Both the position numbers and the translations under genes were made by a program. A DNA stretch of 64,000 nucleotides from positions 62,001 through 126,000 of IMG/VR virus record IMGVR_UViG_3300048008_000449. One strand, written 5' to 3'. A model generated the notes under the pieces. That model saw only the letters and a list, made by a program, of their open reading frames with translations, was not told where the DNA came from and did no database searches. Below, piece by piece: positions 1 through 64,000 of this stretch (within the stretch, counting starts at the first letter, position 1; the number at the start of each line of letters is the position of its first letter).

Positions 1-154
1 CTGGGTTAATATGTCCACGTTCATAATGGTCTTTTTGAATTTGTGCCATTAATTTTTGTTCTTCGGGTGTACCGAATTCGTTTGCTAATGCAATACCGTT
101 TTCTGTGTGGTAATTGTTATCTTCATTATCTAAGTATTGCTCTTTGCTAAACAT
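1..154 (-). CDS. Hypothetical protein, runs off the window edge (MFSKEQYLDNEDNNYHTENG...)
   Basis: ATG at 154, 1 nt downstream of the stop of 156..1283; frame stays open to position 1. Confidence 0.7.
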   Translation of the reverse strand, partial: MFSKEQYLDNEDNNYHTENGIALANEFGTPEEQKLMAQIQKDHYERGHINP

Positions 155-155
155 A

Positions 156-1283
156 TTATTTCACCTTCTTCTTTGCTTTGCTCAATGCATTTTTGAAAAG
201 ATCTTTTGCTACAACTTGTAACTCATCTGTTCTCTTTTCATCAAATTCCATACCTTCGGTAATATCTGAATCTGCATGAGATTTATATTTGTATCTTGGA
301 TCGCCTGCTTTATATCTTTGCCAAGCTGGAGTATTTAACTCTTTATCAGCCGGAGTAACTACTAACGCATCATGTTCTTCTTTTCTTTTGCTTGATGCTT
401 TAGCAACACTTGAATCTTCTTCAACTCCATTTACGTTATCCCAAAAATCAGCTGCCGCTTCGCCGCCGCCTAATTGGTCTGCGTATTCTCTAACAAAATC
501 TTCTTTATCCATATCTTCTGCATTATCGTGTAACATATTCTTCATTTGTCCTTCATTAACATCTTTGTCTAATGCTCTGAAGTCATCATATGTTAAAAAC
601 ATATCACGGTCTGAATCGTAATAGCTACCTTCTTTTGGATCATAATAAACTACTTTTCCTGATTTTGTAGGAAATGGTCCTTCTAATCCATCACGCTCTT
701 GATATTTGTCTGTATCCATTGGAGGTAAGATTGAATACCCTTCTTCCATATGTGGAGGAACTTCTGCATGTGAATGCATATGTGGTTGTATTCCTTCTGG
801 TTCAACTTCAGCTTTCATGGCATTGTATTCAGTGTAACGACTCACTGCATCAATATCTTTACTTGCTTGTGCTATTTTACTTTGTACCCATGGTTCTAAA
901 TCGTCTCTATCGTCAATTATTCCATGTAACTTAATAGCATCACGTGCTAAGAAATATAGTTGTGAACGAGCCATAAACCCGTCATCGTCATCTGCGTCAA
1001 GCACGCCTTCTGCTACCATACCTACTGGTGTTTTTGGTGTAATTTTTTTCTTCTTACTTAATGATTCTTCTACATCTAAATGTGCAACTGCACCGTAGAT
1101 TCCTTCTTCTAATGATTCGTATACATTACTTAGATTGGCTCTAATATCATCAAGCCAAGCTATGTCTCCACCTATTTCTGCAATAGCTTGTTCTAGTCTG
1201 CTGTCTTTTTTAAAAACTTTTTCTAGTTTATTAATCTGATCCATCGCAAGACTGAAAGTATTTTCAATTTTTTGATTATTCAT
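156..1283 (-). CDS. Acidic modular phage protein, putative processed internal head protein
   Basis: 375-aa ORF; short modules separated by LEEG/VEES/VAEG/MEEG/VNEG/VEED/ITEG sites. Confidence 0.6.
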   Translation of the reverse strand: MNNQKIENTFSLAMDQINKLEKVFKKDSRLEQAIAEIGGDIAWLDDIRANLSNVYESLEEGIYGAVAHLDVEESLSKKKKITPKTPVGMVAEGVLDADDDDGFMARSQLYFLARDAIKLHGIIDDRDDLEPWVQSKIAQASKDIDAVSRYTEYNAMKAEVEPEGIQPHMHSHAEVPPHMEEGYSILPPMDTDKYQERDGLEGPFPTKSGKVVYYDPKEGSYYDSDRDMFLTYDDFRALDKDVNEGQMKNMLHDNAEDMDKEDFVREYADQLGGGEAAADFWDNVNGVEEDSSVAKASSKRKEEHDALVVTPADKELNTPAWQRYKAGDPRYKYKSHADSDITEGMEFDEKRTDELQVVAKDLFKNALSKAKKKVK

Positions 1284-1288
1284 AGTCG

Positions 1289-1591
1289 TTACCTTTTTTC
1301 AATGCCACGACTGTTCTTACCGCCGCGTTTTCTGATTGTTTCTAATTCTTTATATGTATTAGTGATTGCTGTAATAAATCCTTGTACTAAACCTTTATTA
1401 AGATTATATTCTACATTATCCCAATTTCCCATTTTAGCCATCTCTGCCATTTCAGTGAACATACGTTCTACTTTTTGCTCTAAAGACTTTAAATTCATTC
1501 TACCATATCCTTGTACCAATACTTCTGGGTTATTTGGATCTTCTGGATTTTTAGAATAAATCTCTTCTTTTGCTAGCTGAGATTCTCTCAT
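1289..1591 (-). CDS. Hypothetical phage protein
   Basis: 100-aa ORF with ATGA overlap with the upstream gene. Confidence 0.7.
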   Translation of the reverse strand: MRESQLAKEEIYSKNPEDPNNPEVLVQGYGRMNLKSLEQKVERMFTEMAEMAKMGNWDNVEYNLNKGLVQGFITAITNTYKELETIRKRGGKNSRGIEKR

Positions 1592-1794
1592 CTTTTTATT
1601 ACCTTCACTGTTTCAGTGTAACCGACACTTTGCTTTTTATGTTTACCGTCACCTAAGTATCCTTTTGGATCAACTGCTTTTCTAGCATCTTTTTTCTTAG
1701 TTCCGGGTGTCATAGGAAACGATATGCTGGCAAAATTACCAGACATTGTATCGCCGCCATCGGCATCTTCGGTTATTATATCATATATTTTCAT
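1588..1794 (-). CDS. Small protein with putative capsid-targeting N-terminus (MKIYDIITE)
   Basis: 68-aa ORF; start lies 5 nt downstream of TAAATA. Confidence 0.65.
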   Translation of the reverse strand: MKIYDIITEDADGGDTMSGNFASISFPMTPGTKKKDARKAVDPKGYLGDGKHKKQSVGYTETVKVIKR

Positions 1795-1799
1795 ACAAG

Positions 1800-1805
1800 T
1801 ATTTA
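1800..1805 (-). promoter_or_regulatory. Late promoter TAAATA, leaderless arrangement
   Basis: Minus strand GATAAATA-CTTGT-ATG; resembles the T4 late promoter TATAAATA. Confidence 0.7.
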
Positions 1806-1825
1806 TCTAATTAATATCAAAAGTC

Positions 1826-2584
1826 TTAGTAATTGAGTGTCGCACTCATTAACTTAACAACATTCTCCCATGTTTTAGGAATATTCATCACTAAATGCAT
1901 GCTGTTGTCCTTCCAACTATGTGTTCTGTGTGTTTTACGTGTGTCTATGTAGTATACACCACCAGCTTTAATAGGCCATATATGCCCATCTGTATGCCAT
2001 TCATATGCATCGTGTGTTACATTATTTGATATAAATGCACATACTCTAAATGTATCTCTTGTTAACATAGGCTGATCTTTATGTGGTGGAAACCAACCTC
2101 CTGCTCCACTATTAACAATCATTGTACGTCCTAGGGGTTTCCAGTAATCTAGTAATGGATGCAAACTAGATAAGTCTTTATACAATTGTGTTGGAACATT
2201 AAAGTCTAATTCACTTAGTTTACGTCCTGTACGTCTACGTGCTTCTGGCATACTTAAACTATCCCAAGGTTCATCACCTTCAAGTCCTACTACACATAGT
2301 CCTTCTCTGTTGTTTACTACACCTTCACGTCTAAGATAAGGTACCCATTTATCGTCGTATTCTTTAATTTGTTTTTTAAACCAACCTAAATCAATTTCCC
2401 ACTTTAACGGTTCAACTGTACTTAACGCTTGTAGTTGAAGTTCACATTTAATATCTTCTGCTGTTGGTTCCCATCTACTTGGATCTTCTAACCACTTATC
2501 ATAGTAGCCGCCTTGCGTTGCTTGATTTGCTTTAGGAACTGTATTAAGTTCTTTGCCGTTTTTGTCTACTTTTGAATAATCCAT
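1826..2584 (-). CDS. 2OG-Fe(II) oxygenase, Asp/Asn beta-hydroxylase-like
   Basis: FPPHKD (HxD) and distal DTRKTH His in a cupin-like pattern. Confidence 0.7.
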   Translation of the reverse strand: MDYSKVDKNGKELNTVPKANQATQGGYYDKWLEDPSRWEPTAEDIKCELQLQALSTVEPLKWEIDLGWFKKQIKEYDDKWVPYLRREGVVNNREGLCVVGLEGDEPWDSLSMPEARRRTGRKLSELDFNVPTQLYKDLSSLHPLLDYWKPLGRTMIVNSGAGGWFPPHKDQPMLTRDTFRVCAFISNNVTHDAYEWHTDGHIWPIKAGGVYYIDTRKTHRTHSWKDNSMHLVMNIPKTWENVVKLMSATLNY

Positions 2585-2585
2585 T

Positions 2586-2819
2586 TTAATCCTCTATATT
2601 TCTAATTATGTTCTTACTTATATTACGGTCCGCTTTTTTACTACTTCGTACTGCTTTATTCTTTTTTGCAATTACTTCACGTCTTTTATGCGGCTCTAGT
2701 TTACTTAAATGATTTACATCTGGAGCATTTGCCCATACTAGTGCGTCTTTCTTAGATACACTATTCATTGGACCGTGTGTATCTTTGATATCATCTTTGT
2801 TAAATTTTTTATTAGACAT
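2586..2819 (-). CDS. Hypothetical basic protein
   Basis: 77-aa ORF tightly packed in the operon. Confidence 0.6.
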   Translation of the reverse strand: MSNKKFNKDDIKDTHGPMNSVSKKDALVWANAPDVNHLSKLEPHKRREVIAKKNKAVRSSKKADRNISKNIIRNIED

Positions 2820-2827
2820 AATATTCT

Positions 2828-3208
2828 TTAGCTAAAGAAACTTACTCTTAAGTTTGCTTTGTTAGCTACCTTTAAACTTGCTTTGTTATTAGGGTTAATA
2901 ACACAATGTAATTGCTGATCACCAAAACGTTCTTTGCATTGAATCACAGCATTTGTAGCAATACCTAAATTTCTGTACTTCTTGCTAACAAAATATGCTG
3001 TTTCCATATCTTTTTTTATTTCTATGGCGCCAGCAAGTATTCCATTGTTAATCCATATACCCCATGTATTATAATGTGAAATGAAAGAAAATGCAACCTC
3101 TTTTGTAAAGGGCCATTCCAAATAACACTTTATTGCAGTATCTTCGTCAATAATACTTCTTAAATGAAATATATCTTTATTACTTAGTCTACGAAGACTT
3201 ACTTTCAT
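2828..3208 (-). CDS. GNAT acetyltransferase (RimJ/RimL-like)
   Basis: Acetyl-CoA loop KYRNLGIAT and motif INPNNKASLKV. Confidence 0.8.
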   Translation of the reverse strand: MKVSLRRLSNKDIFHLRSIIDEDTAIKCYLEWPFTKEVAFSFISHYNTWGIWINNGILAGAIEIKKDMETAYFVSKKYRNLGIATNAVIQCKERFGDQQLHCVINPNNKASLKVANKANLRVSFFS

Positions 3209-3209
3209 T

Positions 3210-3401
3210 TTACTTATCCATTAGTTTAACTATCCTAGGTTTGAATAGTTTTTGATCGCCTTTGGTTGTTTTAAGAACAGGCTGATTGTTATCATCTGTT
3301 GAAAATCCTGTTACTGTTGCTCTACGATTTTTAAATTTACCAACCATTATTTCATCGCCGATCTCAATGTTTGGAAGTTGTAATACATCTTTTATTTTCA
3401 T
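3210..3401 (-). CDS. Small hypothetical protein (MKIKDVL...)
   Basis: Start re-called at 3401, giving an ATGA overlap with the stop of 3398..4027. Confidence 0.6.
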   Translation of the reverse strand: MKIKDVLQLPNIEIGDEIMVGKFKNRRATVTGFSTDDNNQPVLKTTKGDQKLFKPRIVKLMDK

Positions 3402-4027
3402 AACATTTCCTTTATATTGCCATCGTGTCCTTCTGTTGGAAGCCACTTTGACGATGGCATTAATGGATCATTTTCATCCCATCTAGAACTTAGTCTTAAA
3501 ACAAGATTAATTCCATTATCATCAGCTAACTTTTTAGCATCATCAATTTGATGTTCATTAAAGCTAAAAGGTATCCATTGCCAATAAATATCTTTTCCTT
3601 GTTTTACTCCTAAACACATAGCATCGAATGATTGTTGCCAGTTTATACCAACTCTATAATTATGAGCAGTATCAGCTAGTCCATCAACACCGAACCATAT
3701 CTTATTGTATTTAGTTTCGTAGCAATCATATAATTCTTGCCACCAACTTTGTTTCTTGCCTGATCCATTTGTATGTAGATCCCAACTATAGTTTTCTTCT
3801 TCTAGCCATGTTATAAATTCTATTAATCTAGGGTGATATATTGGATCACCTAAGTTACCACACATATTAACTATACGTGGCTTAGTTTTAATTACTAATT
3901 CCTTTGCATGATCTATATTAAGATCATCAATTGTATATCTGCCTTTGTATATTGTTCTGGGACATTTTGGGCATTCAAGTAAACAACGCTTAGTCATTTC
4001 TAAATGTAATAGCATGCCACTATTCAT
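3398..4027 (-). CDS. Radical SAM protein (core domain only)
   Basis: CLLECPKC (CxxxCxxC), GNLGDP, HTNGS, FGVDG. Confidence 0.9.
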   Translation of the reverse strand: MNSGMLLHLEMTKRCLLECPKCPRTIYKGRYTIDDLNIDHAKELVIKTKPRIVNMCGNLGDPIYHPRLIEFITWLEEENYSWDLHTNGSGKKQSWWQELYDCYETKYNKIWFGVDGLADTAHNYRVGINWQQSFDAMCLGVKQGKDIYWQWIPFSFNEHQIDDAKKLADDNGINLVLRLSSRWDENDPLMPSSKWLPTEGHDGNIKEML

Positions 4028-4328
4028 TTACATATACCCAGTTTTCTGTTGGTTTGTTTGTGGAAGTGAAAGGCTTACTACATTGTTTCCAACATGCATT
4101 CTGTGCCCATGTTTTAGGATCTTTTTTTAAGTTTTCTACGTATTTCTTTAATTCGTTATTAAGAATGTTTTCAATTGAATTATTATTTAGGTTCCAGTTT
4201 GGATTTTTGTTTATTGGACCTGCTTCGCCTAGCCAACAACATGGCCTTACTTGACTGCCTGATGTAACATACAGTCGTTGTGCATTTTCGCATTTTGGAT
4301 ACAGTTTGTCCATGTTTTCATTATTCAA
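4020..4328 (-). CDS. Stand-alone SPASM/twitch-like Fe-S domain protein
   Basis: C-x13-VRPCC...CWKQC; overlaps the radical SAM gene. Confidence 0.7.
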   Translation of the reverse strand: MNNENMDKLYPKCENAQRLYVTSGSQVRPCCWLGEAGPINKNPNWNLNNNSIENILNNELKKYVENLKKDPKTWAQNACWKQCSKPFTSTNKPTENWVYVNE

Positions 4329-4489
4329 AAACGGCTCATATCAAAACCAGCATCAGTATCTAATGATTCTCTGGAAGTTCCAAAATATCTAGCCCAATAC
4401 TTTAAACGTTCATTTGTACTTAAACGTTTAGCTTCGTGTTCTTTAATCTTTTCTATATAATGAGCAAACTGCTCAGGAGTCATTAACAT
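4325..4489 (-). CDS. Small hypothetical protein, 54 aa (MLMTPEQFAHYIEK...), not in the ORF track
   Basis: TAATG overlap with the upstream stop; fills the gap exactly. Confidence 0.6.
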   Translation of the reverse strand: MLMTPEQFAHYIEKIKEHEAKRLSTNERLKYWARYFGTSRESLDTDAGFDMSRF

Positions 4490-5013
4490 TACTTAATCCT
4501 CTGTAGTAGTTCCTTAAATCCATTCACTGTGTGAATATATTCTTCAATGTCTTTTTGTTTATCTTCATCTGAATCTAGATATAGCATTATTACTTTTTTT
4601 GCTTCTAGTGGTGATACGTTTATTACTATATCATTATAAAACTTAACTGGAAAGGAAGCATTATCCTTTCTTGCTGATATATTGTATAATACTTTCATAA
4701 CTGATGATTGTTTAATTGCTGCTTCCATTAATTTGGATTGTGATTCAGTTAAACCTAAATTATACAGATTATGTGGTGTGCTATTCTTACGTGCTTTTTT
4801 GTGAAGTTCTGCTGGTTTACCTTTGCCAAAAAACTTAGCTGCTTCTATCTCAGTTTGACCCGGTTTAACATCTACAGTAGTATTAACACCTGGAACTATT
4901 ACACCGTCTTCCTTAACGCAATTGTTTACACGCTTGCCTTTGTTTTTTCCTGTGCCGGGCTTAGTTCCTTTTTTCTTATAACCATCCCAACAATCAATTT
5001 CATTTATTTTCAT
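4489..5013 (-). CDS. Modular protein with capsid-targeting-like N-terminus and a CWDGY...NCV mini-domain
   Basis: MKINEI start; SD AAGGA; TAAATA at 5032-5037. Confidence 0.65.
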   Translation of the reverse strand: MKINEIDCWDGYKKKGTKPGTGKNKGKRVNNCVKEDGVIVPGVNTTVDVKPGQTEIEAAKFFGKGKPAELHKKARKNSTPHNLYNLGLTESQSKLMEAAIKQSSVMKVLYNISARKDNASFPVKFYNDIVINVSPLEAKKVIMLYLDSDEDKQKDIEEYIHTVNGFKELLQRIK

Positions 5014-5026
5014 AATAATGTTCCTT

Positions 5027-6238
5027 TTAACTATTTATCGATTTAAACAGTTCAGTAAACGTTTTTTGCCAATTGGTTTTTCTTAAAACGTCTAATCTTT
5101 CTAAAAAATCTGCACATTCATATATATTACCTTCATATTCCATGGTCATTTTAAGGTAATTTATTAAGTGTTGTATTTTACTTCTATGCTCTGAATTTTC
5201 ATATATATTTATTAAATCTAGCTTTGATTGCTTAGATAATTGCTTGCAGTCAAGCATATGTGGTGTTGATAATATTCTTATATTAATATGGTACTTTTTA
5301 AAATGATCTAACAATTTTAAAAATGTAAATGCATTAAGTACTTGCCATGTAATGCTTATTTCTATTTGTGTATTAGGTAATAGTGTTTCAATACGTTTTA
5401 TGTTTTCATCTAATTTATACCATTTACTAGGAAACCGTATATAATCATTTTGTTCACCAAAATCATCTATACTTACTCTAAGCATTAATTTTTTAAAATG
5501 TTTCCATTGTTCAATTGCACGTTGATGTACATTTGTAATGTTTGTATCGTATTCTAGTGTAACATGTTTACTTACACCCTTGTCTATTAGCTTTTGTAAG
5601 AACACATAATGATTCTCAATAAGCATAGGTTCGCCGCCAACTAGATATACATGTTGTAATTGATCTATATTATTTTCTAATTGTTCCCAAAAATGTTCGC
5701 TTTTCCACCAATCATAATTAGTATCATTCTTATCATTGATTTCTACTTTTGTATTACTATCATAAAAATGATCAGTATTATATACACTTGCCCAATCTTT
5801 GTACCACATGCTACTACTTTGTGGCCCACACATTACACATTTTAAATTACATAGATTACCAAAACGCAAATCCCAATATATAGGCATTTGTGTTGTACTA
5901 CCATCTGCATCTGTTAGTTTAACTGCTTTATCATAATCAATTATATCCTTGTACATACTGTTTGTAAATGTACGTCTACTTTTACCTCCGTTAGCTTCTT
6001 TTGTCCAACAAGTAGAACATTCAGCAGGCTTTTCACCTGCTAAGAATTGTTTACGAATATTACGAGTAAATTCGCTATTGTGTATTTCTTCTATTGAGTG
6101 AGTTTTAAAATTATGTCCAGTTTGTCCGCCGTTGCCAGAATCATGGTTACTCATTAAACAACATACTCTGCTTGCTCCGTTTGTTTTACTGGCTGAGTGT
6201 ATCCAAGGAATGGAACAAAAACTATTCTTCTGCATCAC
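5027..6238 (-). CDS. Radical SAM protein with N-terminal SPASM/twitch domain
   Basis: CSIPW...VCC...CSTC, then CNLKCVMC, GGEP, SIDD. Confidence 0.9.
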   Translation of the reverse strand: MMQKNSFCSIPWIHSASKTNGASRVCCLMSNHDSGNGGQTGHNFKTHSIEEIHNSEFTRNIRKQFLAGEKPAECSTCWTKEANGGKSRRTFTNSMYKDIIDYDKAVKLTDADGSTTQMPIYWDLRFGNLCNLKCVMCGPQSSSMWYKDWASVYNTDHFYDSNTKVEINDKNDTNYDWWKSEHFWEQLENNIDQLQHVYLVGGEPMLIENHYVFLQKLIDKGVSKHVTLEYDTNITNVHQRAIEQWKHFKKLMLRVSIDDFGEQNDYIRFPSKWYKLDENIKRIETLLPNTQIEISITWQVLNAFTFLKLLDHFKKYHINIRILSTPHMLDCKQLSKQSKLDLINIYENSEHRSKIQHLINYLKMTMEYEGNIYECADFLERLDVLRKTNWQKTFTELFKSINS

Positions 6239-7400
6239 CGTAGATCCAATCAGCTAGTTCCGGATCAAAACTTTCCATTGTTACTTTACCGTAGCTATCG
6301 TAATATTCAACAAATTGTTTTACTGTTGCTTTACGTTTTGGATCATTGTTAAAAGGTCTTCGCATTTCATTTATAACATGATCAACGCCTTCTAGTTTTA
6401 TTTTGTTGTCTTCGAAGAATTTTAATGATTCAGCTTTGAATCTATCTGGAATGTTTTCCATAAGAACTTCAGTCTTATTAATAACTGGTCTTATTTGTAC
6501 TTTAGCATCTGGGTAATGTTCCCATAAGTACTTTATTAGTTTTGGAATATGTCTTACACTTAAACTGTTAGCTGTAATATCCCATATACGCAATTTAAAT
6601 TCTTTGTAATATTGGTCCATGACTGCAATCTTTTCTTCCCAAACATCTTCTTGTCTTGTCCAGTCATTTGCTTTACCCCAACCATCAATACTAAATCTTA
6701 AATTTACATTTTCAACAGTTTTAAATTTTTCTAAATCTTTTTGTCTTAGTAGCCTAGTACCATTTGTGTTAATAACAAAACGTGCATCAGGAGCAAGTGA
6801 TCCTAAACGTTGTACTGTTGTTGGAAAATTTTTAAGATAAAAAGGTTCACCACCAGCTAAGTATACATGTTTTAAATCTTTATCAACACTACTAATAATA
6901 TTATCCCATGCTTGTGGATCGTCACTCCAATCATAATTGCTTTTGTGATATTTTTTTGCTTCTTTTTCTAAACGTCCTTCTTTCCAATTAAAATGTTTAG
7001 CCATTGTTTTATGGTTTTGTAATATCTTGTTACTGTTACCAGCAAAACACATAACACATGCTAAGTTACATACGTTACCTAATCTCAAATCAAGTGCATG
7101 TATTTTTTCATCTTGGAAAGGTACACCTTTATTAATCATACCTAGTGCTTTTTGTCTAAAACTACGTACACCTTCACGTTCTGGATCATAACATTTAAAA
7201 CAACCCATAGGTTCACCACCGTCTGCAATTTCTGCTCTAACGCTATGCATCTCTGGACTATTCCAAATCTCACTTAGTTTATAATCTTTAATGTGATATT
7301 GATCTAGTTTGTTTTTTAAGTTTTTACAACATAATGCTACATAACCGTCATTATCAACGAACGTAAAATTATTTGTATATATACAATATTTGTCTGTCAT
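6222..7400 (-). CDS. Radical SAM protein with N-terminal SPASM/twitch domain
   Basis: C...LCC...CFKC, then CNLACVMC, GGEP, TNG, SIDG. Confidence 0.9.
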   Translation of the reverse strand: MTDKYCIYTNNFTFVDNDGYVALCCKNLKNKLDQYHIKDYKLSEIWNSPEMHSVRAEIADGGEPMGCFKCYDPEREGVRSFRQKALGMINKGVPFQDEKIHALDLRLGNVCNLACVMCFAGNSNKILQNHKTMAKHFNWKEGRLEKEAKKYHKSNYDWSDDPQAWDNIISSVDKDLKHVYLAGGEPFYLKNFPTTVQRLGSLAPDARFVINTNGTRLLRQKDLEKFKTVENVNLRFSIDGWGKANDWTRQEDVWEEKIAVMDQYYKEFKLRIWDITANSLSVRHIPKLIKYLWEHYPDAKVQIRPVINKTEVLMENIPDRFKAESLKFFEDNKIKLEGVDHVINEMRRPFNNDPKRKATVKQFVEYYDSYGKVTMESFDPELADWIYGDAEE

Positions 7401-7421
7401 GAATTCTCTTTATTTGATACT

Positions 7422-7450
7422 ATTATACAAGATTTACTTGCATATGTCAA
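7422..7450 (-). promoter_or_regulatory. Sigma70-type promoter for the radical SAM pair
   Basis: TTGACA-N17-TATAAT on the minus strand. Confidence 0.75.
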
Positions 7451-7456
7451 ATGTAT

Positions 7457-7720
7457 TTAGTCTGTGATTACAGCGTCAAAATGATCTAAGTAAAATTGCT
7501 TTAGTACATGATGATCAATATCTTTGTGAGCATTTCCAATATTCATTGTATACCATCCTAGTGCATGTCTAAACACACCGCCATTTTCTTTTTCTTTACG
7601 CAATAATATTTTATGTAATTTTTCTGCTACACGTCTGTATTTGTCTCTGCTAACAACTGGTTTAATTCTACGAACCATATTAGTCCATGGACTAGCTTCT
7701 GTTACTTCGTTAATTAACAT
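7457..7720 (-). CDS. Hypothetical protein with capsid-targeting-like N-terminus (MLINEVTE)
   Basis: 87-aa ORF overlapping the upstream stop. Confidence 0.65.
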   Translation of the reverse strand: MLINEVTEASPWTNMVRRIKPVVSRDKYRRVAEKLHKILLRKEKENGGVFRHALGWYTMNIGNAHKDIDHHVLKQFYLDHFDAVITD

Positions 7721-10700
7721 CGTCTAATTCCTCCGGTACACCAATATCTTTAACTACATTATTATCTTTAACTGCCTGTTTAACATATTGTGCTGCTTCT
7801 TTAGTCCAGTTCTTATTCATTGCTGTAAGTAGAGATTCAAAACTATTTAAATCTTTTCCACTATCTAGTTTTAATACTTTTGCAATTTCATCAGCTTGTT
7901 TCCAAGGACCGTCAATTGTTTCGTTTTTATTTTTCTTAGTATATCCTGTACCTGCTTTATTTGGAACAGGTGTACGCTTAACACGTAACAATCCTTCAGT
8001 TGGACTCCACATATAACGTAATTCTTCCATAGCACGACCGTCTTCTAGTTTAGCATCACTTTGTTGTCTATCAAGTACTGCTGCCATTGAAGCTATCATT
8101 ATATTACGGAATACACCTTTGTATTTTGATTCTTCTTCACTTGGGCTATGGTAATAAGTTTTCATCCAACCTGGATCGCCTGGCATGAAATCTACTTGTA
8201 CAAATCCTGTACGTGGTCTTCCATCTGTGTGTTCTTTATTAAAGTTTTGTATTTCAACTTTTGTCATTATAACACTTGATTTTGCAATATCTTTAATTAG
8301 TGGATTCTTTTTAAGTTTCTCAACAAATGCTGGTAATTCTTCTGGGGGTAAGTTTAATGCAACATCTATGTCGCCACTAAATTGTCTTTTTCCTACACTA
8401 CCTAATGTAAAGTTATTTAAATCTATACCTAATGATTTTTCTAACATTTCTAACGTAGGCTTTATTTCATCAATGTGTATAGCACCAACACCTGGCATTG
8501 CTCCGCCTTCGTTAAGTGTAAAGTACTTGTTAATTAAGTTTGTGTTTTCAAATGTACCATATTTTTGTGTCCATTTGTATAAGTTTGTTTTATATTTGTC
8601 ACTTACTCCAAAATCCCAAGCACGTCTTGGTCTAGTTGGTGTTTGTCCTGGTCTAGTTCTAATATTTGGTTTTGGTGCAGGAACTGGTCCTGGAGCAGGA
8701 GCAGGAGCTGGTTCTGGTGCCGGGAATGGTTCAGGAATTGGTTCTGGCGAAGGAACTGGATCTGGTGAAGGAACTGGTTCTGGTACTACGCTAGGCACTT
8801 CACTTGGAAGTGGATCTGGATCAGTTGGCTGTTCTGGTTTAGCTGGAGCCTCAGGATCTATATCTGGATCAGTAGTTGGTTCTGGTGCAACTGGGCTATC
8901 AGGCTCAGGTGTTAAATCTGGTTGTGTTGGAGATACAGGATCTATTTCCGGTGCATTGCCTGGAGCAGGATCTGTCTGTGGTTCACTTGGAAGTGGATCT
9001 GGATCAGTTGGCTGTTCTGGTTTAGCTGGAGCCTCAGGATCTATTTCTGGATCTGTAGTTGGCTCAGGTGCTTCTGGACTATCAGGATCACTTGGAGCAT
9101 CTGGTTGCTCAGGAGCATCTGGTTTTACATCAGGAGCTTCACCCGGTGCTGGATCTGTCTGTGGTTCACTTGGAAGTGGATCTGGATCAGTTGGCTGTTC
9201 TGGTTTTGCTGGAGCATCTGGATCTACTTCTGGATCAGTAGTTGGTTCCGGTGCTTCTGGATTTTCTGGTTCTTTACCTGGCTGTGGTTGTTCAGGTGAA
9301 AACGGTGTTACTTTTGGTTTCTTCTCAGGTTCTACTGGCTCTTCTTCTGGCCCTTTAGGTAATGGTTCTTGATCAGGTGCTTCTGGCTTTGCAGGTGCAT
9401 CTGGATCTATATCTGGATCTGTTGTAGGATCAGGAACTTCTGGATTCTCTGGTTCTTTACCTGGCTGTGGTTGTTCTGGAGCATCAGGTTCTATATCTGG
9501 GCCTGGCTCTAATGGTTCACTTGGAAGTGGTTCCTGTTCAGGTGCTCCTGGTCTAGCAGGCGGAAAAGGAATAACTTTAGGTCTAGTAATAGGAATTTCT
9601 ACAGGAGGTTTCTCTGGATCTATTTCTGGAGTCTTTGGTTGTTTTGGTGTATCTGGAACAATTACAGGCTTTGGAGGTAACGGATCATTAGCTGGTAATG
9701 GGTCACCATCTGGCTGTGGTACTCTCTGTGGTAATGCATCATATACTGGTGGAGCATCATTTGCTGGTAATGGAAACATTCCTATATCTTCTGGTGCTTC
9801 AGGAGATAACAATTGTTCTGGTGATGTTGTCATTACTTCTGGTGCTATTTCGTTTGCCGCACGTTGTAATGCTGGATCAACCTTACCAATTAAATCATCT
9901 AATGCTTTTTGAGTTTTTGCTTTACGCATTTTTTCAGCTAAATCATCAGCTGCTTTTTTAAGACCAGGATCAATCACTCCTTCGAGTGATTTAACAATCT
10001 CATCGTTTCTGTATCCTTGAGCAGTTTGATAATCAAAATCGTCCTTGTATCCATCTGGATCAGTTTTATATTTCTTTGTTGTTTTATACCAATCTATAAT
10101 ATCTTGCATAGCTTGGGTTGGATCTGATTTAATATAATCTTGTTGTATCTTCCATTGCAATAATTGCTCATCTTTTAGAGTACCATCACCTAATGTACTA
10201 GGAGTGATTATATTTAAAACTACACCGCCAAATATTCTAGGAAGTGCTTTCAATCCTAACTTAGATAAATTTTTCCAATCTAATTTTGGAGGCTTAACAT
10301 TGTCGTTTGCTGCAATTAACTGTTTCATCATTGCTGGATTTTTTATAAAATAGTTACTAACACTTATTCTAATTCGAGGATTATTTTTAAATTTGTCTGG
10401 AAATAGTTGTGTAACTTTACCAACTGATTGATTGGCTGATGATTTTGATACTCCATATTTTTGTTGAAAGTCTGCAGGATTCATGTTATTAAATAAGTCA
10501 ACTGCTGGCATCCCTTCCATAAGAGCCTCAATTGATTCCATGATCATTTTACTTTGTTTATTATCGCTATAAAAATTAAATGAGTTTACTTGAAATTCTT
10601 TATTTGGAGTTTTAAAGTTATTCTTACGCATAACTGTTTTTGCAATAAGATCTAATTCATTGTTGTTATTATCCCAACGTAAAACAAAAGGAATATTAAC

Positions 10701-10967
10701 ATCTGTTGCTAAATCTTTAAGAACCGCTTCAGAATCTGGACCAAGGCGAGCAATTTGCTTGCCCCAATATTTGTATTCTTGTTTAAATAAACGAGTCAGC
10801 TCACTTGCCGTAATCTGTTTTACATTACGTTCATCGTTTAATCTATCTAAAAAATGTCTTGTAAATTCAACATCAATACCAATTTTCGCAAATAATCTAT
10901 CTGCGAATACCTCAATTTGGTCCAGTTCCTGTTGCGATAATTTTCTGTCTACTTCAAATATTCTCAT
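7710..10967 (-). CDS. 1085-aa multidomain protein: N-terminal FTRHFLDR domain, Pro/Glu/Asp repeat linker, C-terminal Pol-beta-type nucleotidyltransferase
   Basis: MRIFEV start; LGSVGK...SGDIDV (GS, DxD) and a third Asp in QVDF. Confidence 0.75.
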   Translation of the reverse strand: MRIFEVDRKLSQQELDQIEVFADRLFAKIGIDVEFTRHFLDRLNDERNVKQITASELTRLFKQEYKYWGKQIARLGPDSEAVLKDLATDVNIPFVLRWDNNNNELDLIAKTVMRKNNFKTPNKEFQVNSFNFYSDNKQSKMIMESIEALMEGMPAVDLFNNMNPADFQQKYGVSKSSANQSVGKVTQLFPDKFKNNPRIRISVSNYFIKNPAMMKQLIAANDNVKPPKLDWKNLSKLGLKALPRIFGGVVLNIITPSTLGDGTLKDEQLLQWKIQQDYIKSDPTQAMQDIIDWYKTTKKYKTDPDGYKDDFDYQTAQGYRNDEIVKSLEGVIDPGLKKAADDLAEKMRKAKTQKALDDLIGKVDPALQRAANEIAPEVMTTSPEQLLSPEAPEDIGMFPLPANDAPPVYDALPQRVPQPDGDPLPANDPLPPKPVIVPDTPKQPKTPEIDPEKPPVEIPITRPKVIPFPPARPGAPEQEPLPSEPLEPGPDIEPDAPEQPQPGKEPENPEVPDPTTDPDIDPDAPAKPEAPDQEPLPKGPEEEPVEPEKKPKVTPFSPEQPQPGKEPENPEAPEPTTDPEVDPDAPAKPEQPTDPDPLPSEPQTDPAPGEAPDVKPDAPEQPDAPSDPDSPEAPEPTTDPEIDPEAPAKPEQPTDPDPLPSEPQTDPAPGNAPEIDPVSPTQPDLTPEPDSPVAPEPTTDPDIDPEAPAKPEQPTDPDPLPSEVPSVVPEPVPSPDPVPSPEPIPEPFPAPEPAPAPAPGPVPAPKPNIRTRPGQTPTRPRRAWDFGVSDKYKTNLYKWTQKYGTFENTNLINKYFTLNEGGAMPGVGAIHIDEIKPTLEMLEKSLGIDLNNFTLGSVGKRQFSGDIDVALNLPPEELPAFVEKLKKNPLIKDIAKSSVIMTKVEIQNFNKEHTDGRPRTGFVQVDFMPGDPGWMKTYYHSPSEEESKYKGVFRNIMIASMAAVLDRQQSDAKLEDGRAMEELRYMWSPTEGLLRVKRTPVPNKAGTGYTKKNKNETIDGPWKQADEIAKVLKLDSGKDLNSFESLLTAMNKNWTKEAAQYVKQAVKDNNVVKDIGVPEELDDVN
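8800..9540. repeat. Imperfect tandem repeat, 183-nt (61-aa) period, about 4 units, Pro-rich
   Basis: tcagttggctgttctgg recurs at 8821, 9004 and 9187; tctgg(t/c)tttgc at 9199 and 9382. Confidence 0.9.
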
Positions 10968-10972
10968 ACAAC

Positions 10973-10978
10973 TATTTA
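10973..10978 (-). promoter_or_regulatory. Late promoter TAAATA, leaderless arrangement
   Basis: CATAAATA-GTTGT-ATG(10967). Confidence 0.7.
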
Positions 10979-10993
10979 TGCAAAACGCATACC

Positions 10994-11353
10994 TTACATT
11001 AAAAACACTATTAGAGCATATGTAGCATAGTGGAATATCTGATCAAATGTTTGTAATCTCCAAAATCCTGGCCCTTCTCGTGATATATTAAATTTCTTTA
11101 GTATATTTGACTTAGTAAAATCAATATGCCAGTGACATATATAGTCTAAAATAGCAAATAATACTGCTGATAATGGATTAATAAAAAACAATAATGTTAT
11201 AAAAGTTAGTACACTATGATCTAACGAGTGTAAATGTAATCCTTTATTAAAATACAAATGTTTTTTTGACGGCACTCTGAATGATTGTACCGCTAGATCT
11301 GCTACTGCATGTTTACACATCAATGCAAACAATATTATTGTTTCTAATTCCAT
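10994..11353 (-). CDS. DUF3307-like membrane protein
   Basis: HxxAD-xx-Q, H..H, HWHID, DQxxH motifs with TM segments; start re-called at MELETII. Confidence 0.7.
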   Translation of the reverse strand: MELETIILFALMCKHAVADLAVQSFRVPSKKHLYFNKGLHLHSLDHSVLTFITLLFFINPLSAVLFAILDYICHWHIDFTKSNILKKFNISREGPGFWRLQTFDQIFHYATYALIVFLM

Positions 11354-11355
11354 TA

Positions 11356-11574
11356 TTATTTTCCTGTTGGTTTTTCGCCTGTTAAGTGAGGTTTTGAAAA
11401 CCACAACTTAAACCAATCGTCTGTTCCAGGCTTTATATTCTTTTCACGTTGTATACGTCCTTTTTCAGAACCTGTAACACTAATGTTACTTTCGTCTTTT
11501 CCTTTTATAGTATTACCTTCCTTGTCAATAATACCTGCAAGTCTTTTTAATTCATAAATCTCATCTATTTTCAT
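11356..11574 (-). CDS. Small protein with MKIDEI start and LKRLAGI motif, putative internal head protein
   Basis: 72-aa ORF in the late operon. Confidence 0.6.
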   Translation of the reverse strand: MKIDEIYELKRLAGIIDKEGNTIKGKDESNISVTGSEKGRIQREKNIKPGTDDWFKLWFSKPHLTGEKPTGK

Positions 11575-11575
11575 T

Positions 11576-12754
11576 TTATTTATTTCCTAAGTTTGCTGGA
11601 CGTGGTTTTGGTTTTACTGTTGTTGTTTTTTCTAAATCTGCTGGACGTGGTTTTGGTTTTACTGTTGTCGTAGTTTGATCTTTTCCTAAGTTTGCCGGGC
11701 GTGGTTTTGGTATATTAGTTTGTGCTGGTACTGTAGGTTTAACTACAGGTGGCTTTGGATGTGGATGTTGGTGTCCTTGGCTCATATCCGCACTTGGACT
11801 ATGTTGACCTTTTTTCATAATTATTGGAACATTGCCTCGAATAGGTTTATTAATATCTTTTTGCATTGGATCAGATTTGTACGTATCAATTGGGTGCATG
11901 TCATAGTGATCATTTGGAACTGTTTTTAATGGATTCCATGTTGATTGTCCACCAGTTTTTGTTCCTGGTCCATCAGTCTTATGTTTAATTTCATTATCAA
12001 ATTTTGGTCCTGTTTTTCTATCTTGTATAGTCATCATAGGTGTATCAGTATTTGTAGGAGGGTTCATTTTCAATTGCCATTCGTCATAATCTATTCTCTT
12101 TTCAGCTACCCTAGCCATCATTTCTTTATGGTAAGCTGCATATGCTTTATAATGAGTATTTAGACTAGGAACATCTGCTTGAATTTTATCTGTGATACCT
12201 CTGAATTTATTATCTTCAGGTTTTTCTACGTTTTGTATTGCATGCTGTAATTCATGAACGGCAGTAAATCTATTAAGACTATCTGGACTCATGGTTATTG
12301 TTTTTGTACCAGCATCCCATTGTCCTAATGTTTTGCCACCATCTTCTGAATCTTCTAAATCATCTACTATAATATTGTAATCTTTTAAAAATGGATATGC
12401 TTTGTAAAGTTCAGGATGATCAATTAGATCACTAAATTTATACTTTTTGCCTATCTTTGCTCCATGATCTTTTATTTTAAGATCTTTATCAGATACTTCT
12501 TGTCGCCAATCACCATTTGGAGTTCTAAACGTTCCTGTTTCCCACCAAATATCAACTCTACTCCAACCTTCCTTTTCCATTTTCCTTGCAAGTTTTTCTC
12601 TGCTTTTATCATATATTTTAGCTTTTGGTCCAATAAATGTAGCTAACTTATCGTCACCTGGTAACTCGCCTTTCTTACGCTTAGACGAATTCATTTCTTT
12701 ATCAGATGTTGGCAGTCTTTCAAATAACTTATTTGTAATTTCGGTTATCTTCAT
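11576..12754 (-). CDS. LPD23-like domain with zincin HExxH motif and C-terminal Pro/Thr repeats
   Basis: IWWETG...DWRQEVSD...HPELYKAYP...HELQHAIQ; MKITEI start. Confidence 0.65.
   Translation of the reverse strand: MKITEITNKLFERLPTSDKEMNSSKRKKGELPGDDKLATFIGPKAKIYDKSREKLARKMEKEGWSRVDIWWETGTFRTPNGDWRQEVSDKDLKIKDHGAKIGKKYKFSDLIDHPELYKAYPFLKDYNIIVDDLEDSEDGGKTLGQWDAGTKTITMSPDSLNRFTAVHELQHAIQNVEKPEDNKFRGITDKIQADVPSLNTHYKAYAAYHKEMMARVAEKRIDYDEWQLKMNPPTNTDTPMMTIQDRKTGPKFDNEIKHKTDGPGTKTGGQSTWNPLKTVPNDHYDMHPIDTYKSDPMQKDINKPIRGNVPIIMKKGQHSPSADMSQGHQHPHPKPPVVKPTVPAQTNIPKPRPANLGKDQTTTTVKPKPRPADLEKTTTVKPKPRPANLGNK
11583..11712. repeat. Three coding repeats of (TTTVK)PKPRPA(N/D)L
   Basis: gg(a/g)cgtggttttgg occurs three times. 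Confidence 0.85.
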
Positions 12755-14598
12755 TTCTTTTTTCCTGCCTTCATGTTAGCACACCAGTGATACATTTTAG
12801 CTTTCTCACCGCTGGCTTTTTTTGCTTTGGCTCTTAGTTCTGTTACGCTACCGTTACAACTAGCACCACTACGTTTTACACGCCCTGGTCTGCTTTTGCC
12901 TTTTACTTTACCGTCTGCAAAGTTTTCTTCTACTGGTTCTTTATTGTCTACTGTTTGTGCCAATTTAGAAATTGTATCTCCAACTTCTATATTCTTATGT
13001 TGTATTCCAACACCCCCTGCATTTTGCCACTTGTTAATATTTTCTCCAAAATCATCAATTAATACATTTGAAGTTCCATCAGATTGTTTAGCGTATGCGG
13101 CTTTGTTGTGGTCAATAATAATTTTTGCTGGTGGGAACATACCTAAATGCTTTTTAATCCATTCACGCTTCTGTGGCTCTGAATTTGGATCTCCTGGAAG
13201 AGGTGCACTTAATATATTATATTTTCCTTTAAACTGCTTAATTGCGTTTAATAGATTTTTTGCATTACTTGTCATTGGTAAATTAATCCAAAAGTCATCT
13301 GTATCTTTGATTTTTTGTAATGCTTTGTTAACATCTGGAATATTTTTCCAATGTTTAACTCCCATCATTTTATTCCATACTCCAAAGAAGTCTGCTAATA
13401 CTCCATCCATGTCTACGTATATTTCTGATTTAGGTCCTACATCTTCAAGTATACTTTGAATATCTTCACCTAATAAATCTTGTTTAGTTGCTTTGAAATT
13501 GCTTTGCTTCCATTGTTGCTTTAGTGTATTTAATGTTTTACCAATTTCTGGTCCTTGAGGTACACCTTTAGCAATTAAGTCAGCACCGTTTACAGGAAAT
13601 TCTGGTACTGATGTAACCATAGCATGATCAGCCATTTTCTTTTGATCTTGTAATTCTGCTAGTGCTGATATTTTTTCTTTAGCTATACCATCAGCAATCA
13701 TATCTTCCACTTTCTTTTTATCAAGTTTATTATCTTTATTTTGAGATAAAAAGTTTAATAAATCAGCTTCTGTGTTTTTCATCTTCCAACGTTTTGCAAT
13801 GTCTACACTATTATTTAATTGTGCTAATACTATAATTGGATTACTATTATCTTTTACTGTGTTTAAATTATCTACATTAAGTCCTATTACTTGTGCTGCA
13901 CCTGTGTCTTTTATTGTTGCTAATATATTTGCAACGTTTTGTCCTGAAAGTATTTTGCCCATTTCTGACCAAATTCTTTCTGCACTTATTTGTGATAGTC
14001 CTTTTACATTAGAACTAATAGCTTCTAGTGTTTCTTTGTCCCAAGTAGGAGTTGATAATCTTCCTTGGAAACGGAAGTAACGTAATATACGTAAATAATC
14101 TTCTTGAATTCTATCTGCTGGATTTCCTACAAACTTACTTACTTTATCTTGTAAGTCGTCCATACCACCAAAGTAATCATGTATTTCGCCATCTAAATCC
14201 ATACTCATAGCGTTGTATGTTAAGTCTCTGCGTTTAGCATCTTCTTCCCAACTACGTACAAATTCTACCTTAGCATGTCTACCATCAGTTTCTTCATCTG
14301 ATCTTAATGTTGTAATTTCGTAAGGTTCGTTATTAATAACGGCTGTTATAGTTCCATGTTCTATACCGGTTGGTATATGTTTGATCATTGCTCTGTCAAA
14401 CATTTTTTGCATTTCTTGTGGAGTAGCATCAGTAGCTAAGTCAATATCTTTTGGTGATTTACCAAGTGCAACATCTCTAACTGCTCCGCCAACAATTCTT
14501 ATTTCAAAATTATGTCTTGCGAAGATACTGCCTAATTCTTTAACATCAGGTGATATTATACTTGTATCCTTGACTTCAGTTACTTCAAATATTTTCAT
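12751..14598 (-). CDS. cca: Class II CCA-adding tRNA nucleotidyltransferase fused to a HAD 5'(3')-nucleotidase-like domain and a small Cys-containing C-terminal module
   Basis: GGAVRD, DIDLAT, EITTLR, EDAKRRDLTYNA, EDYLRILR; then YVDMDGVLADF...LIDD. Confidence 0.9.
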   Translation of the reverse strand: MKIFEVTEVKDTSIISPDVKELGSIFARHNFEIRIVGGAVRDVALGKSPKDIDLATDATPQEMQKMFDRAMIKHIPTGIEHGTITAVINNEPYEITTLRSDEETDGRHAKVEFVRSWEEDAKRRDLTYNAMSMDLDGEIHDYFGGMDDLQDKVSKFVGNPADRIQEDYLRILRYFRFQGRLSTPTWDKETLEAISSNVKGLSQISAERIWSEMGKILSGQNVANILATIKDTGAAQVIGLNVDNLNTVKDNSNPIIVLAQLNNSVDIAKRWKMKNTEADLLNFLSQNKDNKLDKKKVEDMIADGIAKEKISALAELQDQKKMADHAMVTSVPEFPVNGADLIAKGVPQGPEIGKTLNTLKQQWKQSNFKATKQDLLGEDIQSILEDVGPKSEIYVDMDGVLADFFGVWNKMMGVKHWKNIPDVNKALQKIKDTDDFWINLPMTSNAKNLLNAIKQFKGKYNILSAPLPGDPNSEPQKREWIKKHLGMFPPAKIIIDHNKAAYAKQSDGTSNVLIDDFGENINKWQNAGGVGIQHKNIEVGDTISKLAQTVDNKEPVEENFADGKVKGKSRPGRVKRSGASCNGSVTELRAKAKKASGEKAKMYHWCANMKAGKKK

Positions 14599-14606
14599 TG
14601 GTCATA

Positions 14607-15980
14607 CTACCAAGCTCTGCACGACCAATAACGTGCTTTTGTCTTAGGTCCTGGATTATCACAATTATGTCTTGCTCTAAAGCTCTTACGTCTTGCTGGA
14701 TTAGACTTTTTAATTTTCATAGTCTTCTCGCCTTTTGATTTAGCACTTGAACCGCCGTGTCCGAAGTTTACTTTCTTAACGTTTCCAGTCTTAGGGTCCT
14801 TGACATATACTTTAAACTTTTTAACGTCACCTCTTGTTGGTTTGTTTAGTTTAACTGTTCGTCCTTGATATTCCGCTTCAGTAAGTTCTTCTAATCCGCC
14901 TGGTACATAACTTTGAAATAGTGATTTAAAGTTTGTTTGAAATCTTGCACCATCTGAGCCAGCTCCGCCAAGTCTTGCAAGTCTGCCAGCTGTTTTGCCT
15001 TTACCTTTTTTAGGTTTTGCTGCTGGTGGCTTGTTTGGTGCTTTTGGTTTTGCCACTGGTGGTGCTTTTGGTTTTGCCACTGGTGGTGCTTTAACTGGAG
15101 TTTTGATAACTGGTTGTTTTGCCACTGGTGGTGATTTAACTGGAGTTTTTACAACCGGTTTAGCAATCTTGCCTGCTGGTGGTTGTTTAACAGCTGGTGG
15201 TGATTTTTTAACAGGTGGTTTATCTAAAATTTTAGGAGCCTTTGGTACTTTAGGCATTGCAGGCATTTTAGGTGGACCATCTATTTTACCAATAACCGGA
15301 GCCTTTGTTGCTGACGGATCTTTTGGTTTCACTACTTTACCTTTGTCTACTGCTAATTTAGGTTTAGATTTAAATGGAGTCTTTGGCGCTTTTGGTGCCA
15401 AATCAGCTATCTGTGGATTTTTTATTTTTGGAGTATCTACAACTTTTAATTCTGGTTTAACTTTTACAGGAGCATCTGCTTTAACTTTTGGAGTTAGATC
15501 TACTTTAGGTTCTTCGGCTTTTTTAGCTAATGACTTAGCGGCATCTGTTCCTGCGTCAACTACATCATCTGCGGCTGCGGCGCCTGCGGAAAATATCTTC
15601 TTGCCACCTTTCCATATAAACTTAGCACCTTTAACTGCGGATTTAGCAACTGCTCCACCTACGATAGTTAATGCTACGTCAGTTCCTACTCTAGCGGCTA
15701 ATTGTTCTTTACTAATTTTGCCATCTTTGTATTCTTTACCTGACTTCCATGTATCATAAGCAGTCCATGCCGCACCTGCGGCCCATATTCCTGCTGGTAT
15801 TAATGGTAATAGTTCTGTTAAATATTGTTGGCCTTTTTCGTCCATTTCAACAACAATACCGTCATCTAAATGTTCTACTACTCTTGACTCAACTAAGATA
15901 TCACCAAATTCAAAACCAACGATATCGCCGGCTTCTGGTTGATCTGATTGTGTTTCTGTAAATAAGTTGTGTACTCTCAT
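14607..15980 (-). CDS. Modular Pro/Lys-rich protein with a C-terminal basic Cys/Trp domain (KKVNFG...SFRARHNC...YWSCRAW)
   Basis: 457 aa; SD AGGAG; TAAATA at 16003-16008. Confidence 0.65.
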   Translation of the reverse strand: MRVHNLFTETQSDQPEAGDIVGFEFGDILVESRVVEHLDDGIVVEMDEKGQQYLTELLPLIPAGIWAAGAAWTAYDTWKSGKEYKDGKISKEQLAARVGTDVALTIVGGAVAKSAVKGAKFIWKGGKKIFSAGAAAADDVVDAGTDAAKSLAKKAEEPKVDLTPKVKADAPVKVKPELKVVDTPKIKNPQIADLAPKAPKTPFKSKPKLAVDKGKVVKPKDPSATKAPVIGKIDGPPKMPAMPKVPKAPKILDKPPVKKSPPAVKQPPAGKIAKPVVKTPVKSPPVAKQPVIKTPVKAPPVAKPKAPPVAKPKAPNKPPAAKPKKGKGKTAGRLARLGGAGSDGARFQTNFKSLFQSYVPGGLEELTEAEYQGRTVKLNKPTRGDVKKFKVYVKDPKTGNVKKVNFGHGGSSAKSKGEKTMKIKKSNPARRKSFRARHNCDNPGPKTKARYWSCRAW

Positions 15981-16027
15981 TTTGTAAATCTCCTGTTACT
16001 TATATTTATCAAATAACAGAAGTTAAA

Positions 16028-16300
16028 TTACAATATAAACAATTGTATAAAAGCCCAACCATTCATTAGTGTAAACCAACAACATAGTACTATAGCACTA
16101 CTACCACGTCTATATGTGCTAAAGACTGCTAACATACTACCAATTAAGTATAAAGGTATAAAAATTGTTGTAGCTGGGTCTAAAATAGTAAAACTAAGTA
16201 TAGCACTTGCTATAATAAGAACTGTAGTTTCAACTATTTCTGCATAAAATGCTGTTCTATCTGTTTTATAACTTTTTTTAAAAAACTCAATTATTTTCAT
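16028..16300 (-). CDS. Small membrane protein
   Basis: Three hydrophobic segments. Confidence 0.6.
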   Translation of the reverse strand: MKIIEFFKKSYKTDRTAFYAEIVETTVLIIASAILSFTILDPATTIFIPLYLIGSMLAVFSTYRRGSSAIVLCCWFTLMNGWAFIQLFIL

Positions 16301-17315
16301 GTGTTGCCTCTTCAAATGGAATACTTGCTAGATTCTTACTCTTAGCTTCTACCATAATGTCAAAATCGTTACGGAAAGTGCCTGCCCATTTGTTAACGGC
16401 TGTATTCCACATAGTATCACTATGTGCTCTCAGTTTTGCTTTTTTGTAACCTTGTTCAATAAGTTTTTCATAGTCGGGCTTAACATCTGTTGCATGCCCT
16501 TGTAATAGATCTTTACGACTAACACTATAATGCATAGCAGGACGCACACCACGCCAACTATCAATGACACGTTTAATACGGTCATCGCTTGGAGTAATAT
16601 ATTCTCCGGCGCTATGTACCCAGTGATGGTGTATGTCGACAACTAGTGCTACTTCTTTCTCAAGTTCAAGTGAGGCATCGAGACCCCATGCGTTTTCGTC
16701 GTTTTCAATAGTAATACAGTTTCTTGCCTCTGGAGACAATCGTTGAAGTGCGACTTTAATACCGGCTGGACCTTGTCTACCGGAGATGTGGACGTTACAC
16801 TTGAAGTCTTGCCACTTCTTACCGTAGCCCATCCACCTGATGATATCCGCATGATATTCAAACTCCTCTATACTTCGTTCTACAATTTCTGGTGTATCAC
16901 TTGCTAGTACAACGAACTGACCTGGATGCATACTAAGACGCACACCTAGTTGTCGTGCAAGTTCACCTGCTCTACCATAATATTTAGCCGCATACTGTCT
17001 TATCTCTGGACGTTTCCAAAAGTAACGCCAGTCTGGATGTGTTGCGGCAGGAAGTTGGTTGCTACCTAATCTAACCATACGTTGATGTTCTGGTAAATTA
17101 CCTACATATTCAACAAGGTTGTAAACTGCTTGTGTGTTATGAACCATAATATCATATAGACGCTGTTCAGCCACATCACGTGTTTGATTGTTAAGCCAAC
17201 GAATAGTTGTAGATTTCTCTGTTAATGGACGCTGAATTTCTTCTAGCAATTTCTTTTTTTGTGTCTGATCAGGATGCAAATACTTGCATGCAAAACCTAC
17301 CTTACCTAATGTCAT
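16287..17315 (-). CDS. uvsE: UV DNA damage endonuclease
   Basis: GFACK, RLSMHPGQF, NVHISG, IENDE, DIHHH, HSD, MVEAKSK. Confidence 0.95.
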   Translation of the reverse strand: MTLGKVGFACKYLHPDQTQKKKLLEEIQRPLTEKSTTIRWLNNQTRDVAEQRLYDIMVHNTQAVYNLVEYVGNLPEHQRMVRLGSNQLPAATHPDWRYFWKRPEIRQYAAKYYGRAGELARQLGVRLSMHPGQFVVLASDTPEIVERSIEEFEYHADIIRWMGYGKKWQDFKCNVHISGRQGPAGIKVALQRLSPEARNCITIENDENAWGLDASLELEKEVALVVDIHHHWVHSAGEYITPSDDRIKRVIDSWRGVRPAMHYSVSRKDLLQGHATDVKPDYEKLIEQGYKKAKLRAHSDTMWNTAVNKWAGTFRNDFDIMVEAKSKNLASIPFEEATHENN

Positions 17316-17348
17316 ACGTGCCTCTGGTTGTATTAATAATATGCTTAT

Positions 17349-17377
17349 ATTGTAGCAAGATATCTTATATTTGTCAA
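17349..17377 (-). promoter_or_regulatory. Sigma70 promoter of uvsE with palindrome AAGATATCTT in the spacer
   Basis: TTGACA-N17-TACAAT. Confidence 0.7.
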
Positions 17378-17386
17378 CCGAAATTA

Positions 17387-18301
17387 TTAAGTTTGGAATA
17401 TTCTATTTTTACTATTACCAGTTCTACGTTGTATTAAACGTTTATTTGTAACAAGACTCACATGTGGGAATGTGCTAAGAGTGTGTAAAAAGTGTGCAAA
17501 TCTTTCTTCATCAAATGTATTAAAATACTTAAATATAAGTTCGCCTTTGTTTAGTTCAGCTATTTGAACAAATTTTTCCATGTGCTTTTCGTTTATTAAT
17601 TCATGGTGTAAACTTATATTAACTTTAGCATAATCAAGTATATCATTATATTTACTTACTGATGCTGTACCATTTGACAACATTTCTACAGTTCCTTTAC
17701 TATGACACATTTTTAATATATCCATTATGTTAGGATGTATTGTAGGCTCACCACCATTTAAATTAAAATGTATTAATTTATTATCAGGTACAATTATATC
17801 ATTAAATTCTTGTTGCAATTGTTTCATTGATGGAAATTCACTATCGTAATCATGTATATCAGGTGCACAATATGTACAACTGAAGTTACATCTTCTTAGT
17901 AAGTTCCAATCTACAACAAACTTTTTATTTTTCAATAAAGAATATAATCCTAATGCTTTTATACTTCCATCTTTTTCTGGATCATAACTGCCTGCTTCTA
18001 AATGTGGATCTGAATTTACTATATCTCTAAGTGTTTGTAGTGCTTCTTTTGATTGTGCTTTTGGTAAGTCAATATCTGTAGGACATGTACAGTTTGATAT
18101 TTCGCATGTACGTGATTTATTTTTACATGCAGTAAATCCTGTTGTTTTATTTTGTGAATTTATATTTTTTGTATGATCAAATACTTCACAATACCATGTC
18201 TTAAATCCTATTAGATTTAATTTAATTAATTGATCTGTGTCTGAATGTTTTACAACATTATCGTGAGTTAACACGATAAAACTTTTATTATTAAGTATCA
18301 T
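17387..18301 (-). CDS. Radical SAM protein with a Cys-rich N-terminal extension
   Basis: CNFSCTYC, GGEPT, SNG. Confidence 0.88.
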   Translation of the reverse strand: MILNNKSFIVLTHDNVVKHSDTDQLIKLNLIGFKTWYCEVFDHTKNINSQNKTTGFTACKNKSRTCEISNCTCPTDIDLPKAQSKEALQTLRDIVNSDPHLEAGSYDPEKDGSIKALGLYSLLKNKKFVVDWNLLRRCNFSCTYCAPDIHDYDSEFPSMKQLQQEFNDIIVPDNKLIHFNLNGGEPTIHPNIMDILKMCHSKGTVEMLSNGTASVSKYNDILDYAKVNISLHHELINEKHMEKFVQIAELNKGELIFKYFNTFDEERFAHFLHTLSTFPHVSLVTNKRLIQRRTGNSKNRIFQT

Positions 18302-18852
18302 TATTTGACGCCGTTTTTACGTAGCCATTCCAATATTTCTGTTTTATTAAATATGGGACTTCTTCTATGTGTTTCTGGCAAACTATCCCAATCTCTTAAT
18401 GCTGGATGTGATTTAGTTTTTTCACTAAAGTATAATCCATAATGCCAACCTTCTTTCATCATTTCATCACGCCATCTATTGTGATGCCATTTATTCATAT
18501 CTACTGTAGCAGTTTCTGTTATTTCGTCATCTATTTCTAATTCATAATCTACCATAGTATCATATTGATTAGAAATTTCAATATTAAAATCTGGAATAAA
18601 CTTATAGTCCCAAGCGGCAACAACTATAGATGCCTCATCGGGTGTTAGATCTCTTGTTAGTGGTACTGTGTAAGCATGTGGCATTTCTTGCTCCATGCTC
18701 ACACCATATTCCATTGCTACCTCATGATCACCATGTTGATATGAAAACACAACTCCACTAGGAGCAAAACGTTTGCAAATTCCTAACCAGTCTTTTGCTG
18801 TTTCGCTATCTAATACTTCTTGTGTTTTTAATATAATATGATGTTGATACAT
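18301..18852 (-). CDS. RyR-domain protein
   Basis: HNRW...EGWHYG...HPALRDWDSLPE. Confidence 0.7.
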   Translation of the reverse strand: MYQHHIILKTQEVLDSETAKDWLGICKRFAPSGVVFSYQHGDHEVAMEYGVSMEQEMPHAYTVPLTRDLTPDEASIVVAAWDYKFIPDFNIEISNQYDTMVDYELEIDDEITETATVDMNKWHHNRWRDEMMKEGWHYGLYFSEKTKSHPALRDWDSLPETHRRSPIFNKTEILEWLRKNGVK

Positions 18853-18856
18853 TTAA

Positions 18857-19216
18857 TTAATACCTATTCTTTGGTGGCTCGTTATAATCTGCTTGATTAC
18901 TTGCTGAACCGCTGTAGCTTCCACGTGTTCCAGTAGCTGAAGTATCTGTTTGTACTACAATTTTACCACTGTTTTCGCTAGTACTATTTACATAAAGTCC
19001 AAACCATGCTGCACCTGCTCCAACTACAACACTAACTAAACCTGCTTGTGCCATATTAGGGTCCGGTAATAACATAAACCAGTTTGTTACTTCATATAAA
19101 ATGTATATGTACATTGTAATAAATGCACGAGGGAATAAACGTAATCTATCAAACCAATATGGAAATGCTTCCAATTTTGATATTTTACCGTCATTGTTTA
19201 AATCTGTATTTGGCAT
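18857..19216 (-). CDS. Two-TM membrane protein, holin-like candidate
   Basis: RLFPR followed by two hydrophobic helices; SD AGGAG; TAAATA at 19246-19251. Confidence 0.5.
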   Translation of the reverse strand: MPNTDLNNDGKISKLEAFPYWFDRLRLFPRAFITMYIYILYEVTNWFMLLPDPNMAQAGLVSVVVGAGAAWFGLYVNSTSENSGKIVVQTDTSATGTRGSYSGSASNQADYNEPPKNRY

Positions 19217-19261
19217 TAAATTAGTCTCCTTGTGTAAACTAATAGTATTTATCCAAAACAG

Positions 19262-20314
19262 TTATTGCTGGTTTATAAGTTCTTCTTTATATTCAGCTTC
19301 TAATTTAAGTGAAGAAGAAGTAAATTCAACTAGTGTTTTAAGTGCATCTTCAGTAATAAAAGTCATTAATGTATCTCTATGAGCATCGCCATCTTTACCA
19401 ATTAACCATTCATAGTTTCCAACTTTTGCTTGTATATTAGCAACTGATTCTGGATCATTAGCCATTTTAGTCATAGCAGTTATAATTTTATCTCTGTTTG
19501 GATTATCTTTACGAATCCAAATTGCTTTTTGTAAACCATCTCTAAAACTTTTTGCTAATTTATAAGCATCATAAAAGTTTCCACTAGGTTCTATACCCCA
19601 TATTTCTTTATAAAGTATTTCAAATTGTAAACCTGGATAATTTGGATCATCTGCATGTGTTCCATCTGCTTGTAGTATACCATGTGTAAACCATACTTCT
19701 GCTTGTCCATTATCAACATAAGGCTGAATGTGTTTAATAAAAGCGGCTGGATTTTCACGTGTTACATTTAATTCACCACGTTTAAAAGCAAGTCTGCCTT
19801 CGCCTTGACTAAATCCTGGAATCCATTGAATATTGTTATTAAAGCATTCAACTGGGTTTGCTTCCGGTCCACACACTAACATAGCCATTGCCATAACTTC
19901 TGGTTGACGTCCGCCGTAGCTGTGAAACTTTATTGCATTCATATCTGCATTAATTAATCGACCTGTAATAATATTTAAATTCATAAGGCCAATACTATCA
20001 TATTCTGAATAGTTATAATCAACTGGCTCAGTTAAAAAACTAACTGCGTTAGATCCATTTGATACCATTAGTACGTCATCGTCATTTTGTAGTTCGTTGT
20101 GGAATTTATTAAATCCTGGTAATCCTTTTGCACCTGGAATATGTCTAACTGTAACACGATCGTTTGGCAAGAACTTTTCCAGCTCAATTGCTACAATCTG
20201 TGCCCATACACTAGTACCAGCTCCAACTTTTTGAGGCACTACTAAAGTTACATCAGCATATGTCGCTGATGATACTATTGTTAATATTAATGCCATCATA
20301 TATTTCTTAATCAT
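19262..20314 (-). CDS. Periplasmic substrate-binding protein, TctC/Bug-like
   Basis: Signal peptide; VVPQKVGAGT, HIPGAKG, LAFKRGEL. Confidence 0.7.
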   Translation of the reverse strand: MIKKYMMALILTIVSSATYADVTLVVPQKVGAGTSVWAQIVAIELEKFLPNDRVTVRHIPGAKGLPGFNKFHNELQNDDDVLMVSNGSNAVSFLTEPVDYNYSEYDSIGLMNLNIITGRLINADMNAIKFHSYGGRQPEVMAMAMLVCGPEANPVECFNNNIQWIPGFSQGEGRLAFKRGELNVTRENPAAFIKHIQPYVDNGQAEVWFTHGILQADGTHADDPNYPGLQFEILYKEIWGIEPSGNFYDAYKLAKSFRDGLQKAIWIRKDNPNRDKIITAMTKMANDPESVANIQAKVGNYEWLIGKDGDAHRDTLMTFITEDALKTLVEFTSSSLKLEAEYKEELINQQ

Positions 20315-20447
20315 TTTCTTTTCCCTTATTTTTATTTTTTAAAGATTTTTCTCTAGCATCATCCCATAAAGCTCCGTATTCGCAAGTCTCTTCGCAAAAT
20401 TTAACATACCAATTCCAAAATTGTTTAATTTGTTTTTTAATTTGCAT
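20307..20447 (-). CDS. Small hypothetical protein, 46 aa (MQIKKQIKQFWNWY...), not in the ORF track
   Basis: Overlaps both neighbours and fills the gap. Confidence 0.5.
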   Translation of the reverse strand: MQIKKQIKQFWNWYVKFCEETCEYGALWDDAREKSLKNKNKGKEND

Positions 20448-20994
20448 TTAAAAGTCTTTCTAATTCGTTTGGTAAAATAGCTTTTTGCATACGTTCTGGA
20501 TGCCACACAATACCCCATATTGGTTTTGTTTTGTGTTTAAATGCTTCTACATCTCCGTCTACTGTTGTAGCAATTACATCAAAGTCTTTACCAACTTTTG
20601 TTATTTTGTTAGTATGGAAACTATTTACCTTGCATGTTTTATCGTACATTATAATATCATGTTCAGTATTATGATGTCCTTCACATTCAATATTAGTTCC
20701 TTCTTCTAATTCGTTAATAAAAAAAGCTCCGTGGCAAACTCCTAGTATAGGTTTATTTTGTTTGTAACATTCTGTTAACAAGCGTATTTCAGTAACAAGT
20801 CTTTTTGGACTTGCATCACCTCCTGTAAAAATAACAATGTCTAGATTTTTAACCAATTCTGTTAAATCTTGGTCAGGATTATTTGCTATAGGTAAAAGCG
20901 TATGACCGCCTAGTAGTTGTTGCCAACCGTGTTCTAGACAGTCATACTCAAATTTGTTATGAACGAATATGCGTTGTGTTAACCCAATATTCAT
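20437..20994 (-). CDS. Class I glutamine amidotransferase / gamma-glutamyl hydrolase (peptidase C26; Cj1417-like)
   Basis: IGLTQR start, TGG, LGVCHG nucleophile elbow, NSFH, WHPE. Confidence 0.85.
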   Translation of the reverse strand: MNIGLTQRIFVHNKFEYDCLEHGWQQLLGGHTLLPIANNPDQDLTELVKNLDIVIFTGGDASPKRLVTEIRLLTECYKQNKPILGVCHGAFFINELEEGTNIECEGHHNTEHDIIMYDKTCKVNSFHTNKITKVGKDFDVIATTVDGDVEAFKHKTKPIWGIVWHPERMQKAILPNELERLLNAN

Positions 20995-21006
20995 AACTGA
21001 TTGGAC

Positions 21007-21708
21007 TTACCAACCGTAAGCTGCGTTAACTAGATCACGTGATCCAGCTGCTTCAACTGTGTTTGCACAAGATACGTCAAACAAATCTTTACGCATTCCG
21101 TCAACGATGTTAAGCACGTGTGCTTGAACTTCTGGAGTTGTAGCGATTGCTTCTAGTTTCATTGCACCGATTGTGCTGTGGAAACCTTCGTCTTTTGCAA
21201 TTTTAGCATATGATTTAGAGATGAAAGAATCTTCGATTGTTTCAGCCATTTGTGACCATACTGCTGCCGCACGACCTTCAGCTACGATTTGGTATACTGC
21301 AAGTGCTGCTGCGTCATCTGATGCTTCATAAGCTTCTAGTAAGTCTGCACCTTTTGCTGTTGGCTTAGCTGCTTCAGCTGCCATAGCTTCAGCTACATTT
21401 AGTTCTTCACCAGTGATTTTTTCGATGCATTCTTTTACCATACGGAAGTGGATTGCTTCGTCCATCGCTTGCTTAGATAGGTTTTGTAATTCAACAGGAT
21501 CTGCATCAGCAGGCATGTTAGCTACTTGACGTGAGATTTCAACCATGTTCATTCTCTCGTTAACCATTCTACCTGTGAAGTGCTCTACTAGAGCTTCCAT
21601 TGAATTGTCTTTGCTTTCGAAATACGCTTTCACGTTCATTTTAGAAGCTTCGAAAAGTGCTTCGTTGTCTTTTTGTAGTTGCTCTACAAATTGTGTTGAT
21701 GTAGTCAT
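21007..21708 (-). CDS. Ferritin-like diiron-carboxylate protein
   Basis: E...DEAIH...E...DEGFH; SD GGAG supports a start at MTTST. Confidence 0.75.
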   Translation of the reverse strand: MTTSTQFVEQLQKDNEALFEASKMNVKAYFESKDNSMEALVEHFTGRMVNERMNMVEISRQVANMPADADPVELQNLSKQAMDEAIHFRMVKECIEKITGEELNVAEAMAAEAAKPTAKGADLLEAYEASDDAAALAVYQIVAEGRAAAVWSQMAETIEDSFISKSYAKIAKDEGFHSTIGAMKLEAIATTPEVQAHVLNIVDGMRKDLFDVSCANTVEAAGSRDLVNAAYGW

Positions 21709-21709
21709 T

Positions 21710-21870
21710 GTAATATTCTCCATTAATTACTTGAATAGGATTCACTTTGTGAATCACGAATAAAACATTTTTCTCTTTTGTAAAGGGAATAATGAGTTGC
21801 ACGTGTTAAATATAACTGCTCAGTTATAATGTGCAATCATCTTCGATGAAGTAACAAAACTCTTTGTTAC
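21710..21870 (-). ncRNA. Candidate structured 5' leader of the ferritin-like operon
   Basis: Several perfect hairpins between TAAATA (21876-21881) and the SD. Confidence 0.4.
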
Positions 21871-21939
21871 ACATATATTTATCATCTTAAATAAAATTAT
21901 TAACAATAGCGTTTTAAATATTAACTTTTAGTTGGTCGT

Positions 21940-21978
21940 AAAAAAACCCAGTTCTATTTCTAAAACTGGGTTTCTTTT
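21940..21978. terminator. Intrinsic terminator
   Basis: aaaaaacccagtt...aactgggtttctttt inverted repeat with A/T tails. Confidence 0.75.
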
Positions 21979-21999
21979 AAATTATTGTAACTGGGTAAC

Positions 22000-22302
22000 T
22001 TACGCTACTGTCATTGCGCCGGCTGTGCCTAGTGCTAATGCTTGTAGTGCTGCTTCTAGATCTGCTTGTGTCCAAGAGCTGTTTTCAACTGCTACTGTGA
22101 ATACTGTTCCGCCTGTTGCGTGATCTGAAAGACCGATTACTGTACCTTTTTGAGATACACACTCTAAAATTGCTTCCATGTCTTCACCTGGAGCTGTTTC
22201 GCCTGAAACATCTGCTGCTGCTGTGATAGTCCAAGAAGTAATTGGAGCACCGTAGTTAAACTTACCGAATTCGATAACGTTTGCTGGATTTCTTGTTGCC
22301 AT
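22000..22302 (-). CDS. Small Ala/Thr-rich protein, probable abundant virion protein
   Basis: Strong SD AGGAG, own late promoter (22358-22363) and terminator. Confidence 0.55.
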   Translation of the reverse strand: MATRNPANVIEFGKFNYGAPITSWTITAAADVSGETAPGEDMEAILECVSQKGTVIGLSDHATGGTVFTVAVENSSWTQADLEAALQALALGTAGAMTVA

Positions 22303-22371
22303 TTTAATTTCTCCTAAAAATGTATTTTTAATTGTCTGTAGCTTTTGCTACTATACTTATTTATCAAAAAG

Positions 22372-24612
22372 TTATCTTTTGACTGAGTTTTGTTCAACAA
22401 ATATAGTCCATTGTACAGTTTTTGCAGTATCTCCAGTAACAATTATCTTTAAACTGCTATTTGTAATGTCTGCTTCTACTGATCCTGTCCATATTTGCGT
22501 TGTATCTTCTAACGTTTCTTTGCTTGGACTACCTACTAATGCTAATGTACCACTAGTTTTATTAATAATTCCTTGCAATTTAAATCCGCAATGATCTGTT
22601 CCATCACTGCCTACAATATGTACTTTGTACATCACAGTACTATTATCATCAATAACAATTCTGCTTCCTGTAGTTAAAAGAGCTTCTGTTGGTGTAGCAT
22701 CTGTTGTAATAATTGACATAACATAATTTTCTGCTGTTGCCGCTACTACATTTGATACTTTTGCTACTTGAGTAACATTATGTGTAAAGAACCTATCACC
22801 AGTAATTTCTGGCTCTGCCCATTTATCATTTACATAAGTTTCTGTAGCTAAACCTGCTATACTTGGTATATAAGGTTTGTTAGCTAAGTCAGGATAACTA
22901 CCTGAGAATAAATTTGGTCTATTAACTAGGTCGTTATAATCACCGCTAAACAAGTTAGGTAAATTTTGTAAGTCTGCGTAATCTATGTTTGACGCAATTG
23001 CATCACCTAACGAAGATAAACTTACTGTGCTAATAACCGTATCTGGGTCTGGTTCAACATTTAAAAGCTGTAAGTCTTGTCCTATAAGTTGTAAACTTAA
23101 ATCTGCATTTGATGCAGGTTTATTAATTAAGTCTGTATAATCACCTGAGAATAATATTGGTGTATTTACTAAATCGTTATAATTACCACTGAAGTGATCT
23201 CCACGTTCTACTAGTTTTTGTGTAACCCATGACTCTGAAGCATATCCTGCTAAGTCTACAGTACCGTTTGATACTGCTTGTACTAGTTCATCTGTTACAT
23301 ATTGTTTTGTTGCAAATGTTTCATCTAAGTCAACATTCTCCCATAAACTATTAACTGCGTTATACATTAATACGTGGTTAGTTGTTTCTGTTCCATCTAT
23401 AGCAACATCTGTTAATGCGCCTATTGTAGTTACACCGCCGCCTAATGTAGCATTACTAATTGCTGTAGCAAGTTCTGTATCTGTAACGTAGTTACTTAAA
23501 TCAATTGTTCCACCTGATATTGCACTTGCAATTTTACTATCAATTGCTGTTTCGCTTATAAACGTTGATGTATCAGGTATAGTTGGTTTGTTTGTTAAGT
23601 CAGCATAGTCACCACTAAACGCTGTTGGTATAGTTGGCTTGTTTGTTAAATCGTTATAGTCTCCACTAAACGCTGTTGGAATTAATCCATCTACTTGTGT
23701 TTTAGTATAATAATTTGATAAGTCTATTGATGGTTGATAATTTGCTAATTCAGTTTGTAATTCTGTTTCAGTTACATAACTACTTAGGTCAACACTTCCA
23801 CCACTTGAAACGTTAGCAATTTGTTGATCAACATATGATGTTGATGCTTTATCATTAATCTGTGTTTGTAAAGATGCTTCTGCTGTTAATGCACGAGTTT
23901 CTTCAACAGCAATGGCTGCATTTAATTGTGCAGTACTAATACCACCACCTGATCCACTATTTAATAAATTAGTAGTATCTGTTAAGTCACTTACATCAGT
24001 TGGTATACTTAAATTTGATAATGCTGTGTTTAATGCTGTAGTAGTTACATAATTTGATAAGTCAACATTTCCACTATTATCTATTGCATTAATTTGTTGC
24101 TGTACCCATAACTGAGTTGCATAACCTGTTAACGTTGGAATAGTAGGTGTATTATGTAAGTTATTATAATCACCATCAAAGAACGTAGCGTTAGCAATAG
24201 CTGTATTAATTTCGCCTGTAGTTTGTGTACTAGTGTTATAATTAAGCAATGCACTACTTAATGCACCGGTGGTTACATAGTTGCTTAAATCTACATTACC
24301 GTTGCTTATACCCGCTATTTGAGCGTCTACGTAGGTCTTATCTGCTTTAAGTGCTATGGCTGCATCAAGAGCTGCTTTAGCTGTATTAAAATTTTCAATA
24401 GTGTGATATGCACTTAAATCAACACTTCCACCACCATTAATATTAGCAATTAATTGGTTAACTTCTGCTAATGTTGCAAAGCTACCGTTACTGTTAATAA
24501 ATGATTTAGTGGCTGTATTATAAATTAATATATCGCCATCAACAATATTATTTAGGTTAAAATCTGGTAATGGTTGAGTTGATACCGCTCCACTAAATGC
24601 TTTAATCGCCAA
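22372..24612 (-). CDS. Fibre-like structural protein with FSGDYNDLxNKP and VDLSNYVT repeats
   Basis: 746 aa, TTG start, repeated motifs typical of phage fibres. Confidence 0.7.
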   Translation of the reverse strand: MAIKAFSGAVSTQPLPDFNLNNIVDGDILIYNTATKSFINSNGSFATLAEVNQLIANINGGGSVDLSAYHTIENFNTAKAALDAAIALKADKTYVDAQIAGISNGNVDLSNYVTTGALSSALLNYNTSTQTTGEINTAIANATFFDGDYNNLHNTPTIPTLTGYATQLWVQQQINAIDNSGNVDLSNYVTTTALNTALSNLSIPTDVSDLTDTTNLLNSGSGGGISTAQLNAAIAVEETRALTAEASLQTQINDKASTSYVDQQIANVSSGGSVDLSSYVTETELQTELANYQPSIDLSNYYTKTQVDGLIPTAFSGDYNDLTNKPTIPTAFSGDYADLTNKPTIPDTSTFISETAIDSKIASAISGGTIDLSNYVTDTELATAISNATLGGGVTTIGALTDVAIDGTETTNHVLMYNAVNSLWENVDLDETFATKQYVTDELVQAVSNGTVDLAGYASESWVTQKLVERGDHFSGNYNDLVNTPILFSGDYTDLINKPASNADLSLQLIGQDLQLLNVEPDPDTVISTVSLSSLGDAIASNIDYADLQNLPNLFSGDYNDLVNRPNLFSGSYPDLANKPYIPSIAGLATETYVNDKWAEPEITGDRFFTHNVTQVAKVSNVVAATAENYVMSIITTDATPTEALLTTGSRIVIDDNSTVMYKVHIVGSDGTDHCGFKLQGIINKTSGTLALVGSPSKETLEDTTQIWTGSVEADITNSSLKIIVTGDTAKTVQWTIFVEQNSVKR

Positions 24613-24624
24613 GTTAATTTCCCC

Positions 24625-24996
24625 TTAAATTAGAATTACTATCTTATCAACTACACCATGTAATGCAGGGTCATATGCGTTTGCCCCTAAGTATGATCTA
24701 TCAACTTTTGCACGTAGATAGACAAAGTTACCTTCAAAGCTAGTGCCTCTAGTAGCTGTTTGTGCTGTAAACTGTAAGTATGGAGTAATTGTATCTAGTT
24801 CAATTGGAAACCAATCGTTAGCACCTGGGTTTTCAACAATTGTTGCCTCTAGGTGTATTCTTCCAGTAAAGTTTACCACATGAAAACTCATAGTATGCAA
24901 GCCATCGGCAAAACCGTAGTAGCCGTCACCTTTAACCATTTCACTTGTATAATCAAGTTCGTTTTTGTTTGTTAGAACTATAATAGATCCAGACAT
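24625..24996 (-). CDS. Hypothetical, likely structural, protein
   Basis: SD AGGAG; TAAATA at 25022-25027. Confidence 0.65.
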   Translation of the reverse strand: MSGSIIVLTNKNELDYTSEMVKGDGYYGFADGLHTMSFHVVNFTGRIHLEATIVENPGANDWFPIELDTITPYLQFTAQTATRGTSFEGNFVYLRAKVDRSYLGANAYDPALHGVVDKIVILI

Positions 24997-25027
24997 AGAT
25001 AATCTCCTTTAATCTTACAAGTATTTA

Positions 25028-25633
25028 TCAATTTCGCAATTCTTTATACTGGATAACTGTTTCAATTCTAATATTAAGATCATCGCTATGTGATAGTTTA
25101 AACAACATCATTGTTTCTTCACTGTTGCAAAACACAATTGGAACACTTTCTCTATTTCTATGCATAAAGTATCTAATGTGTACTATACGTCTATCATGGA
25201 AATCAAAGTTATCATATATCCATTTTATAGTAGCATTGTCTTTTTCTAGTGTACCAACACCATACTTTGGCCAACTTATTAGTTTATGTTTGTAGTTGTT
25301 ATACCATAACTTATCACGTATAACAACACTTCTATCTTTTTCGTATAATAGTTTTTTATGTGTATCACTTATTGGTTCGTGTATTTTATCTATTTTTCTA
25401 TATAAGAAATCATCAGATTTTATCTGATCAACCATATCAACGTCAGATGTATAAACTGCTAAATTATATGTTGTTTCTGATTTTTTTGTTTTAACACCAC
25501 GCCATATTGTTTGACCATCTAATCCTATTTTAGGATAATTGAAAACGTAGTTAAACGGCAGGTCTAGAAATTTAATACATGTATCAAAGTATCTGTAATA
25601 TAATGACTGCGATGGAAATACATTATTTTCCAT
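25028..25633 (-). CDS. Hypothetical protein
   Basis: Start re-called at MENNVF, overlapping the clpA stop. Confidence 0.6.
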   Translation of the reverse strand: MENNVFPSQSLYYRYFDTCIKFLDLPFNYVFNYPKIGLDGQTIWRGVKTKKSETTYNLAVYTSDVDMVDQIKSDDFLYRKIDKIHEPISDTHKKLLYEKDRSVVIRDKLWYNNYKHKLISWPKYGVGTLEKDNATIKWIYDNFDFHDRRIVHIRYFMHRNRESVPIVFCNSEETMMLFKLSHSDDLNIRIETVIQYKELRN

Positions 25634-27887
25634 TAATAAGTAACTTGTCTTTTTGCCAATCAAGCTCCAATGTAAACTCGCCTTCATTATTAAGTAGATA
25701 TTTTGCTAATGGTAATTTTACTGATTCGTTGATTACTCGTTGTAGTGGTCTTGCACCCATTGTAGGATCGTACCCTTTATCTTCTAGCATGGCTAATAAT
25801 CCTGGTCCCCACTGTAATACAATATTTCTACCTTCAACATATGATTCTAATTCTCCTAAGAACTTAATAACAATACGTTTCATATCATTTTGCTCTAGTG
25901 CGTTAAATTTAACAATTCCATCTAATCTATTTCTAAACTCTGGAGCAAAGTAATTGTTTACTGCATCATCAACTGCTTTTGCATTAAATGTTTCTTCGTT
26001 GAATCCAATTGTAGCAATTGCCGCATCTTTTGCACCTAGGTTACTAGTCATAATAATAATTGCATTTTTAGCACTTACTACTTTACCTGTACTGCTCGTA
26101 AGTGTACCTTCATCAAGTAAACTTAACAATACACTCATTAAGTCAGGGTGTGCTTTTTCTACTTCATCTAATAACAATAAGCAATTTGGATTATCTTCTA
26201 GATGACTTATTAGTAAGCCATCTCCTGCTTTACCATCACCATGTCCTACATAGCCTGGAGGTGATCCAATTAGTTTTGATACTGTATGACGTTCTTGATA
26301 TTCTGCCATATCATAACGTACAAGTTTCATACTCATTGCTTGTGCTAGACGTTTAGCAAGTTCTGTTTTACCAACACCTGTTGGACCCGTAAACAAATAA
26401 CTAGCAACAGGTTTAGTAGGATCTTTTAATCCAGCCATGCTAACTGTAATACTATCTACTACACGATCAACTGCTGGTTGTTGTCCAAATACTGTACTTT
26501 CTAAAAATGTTTTAACTTCTGTATGTTTTGTTACAGTCTGTTTATCTTCTACGTTACCTAAATGTTCTTTTGGTATTCCTGTAAGTCTTGCTACCTCTGC
26601 TCTAATTTCTTCTTCGCCTATAATAGTTAAGCGATCTGCTTCTGGTAAAATTCTATTAAATGCACATGCTCTATCAAGTATATCAAATGCTTTGTCTGGT
26701 AATTTCTTGTTAAAGATATATTGGTCACTTAGTTCAACTGCTAATTCTGCGGCATCTTCAGTAATACTAACATTGTGATAATGTTCATAAGATATCATTG
26801 TACCTCTAACTACTTCTTTTGCCTCAATTATATTAGGCTCATCACATACAACTTTTGTAAACCTACGTGCCAATGCACTTTCTTTTTCAAATACTTTTCT
26901 ATATTCTTCGTCTGTTGTAGCACCAATAACTTTTAGTTTTCCACTACTCAATGCAGGCTTTAACATATTACCAGCATCCATAGTACCATTTGTACTACCT
27001 GCTCCAATAATTTGATGTATCTCATCAATGAATAAAATAATGTTAGGCTCTTTAATTAATGCTTCGCCTAATTGTTTCATACGTTCTTCAAAGTCACCTC
27101 TATATTTGGTACCAGCAACTAACTTAGTCATATCTAATTCCCATACAACCTTGTCTTTAATAATGTCTGGAACGTTACCTTCTACAATAAGTTTTGCTAA
27201 TCCTTGTACAACTGCTGTTTTACCAACACCACTTCCACCTGTTAAAATAGCATTAGATTTTTTCTTACGTGCTACTGTTTGTACTAGGTCTTTTAATTCT
27301 TTTCTACGGCCAATTAAATCATCATAATCTTGGCTTTCTTCATTTAAATTATTACAAAATTGTTTTAATACTTCACGTGGAGTTACTGCTCTCTGACCGC
27401 CTGGTCCTGGCATACCTGCAGCCATACCATCTACTGGTCCAAAGATTTGTTCATCTTTCATTGCGGCTGTATCTTGCATCCAACTCATTACTTTGTTTTT
27501 GTTTAGGCCCAATTGTTCTGCATATTTAGATGACACACTATGTTCTTCACCTAGTATACTCAATACTAAGTCAAGTTGGTTAATTACTTTTTTGCCTTGA
27601 AACAATGCTTGTGTTAACGCACGATTAAATACACGTTCTAACATTTGTGTCTTAGCAGGATTTGGTTCTTCTTTAGTATTTTTTACTAATTCTTTACATT
27701 CTTTTTCTAAGTATTCAATTAATGCAATTTGCAAACTTTCTGCATCTGCATTAATTTCGTAACACATTGCTATTACATGTGGGTCGTCTAGAATCACTGC
27801 GGCTAAGTGTTCTATTGTAACATATTCGTGTTTGAACTTCTTAGCTAAGTTAATTGCTGTTATTACTATTTTTTCAATGTCTGTCAT
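25623..27887 (-). CDS. clpA: ATP-dependent Clp protease ATP-binding subunit ClpA
   Basis: Clp-N (HEYVTIEHL), two AAA+ modules (GVGKT/FIDEIH; GPTGVGKT/LLDEVEKAHP), IGF loop, no ClpB M-domain. Confidence 0.93.
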   Translation of the reverse strand: MTDIEKIVITAINLAKKFKHEYVTIEHLAAVILDDPHVIAMCYEINADAESLQIALIEYLEKECKELVKNTKEEPNPAKTQMLERVFNRALTQALFQGKKVINQLDLVLSILGEEHSVSSKYAEQLGLNKNKVMSWMQDTAAMKDEQIFGPVDGMAAGMPGPGGQRAVTPREVLKQFCNNLNEESQDYDDLIGRRKELKDLVQTVARKKKSNAILTGGSGVGKTAVVQGLAKLIVEGNVPDIIKDKVVWELDMTKLVAGTKYRGDFEERMKQLGEALIKEPNIILFIDEIHQIIGAGSTNGTMDAGNMLKPALSSGKLKVIGATTDEEYRKVFEKESALARRFTKVVCDEPNIIEAKEVVRGTMISYEHYHNVSITEDAAELAVELSDQYIFNKKLPDKAFDILDRACAFNRILPEADRLTIIGEEEIRAEVARLTGIPKEHLGNVEDKQTVTKHTEVKTFLESTVFGQQPAVDRVVDSITVSMAGLKDPTKPVASYLFTGPTGVGKTELAKRLAQAMSMKLVRYDMAEYQERHTVSKLIGSPPGYVGHGDGKAGDGLLISHLEDNPNCLLLLDEVEKAHPDLMSVLLSLLDEGTLTSSTGKVVSAKNAIIIMTSNLGAKDAAIATIGFNEETFNAKAVDDAVNNYFAPEFRNRLDGIVKFNALEQNDMKRIVIKFLGELESYVEGRNIVLQWGPGLLAMLEDKGYDPTMGARPLQRVINESVKLPLAKYLLNNEGEFTLELDWQKDKLLINGK

Positions 27888-28557
27888 CTTTTAGCCTTTT
27901 TATAAAATCGTTAATATTAGATTCAGTTATGTGAGGTATCTTTACACTAATGTTTACTCTTAAACTTCCTCTCTTCTTTGTCTTTCTGTTATACAATCCC
28001 TGACCCTTAACACTAATAATAGTTCCTGTTTCTGTTTCAGGGGGAATATTTAATTCGCAGTAATCACCTAATGGTGTTAATATAACAAATGAATTCCTTT
28101 TCATTACATCTATTATATCTAATGTTTTATACATTATAATATTATTTCCTTGTCTTGTAAAGACTTTATCTGCCAATTCTTTAACATTTATTATGTATTT
28201 TTTGCCTTTATTAACAACATTAAACTTATCGCCTGCTACTGCTCCTGGGGGAATATTTACTTTTATGAATAATTCTTCTTCGTCTTCTACTTCTATATAA
28301 TTATTTATACCTAAAATTTGTTGTTCAATTGATAATCCAATATTAAACATCTTAGTATCAGACACTTTTACAATAGGTACATGTTTCTGCTCAGAAATAG
28401 TATCATATGCTTGACTAATTTCTAACCATTCAGCGATTGTACCGCCTTTGTCTGGATGATTTTTTAATGCTAATTTCTTATAGGCTTGCTTTACTTCTCT
28501 TAGTGAGGCGTTGGGTTCTACTCCTAAAATAAACCAAGGGTTATTGTAAGTCTTCAT
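27874..28557 (-). CDS. DnaJ-class co-chaperone (CbpA-like, no zinc finger)
   Basis: J-domain with HPD and a DnaJ C-terminal domain (KGQGL). Confidence 0.85.
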   Translation of the reverse strand: MKTYNNPWFILGVEPNASLREVKQAYKKLALKNHPDKGGTIAEWLEISQAYDTISEQKHVPIVKVSDTKMFNIGLSIEQQILGINNYIEVEDEEELFIKVNIPPGAVAGDKFNVVNKGKKYIINVKELADKVFTRQGNNIIMYKTLDIIDVMKRNSFVILTPLGDYCELNIPPETETGTIISVKGQGLYNRKTKKRGSLRVNISVKIPHITESNINDFIKRLKDDRH

Positions 28558-28894
28558 TGTTGTACTTTTTATATGCCGCGATAATAGATTGTTGTTGTTT
28601 TAACAATTTAAGAATATCTGCCATGTTTAATGTTAGGTTCTGATAACCATCATCAACAACTGCATAAAGTACAAGATCAGTTTTATTATCTTTAAGTTTG
28701 TTGAATACTTCATCAACATTCTCTGGAGTAATAACTATCCATTCAATCGGTCTTGCTACATACTTGTCAACTTTAGGTACTATTAATTCTGGCTTCTTTA
28801 CAGGAGCAGTGTCAATTTTAAGTACTTGCGGTATACTACTGCATGCTGTCAGCATCATTGTTGCCATTAATGCAATCAATAAACTCTTTGTCAT
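28541..28894 (-). CDS. o-spanin (Rz1-like lipoprotein)
   Basis: Lipobox LTAC; overlaps the 3' end of the i-spanin. Confidence 0.7.
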   Translation of the reverse strand: MTKSLLIALMATMMLTACSSIPQVLKIDTAPVKKPELIVPKVDKYVARPIEWIVITPENVDEVFNKLKDNKTDLVLYAVVDDGYQNLTLNMADILKLLKQQQSIIAAYKKYNNEDLQ

Positions 28895-29312
28895 CTGCTT
28901 CTCCTTCTTTGGCCTCTTGTCCACTTAATAATTCAACACATCTAAACACTTCATTTGATCCTTTGTTAATTTGACCTTCAATATACTCTGGTGCTTCTAT
29001 TGTAAGTTCTCCAAAGTCACGTTTGTTTCCTTGTTTATCTTGATTGAACATTGTTTCTAATTCTTTTGTTTTTTGTCTACTCTCTGCAAAATCTTCATTT
29101 AATTGTGTAAGTGTTTCGCTCATAACTTTTAAACTGTTTTGTAAACTTTCTGTTGCTGACTTTTGTATAGTTAGGCTGGTTTCAAGTTTGGCTTGATTTT
29201 CAGCATATTGTTTTATAGCTTTTTGTGTATCTTGATAATACCAATAAGCTAGTCCTGCAAACATTGCGAAAGCTGCAAACATTATAATATAGACTTTTAG
29301 TTTTGTAAACAT
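28836..29312 (-). CDS. i-spanin (Rz-like)
   Basis: N-terminal TM, long coiled coil, C-terminal Cys. Confidence 0.7.
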   Translation of the reverse strand: MFTKLKVYIIMFAAFAMFAGLAYWYYQDTQKAIKQYAENQAKLETSLTIQKSATESLQNSLKVMSETLTQLNEDFAESRQKTKELETMFNQDKQGNKRDFGELTIEAPEYIEGQINKGSNEVFRCVELLSGQEAKEGEADDKEFIDCINGNNDADSMQ

Positions 29313-29335
29313 AATATTACTTATACCTTTGACAA

Positions 29336-29803
29336 TTAGTACTTGTTGAGAAACTTCATTCTTTCAGCAATCTTATGTGCTTCAGGATTAGTTGCTACTG
29401 TATAATCATAGCTACTAGAATAAACTGATTTCTCAAAATTTTCTTTATTCCAATCCATTGGTGTGTCTTGCTTGTATGCAAGAAATCTAAAACTACTGGC
29501 AGTATTGTCTACTCTAGAAATATCTTTTAAAATTTTATCAACTGCGTCAAACAGTTTACTATTTCTTTCTAGTTCAACATACACTTTATAGTTACCATCT
29601 TTGTCCGGTCCTACAGAAGCATCAACATCAATTGTATCATGTCCTGTTTCAATGAACTGGCTTAAATCTTTTGCTGGGTCTGCATCTTTAACATCAAATG
29701 CGACAACTACAACGTTTTCATCTTTTCCAACTTTGCTTTTAAATTGGTCTATGCTAAATGTAGTTATTAATAAATCTTCAAGATCGTTGTGTTGTATACT
29801 CAT
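29336..29803 (-). CDS. Hypothetical phage protein
   Basis: 155 aa, coupled to the upstream gene. Confidence 0.7.
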   Translation of the reverse strand: MSIQHNDLEDLLITTFSIDQFKSKVGKDENVVVVAFDVKDADPAKDLSQFIETGHDTIDVDASVGPDKDGNYKVYVELERNSKLFDAVDKILKDISRVDNTASSFRFLAYKQDTPMDWNKENFEKSVYSSSYDYTVATNPEAHKIAERMKFLNKY

Positions 29804-30327
29804 TACATTTCCTCCGGTTGGATGTCATCATTTTCATCAACAGCGGCTTGTTCTACTTTGTCACTATTAATGTTTTGATCATCAACACGTAATTTATTTG
29901 CTTCAATATCTTCCATATGTTTTCTAGGAACAACAATTGTTACTAACCAAATTGGTGTAATAACTTTTTTAGCACGTGTTTGTCCTGGTCTTTTACCATC
30001 TGCGCCATCTGTTTGTTCAATATCATCCGGTGATTTAATCTTTGCCGCTGAAACCAATTCTTCTTCTGCATAATATACTTTGCATCCGTTTTTAATTAGT
30101 CGTTCAGCACCTACTGGATCTGGCATTAGTTTACGTGGATACATAAGTGTCATTGTTGCCCAATATCTATCAATATGTGGACCTTCTACAATCTCACCTT
30201 CAATCCAATTTGCATAAGCATAGATATTTGACGTATCTATAACACGTTCCATATCCATTAGAGTTTCTAATGCAGAATCTCTACTTGTATTTGCTTTTAG
30301 TGTATCTAATATATAATTTTGATCCAT
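29803..30327 (-). CDS. Hypothetical phage protein
   Basis: 174 aa; TAAATA at 30354-30359. Confidence 0.7.
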   Translation of the reverse strand: MDQNYILDTLKANTSRDSALETLMDMERVIDTSNIYAYANWIEGEIVEGPHIDRYWATMTLMYPRKLMPDPVGAERLIKNGCKVYYAEEELVSAAKIKSPDDIEQTDGADGKRPGQTRAKKVITPIWLVTIVVPRKHMEDIEANKLRVDDQNINSDKVEQAAVDENDDIQPEEM

Positions 30328-30472
30328 AATAAATTATTCCTTTGTCTTATACTTATTTATGACAGTTATATCTTAAAGGTCAACCTTGTTATCTACTTAC
30401 ATAATAGCCACACACAATTGTTAAATACATATGAGCAGGCAACATGGGCCTCTTACCCAAATAGGAGTTATA

Positions 30473-31216
30473 ATGGCTAAACGAGCTCGAAAAACAAAAA
30501 AACAACAACATCAACAACATTACAACGATCACAGTAATGTAATTTCAGTAAACGAACATAGACAACGCAAAAAGCACGTAACAATTGTACCACGCAATAT
30601 AGCACAAGAAGATTACTGCGAAATGTTAGATAATAACAAAAAAAATATTGTGTTTGCAATGGGACCAGCAGGTACCGGTAAAACATTACTAGGTGTACTT
30701 GCGGCTATTGATGCTTACAACACAGGCTTATGCGAAAAAATCGTTATTACAAGACCAGCTGTATCAGTTGATGAACAACATGGTTTCCTACCAGGTACAT
30801 TGGTAGAGAAAATGGCACCATGGACAAGACCTATATTCGATGTAATGGAAGAATATTGGTCACCAAAAACCATTGAAAGTATGATTGCAGACAATGTAAT
30901 CGAAATTGCACCACTAGCATACATGCGTGGTAGAACTTTTAAGAATTCTTGGATTATAGCAGACGAAATGCAAAATGCGACACCATCTCAAATGAAGATG
31001 TTATTAACACGTATTGGCGAGAATTCTAAAATTATTGTAACAGGAGACTTAGCACAACACGACCGTGGTTTTGAAGACAACGGTCTTAAAAATTTCGTAA
31101 AACTATTAGAACAAAAAGGTAGTAATATTATCGGCGTAGTTAGTTTTTCTAGACAAGACGTTGAACGACATATTGCTGTTACTGAGGTTCTATCAATTTA
31201 CGGTGACGAAGACTAA
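30473..31216 (+). CDS. phoH: PhoH-family ATPase
   Basis: GPAGTGKT, GFLPG, YMRGRT, DEMQN, TGD; SD AGGAG before MAKR. Confidence 0.95.
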   Translation: MAKRARKTKKQQHQQHYNDHSNVISVNEHRQRKKHVTIVPRNIAQEDYCEMLDNNKKNIVFAMGPAGTGKTLLGVLAAIDAYNTGLCEKIVITRPAVSVDEQHGFLPGTLVEKMAPWTRPIFDVMEEYWSPKTIESMIADNVIEIAPLAYMRGRTFKNSWIIADEMQNATPSQMKMLLTRIGENSKIIVTGDLAQHDRGFEDNGLKNFVKLLEQKGSNIIGVVSFSRQDVERHIAVTEVLSIYGDED

Positions 31217-31798
31217 TTAAACGTTGACAACAATGTCAACTATCTGTGCCCAGTTGCCTACTCGCACAACACCGTCTACCGTATCTTGCTTCTCATTATG
31301 AGTATGATTAATGAGCAAACTTTTTAGACCTAACTTAGCTCCTAAGTTAGCATTTGCTGTTTTGTCCTCAATCCAATACAATCCACTATCTTTGTAAGGT
31401 TCTAGTGCATCATCTTTATCTGCACCTGTATCTAAACAAATAACTTCTTCAAATACATTTTTACCAAAAATAGCTTCTAAATTTGTTTTTCTTAGTTTAC
31501 CAGCTTTTTCATCTAAGCTAAGAGAAGTAATACAATGAAATTTGTATCCTGCTTCTACCAAATGTGCAACACCGCTTCTAGCATCTCTAAAAGCTGGCAA
31601 GTACTTTACCCATGCACAATTATTAAATTCTTTTACAAGTTTTTTACATTTAAACTTACTTAATCCGTATGCTACTTCCATTTCGTATACGTCATTTACT
31701 TTTTTAGTATAACCTTTTTTAGCCATCCACTTATTAAAGTCGACTTCCCAATCAAGCAATACTCCGTCTGCGTCAGTCAAAACTATCTTATTATTCAT
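31217..31798 (-). CDS. HAD-family phosphatase (T4 gp30.2-like)
   Basis: LTDADGVLLDW, WIEDK. Confidence 0.75.
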   Translation of the reverse strand: MNNKIVLTDADGVLLDWEVDFNKWMAKKGYTKKVNDVYEMEVAYGLSKFKCKKLVKEFNNCAWVKYLPAFRDARSGVAHLVEAGYKFHCITSLSLDEKAGKLRKTNLEAIFGKNVFEEVICLDTGADKDDALEPYKDSGLYWIEDKTANANLGAKLGLKSLLINHTHNEKQDTVDGVVRVGNWAQIVDIVVNV

Positions 31799-31830
31799 AA
31801 CTTCTCTACTTTGTTTCTGATTATGTTTAT

Positions 31831-31859
31831 ATTATAAGACATCTTGGCTGAGAAGTCAA
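31831..31859 (-). promoter_or_regulatory. Sigma70 promoter with AAGATGTCTT box
   Basis: TTGACT-N17-TATAAT. Confidence 0.7.
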
Positions 31860-31894
31860 CCACTAATTGTATTTTTATGTGAATTATTTTATAG

Positions 31895-32203
31895 CTACAT
31901 TGCCATTAGATCGTCAAAATTCCATACCATTTTTGCGGCTCCGCCATACTGTCCAGGACCAACGCCTTTTTGATATGGTGGCTGAGGAAGTGGACCTGTC
32001 CATATCCAATTATCATGCTCTTGTGGATAATACTGCATACGTTCTTCTTTGTGTAAAAACTCAGGTTTTAGTCCATGCTTTTCTGTCATATTGAACATTT
32101 CAATATCAGGCATAAACTTCATCTTTACTTGCATTGCTTCAAAGTCAGTTAACACAACACAATCATTTTTACCATTGATTGTTACACTCCATACTTGATC
32201 CAT
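31895..32203 (-). CDS. Hypothetical protein
   Basis: 102 aa, coupled to the upstream gene. Confidence 0.6.
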   Translation of the reverse strand: MDQVWSVTINGKNDCVVLTDFEAMQVKMKFMPDIEMFNMTEKHGLKPEFLHKEERMQYYPQEHDNWIWTGPLPQPPYQKGVGPGQYGGAAKMVWNFDDLMAM

Positions 32204-32658
32204 TAACGTCTCATTCTAGCAATTTCAATTGCTTCTTCTTTGTTATCTTCAAATATGGGAACCATGTTACTTTTGTGCATAGTTGCAATACCAACAAGTT
32301 TACGTTCGCCTGTGTATTTCATAGATTCTTTACGTGCAGTTGAACCACCGATGTTATTACTAAGACTAGGATAGTCTGGTGTTTCTCTATTAAGTTTTGG
32401 AGGAACATACGGTTCTGCTTTTACATTTTTACGTGTTGGTGCTTTGTATGTACCATTACAATATGCAACGTAATCATCAAACTTCTCAAACTGTGCATAT
32501 AGAATATTACGTTTGCGACAATCTTTATTGTGCTTACGCCATTGTACTATCAATTTTTGTTCTTGATTTGCAGACATTTTTTTCTGCTTCTTTTTACGAT
32601 TATAATTTGTTGTGGTCATATAAGGACCAACTAGATGCATACTCATTTTACGCTCCAA
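32203..32658 (-). CDS. Conserved T4-like hypothetical protein
   Basis: KYTG..LVGIATMHKSNMVPI motif; upstream TTGACA-N17-TATACT. Confidence 0.65.
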   Translation of the reverse strand: MERKMSMHLVGPYMTTTNYNRKKKQKKMSANQEQKLIVQWRKHNKDCRKRNILYAQFEKFDDYVAYCNGTYKAPTRKNVKAEPYVPPKLNRETPDYPSLSNNIGGSTARKESMKYTGERKLVGIATMHKSNMVPIFEDNKEEAIEIARMRR

Positions 32659-32703
32659 AGTAAATTTATTGTTCTTACAGTATAGCGTAAATTTGTCTAT
32701 TTG

Positions 32704-33441
32704 TCAATCGGGAATTTTAATGCCATCAAACAGTATATCAGAATAGGTTGTTACTAGTTCTCTCCAGTTTGGCAATGGCGGGGAATTTATAATATCGCAT
32801 AATCTATAATATTCCATAGGTTTGTGCCTAAAGATTTCTCCAATATCAATTTTGTGTATTGCAATACCTTTGGCTTCAAATTCCATTTTATAATGGATAT
32901 ATTCTTCGTAATGATCTTTAAACTTTAATGGCTGTGCAAGATGAAATGTATCTGGAGCAATTGTTCTTTCATATGGTAAATTATGATCAGTTCCTACACA
33001 TATGGCAAACATATCTGCTAGTTCTTCTTGATCACAATCAAGTACAATATGTGTTGTTACATTAGTATCTTTATTATGTATAATATCAAATCTAGACAAT
33101 GCATAATTTAAGTAATGATATGGATTAAGTCTAAACACAAGTTTTGTAAAATCACCTACTCCTTGTCTTAGTGCCGCTTCAATTTGGTCATCAAATGGAT
33201 GTACTTCATTTATCCACTTATCACCAAATTTATTTTCACAATGAAATGTTTCAGGTCTCCAACTTCTACCTTGATGTCCTATCATATCTGTACCAGTAGG
33301 ATTTTCTTTTCTCATATCCATGTCAGGTACTTGTGCAAATCCTTCATGTCTTTGAATTAACCAAGAGATAAATTCACCTGGTAATCCTGAAGGATGTATT
33401 ATTGAAAATGCTTCTGGTTTTGGTCTTTCTAAAATAGGCAT
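32704..33441 (-). CDS. Hypothetical protein
   Basis: 245 aa, overlaps the radical SAM stop. Confidence 0.65.
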   Translation of the reverse strand: MPILERPKPEAFSIIHPSGLPGEFISWLIQRHEGFAQVPDMDMRKENPTGTDMIGHQGRSWRPETFHCENKFGDKWINEVHPFDDQIEAALRQGVGDFTKLVFRLNPYHYLNYALSRFDIIHNKDTNVTTHIVLDCDQEELADMFAICVGTDHNLPYERTIAPDTFHLAQPLKFKDHYEEYIHYKMEFEAKGIAIHKIDIGEIFRHKPMEYYRLCDIINSPPLPNWRELVTTYSDILFDGIKIPD

Positions 33442-34721
33442 GGTTGTTTTGGTCCGTAAATTATTTCTGCTAAATCTGGATTATAATCATACAAGTATAC
33501 ATCTCTAAATTTATCCTGTTCACGTACAAGTTCTTGGAATACAGATAAATGATGTTCTTTTGTATCTAATGCTTTTCTCATATCATTAAGTGTTCTAATA
33601 TTATGTGTGTCTTTATTATGATATCTTAGTTCTGCTTTGTTAATTATATTGTGTGCATGTTTTTTATAAGAATCTGGTAAGTTTCCAGATCTTAAATGTG
33701 CTGGAAATACTACTAGTCTTAAATTACTATCAGCTTTATGATCATATACAAAATCTAAAAAGTCTAGTGTATTATCATAATTAAATATTTGGTAACTAGC
33801 ATTAATTTGAACACCAAACCATTTGTTTTCTTGTGCAAACTTAGATAGCTTACCACATTGTTCTTCCATTTGGCTCCAAGTAAATACACCGTTACTACGC
33901 ATGTATTCAAACATTGGACCAGCGGCATCAATACTAATATCTAATGTAAGTTTTTTTAGTTTATGAAATAGTCCTAATTTTTCTACATTTACTTTTGATC
34001 CATTTGTAGTAATAACCATTTTAATTTTTTCTGGGTATCCGTGTTCTTCAATAAGTTCCATTAACCTATATGGACTATCATCCATAAATGGTTCTCCACC
34101 TGTCATCCAAATACTTCTGATACCTTTTAGTACTGTAGGATTCTTTTCTAAATATGGAATAATACTGTTAAAGTTTTTTGGGTTAGACCATTGAAACTTT
34201 TTATATTCTCTAGGAAACTTACTGTTCATGTGTTTAGCTTCAGGTATTAAACTGTTGCTGTAATTTGGACTACACATTCTACATTTAAAGTTACACACAT
34301 TACTAAAGTTTACAAATAAATGGCTTATGTCATTTCCTACTAACTTTGGAGTACGATATGGTTCAGGGTTGCCTAACTGATCCATCATCTTCTTTCCAAG
34401 CCAATTCATACGTTGACTTTTTTGTCCGTTCTTTTCTCTATTCAAACAGTTGGTACATCCATAAGTATCCCATTTACCGTCAAGCATGTTTTGACGTAAT
34501 GTTTGCATTTCTTTACTGTCGTGGCTCTCGCCCATGTCGTCATCACTCATCATGCAACGACTTACAACGCCTGAAGGATGCCAACTAATAGTATTAAATG
34601 GAACTGGACACCAACTTTTACTGTGTAGGTTTTTCCAGTTATCATCTTCAACTACTTTTGTTACAATATCCTTGGCAGGTATAATAAATTTATCTTTGTT
34701 TATGTCTGTTGGATTATTCAT
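33429..34721 (-). CDS. Radical SAM protein with N-terminal SPASM/twitch domain
   Basis: WCPVPF...RC...CTNC, CNFKCRMC, GGEP, TTNG. Confidence 0.9.
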   Translation of the reverse strand: MNNPTDINKDKFIIPAKDIVTKVVEDDNWKNLHSKSWCPVPFNTISWHPSGVVSRCMMSDDDMGESHDSKEMQTLRQNMLDGKWDTYGCTNCLNREKNGQKSQRMNWLGKKMMDQLGNPEPYRTPKLVGNDISHLFVNFSNVCNFKCRMCSPNYSNSLIPEAKHMNSKFPREYKKFQWSNPKNFNSIIPYLEKNPTVLKGIRSIWMTGGEPFMDDSPYRLMELIEEHGYPEKIKMVITTNGSKVNVEKLGLFHKLKKLTLDISIDAAGPMFEYMRSNGVFTWSQMEEQCGKLSKFAQENKWFGVQINASYQIFNYDNTLDFLDFVYDHKADSNLRLVVFPAHLRSGNLPDSYKKHAHNIINKAELRYHNKDTHNIRTLNDMRKALDTKEHHLSVFQELVREQDKFRDVYLYDYNPDLAEIIYGPKQPCLF

Positions 34722-35949
34722 TGTATATAAAGTTACCTAAAATGCTATGATAATCATGCATTGTTTTATTCCTATATTTATCTTGTGCTTTTGTGAAGGC
34801 TTTAAACTTGTCTATCATATCTTGATTTGCTTGTGGTGCTTGTAAGTTTTTAAGTACGTCATCAAAAGTTCTTTGAAATCTTGGATCATTAACTATCTTA
34901 TAGTCTTTAATTTTTTCATATTCCTTCATACGTATATCTGTTGGTAATACATTTAGTCTAAGGTGTTCAGGAAAAATTAACATCCTAGTATTATTTAGTG
35001 CACCTGCATCTACACACAATTCATTAAATTCTGTTACTGTATCAAAGTTGTATGCTTGTATGCTTGCATTGAAACACATGTTAAACCAACCATCATTTTG
35101 CTTCTTAAAATGTTTAAGGTCATCTATTAATGAACGCATTTGTTGCCATGTATATAATCCATCGCTACGCATATATTCAAACATGTTACTAGCCGCATCA
35201 ATACTTAAATCTAATTCAAACCATTTTAAGTTTTCAAACTTTTGTAACTTATCTAAATCTACTTTAGATCCATTTGTAGTAATAACAACATCCATATCCC
35301 AAGATTTATCATATTCGTTTAATATATCCATTAAATCAAAACAGTTGTCGTCCATAAATGGTTCGCCGCCTGTTATCCATATACTTGATAGACTATCTAA
35401 TTTCTCTGGATGTTCTCTTAGGTATGTATTAATAAAATTTCTATTTTTAATAATCTCTGGTTTTACTTTTCTTGCTAAACCAAGTGTATTTAAATGTTTA
35501 TGTTCAGGTATGAGACTATTACTATAACCTGGGCTACACATTCTACATTTAAAATTACAAATATTACTGTAATTTATAAACATATGATTAACAGGGTTTC
35601 CTGTTACTTTTGGATTCATATATCCATCTGTGTTTCTAAAATCGTCTGGATTACGTTGTAACCATTTTTGTCTTTGACTAATGTTGCCTTGTTCTTCTTT
35701 TTTAAGGCAGTTAATACAACCTTCTTTATCCCATACACCATTAAGCATATCAGTTCGAAGTTTTTGCATTTCTTTACTGTCGTAGTCTTCCCCCATCGGT
35801 ACATCGCTCATCATACAACGAGTTAATACACCGGTGGGGTGAAAACTTATAGCGTTGAAAGGTATTGGACACCACGCATTACCGTGGTCGACTTTAGTAT
35901 ACTCTTTGTATATACCTTGTCTTCTTTGTAAATCATTATCATTACTCAC
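34714..35949 (-). CDS. Radical SAM protein with N-terminal SPASM/twitch domain (tandem paralog)
   Basis: WCPIPF...CINC, CNFKCRMC, GGEP; closely similar to its neighbour. Confidence 0.9.
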   Translation of the reverse strand: MSNDNDLQRRQGIYKEYTKVDHGNAWCPIPFNAISFHPTGVLTRCMMSDVPMGEDYDSKEMQKLRTDMLNGVWDKEGCINCLKKEEQGNISQRQKWLQRNPDDFRNTDGYMNPKVTGNPVNHMFINYSNICNFKCRMCSPGYSNSLIPEHKHLNTLGLARKVKPEIIKNRNFINTYLREHPEKLDSLSSIWITGGEPFMDDNCFDLMDILNEYDKSWDMDVVITTNGSKVDLDKLQKFENLKWFELDLSIDAASNMFEYMRSDGLYTWQQMRSLIDDLKHFKKQNDGWFNMCFNASIQAYNFDTVTEFNELCVDAGALNNTRMLIFPEHLRLNVLPTDIRMKEYEKIKDYKIVNDPRFQRTFDDVLKNLQAPQANQDMIDKFKAFTKAQDKYRNKTMHDYHSILGNFIYNE

Positions 35950-35973
35950 TTTCCAATAAACCTTTAGTTGATA

Positions 35974-36801
35974 TTATGAGCCAAGAAGTTTTGCTAAAGT
36001 ATTTGGACCAGCAATACCATCTGCTACCAGACCGTTTGCTCGTTGCCAATCTTTTAGTTTTACTTCTGTTCCAGACCCAAATATTCCGTCTGCTCCAGTG
36101 CCAAGGGCTTCCTGTAATTTTTTAACAGTATTTCCTCTGCTACCTTTGCGAACGGTTTCATATGTTTCTCTTGGTTCATAATGTCCACCAAGAACTTCTA
36201 ATGCATGTGCATAATGTTTCTTGCGATCTTCTAATCCTATAGTACCACCATTAATACGTTTAGTCATTCCAAGAATATCTTGGTTATCACAATAACGATT
36301 AATGTTGTTTGAATCCCAAAACCAACAAGCACTTGCTAACGCTCCAATTGGAGTACGAACAAATTCTGTTGCTTCATATGGATTCATACCTTCTACTTCA
36401 GCAAATTGTGTATAATTAAATCTACCAGTAAGTTGTAATATGCCGCCACCTCTAAAGGTCCAGCCATCACCGCTTTCTGTATCTCCATTATCCATACGAT
36501 TTGCATAAATTACATTGGCAATCTTTTCAGGTTGCCTATGATAGTCTTGTGCATTTCTTCCTGCACGTTTAAAGTACTTTGGGAAAATCTTATCAAGTGC
36601 ATCTGCACTATAATTTAGATTCTCTGTTAGAACGGAATACCCAGCCGACTCATGTGATGTCTGTGCTATAAACCCAGCCACCCGATCAACTGTATTAATA
36701 TCCCACTTGGGCAAAACTCTACTCATTGCATCAAACCATGTTTGAGCACTTATACGTGGTAGTAGTTCTGCAACTTGCTCTACTTTAAAATCAAATTGCA
36801 T
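35974..36801 (-). CDS. Endolysin: GH19 catalytic domain plus C-terminal peptidoglycan-binding domain
   Basis: AQTSHES, ENLNYS, FRGGGILQLTGRFNY, TKRINGG; LQ..DGIFG..T, DGIAGPNT. Confidence 0.92.
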   Translation of the reverse strand: MQFDFKVEQVAELLPRISAQTWFDAMSRVLPKWDINTVDRVAGFIAQTSHESAGYSVLTENLNYSADALDKIFPKYFKRAGRNAQDYHRQPEKIANVIYANRMDNGDTESGDGWTFRGGGILQLTGRFNYTQFAEVEGMNPYEATEFVRTPIGALASACWFWDSNNINRYCDNQDILGMTKRINGGTIGLEDRKKHYAHALEVLGGHYEPRETYETVRKGSRGNTVKKLQEALGTGADGIFGSGTEVKLKDWQRANGLVADGIAGPNTLAKLLGS

Positions 36802-36808
36802 AGTTTAC

Positions 36809-36964
36809 TTACTCACCTTTTAGTAGTGTGAAAGCACCGTACACGATTGCCGCGTATGCTACTAAATCAACTGGTGCTAGAAGCATTACTACGCCTACTG
36901 CGATTAGAGCGCCACCATCCCATGATGTACGTTCTGCTAGTCTATTTTTAATCCATTCAATCAT
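36809..36964 (-). CDS. Small two-TM protein, holin candidate (MIEWIKNRLAERTSWDG...), not in the ORF track
   Basis: 51 aa, SD AGGAG, directly upstream of the endolysin. Confidence 0.65.
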   Translation of the reverse strand: MIEWIKNRLAERTSWDGGALIAVGVVMLLAPVDLVAYAAIVYGAFTLLKGE

Positions 36965-36988
36965 AATGATCTCCTTTTTTTGTTTTAG

Positions 36989-37174
36989 CTAACTGTTATT
37001 TTCTGAATCGTTAGCTATCTCCCTTGCCAATGCTCTAATATCATCTACTAGGTACGTCATTGTTGCTGTATCGGTTACAGGCAATGATTCAGCATTCTCA
37101 AGAAGTTCTAGTTTGTCAAGAATAACCTTGACTTTATTTTTTATGTCTTTTGCTGAGTGTCTAAATGACATCAT
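36989..37174 (-). CDS. Hypothetical protein
   Basis: 61 aa with SD GGAG. Confidence 0.55.
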   Translation of the reverse strand: MMSFRHSAKDIKNKVKVILDKLELLENAESLPVTDTATMTYLVDDIRALAREIANDSENNS

Positions 37175-37312
37175 ATTTCTCCATAAAATTTTAACTAATA
37201 GTATTTAGTTTAATATAAAAAAGTGCAAAAGTCAACCGATTATAGGTTAAAAGTATAGTTAATTGCTAAAAAAACGCATTAAATACAGAGAGTTAGTTAA
37301 GGAGACAACACA

Positions 37313-37792
37313 ATTATAGATCCGATTACCGCATTTTCTGCCGCTACTATGGCATTTAAGGCTGTTAAGTCGGCAGTCAGCGTCGGTCAAGACTTAGAAA
37401 AAGTAGTTGGAAGTATGTCTAAATGGTATGGAGCAGTAAGCGACATACGTAAATGTCAACAAAATAATAAAAAGCCCCCTATATTTAAAAAATTATTTGC
37501 CGCAGGTAGCATCGAAGAAGAAGCATTACAATTGTTAATGCACGATAAAGCTATTAGAGAGCAAGAGAAAGAACTTGAAACTCTATTAAATTGGAGATAC
37601 GGGTTCGGAACTTGGAAGGAACTCATCGAGCTTAGAAGAAAGATAAAAGCCGAAAGAGAAGCTACGCTTTATAAACAAGAAGAAAGAAGAAGAGTAATAT
37701 TGGATGGGGTTGCAATTTTTACATTACTCACAGTGATATCATTAGTTACCGTAGGAATAGTCTACGGACTACATGCATCTGGTAAAATATAG
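37313..37792 (+). CDS. Membrane-anchored hypothetical protein with probable ATT start (IDPITAFSAA...)
   Basis: AAGGAG lies 8 nt before an in-frame ATT; the first ATG (37349) has no SD; C-terminal TM. Confidence 0.6.
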   Translation: MIDPITAFSAATMAFKAVKSAVSVGQDLEKVVGSMSKWYGAVSDIRKCQQNNKKPPIFKKLFAAGSIEEEALQLLMHDKAIREQEKELETLLNWRYGFGTWKELIELRRKIKAEREATLYKQEERRRVILDGVAIFTLLTVISLVTVGIVYGLHASGKI

Positions 37793-37814
37793 TTGCTGAT
37801 CAGCAACATATCTT

Positions 37815-38027
37815 TTATTTACTAGCAATAGCAATAGAAGTATGTTTAATAGAAGCAAAAGGTATAGGTTGATTGTTTTCGTCCATTACTAGTTCGCCGT
37901 TTACTGACCCACATAGCATTTTACCTTTGGCACTATAGAACATTGATGGTTTAATTTCGTATTCACCTATGTAACGTTTCCAGTTATTAGACTTTGGCGT
38001 TGTAGTTTGAGCTTTATATCCAGCCAT
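37815..38027 (-). CDS. Hypothetical protein
   Basis: 70 aa, coupled to the upstream gene. Confidence 0.6.
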   Translation of the reverse strand: MAGYKAQTTTPKSNNWKRYIGEYEIKPSMFYSAKGKMLCGSVNGELVMDENNQPIPFASIKHTSIAIASK

Positions 38028-38170
38028 TACTTACCTTGTCCTTTATACTTCTTATATGAACGTTTTTTGCTTTTATTCATAGAACTGAATTTTGTTCTTG
38101 AGTGATTATTTCCTATGCTTGTCTTTTTTGGTTGTGTTTCGTGGCCTATAAAATTCTTGTATAATTTCAT
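38027..38170 (-). CDS. Small basic protein (KKTSIG...KKYKGQGK), not in the ORF track
   Basis: 47 aa, SD GGAGG, TAATG coupling. Confidence 0.65.
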   Translation of the reverse strand: MKLYKNFIGHETQPKKTSIGNNHSRTKFSSMNKSKKRSYKKYKGQGK

Positions 38171-38215
38171 AACCCTCCATAGTTATAGATGCTTCATGCA
38201 ACTTTTAGCATTTAT

Positions 38216-38398
38216 TTATGACTGATTCATGTTTATACAGACGGCTTGCTGTCCTGCTTTGAAATAACCATCACCTTTGCCTACTTCATCAGCTAGTGCT
38301 TCTCTAGCAAAGAAACAGTCTGTCATACTATTATGAGTTGTTACTGCTTCAACATAAGGCACTGCATCATAAAAATATATAAAAACTAGTACCCACAT
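38216..38398 (-). CDS. Small hypothetical protein (MWVLVFI...C...C)
   Basis: 60-aa ORF. Confidence 0.6.
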   Translation of the reverse strand: MWVLVFIYFYDAVPYVEAVTTHNSMTDCFFAREALADEVGKGDGYFKAGQQAVCINMNQS

Positions 38399-38399
38399 A

Positions 38400-38540
38400 T
38401 TACAATCCTAGAATACCAAATAGATTAAACCAACCCATTGTGGTTCCAATAATGATTGGTGTGCCAATCATCATAAATGCAATAATAAAAAATGCTAAGA
38501 TAGCACCTTTATTATTGCCTGCTTCGTTTGGGTTACTCAT
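38400..38540 (-). CDS. Small membrane protein (MSNPNEAGNKG...), not in the ORF track
   Basis: 46 aa, hydrophobic, fills the gap. Confidence 0.55.
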   Translation of the reverse strand: MSNPNEAGNNKGAILAFFIIAFMMIGTPIIIGTTMGWFNLFGILGL

Positions 38541-38961
38541 GCTCTCCACCTTTTCCACGGCCAAAGCCTCCAAAGTATTGTGGCTTATGTTTTGCTGTTT
38601 CGAATGTTGCTACTGTTATTGCAACTGCGGCTAATAGTAGTGCGTGTAGAATCATACTAAACACTCCTGCCCACATGCTACCTACGATAATGGCAAACAC
38701 AATACACCACATCCATGCTAATACCTGCATAATCATATGTCGTGTACTGAAATCTGGAATGTTGCTAAGTGGATTCTTCTTATGATCCATTACTACATTC
38801 CAACTGTTGTAAATAAATTCTCTCATTGATATTACCTTTCTAAATATTACTTTTGTTGGATAATGTGCGTCCACATCATCTCTATATTCAATAGCATCAA
38901 GTACGTTATGAAACTCTTTAGATATTTTTTTATCTTTAAACCATGCTGTTACTTTATACAT
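38533..38961 (-). CDS. Membrane protein
   Basis: Two TM helices; NPL...QVLAWMW motif. Confidence 0.6.
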   Translation of the reverse strand: MYKVTAWFKDKKISKEFHNVLDAIEYRDDVDAHYPTKVIFRKVISMREFIYNSWNVVMDHKKNPLSNIPDFSTRHMIMQVLAWMWCIVFAIIVGSMWAGVFSMILHALLLAAVAITVATFETAKHKPQYFGGFGRGKGGEHE

Positions 38962-38977
38962 TGACTATCCTTTGTTT

Positions 38978-39054
38978 TGGTACTCCCGGTAGGATTCGAA
39001 CCTACGATCGACCCGTTATGAGCGGGTGGCATTAGACCGCTATGCTACAAGAGT
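38978..39054 (-). tRNA. tRNA with CAT anticodon, probably tRNA-Ile2 (lysidine type); Met not excluded
   Basis: Cloverleaf; anticodon arm ACCCG-CTCATAA-CGGGT; GGTTCGAATCC; encoded CCA. Confidence 0.85.
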
Positions 39055-39058
39055 ATTC

Positions 39059-39144
39059 TGGTGCCTCCTCCCGGACTCGAACCGGGACGCCATTATGGCC
39101 ACAGATTTTAAGTCTGTTATGTCTACCTATTCCATCAAGGAGGC
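39059..39144 (-). tRNA. tRNA-Leu(TAA)
   Basis: Long variable arm; ACAGA-CTTAAAA-TCTGT; encoded CCA. Confidence 0.95.
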
Positions 39145-39149
39145 TAAAT

Positions 39150-39226
39150 TGGCCTGCTCTACAGGATTCGAACCTGTGACCTACTGCTTAGAAGGCAGTT
39201 GCTCTATCCAGCTGAGCTAAGAGCAG
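39150..39226 (-). tRNA. tRNA-Arg(TCT)
   Basis: ACTGC-CTTCTAA-GCAGT; encoded CCA. Confidence 0.95.
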
Positions 39227-39234
39227 ATAAGTGT

Positions 39235-39522
39235 TTATAGTTGTGTGGGTTCTCTCTTTGTAAGGTCTGTCATGGACTTGATAATGCTATCCACGTTTTC
39301 TTCGGTGAGGTATCCTTTGACAGTATCGCCTTGTTCGGTAATACTTGGTAGTGCTATCATTTTGTTATCTAAAAAGACACCAATTTCATATAGTCCACTT
39401 TTACCGCCATAGGATATGTCGCTTCGAACAATGCTTAGTTCGTAATGAGGGCCAAACTTTACAAGTGCTTGCACACCATTCGGAAATTTGGTTTCCTCCA
39501 TTTTGAGGTCTTTAAGTTTCAT
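39235..39522 (-). CDS. Hypothetical phage protein
   Basis: SYGGKSGLYEIGV...VKGYLT motif. Confidence 0.65.
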   Translation of the reverse strand: MKLKDLKMEETKFPNGVQALVKFGPHYELSIVRSDISYGGKSGLYEIGVFLDNKMIALPSITEQGDTVKGYLTEENVDSIIKSMTDLTKREPTQL

Positions 39523-39525
39523 GTT

Positions 39526-39705
39526 CTACTCTGTTGTTTCGAGGATTTTTAATTGCGAGTTTAGTTCTTCTATGTATTCTTCTAATGTACTTATTGTTGT
39601 GTATAAGTGTCCGGTGTCGTGTTCTTGTATACGACTCCGGATCACTTTCACTGTTTCCGTAAGTACTTCAATTTTGTTTAGAACCTCGCTATAGTCTACT
39701 ATCAT
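39526..39705 (-). CDS. Small coiled-coil protein (..DTGHLYTTIS..), not in the ORF track
   Basis: 59 aa, ATGA coupling. Confidence 0.6.
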   Translation of the reverse strand: MIVDYSEVLNKIEVLTETVKVIRSRIQEHDTGHLYTTISTLEEYIEELNSQLKILETTE

Positions 39706-39923
39706 TTAAAAAACTTTTCAAATTCTTCTGCAGCCTTTTGCTTTGTTTTACTTTTTGATTCAGTTTCATCGTATACGGGCTGTTTGTACATGTTAACGTA
39801 TTCAATTTCTTCTAGAATCTCAATTCTGTCCTTAACCTTCTGTAGTGCTGTACGGATAGACTCGTTGTCTACTTTGTTGATTTCATCATTTAAAATCTCT
39901 ACTATTTGTCTACTATTAATCAT
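39702..39923 (-). CDS. Hypothetical protein
   Basis: SD AGGAG; upstream TTGACA promoter. Confidence 0.6.
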   Translation of the reverse strand: MINSRQIVEILNDEINKVDNESIRTALQKVKDRIEILEEIEYVNMYKQPVYDETESKSKTKQKAAEEFEKFFK

Positions 39924-40093
39924 ATCCGCTCTCCTTAATTATGTTACTAATATAACATCTAATGTTCATAATGTCAACTTCTTTTTTATCTTATTTACTA
40001 GTTTATTACAGATGGTAAATAGTAATATACTTTGTTAATGATATTTATTATAAAACAAAATACCCACAAAGTCAACACCATAAAAGGAAAACA

Positions 40094-41452
40094 ATGAAAA
40101 ATTTTATATTACCACACGGGCCCGATAAACTTCCACAGGACTGTGGAATAGGGTGGTTACTCAACGACAAAATAAGTGATAAAATTGTAGAAGCAACTAC
40201 TGCTAATTTATTAGATTTTTATTCTATCAAATATAGAAAAATAAAACAAGTATCATCATATGACTTTGTAGACTTATGTCAGCAAGGGTTGGATAATGGA
40301 TTCACAAATATTATGATTATGAAACAAGGAATTATTTTACAAGACTTTATAGAAGCAACAAAACCTTATTGGGGTAAAGAATTTAAAGACTGTGTTATTG
40401 TAGGACATATATTAGATAGAGAAGAAGCATGGTGGCAACTACATCCACAATGTATGTGGATAGATCTTGAATGGTGGGCTGAATCAGGGAAACCTTTCTT
40501 TGGTGAGAGATTAGATGATATTGAATGGACAGCTACTAAGGTAGAACGTTCTAAAGAAACGTTAAGTGATCATCAAACATATAATCCAGTATCAATTAGT
40601 GCTACAGATGAAACAGTTGATGTAGTAGGACAACGTACAGGTTGGAACTTATTAAACACTGCATTATCGCAAGGCAAAAAAGTAGCTATGTGGGATAAAC
40701 ATCTACGCAATCAGAAAGAATACGTATATGGTGAAATGGATGATCATTATGAAAAGTTTCATATGGTTGGTGCAGAGTGTTGGGTAACAAGATGGTATTC
40801 TGCAAATACAGAAGACTTAGATACTGTTAGAAAAGATCAAGTGTGTTCAGCTGTGTTTAGTACATGTGGCGGACTAAGTCCTATTATAAATGCATACATA
40901 CAAGGTTTAAAACCAAATGGTAAATTAGTTTGTTACGATCAAGATGTTTTAGCATTACATATGCAAAGTCATATATTTAAAAATTGGGATGGAACTAATT
41001 GGGAACAATTTGTTACACAATATACATTAGATCATTTCATACAATCAATGTTTTTTACAAGACCTGAGAATTTAAAAATAGTAGATGAATATTTAAAAGA
41101 CCTTGGACAAGACTTTGTTGATTGGTGGAGAAAAGAAGCACAATCATTTAACGTTGATTTTAAAAGGTTAGATGTTATGAACATTAATAGATTACAAATG
41201 TTCTTAGATCAAGAAGTTAACAAATTAAAAGAAAACGAAAAAGTTTTTATTGACAGTAGTAATGCATACAATTACGAAGTTAATTCAGTATTGTATTCTC
41301 AGAACATAAGACTTAAATGTGAAAGAGATATGATAAAATACCTTAAAGGGTGTAATGGAAGAGTTATATGGAAAGGGTTTGATACTTTATTAATTAAAGA
41401 TCAACTGGCATATGAATATTTAAGAAAACTATTTCCTTGGCAAGAATTCTAA
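40094..41452 (+). CDS. Hypothetical protein, paralog of 60997..62097
   Basis: 452 aa; shared IGWL, GGLxPI, SN..Y and FPWQ motifs. Confidence 0.7.
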   Translation: MKNFILPHGPDKLPQDCGIGWLLNDKISDKIVEATTANLLDFYSIKYRKIKQVSSYDFVDLCQQGLDNGFTNIMIMKQGIILQDFIEATKPYWGKEFKDCVIVGHILDREEAWWQLHPQCMWIDLEWWAESGKPFFGERLDDIEWTATKVERSKETLSDHQTYNPVSISATDETVDVVGQRTGWNLLNTALSQGKKVAMWDKHLRNQKEYVYGEMDDHYEKFHMVGAECWVTRWYSANTEDLDTVRKDQVCSAVFSTCGGLSPIINAYIQGLKPNGKLVCYDQDVLALHMQSHIFKNWDGTNWEQFVTQYTLDHFIQSMFFTRPENLKIVDEYLKDLGQDFVDWWRKEAQSFNVDFKRLDVMNINRLQMFLDQEVNKLKENEKVFIDSSNAYNYEVNSVLYSQNIRLKCERDMIKYLKGCNGRVIWKGFDTLLIKDQLAYEYLRKLFPWQEF

Positions 41453-41806
41453 ACCAAATTCCCTATCAATATATTTGTGATCTATTTTTATTGGGTTGTA
41501 TTGTTCAAGCCATTTAAATACTATTTCAGGATCAAATGGTCCACAAGTATAAACGTCTAATTGCATTAATGCAGGATCACATTCGTCCCATGTGTGCAAT
41601 ACTATATGTGAAGTTTCTATAATTGTTGCAACTGTAAGTCCTCTGTTGCCAACCATATCTACATATTTTGCAAATGGCCCCATAAGTATTTTCATACCTA
41701 TATCTTCGATCAGAGTTTTTACTTGGTTGCTAGTATGAGTTTCATCACTTGGCGGATTAAGCACTTCCGCTCTAATTATAATGTGCTTATGAACGATATG
41801 GGTCAC
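41429..41806 (-). CDS. speD: S-adenosylmethionine decarboxylase proenzyme
   Basis: IETSHIVLHTW (pyruvoyl-forming Ser) and DVYTC; GTG start 5 nt after TAAATA. Confidence 0.85.
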   Translation of the reverse strand: MTHIVHKHIIIRAEVLNPPSDETHTSNQVKTLIEDIGMKILMGPFAKYVDMVGNRGLTVATIIETSHIVLHTWDECDPALMQLDVYTCGPFDPEIVFKWLEQYNPIKIDHKYIDREFGLEFLPRK

Positions 41807-41823
41807 AAGTATATTTATGAATT

Positions 41824-41900
41824 TGGCGGACCCGAGAGGATTCGAACCTCTGACCTCCTGTTTCGTAGACAGGCATTCTATCCAGCTGAACTACGGGTCC
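41824..41900 (-). tRNA. tRNA-Arg(ACG)
   Basis: CCTGT-CTACGAA-ACAGG; encoded CCA; upstream sigma70-like promoter. Confidence 0.95.
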
Positions 41901-41957
41901 ATTAATTATAATAACATAATGAGACTAGAAGTCAACCTTAAAAATGTATTGGAAATA

Positions 41958-41986
41958 TGCGGGCTTTTGTTCGAAGGTGCCCGCAA
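41958..41986. terminator. Intrinsic terminator candidate
   Basis: tgcgggc...gcccgca hairpin downstream of the OMP gene. Confidence 0.55.
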
Positions 41987-41997
41987 ACCTTATAAAT

Positions 41998-42594
41998 TTA
42001 GAACGATACAGTTAGTTTAACACCAACTTCACGATCAGTTTTGTCCCAATCGTTATTCATTGATTGCTTGATACCTGCTTTTAATGAAGTAGCATCAGTT
42101 AATCTCAAAGATGTACCAATTTCTGCAAATGGTGTATCTCTGTTGATGTCTGTATAATCACCTTCGATTGATTTTAGACCGTAGCCTAATTCACCGTATG
42201 GTGTAAAGTTAGCGATACTTGTTTTAACTCCAACTTTTGGTGTTAAATGTAATTCGCTTTTAGTAAAACTATCGCCCCAATTGTACTCAGCTTCACCTGT
42301 TACATATGCTGTTGCAAGTGTAGATTCTGCTGAACCCAACGGCATGGAAATAGTTTTACCAACAGATACATTATAGTCTCTGTTTGTACCGTTATCTGAT
42401 AACTGTACGCCTAGATCTAAAGAACCGTTAGTGTTATACACACTTACTGATCTTGTAGTATCGTTTGTTGATAATTCAACACCATAAACAGAGCCTTCAG
42501 CAGCCATTGTTAATGATGTATTATCATAATCGTCTGCGATAGCCGTAGACGAGATAAAGGCAGCCATGGCTGCTGTAATGATTAAATTTCTCAT
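41998..42594 (-). CDS. Outer-membrane beta-barrel protein
   Basis: Signal peptide (AIA-D), amphipathic strands, C-terminal Phe (VKLTVSF). Confidence 0.75.
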   Translation of the reverse strand: MRNLIITAAMAAFISSTAIADDYDNTSLTMAAEGSVYGVELSTNDTTRSVSVYNTNGSLDLGVQLSDNGTNRDYNVSVGKTISMPLGSAESTLATAYVTGEAEYNWGDSFTKSELHLTPKVGVKTSIANFTPYGELGYGLKSIEGDYTDINRDTPFAEIGTSLRLTDATSLKAGIKQSMNNDWDKTDREVGVKLTVSF

Positions 42595-42614
42595 AAATGT
42601 TCCTTAATTTATAA

Positions 42615-42928
42615 AATGGTCCCATCTTCGTTAATGGAGGCACTTCTGTTGCCAGGTAGTACCCACCCCTACGTGCTTAGTTAAACTAAGCCGCTAATGC
42701 CATTTCTGGCGAATAATTGTCATTTGCAATTATAGTTTTTGTTCGCGGTAACGGCGCTTACATCCCGGTAACTCCACTCATCTATCCTAACAGTCGATCC
42801 TAGTTCAGCCCCATCAAAAACACACTTACAAGCAGTGATTCAATATCTCATCTATAAATGTGTTTATGGTGGAGCTGCTCGGTACTGCCCCGAGGTCCTG
42901 TCTAGTCGTCAAATCGCTTCAACGTTAC
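42615..42928 (-). ncRNA. ssrA: Two-piece (circularly permuted) tmRNA, alphaproteobacterial type; tag (A)ANDNYSPEMALAA
   Basis: Acceptor piece ...GGGGCAGTACCGAGCAGCTCCACCA (CCA at 42867), hairpin spacer, GGGGCTGAACTAGGATCGAC starting 42812 (G3:U70), tag ORF 42727-42686; TATAAATA at 42935-42942; outer ends approximate. Confidence 0.93.
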
Positions 42929-42951
42929 AAGTTATATTTATACACTCTTGT

Positions 42952-43458
42952 TTATGTTTTGTCAACCTTTTTAAAGACATATTCAAAATTTTGTGTATTT
43001 GGATTATGTTGTACTAATTTTGCACCATTGCTAATATGAAAATGTGTAGCCATTGGTGTAAGTGGAGAAAGTGTAACCAAACGTTCAATATCATTTTTAT
43101 CTTTATAATAATCTTTTAGTTTAGCTACAATTTCTCTGCCAGCTCCTTTTTTACGTGACCATACTGTGTATGCAACTGCTATACTAGCATCATCAAGTAA
43201 ATTAGCATTCTGGCTTATAATGTTTAGTTCTCTTTCACTTTGTGGAATATCGTTACAATATGCAATGCATATAATACCTTGTATCTCATCATTGGCTTTT
43301 AGACCAAATATTTTTCTACCAAATGATGTTCTAAATTCCATATCTAAATTAGGCCTTACTGGATCTTCAGAACAATCTATGTCAGTTAGTTCAACTAGCT
43401 CACTAGATGATACCCACTTAAAGAAGTTATCAATTGAATCTTTAATTACTTTCAACAA
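42952..43458 (-). CDS. Hypothetical protein, GNAT-like
   Basis: YTVWS.KKGAGR, VTLSP...FHISNGA. Confidence 0.55.
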   Translation of the reverse strand: MLKVIKDSIDNFFKWVSSSELVELTDIDCSEDPVRPNLDMEFRTSFGRKIFGLKANDEIQGIICIAYCNDIPQSERELNIISQNANLLDDASIAVAYTVWSRKKGAGREIVAKLKDYYKDKNDIERLVTLSPLTPMATHFHISNGAKLVQHNPNTQNFEYVFKKVDKT

Positions 43459-43464
43459 TTACTC

Positions 43465-43998
43465 CTATAGAGACGCAAACACATTATCAGGGGATGTTTC
43501 TCCATATGGATCTGGATCTGAATCGTTTACGTATCCTGGTTCAATAAACATTTTTGTAATTGTTCCGTTATCAACAATCATTGCATAACGCCAACTACGC
43601 ATACCAAAGCCACGATTGTTAAATGTAACATCCATTCCCATACCTTTAGTAAAGTCGCCGTTTCCATCTGGAATAACTTTGACATTTTTTAAGTTTTGTG
43701 AATCACGCCATGCATTCATAACAAAAGCGTCATTAACACTAATGCAATAAATATCATCTACACCTTTGTCATAAAACTTCTGTGCATCCAATTCAAAGCC
43801 TGGAAGTTGAAATGTAGAGCAAGTAGGTGTAAATGCTCCAGGTAAACTAAACACAATAACTTTCTTGTTATTAAAAATTTCATCAGTAGATAAATCTGCC
43901 CACGTTGATGGCACAATTTCACAATTGTTAGATTCAGCATTTGGATCTGCTACTCTAACTCTAAATGACACTGATGGTACGGTCGTATTTTCTGTCAT
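43465..43998 (-). CDS. Peroxiredoxin (Prx5 type)
   Basis: PGAFTPTCS, SVNDAFVM, RSWRY. Confidence 0.92.
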   Translation of the reverse strand: MTENTTVPSVSFRVRVADPNAESNNCEIVPSTWADLSTDEIFNNKKVIVFSLPGAFTPTCSTFQLPGFELDAQKFYDKGVDDIYCISVNDAFVMNAWRDSQNLKNVKVIPDGNGDFTKGMGMDVTFNNRGFGMRSWRYAMIVDNGTITKMFIEPGYVNDSDPDPYGETSPDNVFASL

Positions 43999-44093
43999 TG
44001 ATGTTCTCCTATAGTTAATCAATTGTCATAATTATAAGGTGTTTTTTACATAAAGTCAAGCATTTTTATAGTTTTTTAATAAATAGTTATAAT

Positions 44094-44405
44094 ATGTTAG
44101 AATCAGAAGTATTACATTTTCAACAATTTATATCACCAATTCTAGGATTAGTGTTTACTGGAATAGTAGCACTATGGATTAAAGATCTGGTAGGCGATTT
44201 AGTAGCAAGCATACGTTGGAAAATGAAGCCAGGATTTGAACCAGGTGATGTTGTATATTTAGATGGTGAAAGAGCTACTATTATTAGTATAGGATATAGA
44301 GAAACTATATTTGAAGTTGATAATGGAAGAGGCAAAGTATGGAGATATATTTACAATACTCGTATTCCTACACACAGATTGGAGAAGTTGATTCATGAAA
44401 AATAA
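44094..44405 (+). CDS. Small membrane protein with MscS-like beta domain
   Basis: TM helix, then FEPGDVVYLDG...IISIG..T. Confidence 0.55.
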   Translation: MLESEVLHFQQFISPILGLVFTGIVALWIKDLVGDLVASIRWKMKPGFEPGDVVYLDGERATIISIGYRETIFEVDNGRGKVWRYIYNTRIPTHRLEKLIHEK

Positions 44406-45150
44406 AACTATAAATTGGAGCCTTGCAGAATTATGTGCATGGATATGTGAATATGCATATGAAGATAAGCAAGCAATGAAAACATACCTATCTGCTAACA
44501 AAATAAAACATACAAATTTAAAATTCTTTGAACAAGATAACGCACAAGCATATGGAATTACAATGCATGATTATATTGTTATTGCATTTAGAGGAACAGA
44601 GCCACATCAATTTAAAGATATCTTAGCTGATATCAAAGCATGGCCTGCTGATGCAGAAACAAAAGGACATGTACATTCAGGATTCAAAGGCGAATTAGAT
44701 AAACTATATCCTAATATTATAAAGTGGTTAGGTAAAAAAGTAACTACTAAAAAAATTGTAATTACTGGACATAGTTTAGGAGCTGCAATGGCAACTATAT
44801 GTGCAAGTAGATTTCATCAGTTAGGTGCTGATCAAGTATTATATACTTACGGATGTCCTAGAACAGGAAATAAAGAATGGGGTAAACAATTTGATGACAT
44901 AGAAGCATATCGTTTTGTTAATAACAATGATATTGTATGCCAAGTTCCACCATTTGGATATTATTCACACATAGGTGAATTATACTATATGTCTTATACT
45001 AATCGTATTAGTAACAAAATGAATTGGTGGCAACGTTTTGGAGATAAAGTAAGAGGAAGATGCAAAGCATGGAGTAAGTTTGAATTCTTCGATAGTTTAT
45101 ATGATCACCTAGGTGCTCATTACATTAAAAAAATTACTTCTCGTAAATAA
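44395..45150 (+). CDS. Class 3 lipase
   Basis: AFRGT, VHSGF, GHSLG, DIV..VP, C-terminal His. Confidence 0.9.
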   Translation: MKNKTINWSLAELCAWICEYAYEDKQAMKTYLSANKIKHTNLKFFEQDNAQAYGITMHDYIVIAFRGTEPHQFKDILADIKAWPADAETKGHVHSGFKGELDKLYPNIIKWLGKKVTTKKIVITGHSLGAAMATICASRFHQLGADQVLYTYGCPRTGNKEWGKQFDDIEAYRFVNNNDIVCQVPPFGYYSHIGELYYMSYTNRISNKMNWWQRFGDKVRGRCKAWSKFEFFDSLYDHLGAHYIKKITSRK

Positions 45151-46108
45151 GTTGTGTTTCATCAATACCGTGTTTCCACGTACCTTCTAAACTTTTAACA
45201 ACACAAGATCCCATTTTATTAATTGTAAGTTCTAATTGTTCTTGACTACCTACGAGTTCTGCTTTTAATACAGAATAACATGGTTGTGGATTCTTTTCTA
45301 TGGCAAGTATACACATATGTTCTAATCCATTATAACGCCAATTGTAACCAATACGTGTATCTTTGCCTTCAATAAATCCATCGTAACGTATTACATCCCA
45401 TAATATAAACTTAACTTTATCTGGCTCTGCTTCTAATACTTTTTCATTGCTAGTTTCTGCAATTTTAGGACCATCTGCAACAACTGCATGTCCGTCATAA
45501 ACAGTACTTTGTCCTTGTGCTAGATTTTTAAATTGTTCGTCATACATATCCCAACCAAGTATTGCATTACCATCTTTATCATTATAGGTAACTGTATCAT
45601 TGTGTATAATAATATTAATACGCAAACCTCTAGAACATTGCTGTACTGAAGCTGGAAATAATTCAAATGATTTGTAATCTTGTGTGGAAGGTGTGCTTAT
45701 AGGATAGCCCATTATTAATCCGGGCCATACTTTGTTAATTGTATCTATTTCTAAACCTAAGTCTAAATCTTGTCTGATTACAGATACAAATATTGGAGCA
45801 TCATATTGATTCATATGTTGCATAGCCATATTACATGAAAAGTACTTTTCTTTTTCAGTGTACTTCTCTTGAATAATATCATCTATTATGTGAGTGAATT
45901 TTGCAATACCCATACCAAACTTTTTACCCATTCGCTTTGGAGTAAAATCTGGCATGTTGAGATTGATCCACGGATTATAAGAAATACTTATAATCCGCTT
46001 CAATATAACTTCTTTGCTGTATTGCTCTAAGATATCTAGTTTATCTTCTTGCGAAGGAGCTACAGTTAAATTTTGTATAATTTCTGATAATAGATGTATT
46101 TTGCTCAT
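45134..46108 (-). CDS. T4 gp30-like DNA ligase paralog lacking KxDG and the OB domain, likely inactive
   Basis: YNP, DLDLG..TINKVWPGLI, YDG, LWDVI, VVKS..G.W; motif I reads QQCSRG. Confidence 0.6.
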   Translation of the reverse strand: MSKIHLLSEIIQNLTVAPSQEDKLDILEQYSKEVILKRIISISYNPWINLNMPDFTPKRMGKKFGMGIAKFTHIIDDIIQEKYTEKEKYFSCNMAMQHMNQYDAPIFVSVIRQDLDLGLEIDTINKVWPGLIMGYPISTPSTQDYKSFELFPASVQQCSRGLRINIIIHNDTVTYNDKDGNAILGWDMYDEQFKNLAQGQSTVYDGHAVVADGPKIAETSNEKVLEAEPDKVKFILWDVIRYDGFIEGKDTRIGYNWRYNGLEHMCILAIEKNPQPCYSVLKAELVGSQEQLELTINKMGSCVVKSLEGTWKHGIDETQLIYEK

Positions 46109-46187
46109 ACAACTATTTATGCGATTAAAACTATACTTTATTTTGGTTTATTAATAAACTCAAGTTCGTCATCAGTGTAAGGCCACA

Positions 46188-46442
46188 TTATGATGATTCC
46201 TTGTTTTTATCTGTTGTATAACCAAATCTTCCTCTGTAAACTTTACCACCATTTGCGATATACGTGATATCACCTCTACAAATACCAATGTCATTTAATT
46301 CGTATTCAGTTAATTGTGAAAGAGCTTTATAAGTTGCATTACGACTTGAACGTCTTGCTCTTGCTTCTAGAAATGCATCAAATGCATTTCTAACTTTGTC
46401 GCAAATTGCACAATAAGTTTTTGTTAGTGTTAGTGTTGTCAT
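46188..46442 (-). CDS. DUF1127 (YjiS-like) protein
   Basis: RR..T.KALSQLTEYELNDIGICRGDI. Confidence 0.85.
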   Translation of the reverse strand: MTTLTLTKTYCAICDKVRNAFDAFLEARARRSSRNATYKALSQLTEYELNDIGICRGDITYIANGGKVYRGRFGYTTDKNKESS

Positions 46443-46660
46443 TTTGCTTTTCTCGCTTCAATTTCTTCACGTACTTCTGCAAGTTCTAACATTAACGCTT
46501 TTGCTTCTGCATAGTACCCTTGTCTTGCAAGTTCACTAGCGGCTTTTGATCTGCCTGCTTGTTCACCCATCTCAATTAATCGTGCAAATACTGCACTAAT
46601 TTTTTCGCCAATTACTTCACATAATCTGCATGTTGTTCTGTATACTGTTGCTGTAGTCAT
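46439..46660 (-). CDS. Small protein with N-terminal CxxC similar to its DUF1127 neighbour
   Basis: MTTATVYRTTCRLC vs MTTLTLTKTYCAIC. Confidence 0.6.
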   Translation of the reverse strand: MTTATVYRTTCRLCEVIGEKISAVFARLIEMGEQAGRSKAASELARQGYYAEAKALMLELAEVREEIEARKAK

Positions 46661-46662
46661 TG

Positions 46663-46866
46663 TTAGATCCATCCTGTAAGGTTTTTATTAATTAAGTCAG
46701 CTCTATATTTAGGTCCCTGACCTCCGTTTGCTCGCATGTATTCATATGCATACGACCAGTCTTTACCGTATTCTGTTTTTGCGTAAGTCATTAGATTCTG
46801 GTCGATAGCCACACGAGTCTTACCGCCAAATATCAATGACCAAGCACTAAAAAAGTGTTTTATCAT
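46663..46866 (-). CDS. Small hypothetical protein
   Basis: YAKTEYGKDWSYAY motif; SD GGAG. Confidence 0.65.
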   Translation of the reverse strand: MIKHFFSAWSLIFGGKTRVAIDQNLMTYAKTEYGKDWSYAYEYMRANGGQGPKYRADLINKNLTGWI

Positions 46867-46884
46867 TTGTATTCTCCGTTATGT

Positions 46885-47090
46885 ATGTGGATGTTTTTGG
46901 GAAAGCATCCAATTGTTTTGCCAGTCTCTCCTGGCCGCTACCACTGCGCCTATGTTGCCACTGCGCCACTTGTAAGGCATGGGTTATGCCCTGGTCTTTC
47001 CCGAGTGCCACTCATTTTTTCTAAGCTGAGGTCGCTTTGTGCTACTTTGCACATGTAAATTACTGTACAACGTTGTACGGTTTTATTACA
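46885..47090 (-). ncRNA. Candidate structured RNA leader with hairpins and repeated AGTGG
   Basis: GC-rich non-coding island with at least 5 hairpins, downstream of TAAATA (47095-47100). Confidence 0.6.
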
Positions 47091-47179
47091 CATCTATTTA
47101 TCATTTAGACCGATAAAAAGTAAGTAAGTATTGTTGCACTATACGCATTTACGAATTGCGTGTAGAGCATGACTCAATA

Positions 47180-48304
47180 TCATTTAGTTGTTGTACTCTC
47201 ATAGGTACGATTAAACTGATTATGTACTGTTACAAATGTTGTACATTTACTGAGTTGTTTTAATTTTAATGCACCTGCATATGTGCAAGTACTGCGTAAT
47301 CCGCCTAGTAGATCTTGAATAGTACTTTCAACATGTCCACGATATGGAACAAGTACTTCTCTACCTTCACTACTACGATAATCTTTTAGGCCACCAAAGT
47401 GTTTTGTGTTTGCGGCATCACTGCTCATACCGTAAAACTGTACGAACTTCTTTTCTTGTACTTTATGTTTACGATTATTTAGATGCTCGCCAATTTCATA
47501 TTCTAATTCATTTGTTTCATAGAACTTTGTAATTACTTCGCCGCCGCCTTGATCATGCCCAGCAAGCATACCACCAAGCATAACAAAATCTGCTCCACCT
47601 GCAAAGGCCTTAGCGACATCGCCAGGGCAAGTACACCCACCGTCAGCAATAATGTGACCCCCAAGTCCATGGGCGGCATCTGCACACTCGATAACCGCAG
47701 ATAACTGCGGGTATCCAACACCAGTTTGTATCCTAGTAGTGCAAACAGAGCCGGGACCAATACCCACTTTAACAATATCAGCTCCACTTAAAATTAACTC
47801 CTCTGTCATTTCTCCGGTAACTACGTTACCTGCTATAATTACTAAGTCTGGAAATTGATCACGTACTTTACGAACACGTGCCGCAAAATGATCACTATAA
47901 CCATTAGCAATATCCATACATATATATTTTAATTGATTAGTATCTGCTTGTACACTAACTAACTTTAAAAAGTCAGCATCACTTGTACCAATACTCATAG
48001 CGACATTTTGTGCTCGTCTACTATCTGGGTAATCGTTATTAAAAAATTCTACAAGTTGTTCTGCTGAATAAGTCTTAACTAGGCAAGTAAAGATACCTTG
48101 TTGTGCAAGAGTGTCTGCCATTTCAAACGTACCAACACCATCCATGTTAGCGGCCATAATAGGAACACCTTCATATTCTGCTTTACTGTTTCTAAATTTA
48201 AACTTGCGTTCTAGCCTTACTTGTTTACGTGATACAAGTGTTGAACGTTTGGGACGAATCAATACATCACTATAATCTAGTTTTACTTCGTTTTCAATTC
48301 TCAT
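47180..48304 (-). CDS. guaC: GMP reductase
   Basis: [37 protein letters not shown]. Confidence 0.95.
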
Positions 48305-48710
48305 TATTACATACCCTTTTTCTTAAATCTGTTGTGCTAAATCTGTGATCTCTTTTATTAAAGTGTAACTCAATGCCACGCTTACGACATACATCTTTTC
48401 CAGTAAATTCTTTTTCTTTATATTCGTCGCCTAAGAATCTAACATCTAACTGAAACAGCTCTAATATATCAATTAAATCTTGTTCAGTTTGATATGGTAC
48501 AATCTCATCTACAAACTTTAATGCATTTAGTTGTGCATAACGTTCTACCATTGTTTGTATAGGCTTATTTTTTGTATCTGGACGATCAATAGTTGGATCA
48601 CTTTGCAATCCTACAATTAAAATATCACAGTTTGCTTTTGCTTCTCTGAGCATGCCTATATGACCTGCGTGTAACAAATCAAATGTACTACATGTAAATC
48701 CTATTCTCAT
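48294..48710 (-). CDS. Cytidylyltransferase (TagD-like, HIGH fold)
   Basis: [13 protein letters not shown]. Confidence 0.88.
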
Positions 48711-49276
48711 AATCCTAATACTCCATATGCTTCGTATGGCAACCAATGTGTATTCATTCTTTCAGGGTGCCAAAGTACTGTTATAATGTTATCTAGTTTC
48801 CAGCTCTCACAATTTCCATCTTCGTCTGTTGCTAATGTTGTTGCTCCATACGGTATACTACTTAATATTTCTTCGTGACGACTGTGAACTTTAATCTCAC
48901 TACCATTGTAGTATACATTATGATCTTGCTTGTGTCTACCATTTAGTGCGATTTTACCACCAAAACTCACGTTGAGGAATTGGCATCCTCTGCTGATTCC
49001 TAGTATAGGTTTATTATAGAGCTTTGCTAAATCTAACGTGTGCTTTTCTACTCTTAAACGGTTTTCATCATATTGCCAATTACCGGGTACCATACTGTTA
49101 CCACCTGTAAACACTACTAGATCGCTTTTAACCACAATGTCTGTTTGGTAGTGTTCTAAGTTATTTGGAATTGGTCTTAATGTGTGTCCAGAGAACATGT
49201 CATAGAATCCGTGATCTAAGCTGTCGTATGGACCGTTTCGAAAGTCAATCACACGTTGCGTGATTGCTATTTTCAT
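48707..49276 (-). CDS. Class I glutamine amidotransferase-like protein (Cj1417-like) with Ser at the nucleophile position
   Basis: IAITQR, TGGN, LGISRG, WHPE. Confidence 0.8.
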   Translation of the reverse strand: MKIAITQRVIDFRNGPYDSLDHGFYDMFSGHTLRPIPNNLEHYQTDIVVKSDLVVFTGGNSMVPGNWQYDENRLRVEKHTLDLAKLYNKPILGISRGCQFLNVSFGGKIALNGRHKQDHNVYYNGSEIKVHSRHEEILSSIPYGATTLATDEDGNCESWKLDNIITVLWHPERMNTHWLPYEAYGVLGL

Positions 49277-49281
49277 TTATT

Positions 49282-49584
49282 TTATTCTGTTTTTTCTAAT
49301 GTGACTTCTAATGGAAAACCATTTCGTCTAGATTCTGTAATAGCTTCAACACATTTCTGTTCAGCTACTTCATAACTATATGTGCCTGCAATACCTCGGC
49401 CTTTTTCGTGGACCTCAAGCATCACTGACTTTGCTTCGTCTAATGTTTTATTAAAAGTTTGTTGTAAAACAATAACTACAAAGTCTTGCGGAGTGCTTTC
49501 GTCATTAAGTATGATCACATTAAACTTAGGTGGACTACTTAATTTAGTGATTTCTGCTACTTCGTCTTGTGATGCTTGTGCCAT
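49282..49584 (-). CDS. clpS: Clp protease adaptor ClpS
   Basis: VIILNDESTPQDFV, MLEVHEKG, EVAEQK, FPL. Confidence 0.92.
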   Translation of the reverse strand: MAQASQDEVAEITKLSSPPKFNVIILNDESTPQDFVVIVLQQTFNKTLDEAKSVMLEVHEKGRGIAGTYSYEVAEQKCVEAITESRRNGFPLEVTLEKTE

Positions 49585-49594
49585 GTTTTACCTT

Positions 49595-50020
49595 TTAATC
49601 TATGTTAATTGTTCTTGGTTTCTTTTCGTCTGGAATATTCTGTTCCAATGTAACTACTAAGATTCCGTTATCTAGTTTAGAAGATGTTACTTCTACATAA
49701 TCAGCTAAACTAAATTCTCTATTAAAGTTTCTAGTTCCAATGCCTTTGTGTAAGTATTCAACTTCATTATCGCTTTCTTTTTTTTCTGCTGAAATTGACA
49801 ATGTGTTTCCATCTTGTTTAATTGTTAGTTCGTCTTTATCAAACCCTGCAACTGCTAAACTAATCGTATAGCTATTATCGCTTTCCTTTACAATATTGTA
49901 TGGGGGATAACCACCTGTTACGTTAGCTGAAAATGCATGTTGCATATCATCAAACATCTTATCAAAGCCTATAGTAGCTTTATAAAAGTCTGGTAGGTTT
50001 AATGTTGTTAATCTAGTCAT
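49595..50020 (-). CDS. Small heat-shock protein Hsp20 (IbpA-like)
   Basis: IGFD, YPPYNI, LAVAGF, YLHKGI, PRTINI. Confidence 0.95.
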   Translation of the reverse strand: MTRLTTLNLPDFYKATIGFDKMFDDMQHAFSANVTGGYPPYNIVKESDNSYTISLAVAGFDKDELTIKQDGNTLSISAEKKESDNEVEYLHKGIGTRNFNREFSLADYVEVTSSKLDNGILVVTLEQNIPDEKKPRTINID

Positions 50021-50100
50021 AATTGTTCTCCTTTGTTAAGCAAGATTATTTAGAACCCTTTCGGCGTTCTATGTATATAGAAATCAGTTCTATTATACAT
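50021..50100 (-). promoter_or_regulatory. ROSE-like RNA thermometer
   Basis: TCTTGCTT-AACA-AAGGAGA hairpin with a bulged G over the SD, plus two upstream hairpins. Confidence 0.7.
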
Positions 50101-50131
50101 TGTTATTTATGCACATCTGTGCAAAAATTCT

Positions 50132-50380
50132 TTAATTATTTGTATACTTGTCTTTAGCAATACGTCTACGATGTCTAGCACGTCCTGCCGCTTCTGCTTT
50201 AAGTCTTTTTTCCGTATTACTTATAAAGTGTTTACGGTCACGAACTTCTTGCATAATACCATCTTTAGCAATCATCTTTTTTAATCTTCTCATTGCTTGT
50301 TCAACGTTATTATTTCTAACTTCAACTGTTAATCCGTTTCCGCCTTTTCTGTCTCTGTCTCTGTGATTATTATTTGCCAT
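50132..50380 (-). CDS. rpsU: 30S ribosomal protein bS21
   Basis: VEVRNNNVEQAMRRLKK...G...EVRDRKHF. Confidence 0.9.
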   Translation of the reverse strand: MANNNHRDRDRKGGNGLTVEVRNNNVEQAMRRLKKMIAKDGIMQEVRDRKHFISNTEKRLKAEAAGRARHRRRIAKDKYTNN

Positions 50381-50383
50381 AAT

Positions 50384-50905
50384 TTATATTTTCCCGGTTA
50401 CCCTGTTATTTTGTGATGATATCTGCTCGTACTCTACTTCTAATAAGTATGCAAACGTATTTAGCAACTCTTTTGCCATGTCTTGTTTACCACGTTCTCT
50501 ACCTCTTAATAAAACAGTAACCATTAGTTTATTATTTTTTTCCAAAAACTTACGAGCCATTCTGGCCTTTGTTTCTAAATCATGTGTATCAATATTTAGA
50601 CCCATGCGTATTTCTTTGGTCTCAACAACGCTCTCTCGTTGCTTTTTCTTTGCCAGTTTTTCTTTTTGTTTTAACGAGTACAAGTGCTTATTAAGATCAG
50701 TTATTTTGCATACAGGTGGTGTTGCTTTATCTGCAACTAGTATCAAATCTAACCCTAATGACCTGGCCTCTTTTAAAGCATCTGTTGTTGACATGATCTG
50801 GCTTTCCATATCATCACCTGATACCCTAATTTGTTTATGTCTTATCTTCTCGTTGGAAATAACAAAAGGTTTTTCCTCACGTCTTTTATAATTTCTATTC
50901 TGCAT
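50384..50905 (-). CDS. infC: Translation initiation factor IF-3
   Basis: NEKIR, LDLILV...PPVCKI, KEIRM...IDTHDL..K, RGRE; ATG start at MQNR with SD. Confidence 0.9.
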   Translation of the reverse strand: MQNRNYKRREEKPFVISNEKIRHKQIRVSGDDMESQIMSTTDALKEARSLGLDLILVADKATPPVCKITDLNKHLYSLKQKEKLAKKKQRESVVETKEIRMGLNIDTHDLETKARMARKFLEKNNKLMVTVLLRGRERGKQDMAKELLNTFAYLLEVEYEQISSQNNRVTGKI

Positions 50906-52109
50906 TGTCACCTTTAATATATTGTGGCTGTGCGTTTCTAGAAATAACTTGTTCATTTATAATAATTTTTCGTATTCCTTGCTCGTATAATTCAGGTAAG
51001 TTATATTGTGTTTCTAATAATGAAGCATCTAATATCTTACGTAAACCTCTAGCTCCTATTTCTTCTTTAATTGCAATGTCTGCAACTTCTTCTAATGCTT
51101 TTATTGTAAACTCTATTTGTATTTTGTCAAGTAGAAAAAGCTCTTTTATTTGATCTACAATACTATCTGTGGGTTCAGTTAGTATTTTTACAAGATCGTT
51201 CTTATTTAAGGGGCTAAGGACGTTTACAGACGGTAATCTACCCACAAATTCGGGTATAAGTCCATATTTCACTAAATCACGTGTTTGTAAGTGCTTTTCC
51301 CACTGTTCTATATCGGTGTCTAAATCGTCGTTAAATCCTATCTTCGACTTACCTAGGCGATTAACCACAACATCTTGTAGACCTACAAAGGCTCCACCTA
51401 CTACAAATAGTATCTCACTGGTGTCAATATCTACTTTCTCCGGGTTATGTTGCGGTTTGTTCGGAACCGTTACTACTATACCTTCCATGAGCTTTAAAAG
51501 GCTCTGTTGGACACCTTCTCCAGATACGTCTCTACTCAAACTAACATAGTCATTACGTTTAGCTTTCTTATCAATTTCGTCAACATATATAATTCCATGT
51601 TGTGCTGATTCTATATCATAGTTAGCGGCTTGAAACAATTTGTGTATTAGTACTTCTGAGTCATCACCTGCATAACCGCTTTCAGTTATTGTTGTTGCAT
51701 CAGTTACTACCATTGGAACATTAAGCAATTTAGCAAGTGTTTGTGCCATTAGTGTTTTACCAGTTCCTGTAGGACCAGCAATTAATACATTACTTTTTTG
51801 TAGCTTGGTTTTTGTTTTAGAAGTTATTCTTTTATAGTGATTATATACTGCTACACTTAAAGTCTTTTTTGCATGATCTTGACTGATAACATTCTCATCT
51901 AAAAATTTATGAATTGCTCTTGGCGTTGGAAGAACTGTTTTCTTTTGCAATGCGTCAGATACTTTAACTTTGTCATTCTTAACTATACTATAACAAAATT
52001 CAACACACCCACTACAAATATGGATATTGTTTTCTCCTGCTAATAGTTTAGTTATTTGTGTAGTGTCTTTACCACAAAAATTACAATGAGGTAAATTACT
52101 TTTCATCAA
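50895..52109 (-). CDS. clpX: ATP-dependent Clp protease ATP-binding subunit ClpX
   Basis: C4 zinc domain, GPTGTGKT, YVDEIDK, RDVSGEGVQQ, IGF, GARGLR. Confidence 0.95.
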   Translation of the reverse strand: MMKSNLPHCNFCGKDTTQITKLLAGENNIHICSGCVEFCYSIVKNDKVKVSDALQKKTVLPTPRAIHKFLDENVISQDHAKKTLSVAVYNHYKRITSKTKTKLQKSNVLIAGPTGTGKTLMAQTLAKLLNVPMVVTDATTITESGYAGDDSEVLIHKLFQAANYDIESAQHGIIYVDEIDKKAKRNDYVSLSRDVSGEGVQQSLLKLMEGIVVTVPNKPQHNPEKVDIDTSEILFVVGGAFVGLQDVVVNRLGKSKIGFNDDLDTDIEQWEKHLQTRDLVKYGLIPEFVGRLPSVNVLSPLNKNDLVKILTEPTDSIVDQIKELFLLDKIQIEFTIKALEEVADIAIKEEIGARGLRKILDASLLETQYNLPELYEQGIRKIIINEQVISRNAQPQYIKGDNAE

Positions 52110-52545
52110 AATACTCTGGATTCATTTGCAACCTTACAAAATTATTAATATCATCTATAGAACGTACAACTAGGTTAGTTCCTGTAGCATTTATTAATTT
52201 TACAGTTTCCCTTCTCTTGTACTTATCACTATAAAATAGCACCGTATTCTCAGTTTTTTGTGATTTTAAAAGTGCCGCCATAATGTCTTCCCATGCACAA
52301 GTATCTACATCAACTATCATAAAGTCACATGTATTAGATACATTCCATACCCACGGTAATGTAGCTGACGTTGTTTTTTTATTTTGTACAAAAAATACTA
52401 CACTTGTAGCAATGTATTTTTCAAACAATTCTTTTATATCTGTTATTAATATTTCATTAGTGCTAGAAATACATATTCCTATTCCATGTTCCGTTAACAT
52501 CAAATCTGGAGCTGTTACAGTGTAACTATCATTATCAATTGTCAT
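52096..52545 (-). CDS. Hypothetical protein
   Basis: 149 aa, overlaps both neighbours. Confidence 0.65.
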   Translation of the reverse strand: MTIDNDSYTVTAPDLMLTEHGIGICISSTNEILITDIKELFEKYIATSVVFFVQNKKTTSATLPWVWNVSNTCDFMIVDVDTCAWEDIMAALLKSQKTENTVLFYSDKYKRRETVKLINATGTNLVVRSIDDINNFVRLQMNPEYFDEK

Positions 52546-54232
52546 TATTAGTATCTTTGATCATTTCTTTGTATACTTGTGTAAGAACTGTCTGGTCAGC
52601 TCTTGATATTAATTCTTTTAATTCTAGTGATGCATCGTCAGCAAAAATATCTTCAATTTTCTTTTTAATAACACCTTCAGTTTGTAAATGTCCACTTCCT
52701 GGCCAACTTCCTGTGCTACGCATTTCTGCTACTATCTTAGTCACTAGTTCTTGTTTGTCTTTTTTTAATGTCTTTTTTGACTTATTATTTAGATCGTATT
52801 GTTGTGCATCTAGTAGATATTCTCTGCGACCTTTTTCGTTAATAGTATATTCCTTACCTTCTTTGTCTATGAAAACTTCTACTTCTTTTGCAGGAACTTC
52901 ATCTTGTACAACAGGCTCGGGGCTAATCGTTTCGTCTTCTTTATCACTAGTATCATCTTCTTCAATGCTGGGTCGATCTTCGTTGTCTCCCATTTCATCT
53001 TCTTGTGTTTCTTCATATATTGTATTTATTTCGGTCTTGCTAGGCCTGGGAAACCTTTCTACTAACGTTATACCTGATATAACAAGTACAATAGCTAGTG
53101 GGTCAAAAACCAAAACAAGTAATAATATGACAAATCTAACTGCATCTTCTAACATGCTTCTAGTAGGATCTGATCCATATATTAGTTCAGCAATATATTT
53201 AACAGGACCAACTTCTGCTTCTAATGCTCTGCTTTGTCCTTCTAGTTCAAATTTTTGTTCATATAAACCATCTAGTGTTGCAGTGGCATCAGTAATAATA
53301 CTACGTTGTGTTAGTATCTGGTCTGTGCTATCGTCTTGCTGTCCTTGTCCAAGTTGGGCTCTAAGTCTAGTAATTAATTCATTCGAATCAGCAATTTGTT
53401 GTTCTGCTAATGCTCGTAATCTTTTAATTTCTGTTCTAGCATCTTTGATAACTTGATCATCATTGTTGTCTCTAATTTTATTTAACTGAAAAATAGCTAC
53501 CTGTCTATCTTTAGTTTTAGTTTCTCTAAAATCTTTAACTGCTTTTGCAGTTTTAGAACCATATCTTCCGTCTTGAGATGCTCCTATTAATCCTTGTAGC
53601 TTTTTAATTTCTTCATTAGCAATATACTGCTCAATAAGTTTTAATTGATTATCAATACTTTCAATTTGATTTTTAAAAGGTAATTCTGCTACTTTTGATT
53701 CTTCTTTTAATTCTTTAATAATTTCATTTTGTTCATCAATAGATGGTTGCACACCTTTATATGCATTTTCAATTCTAGTTGTTTCTTCACGTATTTTTTG
53801 CTGTAGTTCATCATCAATAGATGTATCTAACGTTTCAAGTTTAATAATTTTATCATCAGCTTTTTGTATTACTGTTTTCTCTCTAGCAATACTTGTATCA
53901 ATACGTTCTATAAGAGCGACATTCTCAGTGGCAAGGCTTGTTTGTTCTATGTGTGCTTTTGAAAGAAACCCAAATATACCCATGCTTGTAATAAACATAA
54001 GTAACACCACTGCCACTGAGAGATATGTCTTAATAAGTATGGGTGCCTGTCGCCAATGTAAATGTAACCACACTGCAGACGTTAGTTTACCAATTTCTAG
54101 TACGGTACCCATAATAATAATTGGTACTATGGCACTGGCAAAAATTGCAACAAGACCAACAATGCTGTAGTAGGCCGCCACTGCACTGATTGATAATGCT
54201 ACTAGAATTGTCCAATAACCAAAATACCTCAT
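52535..54232 (-). CDS. Membrane protein: 3 N-terminal TMs, long coiled coil with an embedded PG-binding-like motif, C-terminal TM and acidic tail
   Basis: TSMGIFGFLSKAH, EVGPVKY, VFDPLA; LQGLIG..DGRYGSKT..AV. Confidence 0.7.
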   Translation of the reverse strand: MRYFGYWTILVALSISAVAAYYSIVGLVAIFASAIVPIIIMGTVLEIGKLTSAVWLHLHWRQAPILIKTYLSVAVVLLMFITSMGIFGFLSKAHIEQTSLATENVALIERIDTSIAREKTVIQKADDKIIKLETLDTSIDDELQQKIREETTRIENAYKGVQPSIDEQNEIIKELKEESKVAELPFKNQIESIDNQLKLIEQYIANEEIKKLQGLIGASQDGRYGSKTAKAVKDFRETKTKDRQVAIFQLNKIRDNNDDQVIKDARTEIKRLRALAEQQIADSNELITRLRAQLGQGQQDDSTDQILTQRSIITDATATLDGLYEQKFELEGQSRALEAEVGPVKYIAELIYGSDPTRSMLEDAVRFVILLLVLVFDPLAIVLVISGITLVERFPRPSKTEINTIYEETQEDEMGDNEDRPSIEEDDTSDKEDETISPEPVVQDEVPAKEVEVFIDKEGKEYTINEKGRREYLLDAQQYDLNNKSKKTLKKDKQELVTKIVAEMRSTGSWPGSGHLQTEGVIKKKIEDIFADDASLELKELISRADQTVLTQVYKEMIKDTNNDN

Positions 54233-54234
54233 TA

Positions 54235-54588
54235 TTATTTTCCTATGTTGTAACGAATAGCATGGCCTTCTGTGACCAATAATTCGTTAATGTTAATTTC
54301 ATTATTTTTTTCATCTCGGATTTTGATTGTTCCAAGGATACGACCATACTTTCCTCTTTTGTTAAGGATAGTGGTAACTTCAAACTGTTTAGGTAAAAGA
54401 TCCATAAGTCGTTGTTTAGCATCTAAGCCTTTTTGTTTTACAACAATGTCACTTGATCTGCTATCTGGAGTATCCACTCCGTAAAGTTTTAAACGTTGTT
54501 TAATACATAAATCAAAACCTAGATCAATTTCTAAGTCTAATGTATCACCGTTAATAACTCTAATTAATTTTGCGTTGTATGTATACAT
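54235..54588 (-). CDS. Thermonuclease (SNase)-family protein
   Basis: VINGDT, RL.GVDTP, KYGRILG, LVTEGHA. Confidence 0.8.
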   Translation of the reverse strand: MYTYNAKLIRVINGDTLDLEIDLGFDLCIKQRLKLYGVDTPDSRSSDIVVKQKGLDAKQRLMDLLPKQFEVTTILNKRGKYGRILGTIKIRDEKNNEININELLVTEGHAIRYNIGK

Positions 54589-54663
54589 AAAAATCTTTCA
54601 CATTCTTTAAACAGCTATACTTAAACTGTATAGTATTTATTGTTATATTGTTTAGTTAATATA

Positions 54664-55353
54664 CTATGTTTTGCTATAATTAGCAAGCCATAATTTTGCC
54701 GCTCTACCGGTTGGTGGTTTTGATAGAAATTTACGGATTTCTCTGTATACTTGATCAAAATTTTCTTTTCGATCTGGATCTTCCAAACCTCCACTATTGT
54801 CTACTACGTGGAAATTAGCCGCTCCAAAAACCTGTTGAAACTTCATGATATTTTCTTGTACTTTTTGCCACATCATTGAAACAATGTCATTGCTTAATCT
54901 ACGTTGTCTTGATTGATTACGTTCTTGTGCAACGGATTCACTTGTGTTAACAAATAGCATCATAGTTGTATATCCTAATTTTTGTAACTGTTTAGTAGTC
55001 TCAGAAACCTTTTGTACATTCTTTCCTGTACCGTCAATAATTAATCCAAGACGTCCATCTAAATACAATCCTTCTTTTGTCTTTGTAATCTCTTTAGCAC
55101 GATTGCGAAGTTCTTGTCCTTGATCACTACTAATTGCATCAGGATCAGACAAATCAAAGTTATGTTTGTTTGCCAAGTATTCGTATGCATCATCACTGTT
55201 AATAGATTTTAATCCTGTTCCTGACAATAACTTGCCTGCCACATAGCTTTTGCCCGAGCCAGGACCACCTGCTAGGAACACCGCTTTAAATATGTGAGGA
55301 TCATTTGGACCTTCTAGTACTTGCTCACGTTCTAATATATCATGTATTTTCAT
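54664..55353 (-). CDS. P-loop kinase (zeta-toxin/PNK-like) with capsid-targeting-like N-terminus
   Basis: GGPGSGKS, INSD, IIDGTG, RNQSR.R; MKIHDILE; start 5 nt after TAAATA (55359-55364). Confidence 0.8.
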   Translation of the reverse strand: MKIHDILEREQVLEGPNDPHIFKAVFLAGGPGSGKSYVAGKLLSGTGLKSINSDDAYEYLANKHNFDLSDPDAISSDQGQELRNRAKEITKTKEGLYLDGRLGLIIDGTGKNVQKVSETTKQLQKLGYTTMMLFVNTSESVAQERNQSRQRRLSNDIVSMMWQKVQENIMKFQQVFGAANFHVVDNSGGLEDPDRKENFDQVYREIRKFLSKPPTGRAAKLWLANYSKT

Positions 55354-55401
55354 ACTTGTATTTATTAAAATAATACAATATATATTATATAGTGATAAAG
55401 A

Positions 55402-55989
55402 TTATACTTTTCTTGTAACAACTTTGTCAGCCAAACCAAAATCTACTGCTTCTTGAGCAGACATAAAATTATCACGTTCCATTGCATCTTCTAGTTGAGC
55501 AAATGTTTTGCCAGCTGAATTATGATGCACATAAGCCTGTGTTAGTTGTTGCTTCATCTTAAGAATTTCTTTAACTTGAATTTCCATATCAGTTGCCTGT
55601 CCACCTGCACCACCGCTTGGTTGGTGAATCATTGTACGACTGTTAGGCAACACAAAACGTTTACCCGGTTCTCCTGCCATTGCAAGGAAACTGCCCATGC
55701 TACATGCTTGACCCATAACAATTGTACTTACTGGAGATTTAATAAATTGCATTGTATCATAGATTCCTAAGCCTGCTGTAACTACTCCGCCTGGGCTGTT
55801 AATATAAAAATTAATAGTTTCGCTACTATTTTGTGATTCTAAAAATAGCATTTGTGCAACAATTAAGTTTGCACTGTGATCATTAACATCACTTGTAAGC
55901 ATTACGATACGATCTTTTAGCAAACGACTATAAATGTCATATGCACGTTCGCCTCTGCCTGTACTTTCGATTACTGTTGGTATTATCAT
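55402..55989 (-). CDS. clpP: ATP-dependent Clp protease proteolytic subunit
   Basis: DIYSRLL, YINSPGG, ACSMG, MIHQP, RDNFM. Confidence 0.97.
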
Positions 55990-55997
55990 GATATCTC

Positions 55998-56813
55998 CTA
56001 TTTGTTGTATCTTGCTTGTAAATCAAAAATTATACTATATCTTTCTTCTAAATCTTGTTGTGGGTTATGTATCATTCCATGTGTAGTAGGAATCCATCCA
56101 CTTAGTTGTGAGTGTTCTCCGAACATCCACATCTGTTTATTTTTAGTAAGTTCTTTTATAATTTCCCATTTGTTTGTCTTTGTATTTAACGCTCTAAATT
56201 CTGAGTAGTTTTCACCCAAGTGTAATCCACCTAAAGTTTCATCAAAATGTTCATCACCAAATCGTTCTGTGTTCCATTTACGATGTTCAACTATATTTTC
56301 CTTTGTAGCATTATTAGTATTATACTGTATAATCATTAATTTGTAAAGATTTTCTTTCCACAAATCTTGTTGATCTGAATAGCACTCATTTAAGTAATGA
56401 TCTAATACAGGTTTAAAATCATTGTGCATATCTACGAAATAATCAAAATCTTCATCGTCTAATTTTGTTGACCAATCGTATACATACAGTTTTTGTCTTT
56501 GTACGAATTCTGTAGGATTTTCTAGTTCCCAATGTTCTGGGCTTGCCATGAAATCACTATCATAACTAAAAACATTTCCAGAATGTATTTTAGAAAAACT
56601 CTTGTTTGGTATATTTGGATCTTCCCAACTACTTATATCTTGTTGGGTATTATGTCTAGTAAAATAACTTTTATCAAGTTTATCAAATAAACGTTTTGCT
56701 ACTTCAAATCTATTATTATACTTACCAGACAATAGTGAATTATCAGCAATAGGCCAAATACCTTGTTGCTGATAATCATCTAATATTTCATATGAATGAT
56801 CACTAAAGTTCAT
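55998..56813 (-). CDS. Putative 2OG-Fe(II) oxygenase
   Basis: [10 protein letters not shown] (HxD)...PTTHG...RYS. Confidence 0.55.
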
Positions 56814-57015
56814 TTTTGATTTCTGGCACTTTTCTAATTTCTGTTTCGCCAGTTGCATCTTCAACCACTTTAATATAACCGGTTGCTTCAAGCATTTTTA
56901 ATGTTTCTTCCATACCCTTGAATACACCTTCTTTGTACCCACTTTTATAATTAAAATAAGCACATGCGATTACAAAGGCGCACATTATTAATGTTAATTC
57001 GATGTCCATAAACAT
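56803..57015 (-). CDS. Small membrane protein
   Basis: N-terminal TM followed by GYKEG. Confidence 0.6.
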   Translation of the reverse strand: MFMDIELTLIMCAFVIACAYFNYKSGYKEGVFKGMEETLKMLEATGYIKVVEDATGETEIRKVPEIKNEL

Positions 57016-57017
57016 AT

Positions 57018-57530
57018 TTATCCTTCCATTGTTATTGCACCTAATGCAATTGCATAAAGTGAATGTGAGTGAATCTTAGTCATTATATCCAAAAGATTTG
57101 CTTTTTCTTGTAAGAAAACTTTAGCGAACTTTGGATCGTTTGCTACGATATCTGCACTGTTGTCAATTAAGTCAGCTAGCTTGATAATTTGTGCTTGCTC
57201 ACTTGCTAATCCAAGACGTTTAGCATCTATGCCTTTACGTACTGCCCTGTTACCATCTTCGGGTTTACTAGTATCAGTTAATTCAAGAACCAACTTAAAT
57301 ACAACCCAACCAAATTCTTCAGCAATCATTGCAGGCGATACATGTGTGTCTTCGATGACATCATGTAGCAATGCCGCGGCGATCATCTCATCAGTTCCGC
57401 CATGCTCTTTTACAAGTCTAGCAACCCTGATTGGATGTACGATATAATCGTCTCCGCTATATTTTCGTTTCTGACCAACTGCGGCATGAGCCACAGTTGC
57501 GAAAAGTTTTGCTTTTTGAATGATGTCCAT
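57018..57530 (-). CDS. HD-domain protein, small alarmone hydrolase-like (SpoT/Mesh1 family)
   Basis: AH..QKRK, YIVHP, AALLHDVIEDT, LTD, IKLAD..DN. Confidence 0.85.
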   Translation of the reverse strand: MDIIQKAKLFATVAHAAVGQKRKYSGDDYIVHPIRVARLVKEHGGTDEMIAAALLHDVIEDTHVSPAMIAEEFGWVVFKLVLELTDTSKPEDGNRAVRKGIDAKRLGLASEQAQIIKLADLIDNSADIVANDPKFAKVFLQEKANLLDIMTKIHSHSLYAIALGAITMEG

Positions 57531-57539
57531 TTTTATTTC

Positions 57540-57875
57540 CTATTTTAAGTAATGAGGACCAGTCCATGCTACACTGTATTCTTCAAATACGTTACCACGT
57601 GCGGCATTCCTAGCTGGTGCATTCCAACCTGCGGCTTTAAGGATATCACCTTTTTTGAATAGTTTATCATCATCTGTATTAACAATAAAACCCCAAACGC
57701 CATTATCACGTATAATCTTAATATACTTTTTACCAGTCTTAACAGTAATACTATCATCAAAATTATCAACAGTTTCTTTAAAGTAACCTGACAATTCTTT
57801 TGTACCACCAGCAGTAGTCCAATTGATGTAGTCTGCTTTGATCTTACCTTTTAGTGTTTCAATTTGTGTTTGCAT
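57540..57875 (-). CDS. Conserved early phage protein
   Basis: GKKYIKI...GDILKAAGWNAPARN.ARGN. Confidence 0.7.
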   Translation of the reverse strand: MQTQIETLKGKIKADYINWTTAGGTKELSGYFKETVDNFDDSITVKTGKKYIKIIRDNGVWGFIVNTDDDKLFKKGDILKAAGWNAPARNAARGNVFEEYSVAWTGPHYLK

Positions 57876-57892
57876 TTTGTAACTCCTTTTGT

Positions 57893-57937
57893 TTAACTAT
57901 ACTTACAGTATATGATAAGATGTCTTGGTTGTCAACC
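57893..57937 (-). promoter_or_regulatory. Early promoter repeat, copy 1
   Basis: GGTTGACA-N17-TATACTGTAAGTATAGTTAA. Confidence 0.85.
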
Positions 57938-57949
57938 ATAATCGTAAAG

Positions 57950-57977
57950 AAAAAACCCTTATAAAACAAGGGTTTCT
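57950..57977. terminator. Terminator hairpin, repeated at about 60948-60977
   Basis: aaaaaacccttataaaacaagggttt. Confidence 0.7.
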
Positions 57978-58057
57978 AAATTAATTTAAAAAAAGATTAA
58001 TAAAACCTACTGTATAATTGGCTATAATCACGCCTATAAACACGTCAAATACCGTCA

Positions 58058-59170
58058 CTAGTCGCTTCTTTCGCCATATCCGTAGTCTACTATAACCGGA
58101 AAACGTGGAACACCATCTGGCGTTAATTCGAAGTATCTACACGTAGCCCAATTTGGTGCATTTTTGGATTCCCACAATTTTGATAACTGTGCTTGTTGTC
58201 CTCTAATTCCACTACCAAATTCTTTACCATCTTTATCCCTAAGAATAAAACGTTTAGCATGTCCAGCCCAATTACCTTGACCTTCAAGCATTTGAATAAC
58301 AGTAAATTCTTCTGTGATAAACTCTTTACGTTTTAGCAAGTTTTTACTTCGCTTGCTTTCGTATGGAGTATCATTACGTACCATTTGACCTTCATATCCG
58401 GCTTGCATATACCCACTATACATTTCATCCAATTGTGCTTGATTCTCACAATATTCTGTAGGTACAATTTTAACATATTCATTGTTAGCCCAATATGCTT
58501 GTTTAATACGATTTGTAAATTTCATATTAGGTACTATACTATCATACATATCATACACATGATATTGTACAAGGCTCTTTGCTTCTTCAATATCTTCAGA
58601 TGTACTTTTTAGTTTTCTAACTAGACTTGTAATTTTATTGAAGTCTGCTTTTAGTTCATGATTATAAAGTTCACCATCTAAAATAAAATGAGGATTCTGT
58701 TCCATGTAACCTTTAAGTGATTCCCAAATGTGTGGGCAACTTGTAATAGGTTTACCAGCACGTGTCCACATGCCATTTTTATCAACTACACAACGAATAC
58801 CATCTAGCTTAGGTTGACTCCAACCTGATTCTTGTGGACGCTTTGTATAATCGTGTGCAAGCATTGGCTTAAATTTTTCGTAAGAGTCAATGCTGTCTAC
58901 ATTTTCAAAGTACTCTTTATCCGAACGTTTTACCCATAATGCTTGGGCTTCTGCCATTGCTTGACTTAAACTTGTTGTTTCATTTACTTTACCAACGTTC
59001 TTTGGAGAACTCATATTCCATTCGCTAGTAACTTTTTGTCCGTCAACTAATCCACTAATAGTACGTGTACCAGCTAAGTTATCTGATTCACCGTATTCAA
59101 CTTGCCACATACGGACTTTGCCTGTTGTATCTCTTTTATAAAGAGTTTTTAATGTTACAATATTTTTCAT
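58058..59170 (-). CDS. lig: ATP-dependent DNA ligase
   Basis: QPKLDGIR, LDGELY, YEGQMVR, LLKRK, PRFP. Confidence 0.93.
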   Translation of the reverse strand: MKNIVTLKTLYKRDTTGKVRMWQVEYGESDNLAGTRTISGLVDGQKVTSEWNMSSPKNVGKVNETTSLSQAMAEAQALWVKRSDKEYFENVDSIDSYEKFKPMLAHDYTKRPQESGWSQPKLDGIRCVVDKNGMWTRAGKPITSCPHIWESLKGYMEQNPHFILDGELYNHELKADFNKITSLVRKLKSTSEDIEEAKSLVQYHVYDMYDSIVPNMKFTNRIKQAYWANNEYVKIVPTEYCENQAQLDEMYSGYMQAGYEGQMVRNDTPYESKRSKNLLKRKEFITEEFTVIQMLEGQGNWAGHAKRFILRDKDGKEFGSGIRGQQAQLSKLWESKNAPNWATCRYFELTPDGVPRFPVIVDYGYGERSD

Positions 59171-59325
59171 AAAGAATTCCTGCGTAGTTTTTTAAGAATT
59201 GTGTTTGCAGTTTGCATCCAAAATTTTTCTGCCCAACTGCCTTTTTCAGCTTGTTTAGCAGTACGAACGCAAGCATCTATTCTGCGTTCGTACAACTTAA
59301 TTGTAGCTTCGTCCATTTTTTCCAT
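59167..59325 (-). CDS. Small hypothetical protein, 52 aa, not in the ORF track
   Basis: Coupled to neighbours at both ends. Confidence 0.6.
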   Translation of the reverse strand: MEKMDEATIKLYERRIDACVRTAKQAEKGSWAEKFWMQTANTILKKLRRNSL

Positions 59326-59669
59326 TAGTCTAACCTTGAATTAGCATAGGCTTTAAATCCAAAAGATTCAAATACATCTGCCGCCGCTTCTGCACCTGCT
59401 TCTTTGATATCAACGTTTTGAACAAACATTTCACCTGGATTCCAAATTTTATAAGCACCACTATAGTCTTTTTCAATACCAGCGGCTTTCATAGCCCTAC
59501 CTAATTTAGTATTACCTTTAATACCATAAATGTTAACCCAAGCAAATCCACATGGATAATTATCTTCACTATTCATCTTTTCAGTAAAGTATTCTTGAGA
59601 AGCATTTGCCGCCGCAGTTTTAGCTTTAGCAAGTATTGATTTAATTTCATTTACATCATATTCTAGCAT
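59325..59669 (-). CDS. Conserved early phage protein (CGFAWV motif)
   Basis: SD AGGAG and own promoter. Confidence 0.7.
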   Translation of the reverse strand: MLEYDVNEIKSILAKAKTAAANASQEYFTEKMNSEDNYPCGFAWVNIYGIKGNTKLGRAMKAAGIEKDYSGAYKIWNPGEMFVQNVDIKEAGAEAAADVFESFGFKAYANSRLD

Positions 59670-59689
59670 TTATTTCTCCTTGTTTTTTA

Positions 59690-59734
59690 TTAACTATACT
59701 TACAGTATACAGTAAGACATCTTACTTGTCAACC
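59690..59734 (-). promoter_or_regulatory. Early promoter repeat, copy 2
   Basis: TTGACA-AGTAAGATGTCTTACTG-TATACT. Confidence 0.85.
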
Positions 59735-59737
59735 TTT

Positions 59738-59917
59738 TTAATCGAAAAAATTACCCAACACCCAAACAAATTTTGTGTCACTTACTTGTTTCCACATTCC
59801 GTCTTTCCAATTAGACCACAATATAGCTTTGTTGGCATCTTCCATAACATCAAGTCCATTTTCTGCTTTTGCAGTAAATGTTTCACCCAAATGATTTTCA
59901 AATGTAAATGTTTTCAT
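59738..59917 (-). CDS. Small early protein, 59 aa (MKTFTFENHLG...), not in the ORF track
   Basis: Lies between two promoter repeats; SD AAGGA. Confidence 0.65.
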   Translation of the reverse strand: MKTFTFENHLGETFTAKAENGLDVMEDANKAILWSNWKDGMWKQVSDTKFVWVLGNFFD

Positions 59918-59936
59918 AAATTATGTCCTTTTTTTA

Positions 59937-59981
59937 TTAACTATACTTACAGTATACAGTAAGACGTCTTACTTGTCAACC
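59937..59981 (-). promoter_or_regulatory. Early promoter repeat, copy 3, with a perfect 16-bp palindrome
   Basis: AGTAAGACGTCTTACT at 59958-59973, between -35 and -10. Confidence 0.88.
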
Positions 59982-60096
59982 TTTTAATCTGGTAAAATTT
60001 GTGATCTTTTATATTCATATGCATCATAAGAATTTTTACGATCTATAACAAAAAGACCTACTGTTAACATCAATAATATAATCATAAACTTATTCA

Positions 60097-60444
60097 TTAT
60101 TTTTTCCATCTATATTCATCTGAAGTCCAATCTGGATCTTCGTAATTTAACATTTCTTCACCAGTGTCAATATCTGTATCTTCATATGGTACACATTCTT
60201 CTACTTTTACTATATCACCATGTTCTACAAAATTGTGGTCACATGCATAAACTTCTGCATCACCTAAGCAACCATCATGCCAATCTATTTTCTCAATTCC
60301 ACCATGTTCAATTATTTTATCCATGGCTTCGTCTTTAGAATCAGCAATAACATCATATTCAACCCACGCCGTATAACAGGTTTTAACTCTAAACTTTTGT
60401 TTACCTATTTCCTTGTGTGGGTTGTCTTTTTTATATTCTATCAT
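60097..60444 (-). CDS. Acidic hypothetical protein
   Basis: 115 aa with SD. Confidence 0.65.
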   Translation of the reverse strand: MIEYKKDNPHKEIGKQKFRVKTCYTAWVEYDVIADSKDEAMDKIIEHGGIEKIDWHDGCLGDAEVYACDHNFVEHGDIVKVEECVPYEDTDIDTGEEMLNYEDPDWTSDEYRWKK

Positions 60445-60455
60445 TGTTTCCTTTC

Positions 60456-60869
60456 CTAAGAAGTTTTTACGTAAGGTTTATTCCACTCACCAACATTAAT
60501 ATGTACATAGTAAGCCCTGTCAAAATAATCACTTGAAGTGTCATCATTACAGTAATATTTTTTACCGCCATCCATACCTGGTGCAGTATGTGCAATTTCT
60601 GAGATCCTATCAAAGAATCCTTGGAACTCACCATAAAAATGTGTATGATAATGATTTACTTGGAAGTGACCATTACAAGCGATTTTATCGCCTCTGGCAT
60701 TTTCTGTTTCCCAAGTATCAAGAGGTGCAATACCACTTTTAACTGTAATATCAACACTTGAACCGTGCTGTCTACGAACGCCGAATTTAAAGTTTTTACC
60801 AAACTCTGCTTTAAGAGCTTGTCTAATTGATTTAACTTCTTGTGCTGTAATATAAGCCATGTTTTTCAA
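60456..60869 (-). CDS. LPD29-like early protein
   Basis: YIT..EVK.IRQALK..F...FGVR...S; D.SSDYFD..YY. Confidence 0.55.
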   Translation of the reverse strand: MKNMAYITAQEVKSIRQALKAEFGKNFKFGVRRQHGSSVDITVKSGIAPLDTWETENARGDKIACNGHFQVNHYHTHFYGEFQGFFDRISEIAHTAPGMDGGKKYYCNDDTSSDYFDRAYYVHINVGEWNKPYVKTS

Positions 60870-60881
60870 CTCCTGTTTTAA

Positions 60882-60926
60882 TTAACTATACTTACAGTAT
60901 ATAGTAAGACATCTTACTTGTCAACC
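60882..60926 (-). promoter_or_regulatory. Early promoter repeat, copy 4
   Basis: Same 45-nt element as copies 1-3. Confidence 0.85.
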
Positions 60927-60996
60927 AGATAAGTTAAAAAAAGCCATAAAAAAACCCTTATAAAACAAGGGTTTTTAAATTAATTTAATTTTTTTG

Positions 60997-62097
60997 TTAT
61001 TTTTGCCAAGGAAATACACGATATTTTTGTTGTAGTTCTGCTGTAGGTATGTTTTTTACCCATCTTGGTTGTGGCACTAATAGCATCTGTGGGTCCATAA
61101 AAGTCATCATTACTCTATCACCTAGTCCTGAATTATTGATACGTGTAATTAAGTCATTCAAGCATGCTATTCTATCTTCTAAATTATAGTAAAATGCAGT
61201 AGCTTGATAATGAAATATATTACTTAAATGTATGTAAATATTTCCTTCTGTATTTTCTAAGTCACCTACTAAATCTCTGGTTTCTAATCCATTAAAGAAA
61301 TCGTGATGTATGTATTTGTAATTTATTGTTGGAAATACATTTTTAAACCATTCACTAAAACCTTCTTGTTGGTCTAATAAATCTTGCATAGTTTGTTTAT
61401 GTTTTCCTCCACGTACTATCCATGTTGTACCATCTACACTAGTACTGTCTATAAGTTTTTTAACAAATGAAGAACAGTCTGTTCCATCCCATTCAGTAAT
61501 CCAACGTTTTGCATTTAACAATCCAATATTGCTAATATCTCTTAATTCAACTGTAGCGCCTTCGCTCATATTGAGTGCATATGGATATAGTATTGGATTT
61601 AATCCGCCCGATGAAGTTATTATTTTACTAAATGTTTTATGAATTTTTGGCATATACTGTTTTGCTATTTCAGCATTATCAGTATTTGCTACAAATGAAA
61701 CTTCAGTGTTAAGAATTTTAATTAATTCTGACATGTTTGCAGTATTTGTTTTATTAAAGTCTAAAACATACTCTCTATAATTTTCTGCAAGAACTATATC
61801 ATAATCTTCAAAATCTTGTTCATTAATAAATTCCATAAAGTTATCAATGTTTGGAAATACTATTCCTTGTCTAATAATTAATACAGTTTCAAATCCTTCA
61901 CCATCACTTTGTATTTGTAAGTCTTCTTCAGAGACTCCAACAAATTGTTGAAACTTTGAATTTTGTAATAGAACATAATAATACTCAAATAAGTTTCTGG
62001 AAAACCCATTTACGAAAGGATTATTATTATCGTGTACTAACCATCCTATTGAAATTTTTTTGTTTTCTTTTAATAATTGATCTAACTGTTTACGCAT
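60997..62097 (-). CDS. Hypothetical protein, paralog of 40094..41452
   Basis: 366 aa; shared motifs. Confidence 0.7.
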   Translation of the reverse strand: MRKQLDQLLKENKKISIGWLVHDNNNPFVNGFSRNLFEYYYVLLQNSKFQQFVGVSEEDLQIQSDGEGFETVLIIRQGIVFPNIDNFMEFINEQDFEDYDIVLAENYREYVLDFNKTNTANMSELIKILNTEVSFVANTDNAEIAKQYMPKIHKTFSKIITSSGGLNPILYPYALNMSEGATVELRDISNIGLLNAKRWITEWDGTDCSSFVKKLIDSTSVDGTTWIVRGGKHKQTMQDLLDQQEGFSEWFKNVFPTINYKYIHHDFFNGLETRDLVGDLENTEGNIYIHLSNIFHYQATAFYYNLEDRIACLNDLITRINNSGLGDRVMMTFMDPQMLLVPQPRWVKNIPTAELQQKYRVFPWQK

Positions 62098-62100
62098 AAA

Positions 62101-62481
62101 TTAATCCCAATGCATCACGTTATGCTTTTGATGCTCGTATGTTTCTTTTAATTGTGTCATTACAGGAATAGAAAATCTAAAACTAAATCTATTAAAATTT
62201 ACGGCTGCAAAGCTAGCAGGCTCACATTCAGGTCTTGGTCCTGATTTACTGTGATACCACCAAATCTTTCCATCGCCCTTCATTTCTAAACCTTGTATTC
62301 CTTCACCTTTATCCCAATTTTCTAAAATATATTCAAAATCTTTTTGAAGTATTTCTCTCGCAATAACAACATAGTCTGTTACTTTAAAAGAGATCTTAAC
62401 TCTACCTAAATCTTTAAATAAGTAAATTTTAATTGGATCTGAAAATAAAACTACTTCGTCTCTATCCTTTATTGTAGGCAT
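62101..62481 (-). CDS. Hypothetical protein
   Basis: 126-aa ORF. Confidence 0.65.
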   Translation of the reverse strand: MPTIKDRDEVVLFSDPIKIYLFKDLGRVKISFKVTDYVVIAREILQKDFEYILENWDKGEGIQGLEMKGDGKIWWYHSKSGPRPECEPASFAAVNFNRFSFRFSIPVMTQLKETYEHQKHNVMHWD

Positions 62482-63211
62482 CAGTTATCTCCTTTGCTAG
62501 TTCTTTATTTATTTCTTGATGATTTTGAAAATCTTCATAGTATTGATGTATCCAATTTTGATCTGGACTATCAATTCCCACTGTATCCCATAATGTATTA
62601 AGTCCATCTAATGTAGACCATTGACTTTGATTTAATGTAATATCACCTTCATCATCGTTAATTTCATTATTAAATTGTTTTTTAGCATTAAAATTAGAAA
62701 CAATAGTTTCTGTTGATTGCCAAGCATGATCGTCTTTGCTGTAGTTTGCATTACGTTCATCTTCCATTAAGTAATTATACTCACGTGCTGCCCAACTAAC
62801 AATGTTACCATCCCATTCGTCAATTCTTGTTCTAATCATTATTACTGGTATTCCTCTACTCCATTTCCAAATATCTTTATAATTTTGTGCATGTAGTAAT
62901 ACGGCAATACTTTTTGTTTCAATTAAGTTTAATAATCCGTCTAATTGATCATTTGAAATATTCATAGTATTTCTAACGTTATAATTATACCATTGATTAT
63001 CAACATCTGATATATTCCAATAGTCATCATGTACACGTATTTTACCTAGCTCGCCTGGTTCATGGTCAATTTCTTTTCCATCTAGTTCGTAACTTGCCCA
63101 GTGTTCTCCTGCTTGGCTTTCTCCGTGTAACATAGGACTATTATTAAGCAAATATGGAACTTCCATTTGACTTATGCAACTATGACTGCATACTAAGTAT
63201 AGTGTATTCAT
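62462..63211 (-). CDS. Hypothetical protein
   Basis: 249-aa ORF. Confidence 0.65.
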   Translation of the reverse strand: MNTLYLVCSHSCISQMEVPYLLNNSPMLHGESQAGEHWASYELDGKEIDHEPGELGKIRVHDDYWNISDVDNQWYNYNVRNTMNISNDQLDGLLNLIETKSIAVLLHAQNYKDIWKWSRGIPVIMIRTRIDEWDGNIVSWAAREYNYLMEDERNANYSKDDHAWQSTETIVSNFNAKKQFNNEINDDEGDITLNQSQWSTLDGLNTLWDTVGIDSPDQNWIHQYYEDFQNHQEINKELAKEITDAYNKG

Positions 63212-63466
63212 TTAATCCTCTAAGTTTTTTCTTTTTTCTCGAATTGCTTCTTGCAAATCAAGTATTTGTTCATTTTCTATTAATCTAATAATTGTTTCAT
63301 TAACGCCTATTTCATGTTGTATCATTCCTAATTTAACCATTAACTTATCAATTTCCTTTGTGTAATAATCAAGTTCTTTTTGTTTACGAGCTCTTCTGTC
63401 GTAAATGTCTGATATATCAATTATTAACTTTGGTTTCTTATTACTGTTATGTCCTATTAAGCTCAT
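63212..63466 (-). CDS. Small coiled-coil protein (IGHN motif)
   Basis: SD GAGGTG. Confidence 0.65.
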   Translation of the reverse strand: MSLIGHNSNKKPKLIIDISDIYDRRARKQKELDYYTKEIDKLMVKLGMIQHEIGVNETIIRLIENEQILDLQEAIREKRKNLED

Positions 63467-63489
63467 CTGTCACCTCTTCTAATAAAACA

Positions 63490-63570
63490 CAGGGTTAGCT
63501 GTCCGCTGGCACTGTCCTACGGTGTTGACATGCAAGCAATGAATCTCTGCCGGGCCATGTTTGCTACCTG
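63490..63570 (-). ncRNA. Candidate structured RNA leader
   Basis: GC-rich non-coding island with paired ends, downstream of TAAATA (63578-63583). Confidence 0.45.
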
Positions 63571-63576
63571 CTAGTA

Positions 63577-64000
63577 CTATTTACCAGTAAAAATACTGTA
63601 CCCAATTTTGTATTCAATACCTTGAGCATTAAAGTTTACTGCACTATGTAATTTACCCATATCAAATGTAATTGCATCGCCAGGTTGCCAACGTACAATT
63701 GATTCTACTGTAAGTCCGTGTAGAGCTTCGTATGGTACATGTGTTAGATATTCATCGTATATTTGTTTATTAAATGGAATATCTGTGAATCCTTCTATCT
63801 TAGAATAATCAGTTAAACTTTTATTATAAAAACTTTCAGGTACTTTTGGATATCCTCTAAAACACTTAATAGGGCCATCTAAATAATATTGATCAAATAC
63901 AACAAAATTAGTTGGCTTTGATATTTCTAAAGGAATAACTACTGTCTTAAAGATATCATATATCTTTTCGTGATAATCATCGTTATGAACTATGTGAGGT
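63577..64000 (-). CDS. Putative 2OG-Fe(II) oxygenase, 5'-truncated by the window
   Basis: PHIVHND...WQPGDAITFD...LHS...K. Confidence 0.6.
   Translation of the reverse strand, partial: PHIVHNDDYHEKIYDIFKTVVIPLEISKPTNFVVFDQYYLDGPIKCFRGYPKVPESFYNKSLTDYSKIEGFTDIPFNKQIYDEYLTHVPYEALHGLTVESIVRWQPGDAITFDMGKLHSAVNFNAQGIEYKIGYSIFTGK

What the first reader, a model, noticed from the sequence alone, without database searches (positions are those of the whole stretch)
25623..55989. Self-contained proteolysis and chaperone network: ClpA, ClpS, ClpX, ClpP, DnaJ, Hsp20 and a matching tmRNA tag
Seen: both ClpP-partner ATPases with IGF loops, the N-degron adaptor, the peptidase, and a tmRNA whose tag ends in LAA. 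Established: ClpX recognises C-terminal LAA, ClpS delivers N-degron substrates to ClpAP, and in Alphaproteobacteria ClpXP and ClpAP control cell-cycle regulators. Inference: the phage installs its own tag-to-degradation pathway, possibly with altered specificity towards host defence or cell-cycle proteins.
Basis: partly seen in the sequence, partly recalled or inferred. Interest (0 to 1): 0.66.

Follow-up and report, generated by a model that had tools for sequence, protein, structure and literature searches.

The report
Marine jumbo phage Clp protease module
A large marine phage carries working-looking copies of the bacterial Clp protein-degradation machinery, small chaperones and a ribosome-rescue RNA; cultured relatives carry a similar set, it still depends on host parts, and its ClpX has an altered substrate-recognition pore.

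Summary
ClpA, a J-domain protein, ClpS, Hsp20, ClpX, ClpP and a permuted alpha-type tmRNA (tag ANDNYSPEMALAA) are all present, with catalytic and docking motifs intact and dN/dS of 0.03-0.28.

The contig is not a host-phage chimera. It is a 205-kb fragment of a marine jumbo phage. Its terminase, DnaJ-ClpA adjacency and ClpX-IF3 adjacency match the cultured phages Atu_ph07 and Phosso (the terminase also PA5oct), whose Clp sets are already published. About 50 independent viral contigs keep the same gene order.

"Self-contained" is wrong. No SmpB, DnaK or SspB was found in this record or its relatives, so the tmRNA and the J-protein must use host partners.

"Matching tag" is doubtful. Every ClpX of this marine clade has GYAG instead of GYVG in the pore-1 loop and a shortened loop without RKH. 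In E. coli these are the elements that read the LAA end of the ssrA tag. The tag's A-[L/I/M]-A-A end is nevertheless conserved across the lineage (K-L-A-A in two clade B records), so host ClpXP or phage ClpAP may be what reads it.

This is a new member of a known kind, with a derived ClpX worth testing.

The parts
25623..27887 (-). ClpA, a double-ring AAA+ unfoldase of 754 aa, with N-domain, D1 KYRGDFE, D2 GYVG and an IGF ClpP-docking loop
   Evidence: Pfam AAA_2, AAA, AAA_lid_9, ClpB_D2-small and Clp_N. 543 bits to E. coli ClpA, with the IGL loop aligned to IGF. 62-88% identical orthologues in 14 related viral records, plus a 44% match in one clade B record. Motifs conserved in 12 relatives.
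27874..28557 (-). J-domain co-chaperone of 227 aa, with HPD motif and DnaJ_C domain but no zinc finger. It overlaps the start of clpA.
   Evidence: Pfam DnaJ and DnaJ_C. The sequence shows KNHPDKGG. It lies directly upstream of clpA in 12 relatives and in Atu_ph07.
38978..39226 (-). tRNA cluster: Met(cat), Leu(taa), Arg(tct)
   Evidence: ARAGORN and Rfam tRNA.
41824..41900 (-). tRNA-Arg(acg), which accompanies the tmRNA in relatives
   Evidence: ARAGORN.
42595..42979 (-). Two-piece (permuted) alpha-type tmRNA with tag peptide ANDNYSPEMALAA
   Evidence: ARAGORN. Rfam RF01849 at 123 bits and RF04321 at 111 bits. Present in 20 of 37 related viral records, with the tag end conserved.
49282..49584 (-). 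ClpS, the N-degron adaptor, 100 aa. Its pocket reads LNDESTPQ, with Gln at the gatekeeper Met position.
   Evidence: Pfam ClpS at 93.5 bits. The best solved relative is Caulobacter ClpS 3dnj. Pocket variation across the clade is shown.
49595..50020 (-). Small heat-shock protein (Hsp20/alpha-crystallin), 141 aa
   Evidence: Pfam HSP20 at 73.8 bits. Its position is conserved in relatives.
50132..50380 (-). Ribosomal protein S21, part of the conserved module
   Evidence: Pfam Ribosomal_S21. Synteny. Phosso has S21 downstream of ClpX-IF3.
50384..50956 (-). Translation initiation factor IF3, directly downstream of clpX
   Evidence: Pfam IF3_N and IF3_C. ClpX-IF3 adjacency is also seen in Phosso, Atu_ph07 and AP-J-162.
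50895..52109 (-). ClpX, 404 aa, with zinc finger, Walker A and B motifs, IGF loop, a GYAG pore-1 loop and a shortened loop lacking RKH
   Evidence: Pfam. Alignment to E. coli ClpX 8e91. Clade-wide motif table. Trees.
52096..52545 (-). p149, a conserved protein whose gene overlaps the clpX start. It has a CheY/receiver-like alpha/beta fold. It is a candidate regulator or adaptor, which is a hypothesis only.
   Evidence: Present in every clade A locus that reaches this position. AF2 pLDDT 78. Structural matches of Z about 10 to receiver domains. dN/dS 0.05-0.10.
52535..54232 (-). p565, a membrane protein with N-terminal transmembrane helices, conserved upstream of clpX in clades A and B
   Evidence: No Pfam family.
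54235..55353 (-). SNase-like nuclease (54235-54588) and a zeta-toxin/AAA_33-type kinase (54664-55353), lying between clpP and clpX in conserved order
   Evidence: Pfam. Synteny.
55402..55989 (-). ClpP peptidase, 195 aa, with Ser-His-Asp triad and no propeptide
   Evidence: Pfam CLP_protease at 264 bits. Alignment to E. coli 1tyf. 66.8% identical to Phosso and 63% to Atu_ph07. Tree.

Best explanation
The window is part of a marine jumbo phage, estimated at about 365 kb from CheckV's 56% for 205 kb. The phage belongs to the T4-derived supergroup that holds PA5oct, Atu_ph07 and Phosso.

What the lineage carries. It has long carried, and selection still maintains, a proteostasis and translation-support set: ClpP, the unfoldases ClpX and ClpA, the adaptor ClpS, a J-protein, a small heat-shock protein, a tmRNA, IF3, S21 and tRNAs.

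Likely working (inferred):
- During a long infection the phage tmRNA, charged and delivered by host AlaRS, EF-Tu and SmpB, frees stalled ribosomes and tags the stalled products with ...EMALAA.
- Phage ClpAP with ClpS, and phage ClpXP, degrade or remodel selected proteins.
- The J-protein recruits host DnaK, and Hsp20 holds unfolded proteins.

The system is a hybrid of phage and host parts, not self-contained.

The ClpX of this marine clade is a derived form. It has GYAG in the pore-1 loop, no RKH, sits on a long stem branch, and has a receiver-fold gene overlapping its start. This predicts that its substrate choice has moved away from the classical recognition of ssrA-type C-terminal tags. Tagged proteins would then more likely be cleared by host ClpXP or phage ClpAP.
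For: Phage origin:
- IMG/VR virus record with uniform GC of 0.32-0.40.
- TerL is present and is most similar to PA5oct (55.6%), Phosso (50.9%) and Atu_ph07 (48.8%).
- Near-identical DNA occurs in seawater metagenomes from 13 studies, 8 of them flagged as possible sources of this DNA, and in a viral-fraction metagenome.

Inheritance within the lineage:
- The order ClpP-kinase-SNase-p565-p149-ClpX-IF3-S21-Hsp20-ClpS is kept in about 50 viral contigs, with ClpX identity from 100% down to 49%. The core ClpX-IF3-S21-Hsp20-ClpS is kept down to 45%.
- DnaJ-ClpA and ClpX-IF3 adjacency is shared with Atu_ph07, and ClpX-IF3 adjacency with Phosso.
- No bacterial species representative has a ClpX more than 50% identical.
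- All 28 phage ClpX rows separate from 35 bacterial rows at SH-aLRT 98.
- Phage ClpPs form a clade at 98.

Function:
- Motifs are intact.
- dN/dS is 0.03-0.28.
- RNA-library contigs identical to the window cover the 3' part of ClpX through ClpS at greater depth than the flanks.

Host dependence: no SmpB, no Hsp70, no SspB.

Derived ClpX:
- GYAG and loss of RKH are seen in all 33 distinct clade A sequences and in none of 113 others.
- V154 and R228/H230 are among the residues that read the ssrA tag. V154F and R228A raise KM at least 50-fold, and R228A shifts specificity (PMC7652416).

Tag conservation: 16 of 18 ARAGORN-called tags across the lineage end in A-[L/I/M]-A-A and two identical clade B tags end in K-L-A-A, so all end in [L/I/M]-A-A.
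Against: - No biochemistry exists for any phage Clp protein in the papers searched, so every statement about substrates is inference.
- V154A is not the tested V154F. A conserved Lys in the shortened loop (VPNK) could replace R228. T199S and V202 in the pore-2 loop are near-canonical. Recognition of the tag by the phage ClpX therefore cannot be excluded.
- The record is about 56% complete, so SmpB or DnaK could lie on the missing part. However, none was found in 37 related records or in the two complete cultured genomes.
- RNA contigs cannot show strand or transcript ends, and DNA can be present in RNA libraries.
- The PA5oct ClpP gene carries a mass-spectrometry note from a study of virion-associated proteins. 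This fits a role in particle assembly instead.
Confidence: 0.7

Rival explanations
1. The phage installs a closed tag-to-degradation pathway of its own: the phage tmRNA adds an LAA tag that the phage ClpX reads and the phage ClpP degrades.
For: The tag ends in LAA, and this end is conserved across the lineage together with ClpX and ClpP. ClpX keeps Y153, V202, the IGF loop and the zinc finger. Clade B relatives with a canonical GYVG and RKH ClpX carry similar tags, so the pairing may be ancestral.
Against: In this clade the pore-1 Val and the RKH motif are lost. These are elements E. coli ClpX uses to read the tag. No SmpB or SspB is encoded, so the pathway is not closed. Host ClpXP and phage ClpAP can also read such tags, which is established for E. 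coli ClpA.
Confidence: 0.25
2. The Clp proteins serve mainly in virion assembly or phage DNA replication, by remodelling or maturing phage proteins. This has been suggested for Atu_ph07 and for jumbo phages in general. They would not be aimed at the host proteome.
For: Attai 2018 and Iyer 2021 propose assembly and replication roles. In Atu_ph07 and Phosso clpX lies beside topoisomerase genes. The PA5oct ClpP gene carries an ESI-MS/MS note, and that study's mass spectrometry was done on virion-associated proteins.
Against: A separate ClpP-fold protease, more likely the prohead protease, lies elsewhere in the genome at C1:31442-31909. In this clade clpX sits among translation and chaperone genes, not structural or topoisomerase genes. 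ClpS and a tmRNA have no obvious role in assembly.
Confidence: 0.15
3. The stretch is host DNA, arising from a host-phage chimera, a mis-binned bacterial contig, or a very recent capture of host genes.
For: All the genes are typical bacterial housekeeping genes. The tmRNA is of the alphaproteobacterial type. One related record is classed as a provirus.
Against: GC is uniform across 205 kb and a terminase lies on the same contig. The same order occurs in about 50 independent viral contigs and in cultured phages. It is present in a viral-fraction metagenome. Bacterial ClpX is at most 50% identical and bacterial ClpP at most 64%. The tmRNA shows only weak DNA similarity, 74% or less over 100-190 nt, to 400 alphaproteobacterial genomes.
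Confidence: 0.02

Closest known systems
Agrobacterium phage Atu_ph07 (Polybotosvirus) and Sinorhizobium phages Phosso and AP-J-162
   Same: They are jumbo phages of Alphaproteobacteria that encode ClpX, ClpA, ClpP and ClpS. Atu_ph07 has a J-protein directly upstream of clpA, and IF3 lies directly downstream of clpX in all three. AP-J-162 also has DnaJ, Hsp20 and a tmRNA, and Phosso has S21 and a tmRNA. TerL is 49-51% identical. ClpX and ClpP group with the window's proteins in the trees.
   Different: They come from soil and fresh water, have higher GC (37-47%) and genomes of 470-490 kb. Their ClpX keeps GYVG. Atu_ph07 also has ClpB and no alpha-type tmRNA by Rfam, while this record has no ClpB. 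Their clpX lies beside topoisomerase genes. No clear p149 homologue was found.
Pseudomonas phage PA5oct group and Rak2-like jumbo phages
   Same: They have the closest terminase (55.6%). They encode ClpA, ClpS and ClpP. PA5oct ClpP falls inside the phage ClpP clade.
   Different: No PA5oct record appeared among the listed ClpX matches. Their hosts are Gammaproteobacteria.
Bacterial ClpXP/ClpAPS with tmRNA-SmpB (E. coli, Caulobacter)
   Same: The phage proteins share the domain architectures, catalytic residues, ClpP-docking loops and zinc finger. The tag is of the ANDN...LAA type. ClpS is closest to Caulobacter ClpS.
   Different: ClpX has GYAG, lacks RKH and has a loop 3 residues shorter. The ClpS gatekeeper Met is Gln. 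There is no SmpB, SspB or DnaK. clpP and clpX are not adjacent. The genes lie in a phage genome.
Huge-phage translation genes (Al-Shayeb et al. 2020)
   Same: That work reports tmRNA, IF3, S21 and tRNAs in phage genomes above 200 kb.
   Different: That survey reports SmpB in some huge phages, whereas none was found in this lineage. The main text does not mention Clp genes (0 occurrences).

Membership tests
ClpX (AAA+ unfoldase partner of ClpP) | N-terminal C4 zinc-binding domain | tested here: met
   Pfam zf-C4_ClpX. C9, C12, C32 and C35 are invariant in 22 clade sequences.
ClpX (AAA+ unfoldase partner of ClpP) | Walker A and B motifs, arginine finger and sensor-2 | tested here: met
   GPTGTGKT, VDEIDK, GRLP and GARGLR are aligned to E. 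coli ClpX.
ClpX (AAA+ unfoldase partner of ClpP) | IGF loop for docking on ClpP | tested here: met
   SKIGFND aligns to E. coli SGIGFGA and is conserved in the clade.
ClpX (AAA+ unfoldase partner of ClpP) | GYVG pore-1 loop | tested here: not met
   GYAG is found in all 33 distinct clade A sequences, and GYVG in all 113 others compared.
ClpX (AAA+ unfoldase partner of ClpP) | RKH loop, the specificity element of bacterial ClpX | tested here: not met
   The phage has VPNKPQHNPEKVDIDT where E. coli has VPPQGGRKHPQQEFLQVDT, so its loop is 3 residues shorter and has no RKH.
ClpA | N-domain plus two AAA+ modules, with D1 KYR and D2 GYVG pore loops and an IGL/IGF loop | tested here: met
   Pfam. Full-length alignment to E. 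coli ClpA at 543 bits. Motif table.
ClpP (S14 peptidase) | Ser-His-Asp triad in a full-length ClpP fold | tested here: met
   GQACSMG, MIHQP and ERDNF align to S97, H122 and D171 of 1tyf. Pfam score 264 bits.
ClpS | ClpS core with the N-degron pocket residues (Asn, Asp, Thr, His) | tested here: met
   LNDESTPQ...VHEKG against Caulobacter LNDDYTPM...VHQNG. These residues are conserved in the clade.
ClpS | Gatekeeper Met (Caulobacter M53), which limits the pocket to Phe, Leu, Trp and Tyr | tested here: not met
   It is Gln in this phage. In clade A it is Gln or Met, with one Val, and in clade B mostly Phe or Met, with one Val.
tmRNA, alphaproteobacterial two-piece type | Match to the covariance model above the curated cut-off, and a tag reading frame with a stop | tested here: met
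   RF01849 at 123 bits against 50, and RF04321 at 111 bits against 47. ARAGORN reports a permuted tmRNA with a tag.
tmRNA-SmpB system | SmpB partner encoded alongside the tmRNA | tested here: not met
   No SmpB was found in this record, in 37 related records, or in the complete Phosso and Atu_ph07 genomes.
tmRNA-SmpB system | Alanine charging identity (G-U pair in the acceptor stem) | not tested
   The acceptor stem of the two-piece RNA was not dissected.
DnaJ (class I Hsp40) | J-domain with the HPD motif | tested here: met
   Pfam DnaJ. KNHPDKGG is present.
DnaJ (class I Hsp40) | Cys-rich zinc-finger domain | tested here: not met
   Only the DnaJ and DnaJ_C domains were found, in a protein of 227 aa. 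It is a J-protein, not a full DnaJ.
Atu_ph07/Phosso/PA5oct-like jumbo phages | Related terminase and shared local gene order (DnaJ-ClpA, ClpX-IF3) | tested here: met
CpdR/RssB-type receiver-domain ClpX adaptor (considered for p149) | Receiver (CheY-like) fold with an Asp at the end of strand 3 | tested here: inconclusive
   The fold matches have Z of 9-10.6, but the same is true of TIR and deoxyribosyltransferase folds. D79 is invariant, but there is no acidic pair after strand 1.
CpdR/RssB-type receiver-domain ClpX adaptor (considered for p149) | Binds ClpX | tested here: inconclusive
   The complex prediction gave no answer.

The most novel reading that the evidence does not exclude
In this abundant marine jumbo-phage clade, ClpX has been rebuilt into a phage-specific unfoldase: Val to Ala in the pore-1 loop, RKH loop lost, a long stem branch. 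It would no longer read ssrA-type tags. Instead, perhaps guided by the receiver-fold protein p149 whose gene overlaps its start, it would pick particular host or phage proteins. The conserved phage tmRNA tag would hand stalled products to host ClpXP or phage ClpAP. That would be a division of labour between viral and host AAA+ proteases not described before.
Probability: 0.2. Interest if true: 0.7.

Novelty: new member of a known kind. Interest (0 to 1): 0.45.

Why it matters
Phage-encoded Clp sets have been listed in genome papers, but no functional study turned up in the papers searched. This clade is widespread in seawater and offers a natural experiment. One phage lineage contains both canonical ClpX (GYVG with RKH) and a derived ClpX (GYAG without RKH), alongside the same conserved tmRNA tag. 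Comparing the two forms in vitro would show whether the pore loops alone set tag recognition, and what a virus gains by bringing its own unfoldases. It also shows that large phages extend host proteostasis and ribosome rescue rather than replace them, because they lack SmpB and DnaK.

Tried and rejected
- Complex prediction of ClpX with p149: no answer, score 0.00. This is no evidence either way.
- Profile comparison of p149 with the protein upstream of clpX in Phosso: hhalign E 0.16, not significant. BLASTP found only a 23-residue stretch.
- ESM Atlas look-up of p149: no informative cluster.
- Pfam at E up to 1 for p149, p565 and the proteins flanking clpA: nothing credible.
- Promoter and terminator scan of 42000-57500: promoter-like sites were no more frequent than in shuffles, and terminator-like sites not clearly more (12 against a mean of 7.1, sd 3.1), so no operon boundaries could be drawn.
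- Host identification from the tmRNA: only weak DNA similarity to 400 alphaproteobacterial genomes. This fits a streamlined marine alphaproteobacterium but names no host.
- The Gp23 Pfam family gave no hit, but its control was also silent, so this says nothing.
- Rfam at a permissive threshold on 46300-47300, a stretch well covered in RNA libraries: no match.
- The AU test on the ClpP tree did not finish in time.

Full report
**What is there**

The window is 34% GC and is read almost entirely from the minus strand.
- ClpA at 25623-27887.
- A J-domain protein at 27874-28557.
- ClpS at 49282-49584.
- Hsp20 at 49595-50020.
- ClpX at 50895-52109.
- ClpP at 55402-55989.
- A permuted alpha-type tmRNA at 42595-42979, with tag ANDNYSPEMALAA.

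Residue-level alignments to solved structures show the following:
- The ClpP triad aligns with E. coli S97/H122/D171.
- Both ClpA AAA+ modules are intact, and IGF takes the place of the E. coli IGL loop.
- ClpX has the zinc finger, Walker motifs and IGF loop.
- The ClpS pocket residues are present.

Ribosomal protein S21 and IF3 lie between ClpX and Hsp20. Four tRNAs lie near the tmRNA.

**Phage, not host**

The window is bases 62001-126000 of a 204,772-base IMG/VR virus record that CheckV rates 56% complete.
- GC is uniform along the record.
- A large terminase lies on the same contig. It is most similar to those of PA5oct (55.6%), Phosso (50.9%) and Atu_ph07 (48.8%).
- Near-identical DNA is held in seawater metagenomes from 13 studies, 8 of which are flagged as possible sources of this very DNA, and in a viral-fraction metagenome.
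- A scan of IMG/VR with ClpX found 280 relatives. In about 50 contigs the order ClpP-kinase-SNase-p565-p149-ClpX-IF3-S21-Hsp20-ClpS is kept, while ClpX identity falls from 100% to 49% (clade A).
- A more distant set (clade B, 45-49% identity) keeps ClpX-IF3-S21-Hsp20-ClpS.
- ClpA with the J-protein directly upstream recurs in 12 relatives.
- Cultured phages share these adjacencies. Atu_ph07 has DnaJ-ClpA and ClpX-IF3, and Phosso has ClpX-IF3 followed further on by S21.

**Origin of the genes**

- Among one genome per bacterial species, no ClpX exceeds 50% identity, and the best hits are scattered across phyla.
- In a 63-row tree, all 28 phage ClpX rows (clades A and B, Atu_ph07, Phosso) stand on one side of a branch against 35 bacterial rows, with SH-aLRT 98. 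Clade A is a single group at 100, on a stem of 1.54 changes per site. The root is not known.
- Phage ClpPs, including that of PA5oct, form a clade at 98. One short contig from an Oceanospirillaceae MAG falls inside it. The next starred set (95) adds alphaproteobacterial ClpPs.

This pattern fits an old acquisition followed by vertical descent in the phage lineage. It does not fit a chimera or a recent capture.

**Are the genes active?**

- dN/dS against three relatives is 0.03-0.28 for every gene of the module.
- Two marine metatranscriptome libraries hold contigs identical to the window, of 2,515 and 2,042 nt. They span the 3' part of clpX, IF3, S21, Hsp20, ClpS and the start of the next gene. 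Their depths are 41 and 21, against 0-6 in most flanking bins (about 11 in the one beside the contig).
- Contigs cannot show strand or transcript ends, so this is supportive evidence only.

**Not self-contained**

- SmpB was not found in this record, in 37 related records, or in the complete Phosso and Atu_ph07 genomes, although Phosso carries a tmRNA.
- Hsp70/DnaK is absent from this record, from 14 relatives and from both complete genomes.
- SspB is absent from 15 records.
- Only ClpA and ClpX carry AAA_2 domains above the family cut-off, so there is no ClpB.

The tmRNA and the J-protein (HPD motif, no zinc finger) must therefore work with host SmpB and host DnaK.

**The tag and the ClpX pore**

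An alpha-type tmRNA is present in 20 of 37 related records. ARAGORN called a tag in 18 of them. Sixteen end in A-[L/I/M]-A-A, for example ANDNYSPEMALAA, ANNNYAPAMALAA, ANANYAPEMALAA and AEDNFAIAA. Two identical clade B tags end in K-L-A-A. All 18 therefore end in [L/I/M]-A-A, and this end is under constraint.

Five sampled alphaproteobacterial genomes have the tag ANDNEMALAA. Two of them are 1.4 Mb, with loci of 31-33% GC. The phage tag reads as that host-type tag with three added residues (YSP).

Against this, every clade A ClpX has GYAG in place of GYVG, and VPNKPQHNPEKVDIDT in place of VPPQGGRKHPQQEFLQVDT. All clade B, cultured-phage and bacterial sequences keep GYVG, and RKH or a near variant of it.

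In E. coli the residues Y153, V154, T199, V202, R228 and H230 contact the ssrA tag. V154F and R228A raise KM at least 50-fold, and R228A moves specificity towards an N-degron substrate. [quoted passage not shown]

The phage ClpX compares as follows:
- Kept: Y153 and V202.
- Changed: T199S and V154A.
- Lost: R228.
- Unstable: His at the H230 position, which is not conserved in the clade.

I infer that the phage ClpX has moved away from classical tag reading. I cannot show this. V154A is not the mutant that was tested, and a conserved Lys remains in the shortened loop.

**ClpS**

The pocket residues Asn, Asp, Thr and His are kept. The gatekeeper Met of Caulobacter ClpS is Gln here, and across the lineage it varies mainly between Gln, Met and Phe, with an occasional Val. 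This hints at a shifted N-degron range.

**Neighbouring genes**

- p149 overlaps the clpX start in every clade A locus that reaches that position. It folds with pLDDT 78 as a five-strand alpha/beta domain that is most like receiver domains (Z 9-10.6), with an invariant Asp at the end of strand 3.
- Receiver-domain proteins such as CpdR and RssB are known ClpX adaptors (my own knowledge). That makes p149 a candidate adaptor, but the fold is common and the complex prediction gave no answer.
- p565, a membrane protein, precedes clpX in both clades.
- The gene upstream of clpP has a 2OG-Fe(II) dioxygenase fold.

**Comparison with what is known**

- Attai et al. 2018 list ClpX, ClpA, ClpB, ClpP, ClpS and DnaJ in Atu_ph07.
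- The AP-J-162 paper reports six Clp genes, clpX beside IF-3, Hsp20, DnaJ and a tmRNA.
- Iyer et al. 2021 note ClpP, ClpS, ClpA and ClpX in jumbo phages.
- Al-Shayeb et al. 2020 report tmRNA, SmpB, IF3 and S21 in huge phages.
- No functional study of a phage Clp set turned up in the papers searched.

The gene set is therefore a known kind. The marine clade with its rebuilt ClpX pore did not turn up in the papers searched.

**Verdict**

It is not self-contained, and the claimed match between the tag and the phage ClpX is doubtful.

Noticed in passing
window 52096-52545 (-): A conserved 149-aa protein whose gene overlaps the clpX start. It has a receiver/CheY-like fold and an invariant Asp at the end of strand 3. 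It is found only in the clade whose ClpX has GYAG and lacks RKH.
   Followed up: yes
window 55998-56813 (-): The gene directly upstream of clpP folds with pLDDT 94.6 as a 2OG-Fe(II) dioxygenase, with invariant H189, D191, H245 and R258. It has no Pfam hit. It is conserved next to clpP in clade A.
   Followed up: yes
window 46439-47011 (-): Three small ORFs of 77, 67 and 54 aa lie between a DUF1127 gene and the IMPDH/GMP-reductase gene. They are strongly represented in four marine RNA libraries, with depth up to 94. No Rfam family matches.
   Followed up: partly
window 12751-14598 (-), 50132-50956 (-), and the tRNAs at 38978-39226 and 41824-41900: A translation-support set: a tRNA nucleotidyltransferase fused to a 5'-3' deoxyribonucleotidase-like domain, ribosomal protein S21, IF3 and four tRNAs. 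Five more tRNAs lie further along the contig.
   Followed up: partly
window 5027-7400, 17387-18301 and 33429-35949 (-): Five radical SAM genes in three places, two of them as tandem pairs. Their function is unknown.
   Followed up: no
window 7710-10967 (-): A 1085-aa ORF lies in a stretch with raised GC (0.42) and reversed GC skew, and a long overlapping ORF runs on the plus strand. Only its N-terminus matches a PHROG family of unknown function.
   Followed up: no
G000:C1:31442-32465 (outside the window): A second ClpP-fold protease (110 bits, partial profile match), probably the prohead protease. Next to it is a weak GroES-like match at 19.6 bits, just under the cut-off.
   Followed up: partly
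window 41998-42594 (-): A cyanophage-type outer-membrane beta-barrel protein (Phage_OMP) lies directly beside the tmRNA gene.
   Followed up: no
window 54235-55353 (-): A staphylococcal-nuclease-like gene and a zeta-toxin/AAA_33-type kinase gene are kept between clpP and clpX across clade A.
   Followed up: partly
L111 (Oceanospirillaceae MAG contig JAYQBD010000083.1, 9 kb): Its ClpP falls inside the phage ClpP clade next to PA5oct, whereas its ClpX groups with gammaproteobacterial ClpX. This may be a gene transfer or an artefact of a short protein.
   Followed up: no
L098 (G022) and L006 (Phosso): Rfam finds alpha-type tmRNA matches stretched over 543 and 690 nt, and ARAGORN calls no tmRNA there. 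These genes may carry an insertion.
   Followed up: no
It was therefore detected by mass spectrometry, in a study that analysed virion-associated proteins.
   Followed up: partly

What the first reader, a model, noticed from the sequence alone, without database searches (positions are those of the whole stretch)
42615..42942. Phage-borne circularly permuted tmRNA under a late promoter
Seen: the acceptor (CCA) piece precedes the 5' GGGGCTG piece, separated by a 54-nt spacer that can pair (AAACACATTTATA / TGTAAGTGTGTTT). The T-loop is GGCAGTA, the tag is ANDNYSPEMALAA, and a perfect TATAAATA lies upstream. Established: this permuted layout, the non-TTC T-loop and ANDN...AA tags typify Alphaproteobacteria. 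It points to the host class and is easily missed by tRNA scanners.
Basis: partly seen in the sequence, partly recalled or inferred. Interest (0 to 1): 0.62.

Follow-up and report, generated by a model that had tools for sequence, protein, structure and literature searches.

The report
Two-piece tmRNA gene in a marine jumbo phage
A large marine phage carries a complete ribosome-rescue RNA (tmRNA) gene of the split, alphaproteobacterial type; such genes are already known in marine phages, so this is a new example, notable mainly for its conserved promoter that combines an early and a late signal.

Summary
ARAGORN and two Rfam models find a complete circularly permuted tmRNA at about 42610-42928. 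The alpha_tmRNA model scores 123 bits (cut-off 50); the beta and cyanobacterial permuted models fail.

The record is a 204.8 kb fragment of a jumbo myovirus. TerL is 56% identical to PA5oct and 51% to Sinorhizobium phage Phosso. It is not a T4-like pelagimyophage. No SmpB or integrase was found.

At least 66 related viral tmRNAs split from 56 bacterial alphaproteobacterial ones at one well-supported branch. Compensatory changes support the T-arm and acceptor stem, and the G3-U70 alanine pair is invariant.

"Late promoter" is only half right. NATAAATA is a real late-gene box in this phage, and relatives encode gp55. But the tmRNA box sits exactly 17 nt after a consensus TTGACA, and this pairing is kept in 49 of 56 related loci. 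That suggests a hybrid early-plus-late promoter.

"Points to the host class" is plausible but unsafe. A published phage of a non-alphaproteobacterial host carries the same tmRNA type.

Two-piece tmRNAs in marine phages were described in 2022, so this is a new member of a known kind. RNA processing, charging and tagging remain untested.

The parts
42960..42965 (-). -35 box TTGACA, inside GGTTGACA, the extended box of this phage's early promoter class. It overlaps the 3' end of the upstream ORF.
   Evidence: Exactly 17 nt before TATAAATA. TTGAC[A/T] at 16-18 nt is kept in 49 of 56 related viral loci while the spacer sequence varies.
42935..42942 (-). TATAAATA box: a -10 element lacking the -7 T, and at the same time a T4-type late-promoter word.
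   Evidence: ATAAATA is present in 36 of 114 upstream regions against 2.3 expected. It precedes TerL, sheath, tube, adaptor and virion genes. Exact TATAAATA sits at the same position in 54 related loci. The strict sigma-70 scan does not call it.
42867..42928 (-). Acceptor piece (62 nt): 5' strand of helix P2, T-arm (42894-42878, T-loop GGCAGUA 42889-42883), 3' strand of the acceptor stem and ACCA.
   Evidence: T-arm pairs show 6-8 compensatory changes and acceptor-stem pairs 7 and 11 among 18 relatives. The first base coincides with the start of the RF04321 match and lies 6 nt after the TATAAATA box.
42813..42866 (-). 54-nt intervening spacer, presumably excised. It forms a 13-bp hairpin stacked on the acceptor stem.
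   Evidence: The hairpin is kept in all 18 relatives with loops of very different length. Bacterial alpha tmRNAs have hairpins of unrelated sequence at the same place.
42633..42812 (-). Coding piece: 5' acceptor strand GGGGCUG with G3 of the G3-U70 pair, D-loop-like GAACUAGGAUCGAC, 3' strand of P2, tag reading frame and 3' helices. The 3' end is not defined and lies somewhere in 42610-42633.
   Evidence: G-U is invariant in 18 of 18. No intrinsic terminator is called before the next gene.
42686..42727 (-). Tag reading frame: resume codon GCA, tag ANDNYSPEMALAA, stop UAG.
   Evidence: The same or near-same tag (ANDNY[S/A/K/Q]PEMALAA) occurs in about 17 related viral contigs.
41998..42594 (-). 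Downstream gene: phage outer-membrane-protein-like beta-barrel (PF24653), possibly co-transcribed with the tmRNA.
   Evidence: The tmRNA-then-OMP order is kept in L078, L090, L096, L153 and L056. RNA-library contigs span 41982-42778.
42952..43458 (-). Upstream gene of 168 aa with a weak GNAT-like match, 63% identical to Pelagibacter phage Mosig_00145.
   Evidence: It is found near the tmRNA in 15 viral loci. It is far more conserved than the core genes, which are 27-36% identical.

Best explanation
This is a working phage copy of the two-piece (circularly permuted) alphaproteobacterial-type tmRNA, carried by a marine jumbo myovirus.

Proposed pathway (inferred from the anatomy and from the known Caulobacter pathway):
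1. One precursor is transcribed from the TTGACA-N17-TATAAATA promoter, starting about 42928.
2. Host enzymes excise the 54-nt hairpin spacer. RNase P would cut before G42812, and 3' trimming would stop at the CCA ending at 42867.
3. This leaves a 62-nt acceptor piece and a coding piece of about 180-200 nt, held together by the acceptor stem and helix P2.
4. Host alanyl-tRNA synthetase charges the RNA through the G3-U70 pair.
5. Host SmpB (none is encoded in the DNA held) and EF-Tu deliver it to ribosomes stalled on broken mRNAs.
6. Translation resumes at GCA and adds ANDNYSPEMALAA, which marks the product for host proteases.

The likely benefit to the phage is keeping ribosomes free while host and phage mRNAs are being degraded.

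The promoter combines a host sigma-70 -35 box with a gp55-type late box, so the RNA is probably made from early infection through the late phase.

Shown here: the gene, its type, its conservation and covariation, and its promoter architecture. Inferred: processing, charging, tagging, timing and benefit.
For: - Complete gene by three methods.
- The alpha model passes at 123 bits. Beta gives 48.6 bits against a cut-off of 84, and cyano 21.8 against 70.
- G3-U70 is invariant, with compensatory changes in the T-arm and acceptor stem among 18 relatives.
- The tag frame with an ALAA ending is conserved in about 17 contigs at 70-87% nucleotide identity.
- 66 viral tmRNAs split from 56 bacterial ones at one branch, SH-aLRT 99.
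- The gene is kept in related jumbo phages: G001 (335 kb contig), G002 (204 kb) and cultured Phosso.
- Promoter boxes are conserved in 49 of 56 loci with a free spacer sequence.
- A late-box class is shown for structural genes, and gp55 is present in 5 of 5 relatives.
- Four metatranscriptomes hold contigs of the coding piece. A neighbouring stretch is silent in all four, and the deepest contigs in X18 lie on the coding piece.
- No integrase was found.
- Published precedent: PMC9004378.
Against: - No experiment or raw-read evidence shows the two processed pieces, charging or tagging.
- The RNA evidence is contigs only, partly from close relatives, and DNA carry-over cannot be fully excluded.
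- The score on the alpha model is far below cellular tmRNAs, 123 against 234-317 bits, so some function could be altered.
- No SmpB was found and the host is unknown, so compatibility with the host's SmpB is assumed.
- gp55 was not found in this contig. Its presence is inferred from relatives and from gene spacing.
- The -10 box lacks the -7 T that sigma-70 prefers.
Confidence: 0.8

Rival explanations
1. A pure late gene. The RNA is made only late, from a gp55-dependent TATAAATA promoter, and the upstream TTGACA is irrelevant.
For: TATAAATA is exact and sits 6 nt before the first base of the RNA. The same 8-mer is kept in 54 relatives. NATAAATA marks late structural genes. The box lacks the -7 T of sigma-70 promoters. 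gp55 is present in relatives.
Against: TTGAC[A/T] at 16-18 nt (almost always 17) is conserved in 49 of 56 loci although the intervening sequence is free. That is not expected for a T4-type late promoter. Almost none of the phage's other late boxes have a -35 box. The -35 context aaaaagGTTGACA is that of the phage's early promoter class. T is the rarest base before ATAAATA among the late boxes, 4 of 45.
Confidence: 0.2
2. A purely early or host-type gene. TTGACA-N17-TATAAA is an ordinary strong sigma-70 promoter, and the resemblance to the late box is incidental.
For: Perfect -35 box, 17-nt spacing and 5 of 6 in the -10 box. The same geometry as about 15 early promoters of this phage. The Melnitz ssrA was assigned to an early promoter (PMC9004378).
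Against: The full 8-mer TATAAATA is kept in 54 of 56 loci, rather than TATAAT or the phage's own early TATACT. The -7 T is consistently absent.
Confidence: 0.25
3. A passenger or remnant: a piece of host ssrA picked up through integration at the host tmRNA gene (an attP-like fragment), or a recently captured host gene with no role.
For: Host ssrA genes are common integration sites, and prophages often carry ssrA fragments (PMC9004378, PMC4383910).
Against: The gene is full length, model positions 1-355. There is no integrase. It is conserved with compensatory changes and its own promoter across dozens of viral contigs. No sampled bacterial tmRNA is close: best 74% over 106 nt in 401 genomes.
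Confidence: 0.03
4. A modified tmRNA used against the host. It would either act as a decoy that ties up host SmpB and blocks host trans-translation, or redirect tagging to recycle host proteins, rather than simply rescuing ribosomes.
For: The low score against the cellular model. The tag is three residues longer than the ANDNEMALAA seen in several bacteria. Selective tagging was proposed in PMC9004378.
Against: All elements needed for normal function are intact: G3-U70, T-arm, resume-codon context and the ALAA end. Nothing indicates a loss of function.
Confidence: 0.07

Closest known systems
Two-piece tmRNA (ssrA) of marine myophages: Methylophilales phage Melnitz, Pelagibacter phage Mosig and pelagimyophage contigs (Buchholz et al. 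2022, PMC9004378)
   Same: Permuted alpha-type tmRNA carried by a lytic marine myovirus without SmpB. The same acceptor-end and spacer-hairpin design is used. Homologous neighbouring genes are nearby: the Mosig_00145 homologue at 63% identity and a peroxiredoxin. Both fall in the same overall viral tmRNA clade.
   Different: - The carrier is a different phage lineage. Ours is a jumbo phage (TerL 36% to Mosig, 56% to PA5oct). CheckV-implied sizes are 270-485 kb for our sub-clade against about 140-145 kb for Mosig-like contigs.
- It sits in a different tmRNA sub-clade.
- The promoter differs: TTGACA-N17-TATAAATA here, with no such box in 59 Mosig-like loci.
- It is not next to gp33.
- No glutamine riboswitch was found in the window at Rfam gathering thresholds.
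Caulobacter crescentus two-piece tmRNA (Keiler, Shapiro and Williams 2000, cited in PMC9004378) and cellular alpha_tmRNA RF01849
   Same: Gene order with the acceptor piece first, then an excised spacer, then the coding piece. GGCNGUA T-loop, ANDN... tag, G3-U70 pair, and a hairpin directly after CCA.
   Different: Ours scores 123 bits against 234-317 bits for 59 cellular genes. It falls outside the bacterial side of the tree. It is AT-rich and phage-encoded.
tmRNA of the cultured jumbo phage Sinorhizobium phage Phosso (PV764938.1)
   Same: Related jumbo phage (TerL 51%), with an alphaproteobacterial host, an alpha_tmRNA hit of 108 bits and gp55 present.
   Different: The Phosso match spans 690 nt, lies in an unannotated gap and is not found by ARAGORN. 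It was not aligned to ours in detail.
One-piece tmRNAs of other jumbo or huge phages, as mentioned in many genome papers
   Same: A large phage carrying its own tmRNA together with tRNAs as a translation toolkit.
   Different: Those are standard one-piece tmRNAs. Ours is permuted and of the alpha type.

Membership tests
Alphaproteobacterial-type two-piece tmRNA (Rfam RF01849 / RF04321) | Covariance-model score above the curated cut-off over the full model | tested here: met
   RF01849: 123.4 bits against 50, model positions 1-355. RF04321: 111 bits against 47, positions 1-213.
Alphaproteobacterial-type two-piece tmRNA (Rfam RF01849 / RF04321) | Circular permutation: the CCA-bearing acceptor piece is encoded upstream of the 5' acceptor strand and tag frame, separated by a spacer | tested here: met
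   ACCA ends at 42867, the spacer is 42866-42813 and GGGGCUG is at 42812-42806.
Alphaproteobacterial-type two-piece tmRNA (Rfam RF01849 / RF04321) | Alpha type rather than the beta or cyanobacterial permuted lineages | tested here: met
   beta_tmRNA 48.6 bits (cut-off 84) and cyano_tmRNA 21.8 bits (cut-off 70) both fail. The T-loop GGCAGUA matches the alpha consensus GGCgGUA.
Functional tmRNA (any type) | tRNA-Ala-like acceptor stem with a G3-U70 pair and a 3' CCA | tested here: met
   7-bp stem with G-U at position 3. The pair is invariant in 18 of 18 relatives, and neighbouring pairs covary.
Functional tmRNA (any type) | Tag reading frame starting at an alanine resume codon and ending in a protease-recognised hydrophobic tail (..LAA) | tested here: met
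   GCA ... UAG encodes ANDNYSPEMALAA.
Functional tmRNA (any type) | Partner protein SmpB available | tested here: not met
   No PF01668 match in the 204.8 kb held. The record is about 56% complete, and host SmpB is presumed to serve, as for the published phage tmRNAs.
Functional tmRNA (any type) | Processed into two pieces, aminoacylated, and tags proteins in vivo | not testable with these tools
   Only Logan contigs of RNA libraries were available. They cannot show RNA ends.
T4-type late promoter (gp55-dependent) | TATAAATA box about 6 nt before the start, with no -35 element | tested here: inconclusive
   The box is present and well placed. But a conserved consensus -35 box lies 17 nt upstream.
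T4-type late promoter (gp55-dependent) | The phage encodes a gp55 late sigma factor | tested here: inconclusive
   Not found in this contig. Present in 5 of 5 relatives. By gene spacing in G002 it is expected about 10 kb beyond the contig end.
Pelagimyophage / T4-like Kyanoviridae | T4 core genes (gp23, gp20, gp45, gp55, gp33) closely similar to Mosig or HTVC008M | tested here: not met
   tblastn finds no gp23, gp45, gp55 or gp33. DNA polymerase is 27% and TerL 34% identical to Mosig. The best TerL relatives are the jumbo phages PA5oct, Phosso and Atu_ph07.

The most novel reading that the evidence does not exclude
Marine phages maintain an old, virus-specific lineage of alpha-type two-piece tmRNA that is no longer close to any cellular ssrA. 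It has two branches that track two unrelated phage groups: T4-like phages of about 140 kb and jumbo phages of 270 kb or more. The jumbo branch has evolved a fixed hybrid promoter, a sigma-70 -35 box plus a gp55 late box placed so that transcription starts at the first base of the RNA. This would give tmRNA supply throughout infection. If so, the tmRNA type reports the ancestry of the phage gene rather than the present host.
Probability: 0.45. Interest if true: 0.45.

Novelty: new member of a known kind. Interest (0 to 1): 0.3.

Why it matters
Phage-encoded tmRNAs are widespread, yet no function has been demonstrated for any of them. This example extends the marine two-piece type from T4-like pelagimyophages to a cosmopolitan jumbo-phage lineage; nearly the whole 4-kb stretch around the gene is held by at least 14 seawater or viral metagenome runs.

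The sharply defined, conserved promoter (TTGACA-N17-TATAAATA, with the start at the first base of the RNA) gives a concrete handle for testing when and why phages supply their own ribosome-rescue RNA.

It also cautions against using tmRNA type as a host predictor. In addition, it exposes annotation gaps: an unannotated tmRNA in the cultured phage Phosso, and a 335 kb phage genome binned as a bacterial MAG.

Tried and rejected
- **TATAAATA as a common promoter word.** The exact 8-mer occurs only 11 times in the genome. It is the rarest of 56 same-composition words and only 3 copies are intergenic. The real late motif is NATAAATA, with G or C preferred before it.
- **Pelagimyophage identity.** Rejected.
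- **gp55, gp33, SmpB and integrase in this contig.** None found. For gp55 this is most likely because the contig is incomplete.
- **Bacterial source through the 18-mer that spans the acceptor end and spacer start.** Of 59 genome hits, 56 were chance matches without a tmRNA, mostly in filamentous cyanobacteria. No Pelagibacter genome was retrieved.
- **BLAST against 401 alphaproteobacterial genomes.** Only short, weak matches.
- **Covariation test of the spacer hairpin within the viral set.** Not possible, because its 5' arm was fixed by the search word. Bacterial spacers were used instead.
- **Terminase-based typing of 16 tmRNA-bearing viral fragments.** None contained a terminase, so CheckV-implied sizes were used.
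- **Intrinsic terminator after the gene.** None called.
- **RNA-library joint 42741 to 42860.** Seen in one contig of X17 with a 29-letter side. Set aside as unreliable.
- **Literature search for the tag sequences.** Nothing found.
- **Not used.** Structure prediction, complex prediction and the large protein searches were not needed for an RNA gene.

Full report

Yes, on the minus strand.

- ARAGORN reports a permuted tmRNA at 42595-42959(-) with tag ANDNYSPEMALAA.
- Rfam alpha_tmRNA (RF01849) matches 42633-42979(-) over the whole model at 123.4 bits (cut-off 50, E 3.6e-33).
- The newer tmRNA_permuted model (RF04321) matches 42686-42928(-) at 111 bits.
- The beta and cyanobacterial permuted models fail their cut-offs, at 48.6 against 84 bits and 21.8 against 70 bits.

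Reading the sequence gives these parts:

- The acceptor piece runs 42928-42867 (62 nt) and ends in ACCA.
- The T-arm is CUCGG / GGCAGUA / CCGAG.
- The spacer is exactly 54 nt (42866-42813).
- The spacer's two 13-nt arms pair at all 13 positions, two of them G-U.
- GGGGCUG follows at 42812-42806 and forms a 7-bp acceptor stem with a G3-U70 pair.
- The tag frame GCA...UAG is at 42727-42686.
- TATAAATA is at 42942-42935.

The minimum-energy fold of 42930-42765 reproduces the T-arm, the acceptor stem and the stacked spacer hairpin (z = -2.4).

**2. What carries it?**

The window is bases 62001-126000 of a 204,772-bp IMG/VR virus record. The record has 34% G+C, and CheckV rates it about 56% complete.

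- It encodes a large terminase, tail sheath, tail tube, head-tail adaptor, virion proteins, UvsX, an SSB, ribonucleotide reductase and 9 tRNAs.
- It is not a T4-like pelagimyophage. Against Pelagibacter phage Mosig, the DNA polymerase is 27% and TerL 34-36% identical. No gp23, gp45, gp55 or gp33 is detected.
- The nearest terminases belong to jumbo phages: PA5oct 56%, Sinorhizobium phage Phosso 51%, Agrobacterium phage Atu_ph07 49%, and the Rak2/GAP32 group 45%.
- Two uncultured relatives carry the same kind of tmRNA. One is a 204,100-bp viral contig (G002, TerL 58%). The other is a 335-kb contig filed in a "Neomarinimicrobiota" MAG (G001, TerL 55%). In the latter, TerL, gp55 and the tmRNA all lie on one contig, so it is a phage genome.

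No SmpB and no integrase is found in the DNA held.

**3. Is it a maintained gene?**

An 18-nt word spanning the acceptor 3' end and the start of the spacer hits at least 120 IMG/VR contigs. ARAGORN finds a permuted tmRNA in 70 of the 122 loci scanned. About 17 contigs have tags ANDNY[S/A/K/Q]PEMALAA and are 70-87% identical to ours.

In an alignment of 18 relatives (A2), RNAalifold shows:

- 6-8 compensatory changes per variable T-stem pair;
- 7 and 11 compensatory changes in two acceptor-stem pairs;
- an invariant G-U at the alanine identity position.

The spacer hairpin is present in all 18, with loops from about 5 to more than 60 nt. Its 5' arm was fixed by my search word, so covariation cannot be judged within the viral set. 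Bacterial alpha tmRNAs do show hairpins of quite different sequence directly after CCA. This fits a conserved precursor feature.

Close relatives share the neighbourhood: ligase, lipase, peroxiredoxin, tmRNA, then an OMP-like gene. The order tmRNA-then-OMP-like gene is also kept in the 335-kb phage.

**4. Where does it come from?**

- Cellular alphaproteobacterial tmRNAs score 234-317 bits on RF01849 (59 of 61 genomes). Ours scores 123 bits.
- BLAST of our gene against 401 genomes sampled across the class finds nothing better than 74% over 106 nt or 67% over 190 nt.
- In a maximum-likelihood tree of 122 tmRNAs, the 66 viral sequences and the 56 bacterial ones, including low-GC small genomes, are separated by a single branch with SH-aLRT 99.
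- Ours lies in a well-supported 15-member group together with the 335-kb phage. Mosig lies in the other large viral branch.

CheckV-implied genome sizes split the same way. Contigs of the Mosig-like branch come out at about 140-145 kb. Contigs of our branch come out at about 270-485 kb.

There are caveats. The viral set was ascertained with one 18-mer. Base composition differs between the two groups. The root is unknown.

**5. The promoter**

The exact 8-mer TATAAATA is rare in this genome: 11 copies, the rarest of the 56 same-composition words. A de novo count of words upstream of ORFs shows two classes.

- ATAAATA occurs in 36 of 114 upstream regions against 2.3 expected. The preceding base is G in 20 cases, C in 11, A in 10 and T in 4. 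It sits in front of TerL, sheath, tube, adaptor, a tail-fibre-like gene and virion genes. It almost never has a -35 box. This is a T4-type late class.
- GGTTGACA-N17-TATACT/TATAAT occurs in about 15 nearly identical copies before small ORFs. This is a sigma-70-type early class.

gp55 is not in this contig, but it is present in all five relatives tested. In G002 the order and spacing are tmRNA at 54 kb, TerL at 110.5 kb and gp55 at 162.7 kb. In our contig the tmRNA is at 104.8 kb and TerL at 162.4 kb. That predicts gp55 near 214 kb, just beyond the contig end. This is an inference.

The tmRNA promoter reads aaaaagGTTGACA, then 17 nt, then TATAAATA, then 6 nt, then the first base of helix P2. 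It therefore combines the early -35 box with the late box.

Among 121 related viral loci, 56 have TATAAAT[A/G] at this position, 54 of them the exact 8-mer. Of those 56, 49 have TTGAC[A/T] at 16-18 nt upstream, nearly always 17, while the spacer sequence varies freely. Both boxes are therefore under selection.

The box lacks the -7 T that sigma-70 prefers, so a strict scan does not call it. That suggests it is constrained to remain a late box.

I read this as a hybrid promoter giving expression from early infection into the late phase, with confidence about 0.5. The pure-late and pure-early readings remain open.

The Mosig-like branch lacks this box.

**6. Expression**

At least 14 seawater or viral metagenome runs hold almost all of the 4-kb stretch, and six metatranscriptomes hold parts of it.

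Laid on 41000-45000, RNA-library contigs from four runs cover the OMP-like gene, the tmRNA coding piece and the peroxiredoxin gene. All four leave 44082-44617 empty, which argues against simple DNA carry-over.

In X18 the deepest contigs (word depth about 99-130) lie on 42682-42775. Their flanks match the L078-type relative, not this exact phage. One 865-nt contig spans 41982-42778.

Contigs cannot show ends, strand or level, so processing into two pieces is untested. No intrinsic terminator is called between the tmRNA and the next gene.

**7. Comparison with what is known**

Buchholz et al. 2022 (PMC9004378) described two-piece tmRNAs in phage Melnitz, phage Mosig and pelagimyophage contigs.

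- They counted 53 two-piece forms among 133 unique phage tmRNAs, 50 of them from marine or aquatic phages.
- They showed that Melnitz carries the alphaproteobacterial type although its host, OM43, is not an alphaproteobacterium.

tmRNAs in jumbo phages are mentioned in many genome papers. The present gene is therefore a new member of a known kind.

What may be new in detail is its place in a PA5oct/Phosso-related marine jumbo lineage, and the conserved hybrid promoter.

The host-class inference is weakened by the Melnitz precedent and by the virus-specific clade. It is mildly supported by Phosso, a relative that infects Sinorhizobium and also has an alpha-type tmRNA.

**8. Verdict**

- Observation: confirmed.
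- Interpretation: partly supported.
- Best explanation: a functional phage two-piece tmRNA that relies on host SmpB, AlaRS and RNase P (confidence 0.8).
- Promoter timing and host: unresolved.
- Novelty: new member of a known kind. Interest 0.3.

Noticed in passing
window 57936, 59733, 59980, 60925 (minus strand); also genome 156044, 157255, 180129: About 15 nearly identical early-type promoters of the form GGTTGACA-N17-TATACT. Their 17-nt spacer holds a perfect inverted repeat (AGTAAGA..TCTTACT). This could be an operator for a regulator that switches early transcription off.
   Followed up: partly
window 10979, 46120, 55365; genome 128773, 155072, 163205 (TerL), 178245: At least 7 late boxes are followed by the start codon after only 5 nt (ATAAATA-N5-ATG). 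These late mRNAs, including the terminase mRNA, may be leaderless.
   Followed up: no
L258 / L267: Sinorhizobium phage Phosso PV764938.1, 349553-350242 (minus strand): An alpha_tmRNA match of 108 bits lies in a 750-bp gap with no annotation in the GenBank record. ARAGORN does not detect it.
   Followed up: partly
L153 / L259 / L193 / L265: contig PBPT01000016.1 (335,231 bp) of a 'Candidatus Neomarinimicrobiota' MAG: This contig carries TerL (55% to ours), a gp55 late sigma factor and a permuted alpha-type tmRNA. It is a jumbo phage genome binned into a bacterial MAG. The same MAG holds a second contig with an identical-scoring TerL and gp55.
   Followed up: partly
window 42952-43458 (minus strand): The 168-aa ORF upstream of the tmRNA is 63% identical to Mosig_00145, while core genes are only 27-36% identical. 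It and a peroxiredoxin recur near tmRNAs in both phage lineages, which suggests a small shared or exchanged module.
   Followed up: partly
window 38978-41900 (minus strand) and genome 128779-131311: Nine tRNA genes lie in two clusters (Met, Leu-UAA, Arg-UCU, Arg-ACG; Glu, Asp, Ala, Leu-UAG, Thr). There is also a ribosomal protein S21 homologue near window 50210-50332. With the tmRNA they form a translation toolkit.
   Followed up: no
window 41429-48304: A run of auxiliary metabolic genes surrounds the tmRNA: S-adenosylmethionine decarboxylase, peroxiredoxin, class-3 lipase, ATP-dependent DNA ligase and an IMP dehydrogenase/GMP reductase-family enzyme. A tryptophan-halogenase-like gene lies at genome 180184-181389.
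   Followed up: no
window 42741 to 42860: One metatranscriptome contig (X17, depth 19) joins these two places and skips 118 nt inside the tmRNA gene. The shorter side is only 29 letters, so it may come from a relative or be an assembly artefact.
   Followed up: no
L169 / L228: 'Hyphomicrobiales' MAG, 1.38 Mb contig, 33% G+C: This bacterial tmRNA has an unusually long 184-nt spacer that begins with the same UAAACACAUU as the phage spacers. Relatives of this genome have spacers of only 11 nt.
   Followed up: no

What the first reader, a model, noticed from the sequence alone, without database searches (positions are those of the whole stretch)
46188..47100. Structured GC-rich RNA with AGUGG repeats leading a DUF1127 small-protein operon
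Seen on the minus strand after TAAATA: a GTACAACGTTGTAC palindrome and hairpins TGTGC/GCACA, CTCA/TGAG, GGCAT/ATGCC, GCCAG-GAGAGA-CTGGC and TGGATG-CTTTCCCAAAAA-CATCCA. Four AGTGG(C/T) repeats and two GARAGAC motifs are interspersed. Three small ORFs follow: two with MTT...CxxC starts, one of them DUF1127. Established: in Rhodobacter the DUF1127 protein CcaF1 binds RNA and is co-transcribed with repeated sRNAs. I do not recognise this as a known riboswitch. Inference: a novel sRNA/protein-sponge or riboswitch module with cognate small RNA-binding proteins.
Basis: partly seen in the sequence, partly recalled or inferred. Interest (0 to 1): 0.68.

Follow-up and report, generated by a model that had tools for sequence, protein, structure and literature searches.

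The report
Conserved structured leader RNA in marine phages
A roughly 200-base non-coding RNA with base-pairing conserved across hundreds of uncultured marine phage contigs sits in front of an operon of tiny proteins (one a DUF1127 protein); it matches no catalogued RNA family and its function is not yet known.

Summary
Window 46867-47102 (minus strand) is a GC-rich, non-coding 5' leader. It lies behind a T4-late-type GATAAATA promoter box and ahead of three small ORFs, the last of which is DUF1127 (Pfam 40.5 bits).

- **Conservation:** A covariance model of the five core hairpins hit all 80 viral loci that were found only through the first small protein. Each hit ended about 20 nt before that ORF.
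- **Structure:** 21 of 25 modelled pairs show compensatory changes. A 5' H-type pseudoknot also covaries.
- **Novelty:** No Rfam family matches, even at E<=10.
- **Distribution:** There is one copy per phage record. None was found in cultured phages, and the only hits in cellular genome collections are three MAG contigs.
- **Expression:** Marine metatranscriptome contigs from three studies cover the leader and ORFs. Coverage drops near the promoter.

The RNA is modular. It has optional 5' hairpins, then a pseudoknot or an alternative hairpin. One to four hairpins with purine loops ending in AGA follow. Last comes a nearly invariant hairpin with a UUUCCUC or CUUUCCC loop next to the Shine-Dalgarno sequence.

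DUF1127 accompanies the RNA in 55 of 58 distinct loci. My best guess (about 0.35-0.4) is a protein-bound cis-regulatory leader analogous to, but not a member of, the alphaproteobacterial Cuckoo/CcsR-DUF1127 loci. Processed anti-SD sRNA, riboswitch, host-factor decoy and plain stabiliser remain open.

The parts
47095..47102 (-). GATAAATA, a T4-late-type promoter box
   Evidence: [GT/A]ATAAATA lies upstream of the motif in 35 of 38 distinct leaders (also seen in the protein-ascertained set). In the window, ATAAATA occurs 28 times against 46 expected, and 25 of the 28 are on the coding strand.
47063..47080 (-). Accessory hairpin a (CCGTACAACGTTGTACAG); lineage-specific
   Evidence: Present in the window and in type-A relatives, absent in L095 and L141. 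Metatranscriptome contigs end at its centre, position 47071.
47038..47053 (-). Accessory hairpin b (TGTGC-AAAGTA-GCACA); lineage-specific
   Evidence: The stems covary (GUGC/GCAC, AUAC/GUAU, GUAC/GUAC) around a conserved AAAGUA loop. Absent in other lineages.
47011..47037 (-). H-type pseudoknot: stem 1 AAGC/GCUU, loop GACCUCA, A-rich strand AGAAAAAA, stem 2 CUCA/UGAG
   Evidence: 95.7% of cells paired across 23 distinct sequences. Stem 1 is G-C in 16 and A-U in 7. Stem 2 is C-G, A-U or U-A at one position. Slid controls reach at most 36%. About a third of leaders carry an unrelated hairpin here instead.
46991..47005 (-). H1: 4-bp stem (with a bulged C in the window) and GAAAGA loop
   Evidence: Helix 1 of model R1 is 98.4% paired, and 3 of its 4 pairs show compensatory changes.
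46976..46990 (-). H2: GGCAU-AACCC-AUGCC
   Evidence: Helix 2 is 99.6% paired, and 4 of 5 pairs show compensatory changes in the protein-ascertained set. H2 is absent in the L177 lineage.
46969..46975 (-). Conserved linker UUACAAG
   Evidence: Nearly invariant (UUA[C/A]AAG) in alignments A2, A3 and A4.
46944..46968 (-). H3: variable insertion hairpin. Weak in the window (GCGC/GCGC); holds two of the AGTGG copies
   Evidence: Length and sequence vary and the hairpin is absent in some leaders. All 5 pairs show compensatory changes, but only 74% of cells are paired.
46920..46935 (-). H4: GCCAG-GAGAGA-CUGGC, the second hairpin with an AGA-ending loop
   Evidence: Helix 5 is 100% paired, and 3 of 4 pairs show compensatory changes. 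Hairpins of this class occur 1-4 times per leader, against 0.12 in shuffled leaders.
46889..46910 (-). H5: GGAUG-CUUUCCCAAAAA-CAUCC, a pyrimidine-loop hairpin next to the ribosome-binding site
   Evidence: Helix 6 is 89% paired, and 5 of 5 pairs show compensatory changes. In other lineages the sequence is the nearly invariant GGGGUAUUGCUUUCCUCAAGCAUCC.
46864..46877 (-). Shine-Dalgarno GGAG (46877-46874) and ATG of ORF1 (46866-46864)
   Evidence: Read directly from the sequence. The same arrangement holds in all relatives.
46663..46866 (-). ORF1, 67 aa, family A (..YAKTEY..DW.YAY..); viral-only family without Pfam or PHROG match
   Evidence: 236 viral loci encode relatives.
46439..46660 (-). 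ORF2, 73 aa, family B (MTT..CxxC..GRSKAASELARQGY..EAKALM)
   Evidence: Present in 43 of 58 distinct cassettes.
46188..46442 (-). ORF3, 84 aa, DUF1127 with an arginine-rich stretch
   Evidence: Pfam PF06568, E 2.3e-10, 40.5 bits. A DUF1127-type motif is present in 55 of 58 distinct cassettes.

Best explanation
**Shown**
- Window 46867-47102 (minus strand) is the non-coding, highly structured 5' leader of a late-transcribed phage operon of small proteins (family A, family B, DUF1127).
- It belongs to a widespread RNA motif, not found in Rfam or in the paper library searched, of uncultured marine phage contigs whose few informative genes are T4-like.
- The motif is built from modules: a 5' pseudoknot or alternative hairpin, one to four hairpins with purine loops ending in AGA, hairpin H2, a variable insert, and a nearly invariant pyrimidine-loop hairpin (H5) 10-25 nt before the Shine-Dalgarno sequence.

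**Inferred mechanism**
- The repeated AGA-loop hairpins are binding sites for several copies of a small basic RNA-binding protein.
- The most likely candidate is the arginine-rich DUF1127 protein encoded on the same transcript.
- Occupancy of the leader next to H5 and the ribosome-binding site would then set translation and/or stability of the operon mRNA, as autogenous control.
- This works like the Cuckoo/CcsR-CcaF1 (CIN1) RNA-protein loci of Alphaproteobacteria, without being a member of that RNA family.

The confidence given (0.38) is for the inferred mechanism. That this is a genuine conserved structured leader RNA I hold at about 0.95.
For: **Structure and conservation**
- Model R1 hit 81 of 81 sources: 80 loci ascertained only by the family-A protein, plus the window. 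Each hit ends about 20 nt upstream of the ORF.
- 21 of 25 pairs show compensatory changes. 89.8% of cells are paired, against 74% in shuffles and at most 42% in slid controls.
- The pseudoknot covaries.

**Non-coding**
- 36 of 50 distinct homologues have stops in all three forward frames.
- Lengths run from 73 to 142 nt, in all classes modulo 3.

**Promoter**
- The box is present in 35 of 38 distinct leaders and is strand-biased in the window.
- A gp55-like gene lies on a related 335-kb contig that carries the motif.

**Expression**
- RNA-library contigs from three studies cover the region.
- X16 and X17 contigs span 46204 or 46318 to 47071, that is, the leader and the ORFs (X16 all but the last 16 nt of ORF3; X17 about half of ORF3). 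Coverage collapses upstream of about 47052-47071.

**Modularity and repeated sites**
- AGA-loop hairpins occur 1-4 times per leader, against 0.12 in shuffles.
- The L177 lineage lacks H2 but keeps two such hairpins and H5.

**Partner**
- DUF1127 is present in 55 of 58 distinct cassettes.
- The DUF1127 protein CcaF1 binds RNA and is co-transcribed with structured sRNAs lying in 5' or 3' UTRs (PMC8034643).
Against: - There is no direct evidence that any protein binds the leader.
- DUF1127 proteins can also act through protein-protein contacts, for example with PhoR (title and abstract of PMC12501420).
- 3 of 58 cassettes lack a recognisable DUF1127 motif.
- In one large lineage, H4 carries a GGAAGUU loop instead of an AGA loop.
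- The Shine-Dalgarno sequence lies in an A-rich, apparently unpaired stretch, so no repression structure is evident.
- Metatranscriptome contigs cannot show a true 5' end, strand or abundance. The end at 47071 falls in the centre of a palindrome and could be an artefact.
- The window's own record yielded no gp55 homologue, although it is only 56% complete.
Confidence: 0.38

Rival explanations
1. The leader is a precursor of a stable processed sRNA, like the 5'-UTR-derived CcsR/NfeR RNAs. Its pyrimidine loops (H2 ..UCCC, H5 UUUCCUC/CUUUCCC) would pair with Shine-Dalgarno sequences of host or phage mRNAs late in infection, possibly with the DUF1127 protein helping its maturation.
For: - H5 and H2 loops are pyrimidine-rich and complementary to AGGAGA or GGAGA.
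- Known DUF1127 loci carry anti-SD sRNAs processed from UTRs (PMC8034643).
- Summed contig depth is higher over the leader than over the ORFs in X15 and X18.
Against: - Depth over the conserved leader is inflated by contigs from related phages, so it is no measure of abundance (the tool's own caveat).
- The loops are short (a 3-6 nt C/U core) and are not the CCUCCUCCC motif.
- The fixed position right next to the operon's own ribosome-binding site argues for a cis role.
- No processing site is visible.
Confidence: 0.2
2. The leader is a riboswitch: a metabolite- or ion-binding aptamer that controls translation of the operon.
For: - It has the 5'-UTR position, high sequence conservation of unpaired linkers (UUACAAG, G-rich joints), covarying stems and a variable insert, adjacent to the SD.
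- The pseudoknot has an A-rich third strand, as in preQ1-I and SAM-II type folds.
Against: - No Rfam riboswitch matches, even at E<=10.
- No closing stem or junction exists. The only long-range pairing predicted (GGGAAAG:CUUUCCC) is not maintained: 20 distinct leaders have a GAUAGA loop while most keep CUUUCC in H5, and the few H5 variants do not restore the pairing.
- Whole modules are exchanged, multiplied or lost between lineages (pseudoknot against hairpin, H2 absent, 1-4 AGA hairpins).
- The downstream genes give no metabolic hint.
Confidence: 0.1
3. The leader is a decoy or sponge, or a recruitment site, for a host RNA-binding factor such as Hfq, a CsrA-, ProQ- or S1-type protein, or an RNase. 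It would titrate that factor or use it during late infection.
For: - It carries repeated purine-rich (ARN-like) loops and an AGAAAAAA strand.
- GGA lies at several stem-loop junctions.
- The number of similar hairpins varies.
- It appears abundant in metatranscriptomes.
Against: - The host is unknown and no host factor could be tested.
- There is a single copy with only 1-4 sites.
- The tight linkage to the small-protein cassette is left unexplained.
Confidence: 0.12
4. The leader is a passive stabiliser or translation enhancer. Stable 5' structures protect the late mRNA from 5'-end-dependent decay and hold the ribosome-binding site open, with no specific ligand.
For: - It has 5'-terminal hairpins or a pseudoknot.
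- The SD lies in an unstructured A-rich stretch after H5.
Against: Near-invariance of loop and linker sequences (AGA loops, UUACAAG, the 25-nt H5 block) across lineages whose stems have diverged is more than stability alone requires.
Confidence: 0.15
5. The region is protein-coding, or is a chance GC-rich patch.
For: ORFs of 33-54 aa can be drawn across it in the window.
Against: - Stops occur in all three frames in 36 of 50 homologues.
- Indels are of every length class.
- Substitutions are compensatory for base-pairing.
Confidence: 0.01

Closest known systems
CIN1 loci: Cuckoo / CcsR / NfeR (Rfam ar14) sRNAs with the DUF1127 protein CcaF1 in Alphaproteobacteria (PMC8034643)
   Same: - A structured RNA with pyrimidine-rich hairpin loops is co-transcribed with a small arginine-rich DUF1127 gene.
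- The RNA can lie in the 5' UTR, as in Sinorhizobium.
- The window's phage also carries an alphaproteobacterial-type tmRNA, which hints at a host of that class.
   Different: - There are no CCUCCUCCC loops.
- There is no Rfam ar14 hit.
- The architecture differs: pseudoknot, AGA-loop hairpins, H2 and H5.
- There is one RNA per locus rather than tandem homologous sRNAs.
- It is phage-borne and driven by a T4-late-type promoter.
- The cassette also holds families A, B and D, and DUF3563.
Autogenous translational operators of T4 (gene 32 leader pseudoknot, gene 43 operator hairpin, RegA sites)
   Same: - It is a structured leader at the 5' end of a phage mRNA.
- A 5' H-type pseudoknot precedes the ribosome-binding site by a long distance.
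- A protein encoded on the mRNA is proposed to bind it.
   Different: - There is no sequence or family relationship.
- The rest of this leader is highly structured rather than an unstructured A/U tract.
- The bound protein here is hypothetical.
Lambdoid boxB hairpins bound by arginine-rich N peptides
   Same: Short stems capped by purine loops (GAAAGA, AAGAGA, GACAGA here; GAAAA, GAAGA, GACAA recalled from memory for boxB), combined with an arginine-rich small protein in the same operon.
   Different: - These are hexaloops ending in AGA, not GNRA-like pentaloops.
- There are several copies.
- No antitermination context is evident.
- The resemblance comes from memory and was not tested.
preQ1-I / SAM-II type H-pseudoknot riboswitches
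   Same: The 5' module has a 4-bp stem, a loop that pairs with a downstream strand, and an A-rich connecting strand.
   Different: - No Rfam hit.
- The module is replaced by an ordinary hairpin in about a third of leaders, so it cannot be the essential sensor.

Membership tests
Cuckoo / CcsR / ar14 sRNA (CIN1 locus) | Two hairpins whose loops carry the CCUCCUCCC anti-SD motif | tested here: not met
   The leader loops are AACCC or AUCCC (H2) and CUUUCCCAAAAA or UUUCCUC (H5). There is no CCUCCUCCC anywhere in 46867-47110.
Cuckoo / CcsR / ar14 sRNA (CIN1 locus) | Match to the Rfam covariance model | tested here: not met
   cmscan of 46750-47250 against all 4227 Rfam families gave no match at E<=10. 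None was found at gathering score in the whole window either.
Cuckoo / CcsR / ar14 sRNA (CIN1 locus) | Adjacent, co-transcribed DUF1127 ORF | tested here: met
   ORF3 is DUF1127. DUF1127 is present in 55 of 58 distinct cassettes. RNA contigs bridge the leader and the ORFs, which is suggestive only.
Cuckoo / CcsR / ar14 sRNA (CIN1 locus) | RNase E-dependent processing into discrete sRNAs; binding by the DUF1127 protein | not testable with these tools
   This needs Northern blots, end mapping and EMSA.
Riboswitch (any described class) | Match to a described aptamer family | tested here: not met
   Searches gave no Rfam match.
Riboswitch (any described class) | A single integrated ligand pocket, usually a junction closed by a conserved stem | tested here: not met
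   The hairpins lie in series. The candidate closing helix GGGAAAG:CUUUCCC lacks compensation. Modules are lost, swapped or multiplied between lineages.
Riboswitch (any described class) | Ligand-dependent conformational change | not testable with these tools
   This needs in-line probing or ITC.
T4-type late transcription unit | TATAAATA box a few bases upstream of the transcript start | tested here: met
   [G/T/A]ATAAATA lies upstream in 35 of 38 distinct leaders. In the window the box is depleted overall (28 against 46 expected), and 25 of 28 copies are on the coding strand.
T4-type late transcription unit | Phage-encoded gp55-type late sigma factor | tested here: inconclusive
   There is no hit in the window's record (56% complete) or in G002. 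A weak hit (E 1.2e-5, 31% identity over residues 20-115) lies on the related 335-kb contig that carries the motif.
DUF1127 (PF06568), ORF3 | Score above the Pfam gathering threshold | tested here: met
   40.5 bits against a cut-off of 23.3, E 2.3e-10.

The most novel reading that the evidence does not exclude
The leader and the DUF1127 protein form a phage-borne RNA-protein module of a new kind. The RNA is either a new riboswitch class or is cut from the operon mRNA into an abundant anti-Shine-Dalgarno sRNA. With its small-protein partners, it would reprogramme host translation or RNA decay late in infection in abundant marine bacteria.
Probability: 0.2. Interest if true: 0.8.

Novelty: new variant of a known kind. 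Interest (0 to 1): 0.62.

Why it matters
DUF1127 is a very large family of tiny bacterial proteins, and its mode of action is still debated between RNA binding and protein-protein contacts.

This phage lineage offers a compact natural pairing of a DUF1127 gene with one well-defined RNA supported by covariation. That makes direct tests straightforward: EMSA or CLIP, reporter fusions and structure probing.

The finding also adds a well-supported structured RNA family, absent from Rfam, that is present in at least several hundred marine viral contigs and visible in ocean metatranscriptomes. It further points to a conserved late-expressed cassette of five small-protein families of unknown role in large uncultured marine phages.

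Tried and rejected
- **Rfam:** No match at gathering thresholds over the whole window or at E<=10 on the region.
- **Cultured phages:** blastn with the region and tblastn with a family-A protein against 50,697 phage records found nothing.
- **Long-range closing helix:** The GGGAAAG:CUUUCCC helix from the single-sequence MFE fold is rejected. RNAalifold and the model prefer local hairpins H1 and H5. The H1 loop variants GAUAGA and GACAGA are not compensated in H5.
- **H1-H2 loop pairing or alternative fold:** GGAUA:UAUCC is appealing in one lineage but does not covary (L171, L198).
- **AGUGG / UGGN repeats as T-box-like tRNA-end binders:** Rejected, because these repeats are absent in whole lineages.
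- **All-against-all column scan for extra tertiary pairs:** It gave nothing beyond the modelled helices.
- **Fold of family A:** Low confidence (pLDDT 64.5, three helices), so no fold search was run.
- **gp55 in the window's own record:** Not found.
- **Other copies:** None in the window's 204-kb record.
- **Relatives through the genome search:** Not possible for a virus record.
- **Not used:** The large protein searches were not needed. The complex predictor was not used because no protein-protein binding is claimed.
Full report
**What is in the window**

On the minus strand, a GMP-reductase/IMPDH-family gene ends at 47180. A 313-nt intergenic stretch follows. Three small ORFs come next:
- ORF1: 46866-46663, 67 aa.
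- ORF2: 46660-46439, 73 aa.
- ORF3: 46442-46188, 84 aa.

After them lies a T4-type ATP-dependent DNA ligase. ORF3 is DUF1127 (PF06568, 40.5 bits against a cut-off of 23.3). ORF1 and ORF2 match nothing in Pfam or PHROGs. Their nearest ESM-Atlas clusters are unnamed and viral.

GC reaches 0.50-0.54 over 46900-47050, against about 0.32 around it. The window is part of a 204,772-bp IMG/VR virus record estimated to be 56% complete.

**Is it a real RNA structure?**

Rfam gave nothing, at curated thresholds or at E<=10. I therefore collected relatives in a way that does not depend on the RNA.
- The ORF1 protein and then an alignment of its family were used to fetch viral loci.
- 236 stretches in IMG/VR encode a relative, and the best 80 were kept.
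- A covariance model (R1) was built from 17 sequences of a different sub-lineage, with five hand-assigned hairpins H1-H5.
- R1 hit all 80 loci and the window (46890-47015, minus strand, 64.8 bits, E 3e-17). Each hit ended about 20 nt before the ORF.

On the 50 distinct sequences:
- 89.8% of pair cells are standard pairs, against 74% in column shuffles and at most 42% when partners are slid by 1-3 columns.
- 21 of 25 pairs show changes on both sides.
- H2 was invariant in my first, pattern-ascertained set. In the protein-ascertained set it covaries at four of five pairs.

A separate alignment of the 5' module supports an H-type pseudoknot across 23 distinct sequences:
- Stem 1 is GAGC/GCUC in 16 and AAGC/GCUU in 7.
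- Stem 2 is C-G, A-U or U-A at one position.
- 95.7% of cells are paired.

The region is not coding. 36 of 50 homologues have stops in all three forward frames, and lengths range from 73 to 142 nt in all classes modulo 3.

**Anatomy**

Read 5' to 3' on the minus strand of the window:
- GATAAATA box, 47102-47095.
- Two accessory hairpins, 47080-47063 and 47053-47038.
- Pseudoknot, 47037-47011.
- H1 with a GAAAGA loop, 47005-46991.
- H2, 46990-46976.
- Linker UUACAAG.
- A variable hairpin H3, 46968-46944.
- H4 with a GAGAGA loop, 46935-46920.
- H5 with a CUUUCCCAAAAA loop, 46910-46889.
- GGAG, 46877-46874, then ATG at 46866.

Comparison shows the family is modular:
- The two accessory hairpins occur only in some lineages. 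They are absent in L095 and L141, whose ORF1 is about 80% identical.
- In about a third of leaders the pseudoknot is replaced by an unrelated covarying hairpin followed by ACACAUAGACAC.
- H3 varies in length or is absent.
- H2 is missing in the L177 lineage.
- In the lineages other than the window's own, H5 is an almost invariant 25-nt block, GGGGUAUUGCUUUCCUCAAGCAUCC.

The recurring unit is a short stem capped by a purine loop ending in AGA and closed by G-C, often preceded by UGAC or GRCAC.
- Loop variants include GAAAGA, GAUAGA, GAGAGA, AAAAGA, AAGAGA, GACAGA and GCGCAGA.
- By a strict count it occurs 1-4 times per leader, against 0.12 per shuffled leader.

Two of the four lie in the window-specific H3.

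**Transcription**

A box matching [G/T/A]ATAAATA precedes the motif in 35 of 38 distinct leaders; the same box precedes nearly all of the 56 protein-ascertained leaders printed. This is the consensus of T4 late promoters (established knowledge).
- In the window, ATAAATA is rarer than chance (28 against 46 +/- 7).
- 25 of the 28 copies are on the coding strand, several of them exactly 5 nt before an ATG.
- This is the behaviour of a functional signal.
- A gp55-like late sigma factor was found only on a related 335-kb contig that also carries the motif (E 1.2e-5). It was not found in the incomplete record of the window, so this point stays inconclusive.

Six RNA libraries hold the stretch, four of them with at least half of its sampled words; I laid those four, from three studies. 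Their contigs, laid on 45000-48400 (3401 bases, within the operators' limit), show the following:
- In X16 and X17, single contigs run from 46204 or 46318 to 47071. That covers the leader and ORF1 and ORF2, plus ORF3 to within 16 nt of its stop in X16 and about half of it in X17.
- In X16 the contig is followed by Illumina adapter sequence.
- In X18, depth falls to zero in 47052-47165.
- In X15, depth falls from about 200 to below 10 there.
- Contigs of related leaders (type-A insert, other SD regions) also appear as loose ends, so relatives are in the RNA libraries too.

Caveats:
- These are contigs, so they show neither strand nor true ends nor level.
- Depth over the conserved leader sums relatives.
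- 47071 is the centre of the palindrome, so the end there may be technical.

**Distribution**
- There is one copy per record in the four virus records or MAGs searched whole.
- There is no match in 50,697 deposited phage genomes, by DNA or by the family-A protein.
- A 21-base pattern of H5 over one genome for each of 185,579 prokaryote species found three contigs, all in Tara Oceans MAGs (a Neomarinimicrobiota and a Flavobacteriales bin). One is 335 kb long and bears the gp55-like gene.
- I take these to be phage contigs binned with cells; this is inference.
- DNA holders are seawater and marine viral metagenomes.

**The genes it leads**

Downstream lies a cassette of small proteins in variable order:
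- Family A: ..YAKTEY..DW.YAY...
- Family B: MTT..CxxC..GRARAAAELARQGY..EAK.LM.
- DUF1127.
- A 44-aa family D: ..MEYRSYC...
- DUF3563: Pfam 3.9e-7.

Of 58 distinct loci with enough sequence, A is in 58 (by ascertainment), DUF1127 in 55, B in 43, D in 29 and DUF3563 in 5.

In loci found through the RNA pattern instead, the first gene after the motif can be family B (L050), DUF1127 (L031, L080) or DUF3563-like (L030, L105). The RNA therefore belongs to the cassette as a whole rather than to one gene.

**How it most likely works**

The following is shown: this is a conserved, structured, transcribed, non-coding leader placed immediately before the ribosome-binding site of the first cassette gene. 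The rest is inference.

Several points favour a protein-binding leader over a single ligand pocket:
- A hairpin class is repeated in variable number.
- Loop sequences are conserved beyond what the stems require.
- Whole modules are lost or exchanged.
- No closing helix exists.

The arginine-rich DUF1127 protein on the same transcript is the obvious candidate. The only DUF1127 protein studied for RNA binding, CcaF1, binds RNA directly. It is also co-transcribed with structured Cuckoo/CcsR sRNAs that lie in the 5' or 3' UTR, depending on lineage (PMC8034643).

I therefore propose autogenous control: cassette protein binds the AGA-loop hairpins and, through H5 next to the SD, sets translation or stability. 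My confidence in this specific mechanism is about 0.35-0.4.

The rivals, each scored in its own section:
- A processed anti-SD sRNA.
- A riboswitch.
- A decoy or recruitment site for a host RNA-binding factor.
- A passive stabiliser.

A counterweight is that small DUF1127 proteins have also been reported to act through PhoR (title and abstract of PMC12501420).

**Comparison and novelty**

The closest known system is the CIN1 locus (Cuckoo/CcsR/ar14 RNAs plus DUF1127). The phage element works like it in layout, but it fails two defining tests: it has no CCUCCUCCC loops and no ar14 model match. I therefore do not file it as a member.

Neither of two full-text searches for DUF1127, one of them combined with 'phage', returned a paper on a phage-borne DUF1127 locus or this motif. 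I rate it a new variant of a known kind, an RNA co-transcribed with a DUF1127 gene. The RNA family itself appears to be undescribed.

Noticed in passing
window 42633-42979 (-); tRNAs at 38978-39226 and 41824-41900 (-): The phage record carries a permuted, alphaproteobacterial-type tmRNA (RF01849 at 123 bits, RF04321 at 111 bits; tag peptide ANDNYSPEMALAA) and four tRNA genes (Met, Leu, Arg, Arg). This hints at an alphaproteobacterial host.
   Followed up: no
window, e.g. 10979-10965, 46120-46106, 55365-55351, 57021-57007, 1806-1792 (-): ATAAATA is depleted overall and strand-biased. In five cases it sits exactly 5 nt before the ATG of an ORF (68, 68, 229, 324 and about 1085 aa). If T4 spacing rules hold, that would give leaderless or nearly leaderless late mRNAs.
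   Followed up: partly
window 46663-46690 (-) and e.g. L009, L023, L031, L046, L129, L177: Small proteins of different families (A, DUF1127, DUF3563) end in the same C-terminal tail, TNxNL[K/R/T]GW[V/I]. This always occurs in the gene just before the family-B gene, which starts at, overlaps or lies a few bases past the stop (usually UAAUG; UAACAAUG in the window). Synonymous variation shows that the peptide is what is conserved.
   Followed up: partly
L220, L221, L222 (genome contigs; G001:C57, 335 kb): The motif occurs on contigs of Tara Oceans MAGs labelled Neomarinimicrobiota and Flavobacteriales. The 335-kb contig also has a gp55-like gene, so these look like large phage contigs binned with cellular genomes.
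   Followed up: partly
window 47071 (-): Metatranscriptome contigs of two runs from one sample end exactly at the centre of the GTACAACGTTGTAC palindrome, and adapter sequence follows in one of them. This is either a discrete RNA 5' end, such as cleavage in the hairpin loop, or a library or assembly artefact at a palindrome.
   Followed up: no
L023:3650-4081, L031, L129 (relatives): In several related phages the small-protein cassette is followed by a plastocyanin/azurin-family copper protein (Pfam Copper-bind, 9.4e-16) instead of the DNA ligase.
   Followed up: no
window 47508-47849: A GC-rich stretch (0.50-0.57) inside the GMP-reductase/IMPDH-family gene collects RNA contigs with many mismatches in run X15. 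This is probably cross-mapping from other organisms' conserved IMPDH or GMP-reductase genes.
   Followed up: no
window 12751-14598, 25623-27887, 33429-34721 (-): This part of the phage also encodes a fusion of tRNA nucleotidyltransferase with a 5'-3' deoxyribonucleotidase-like domain, an ATP-dependent protease of 754 aa (phrog_4871, E 4.6e-226) and a radical-SAM protein.
   Followed up: no
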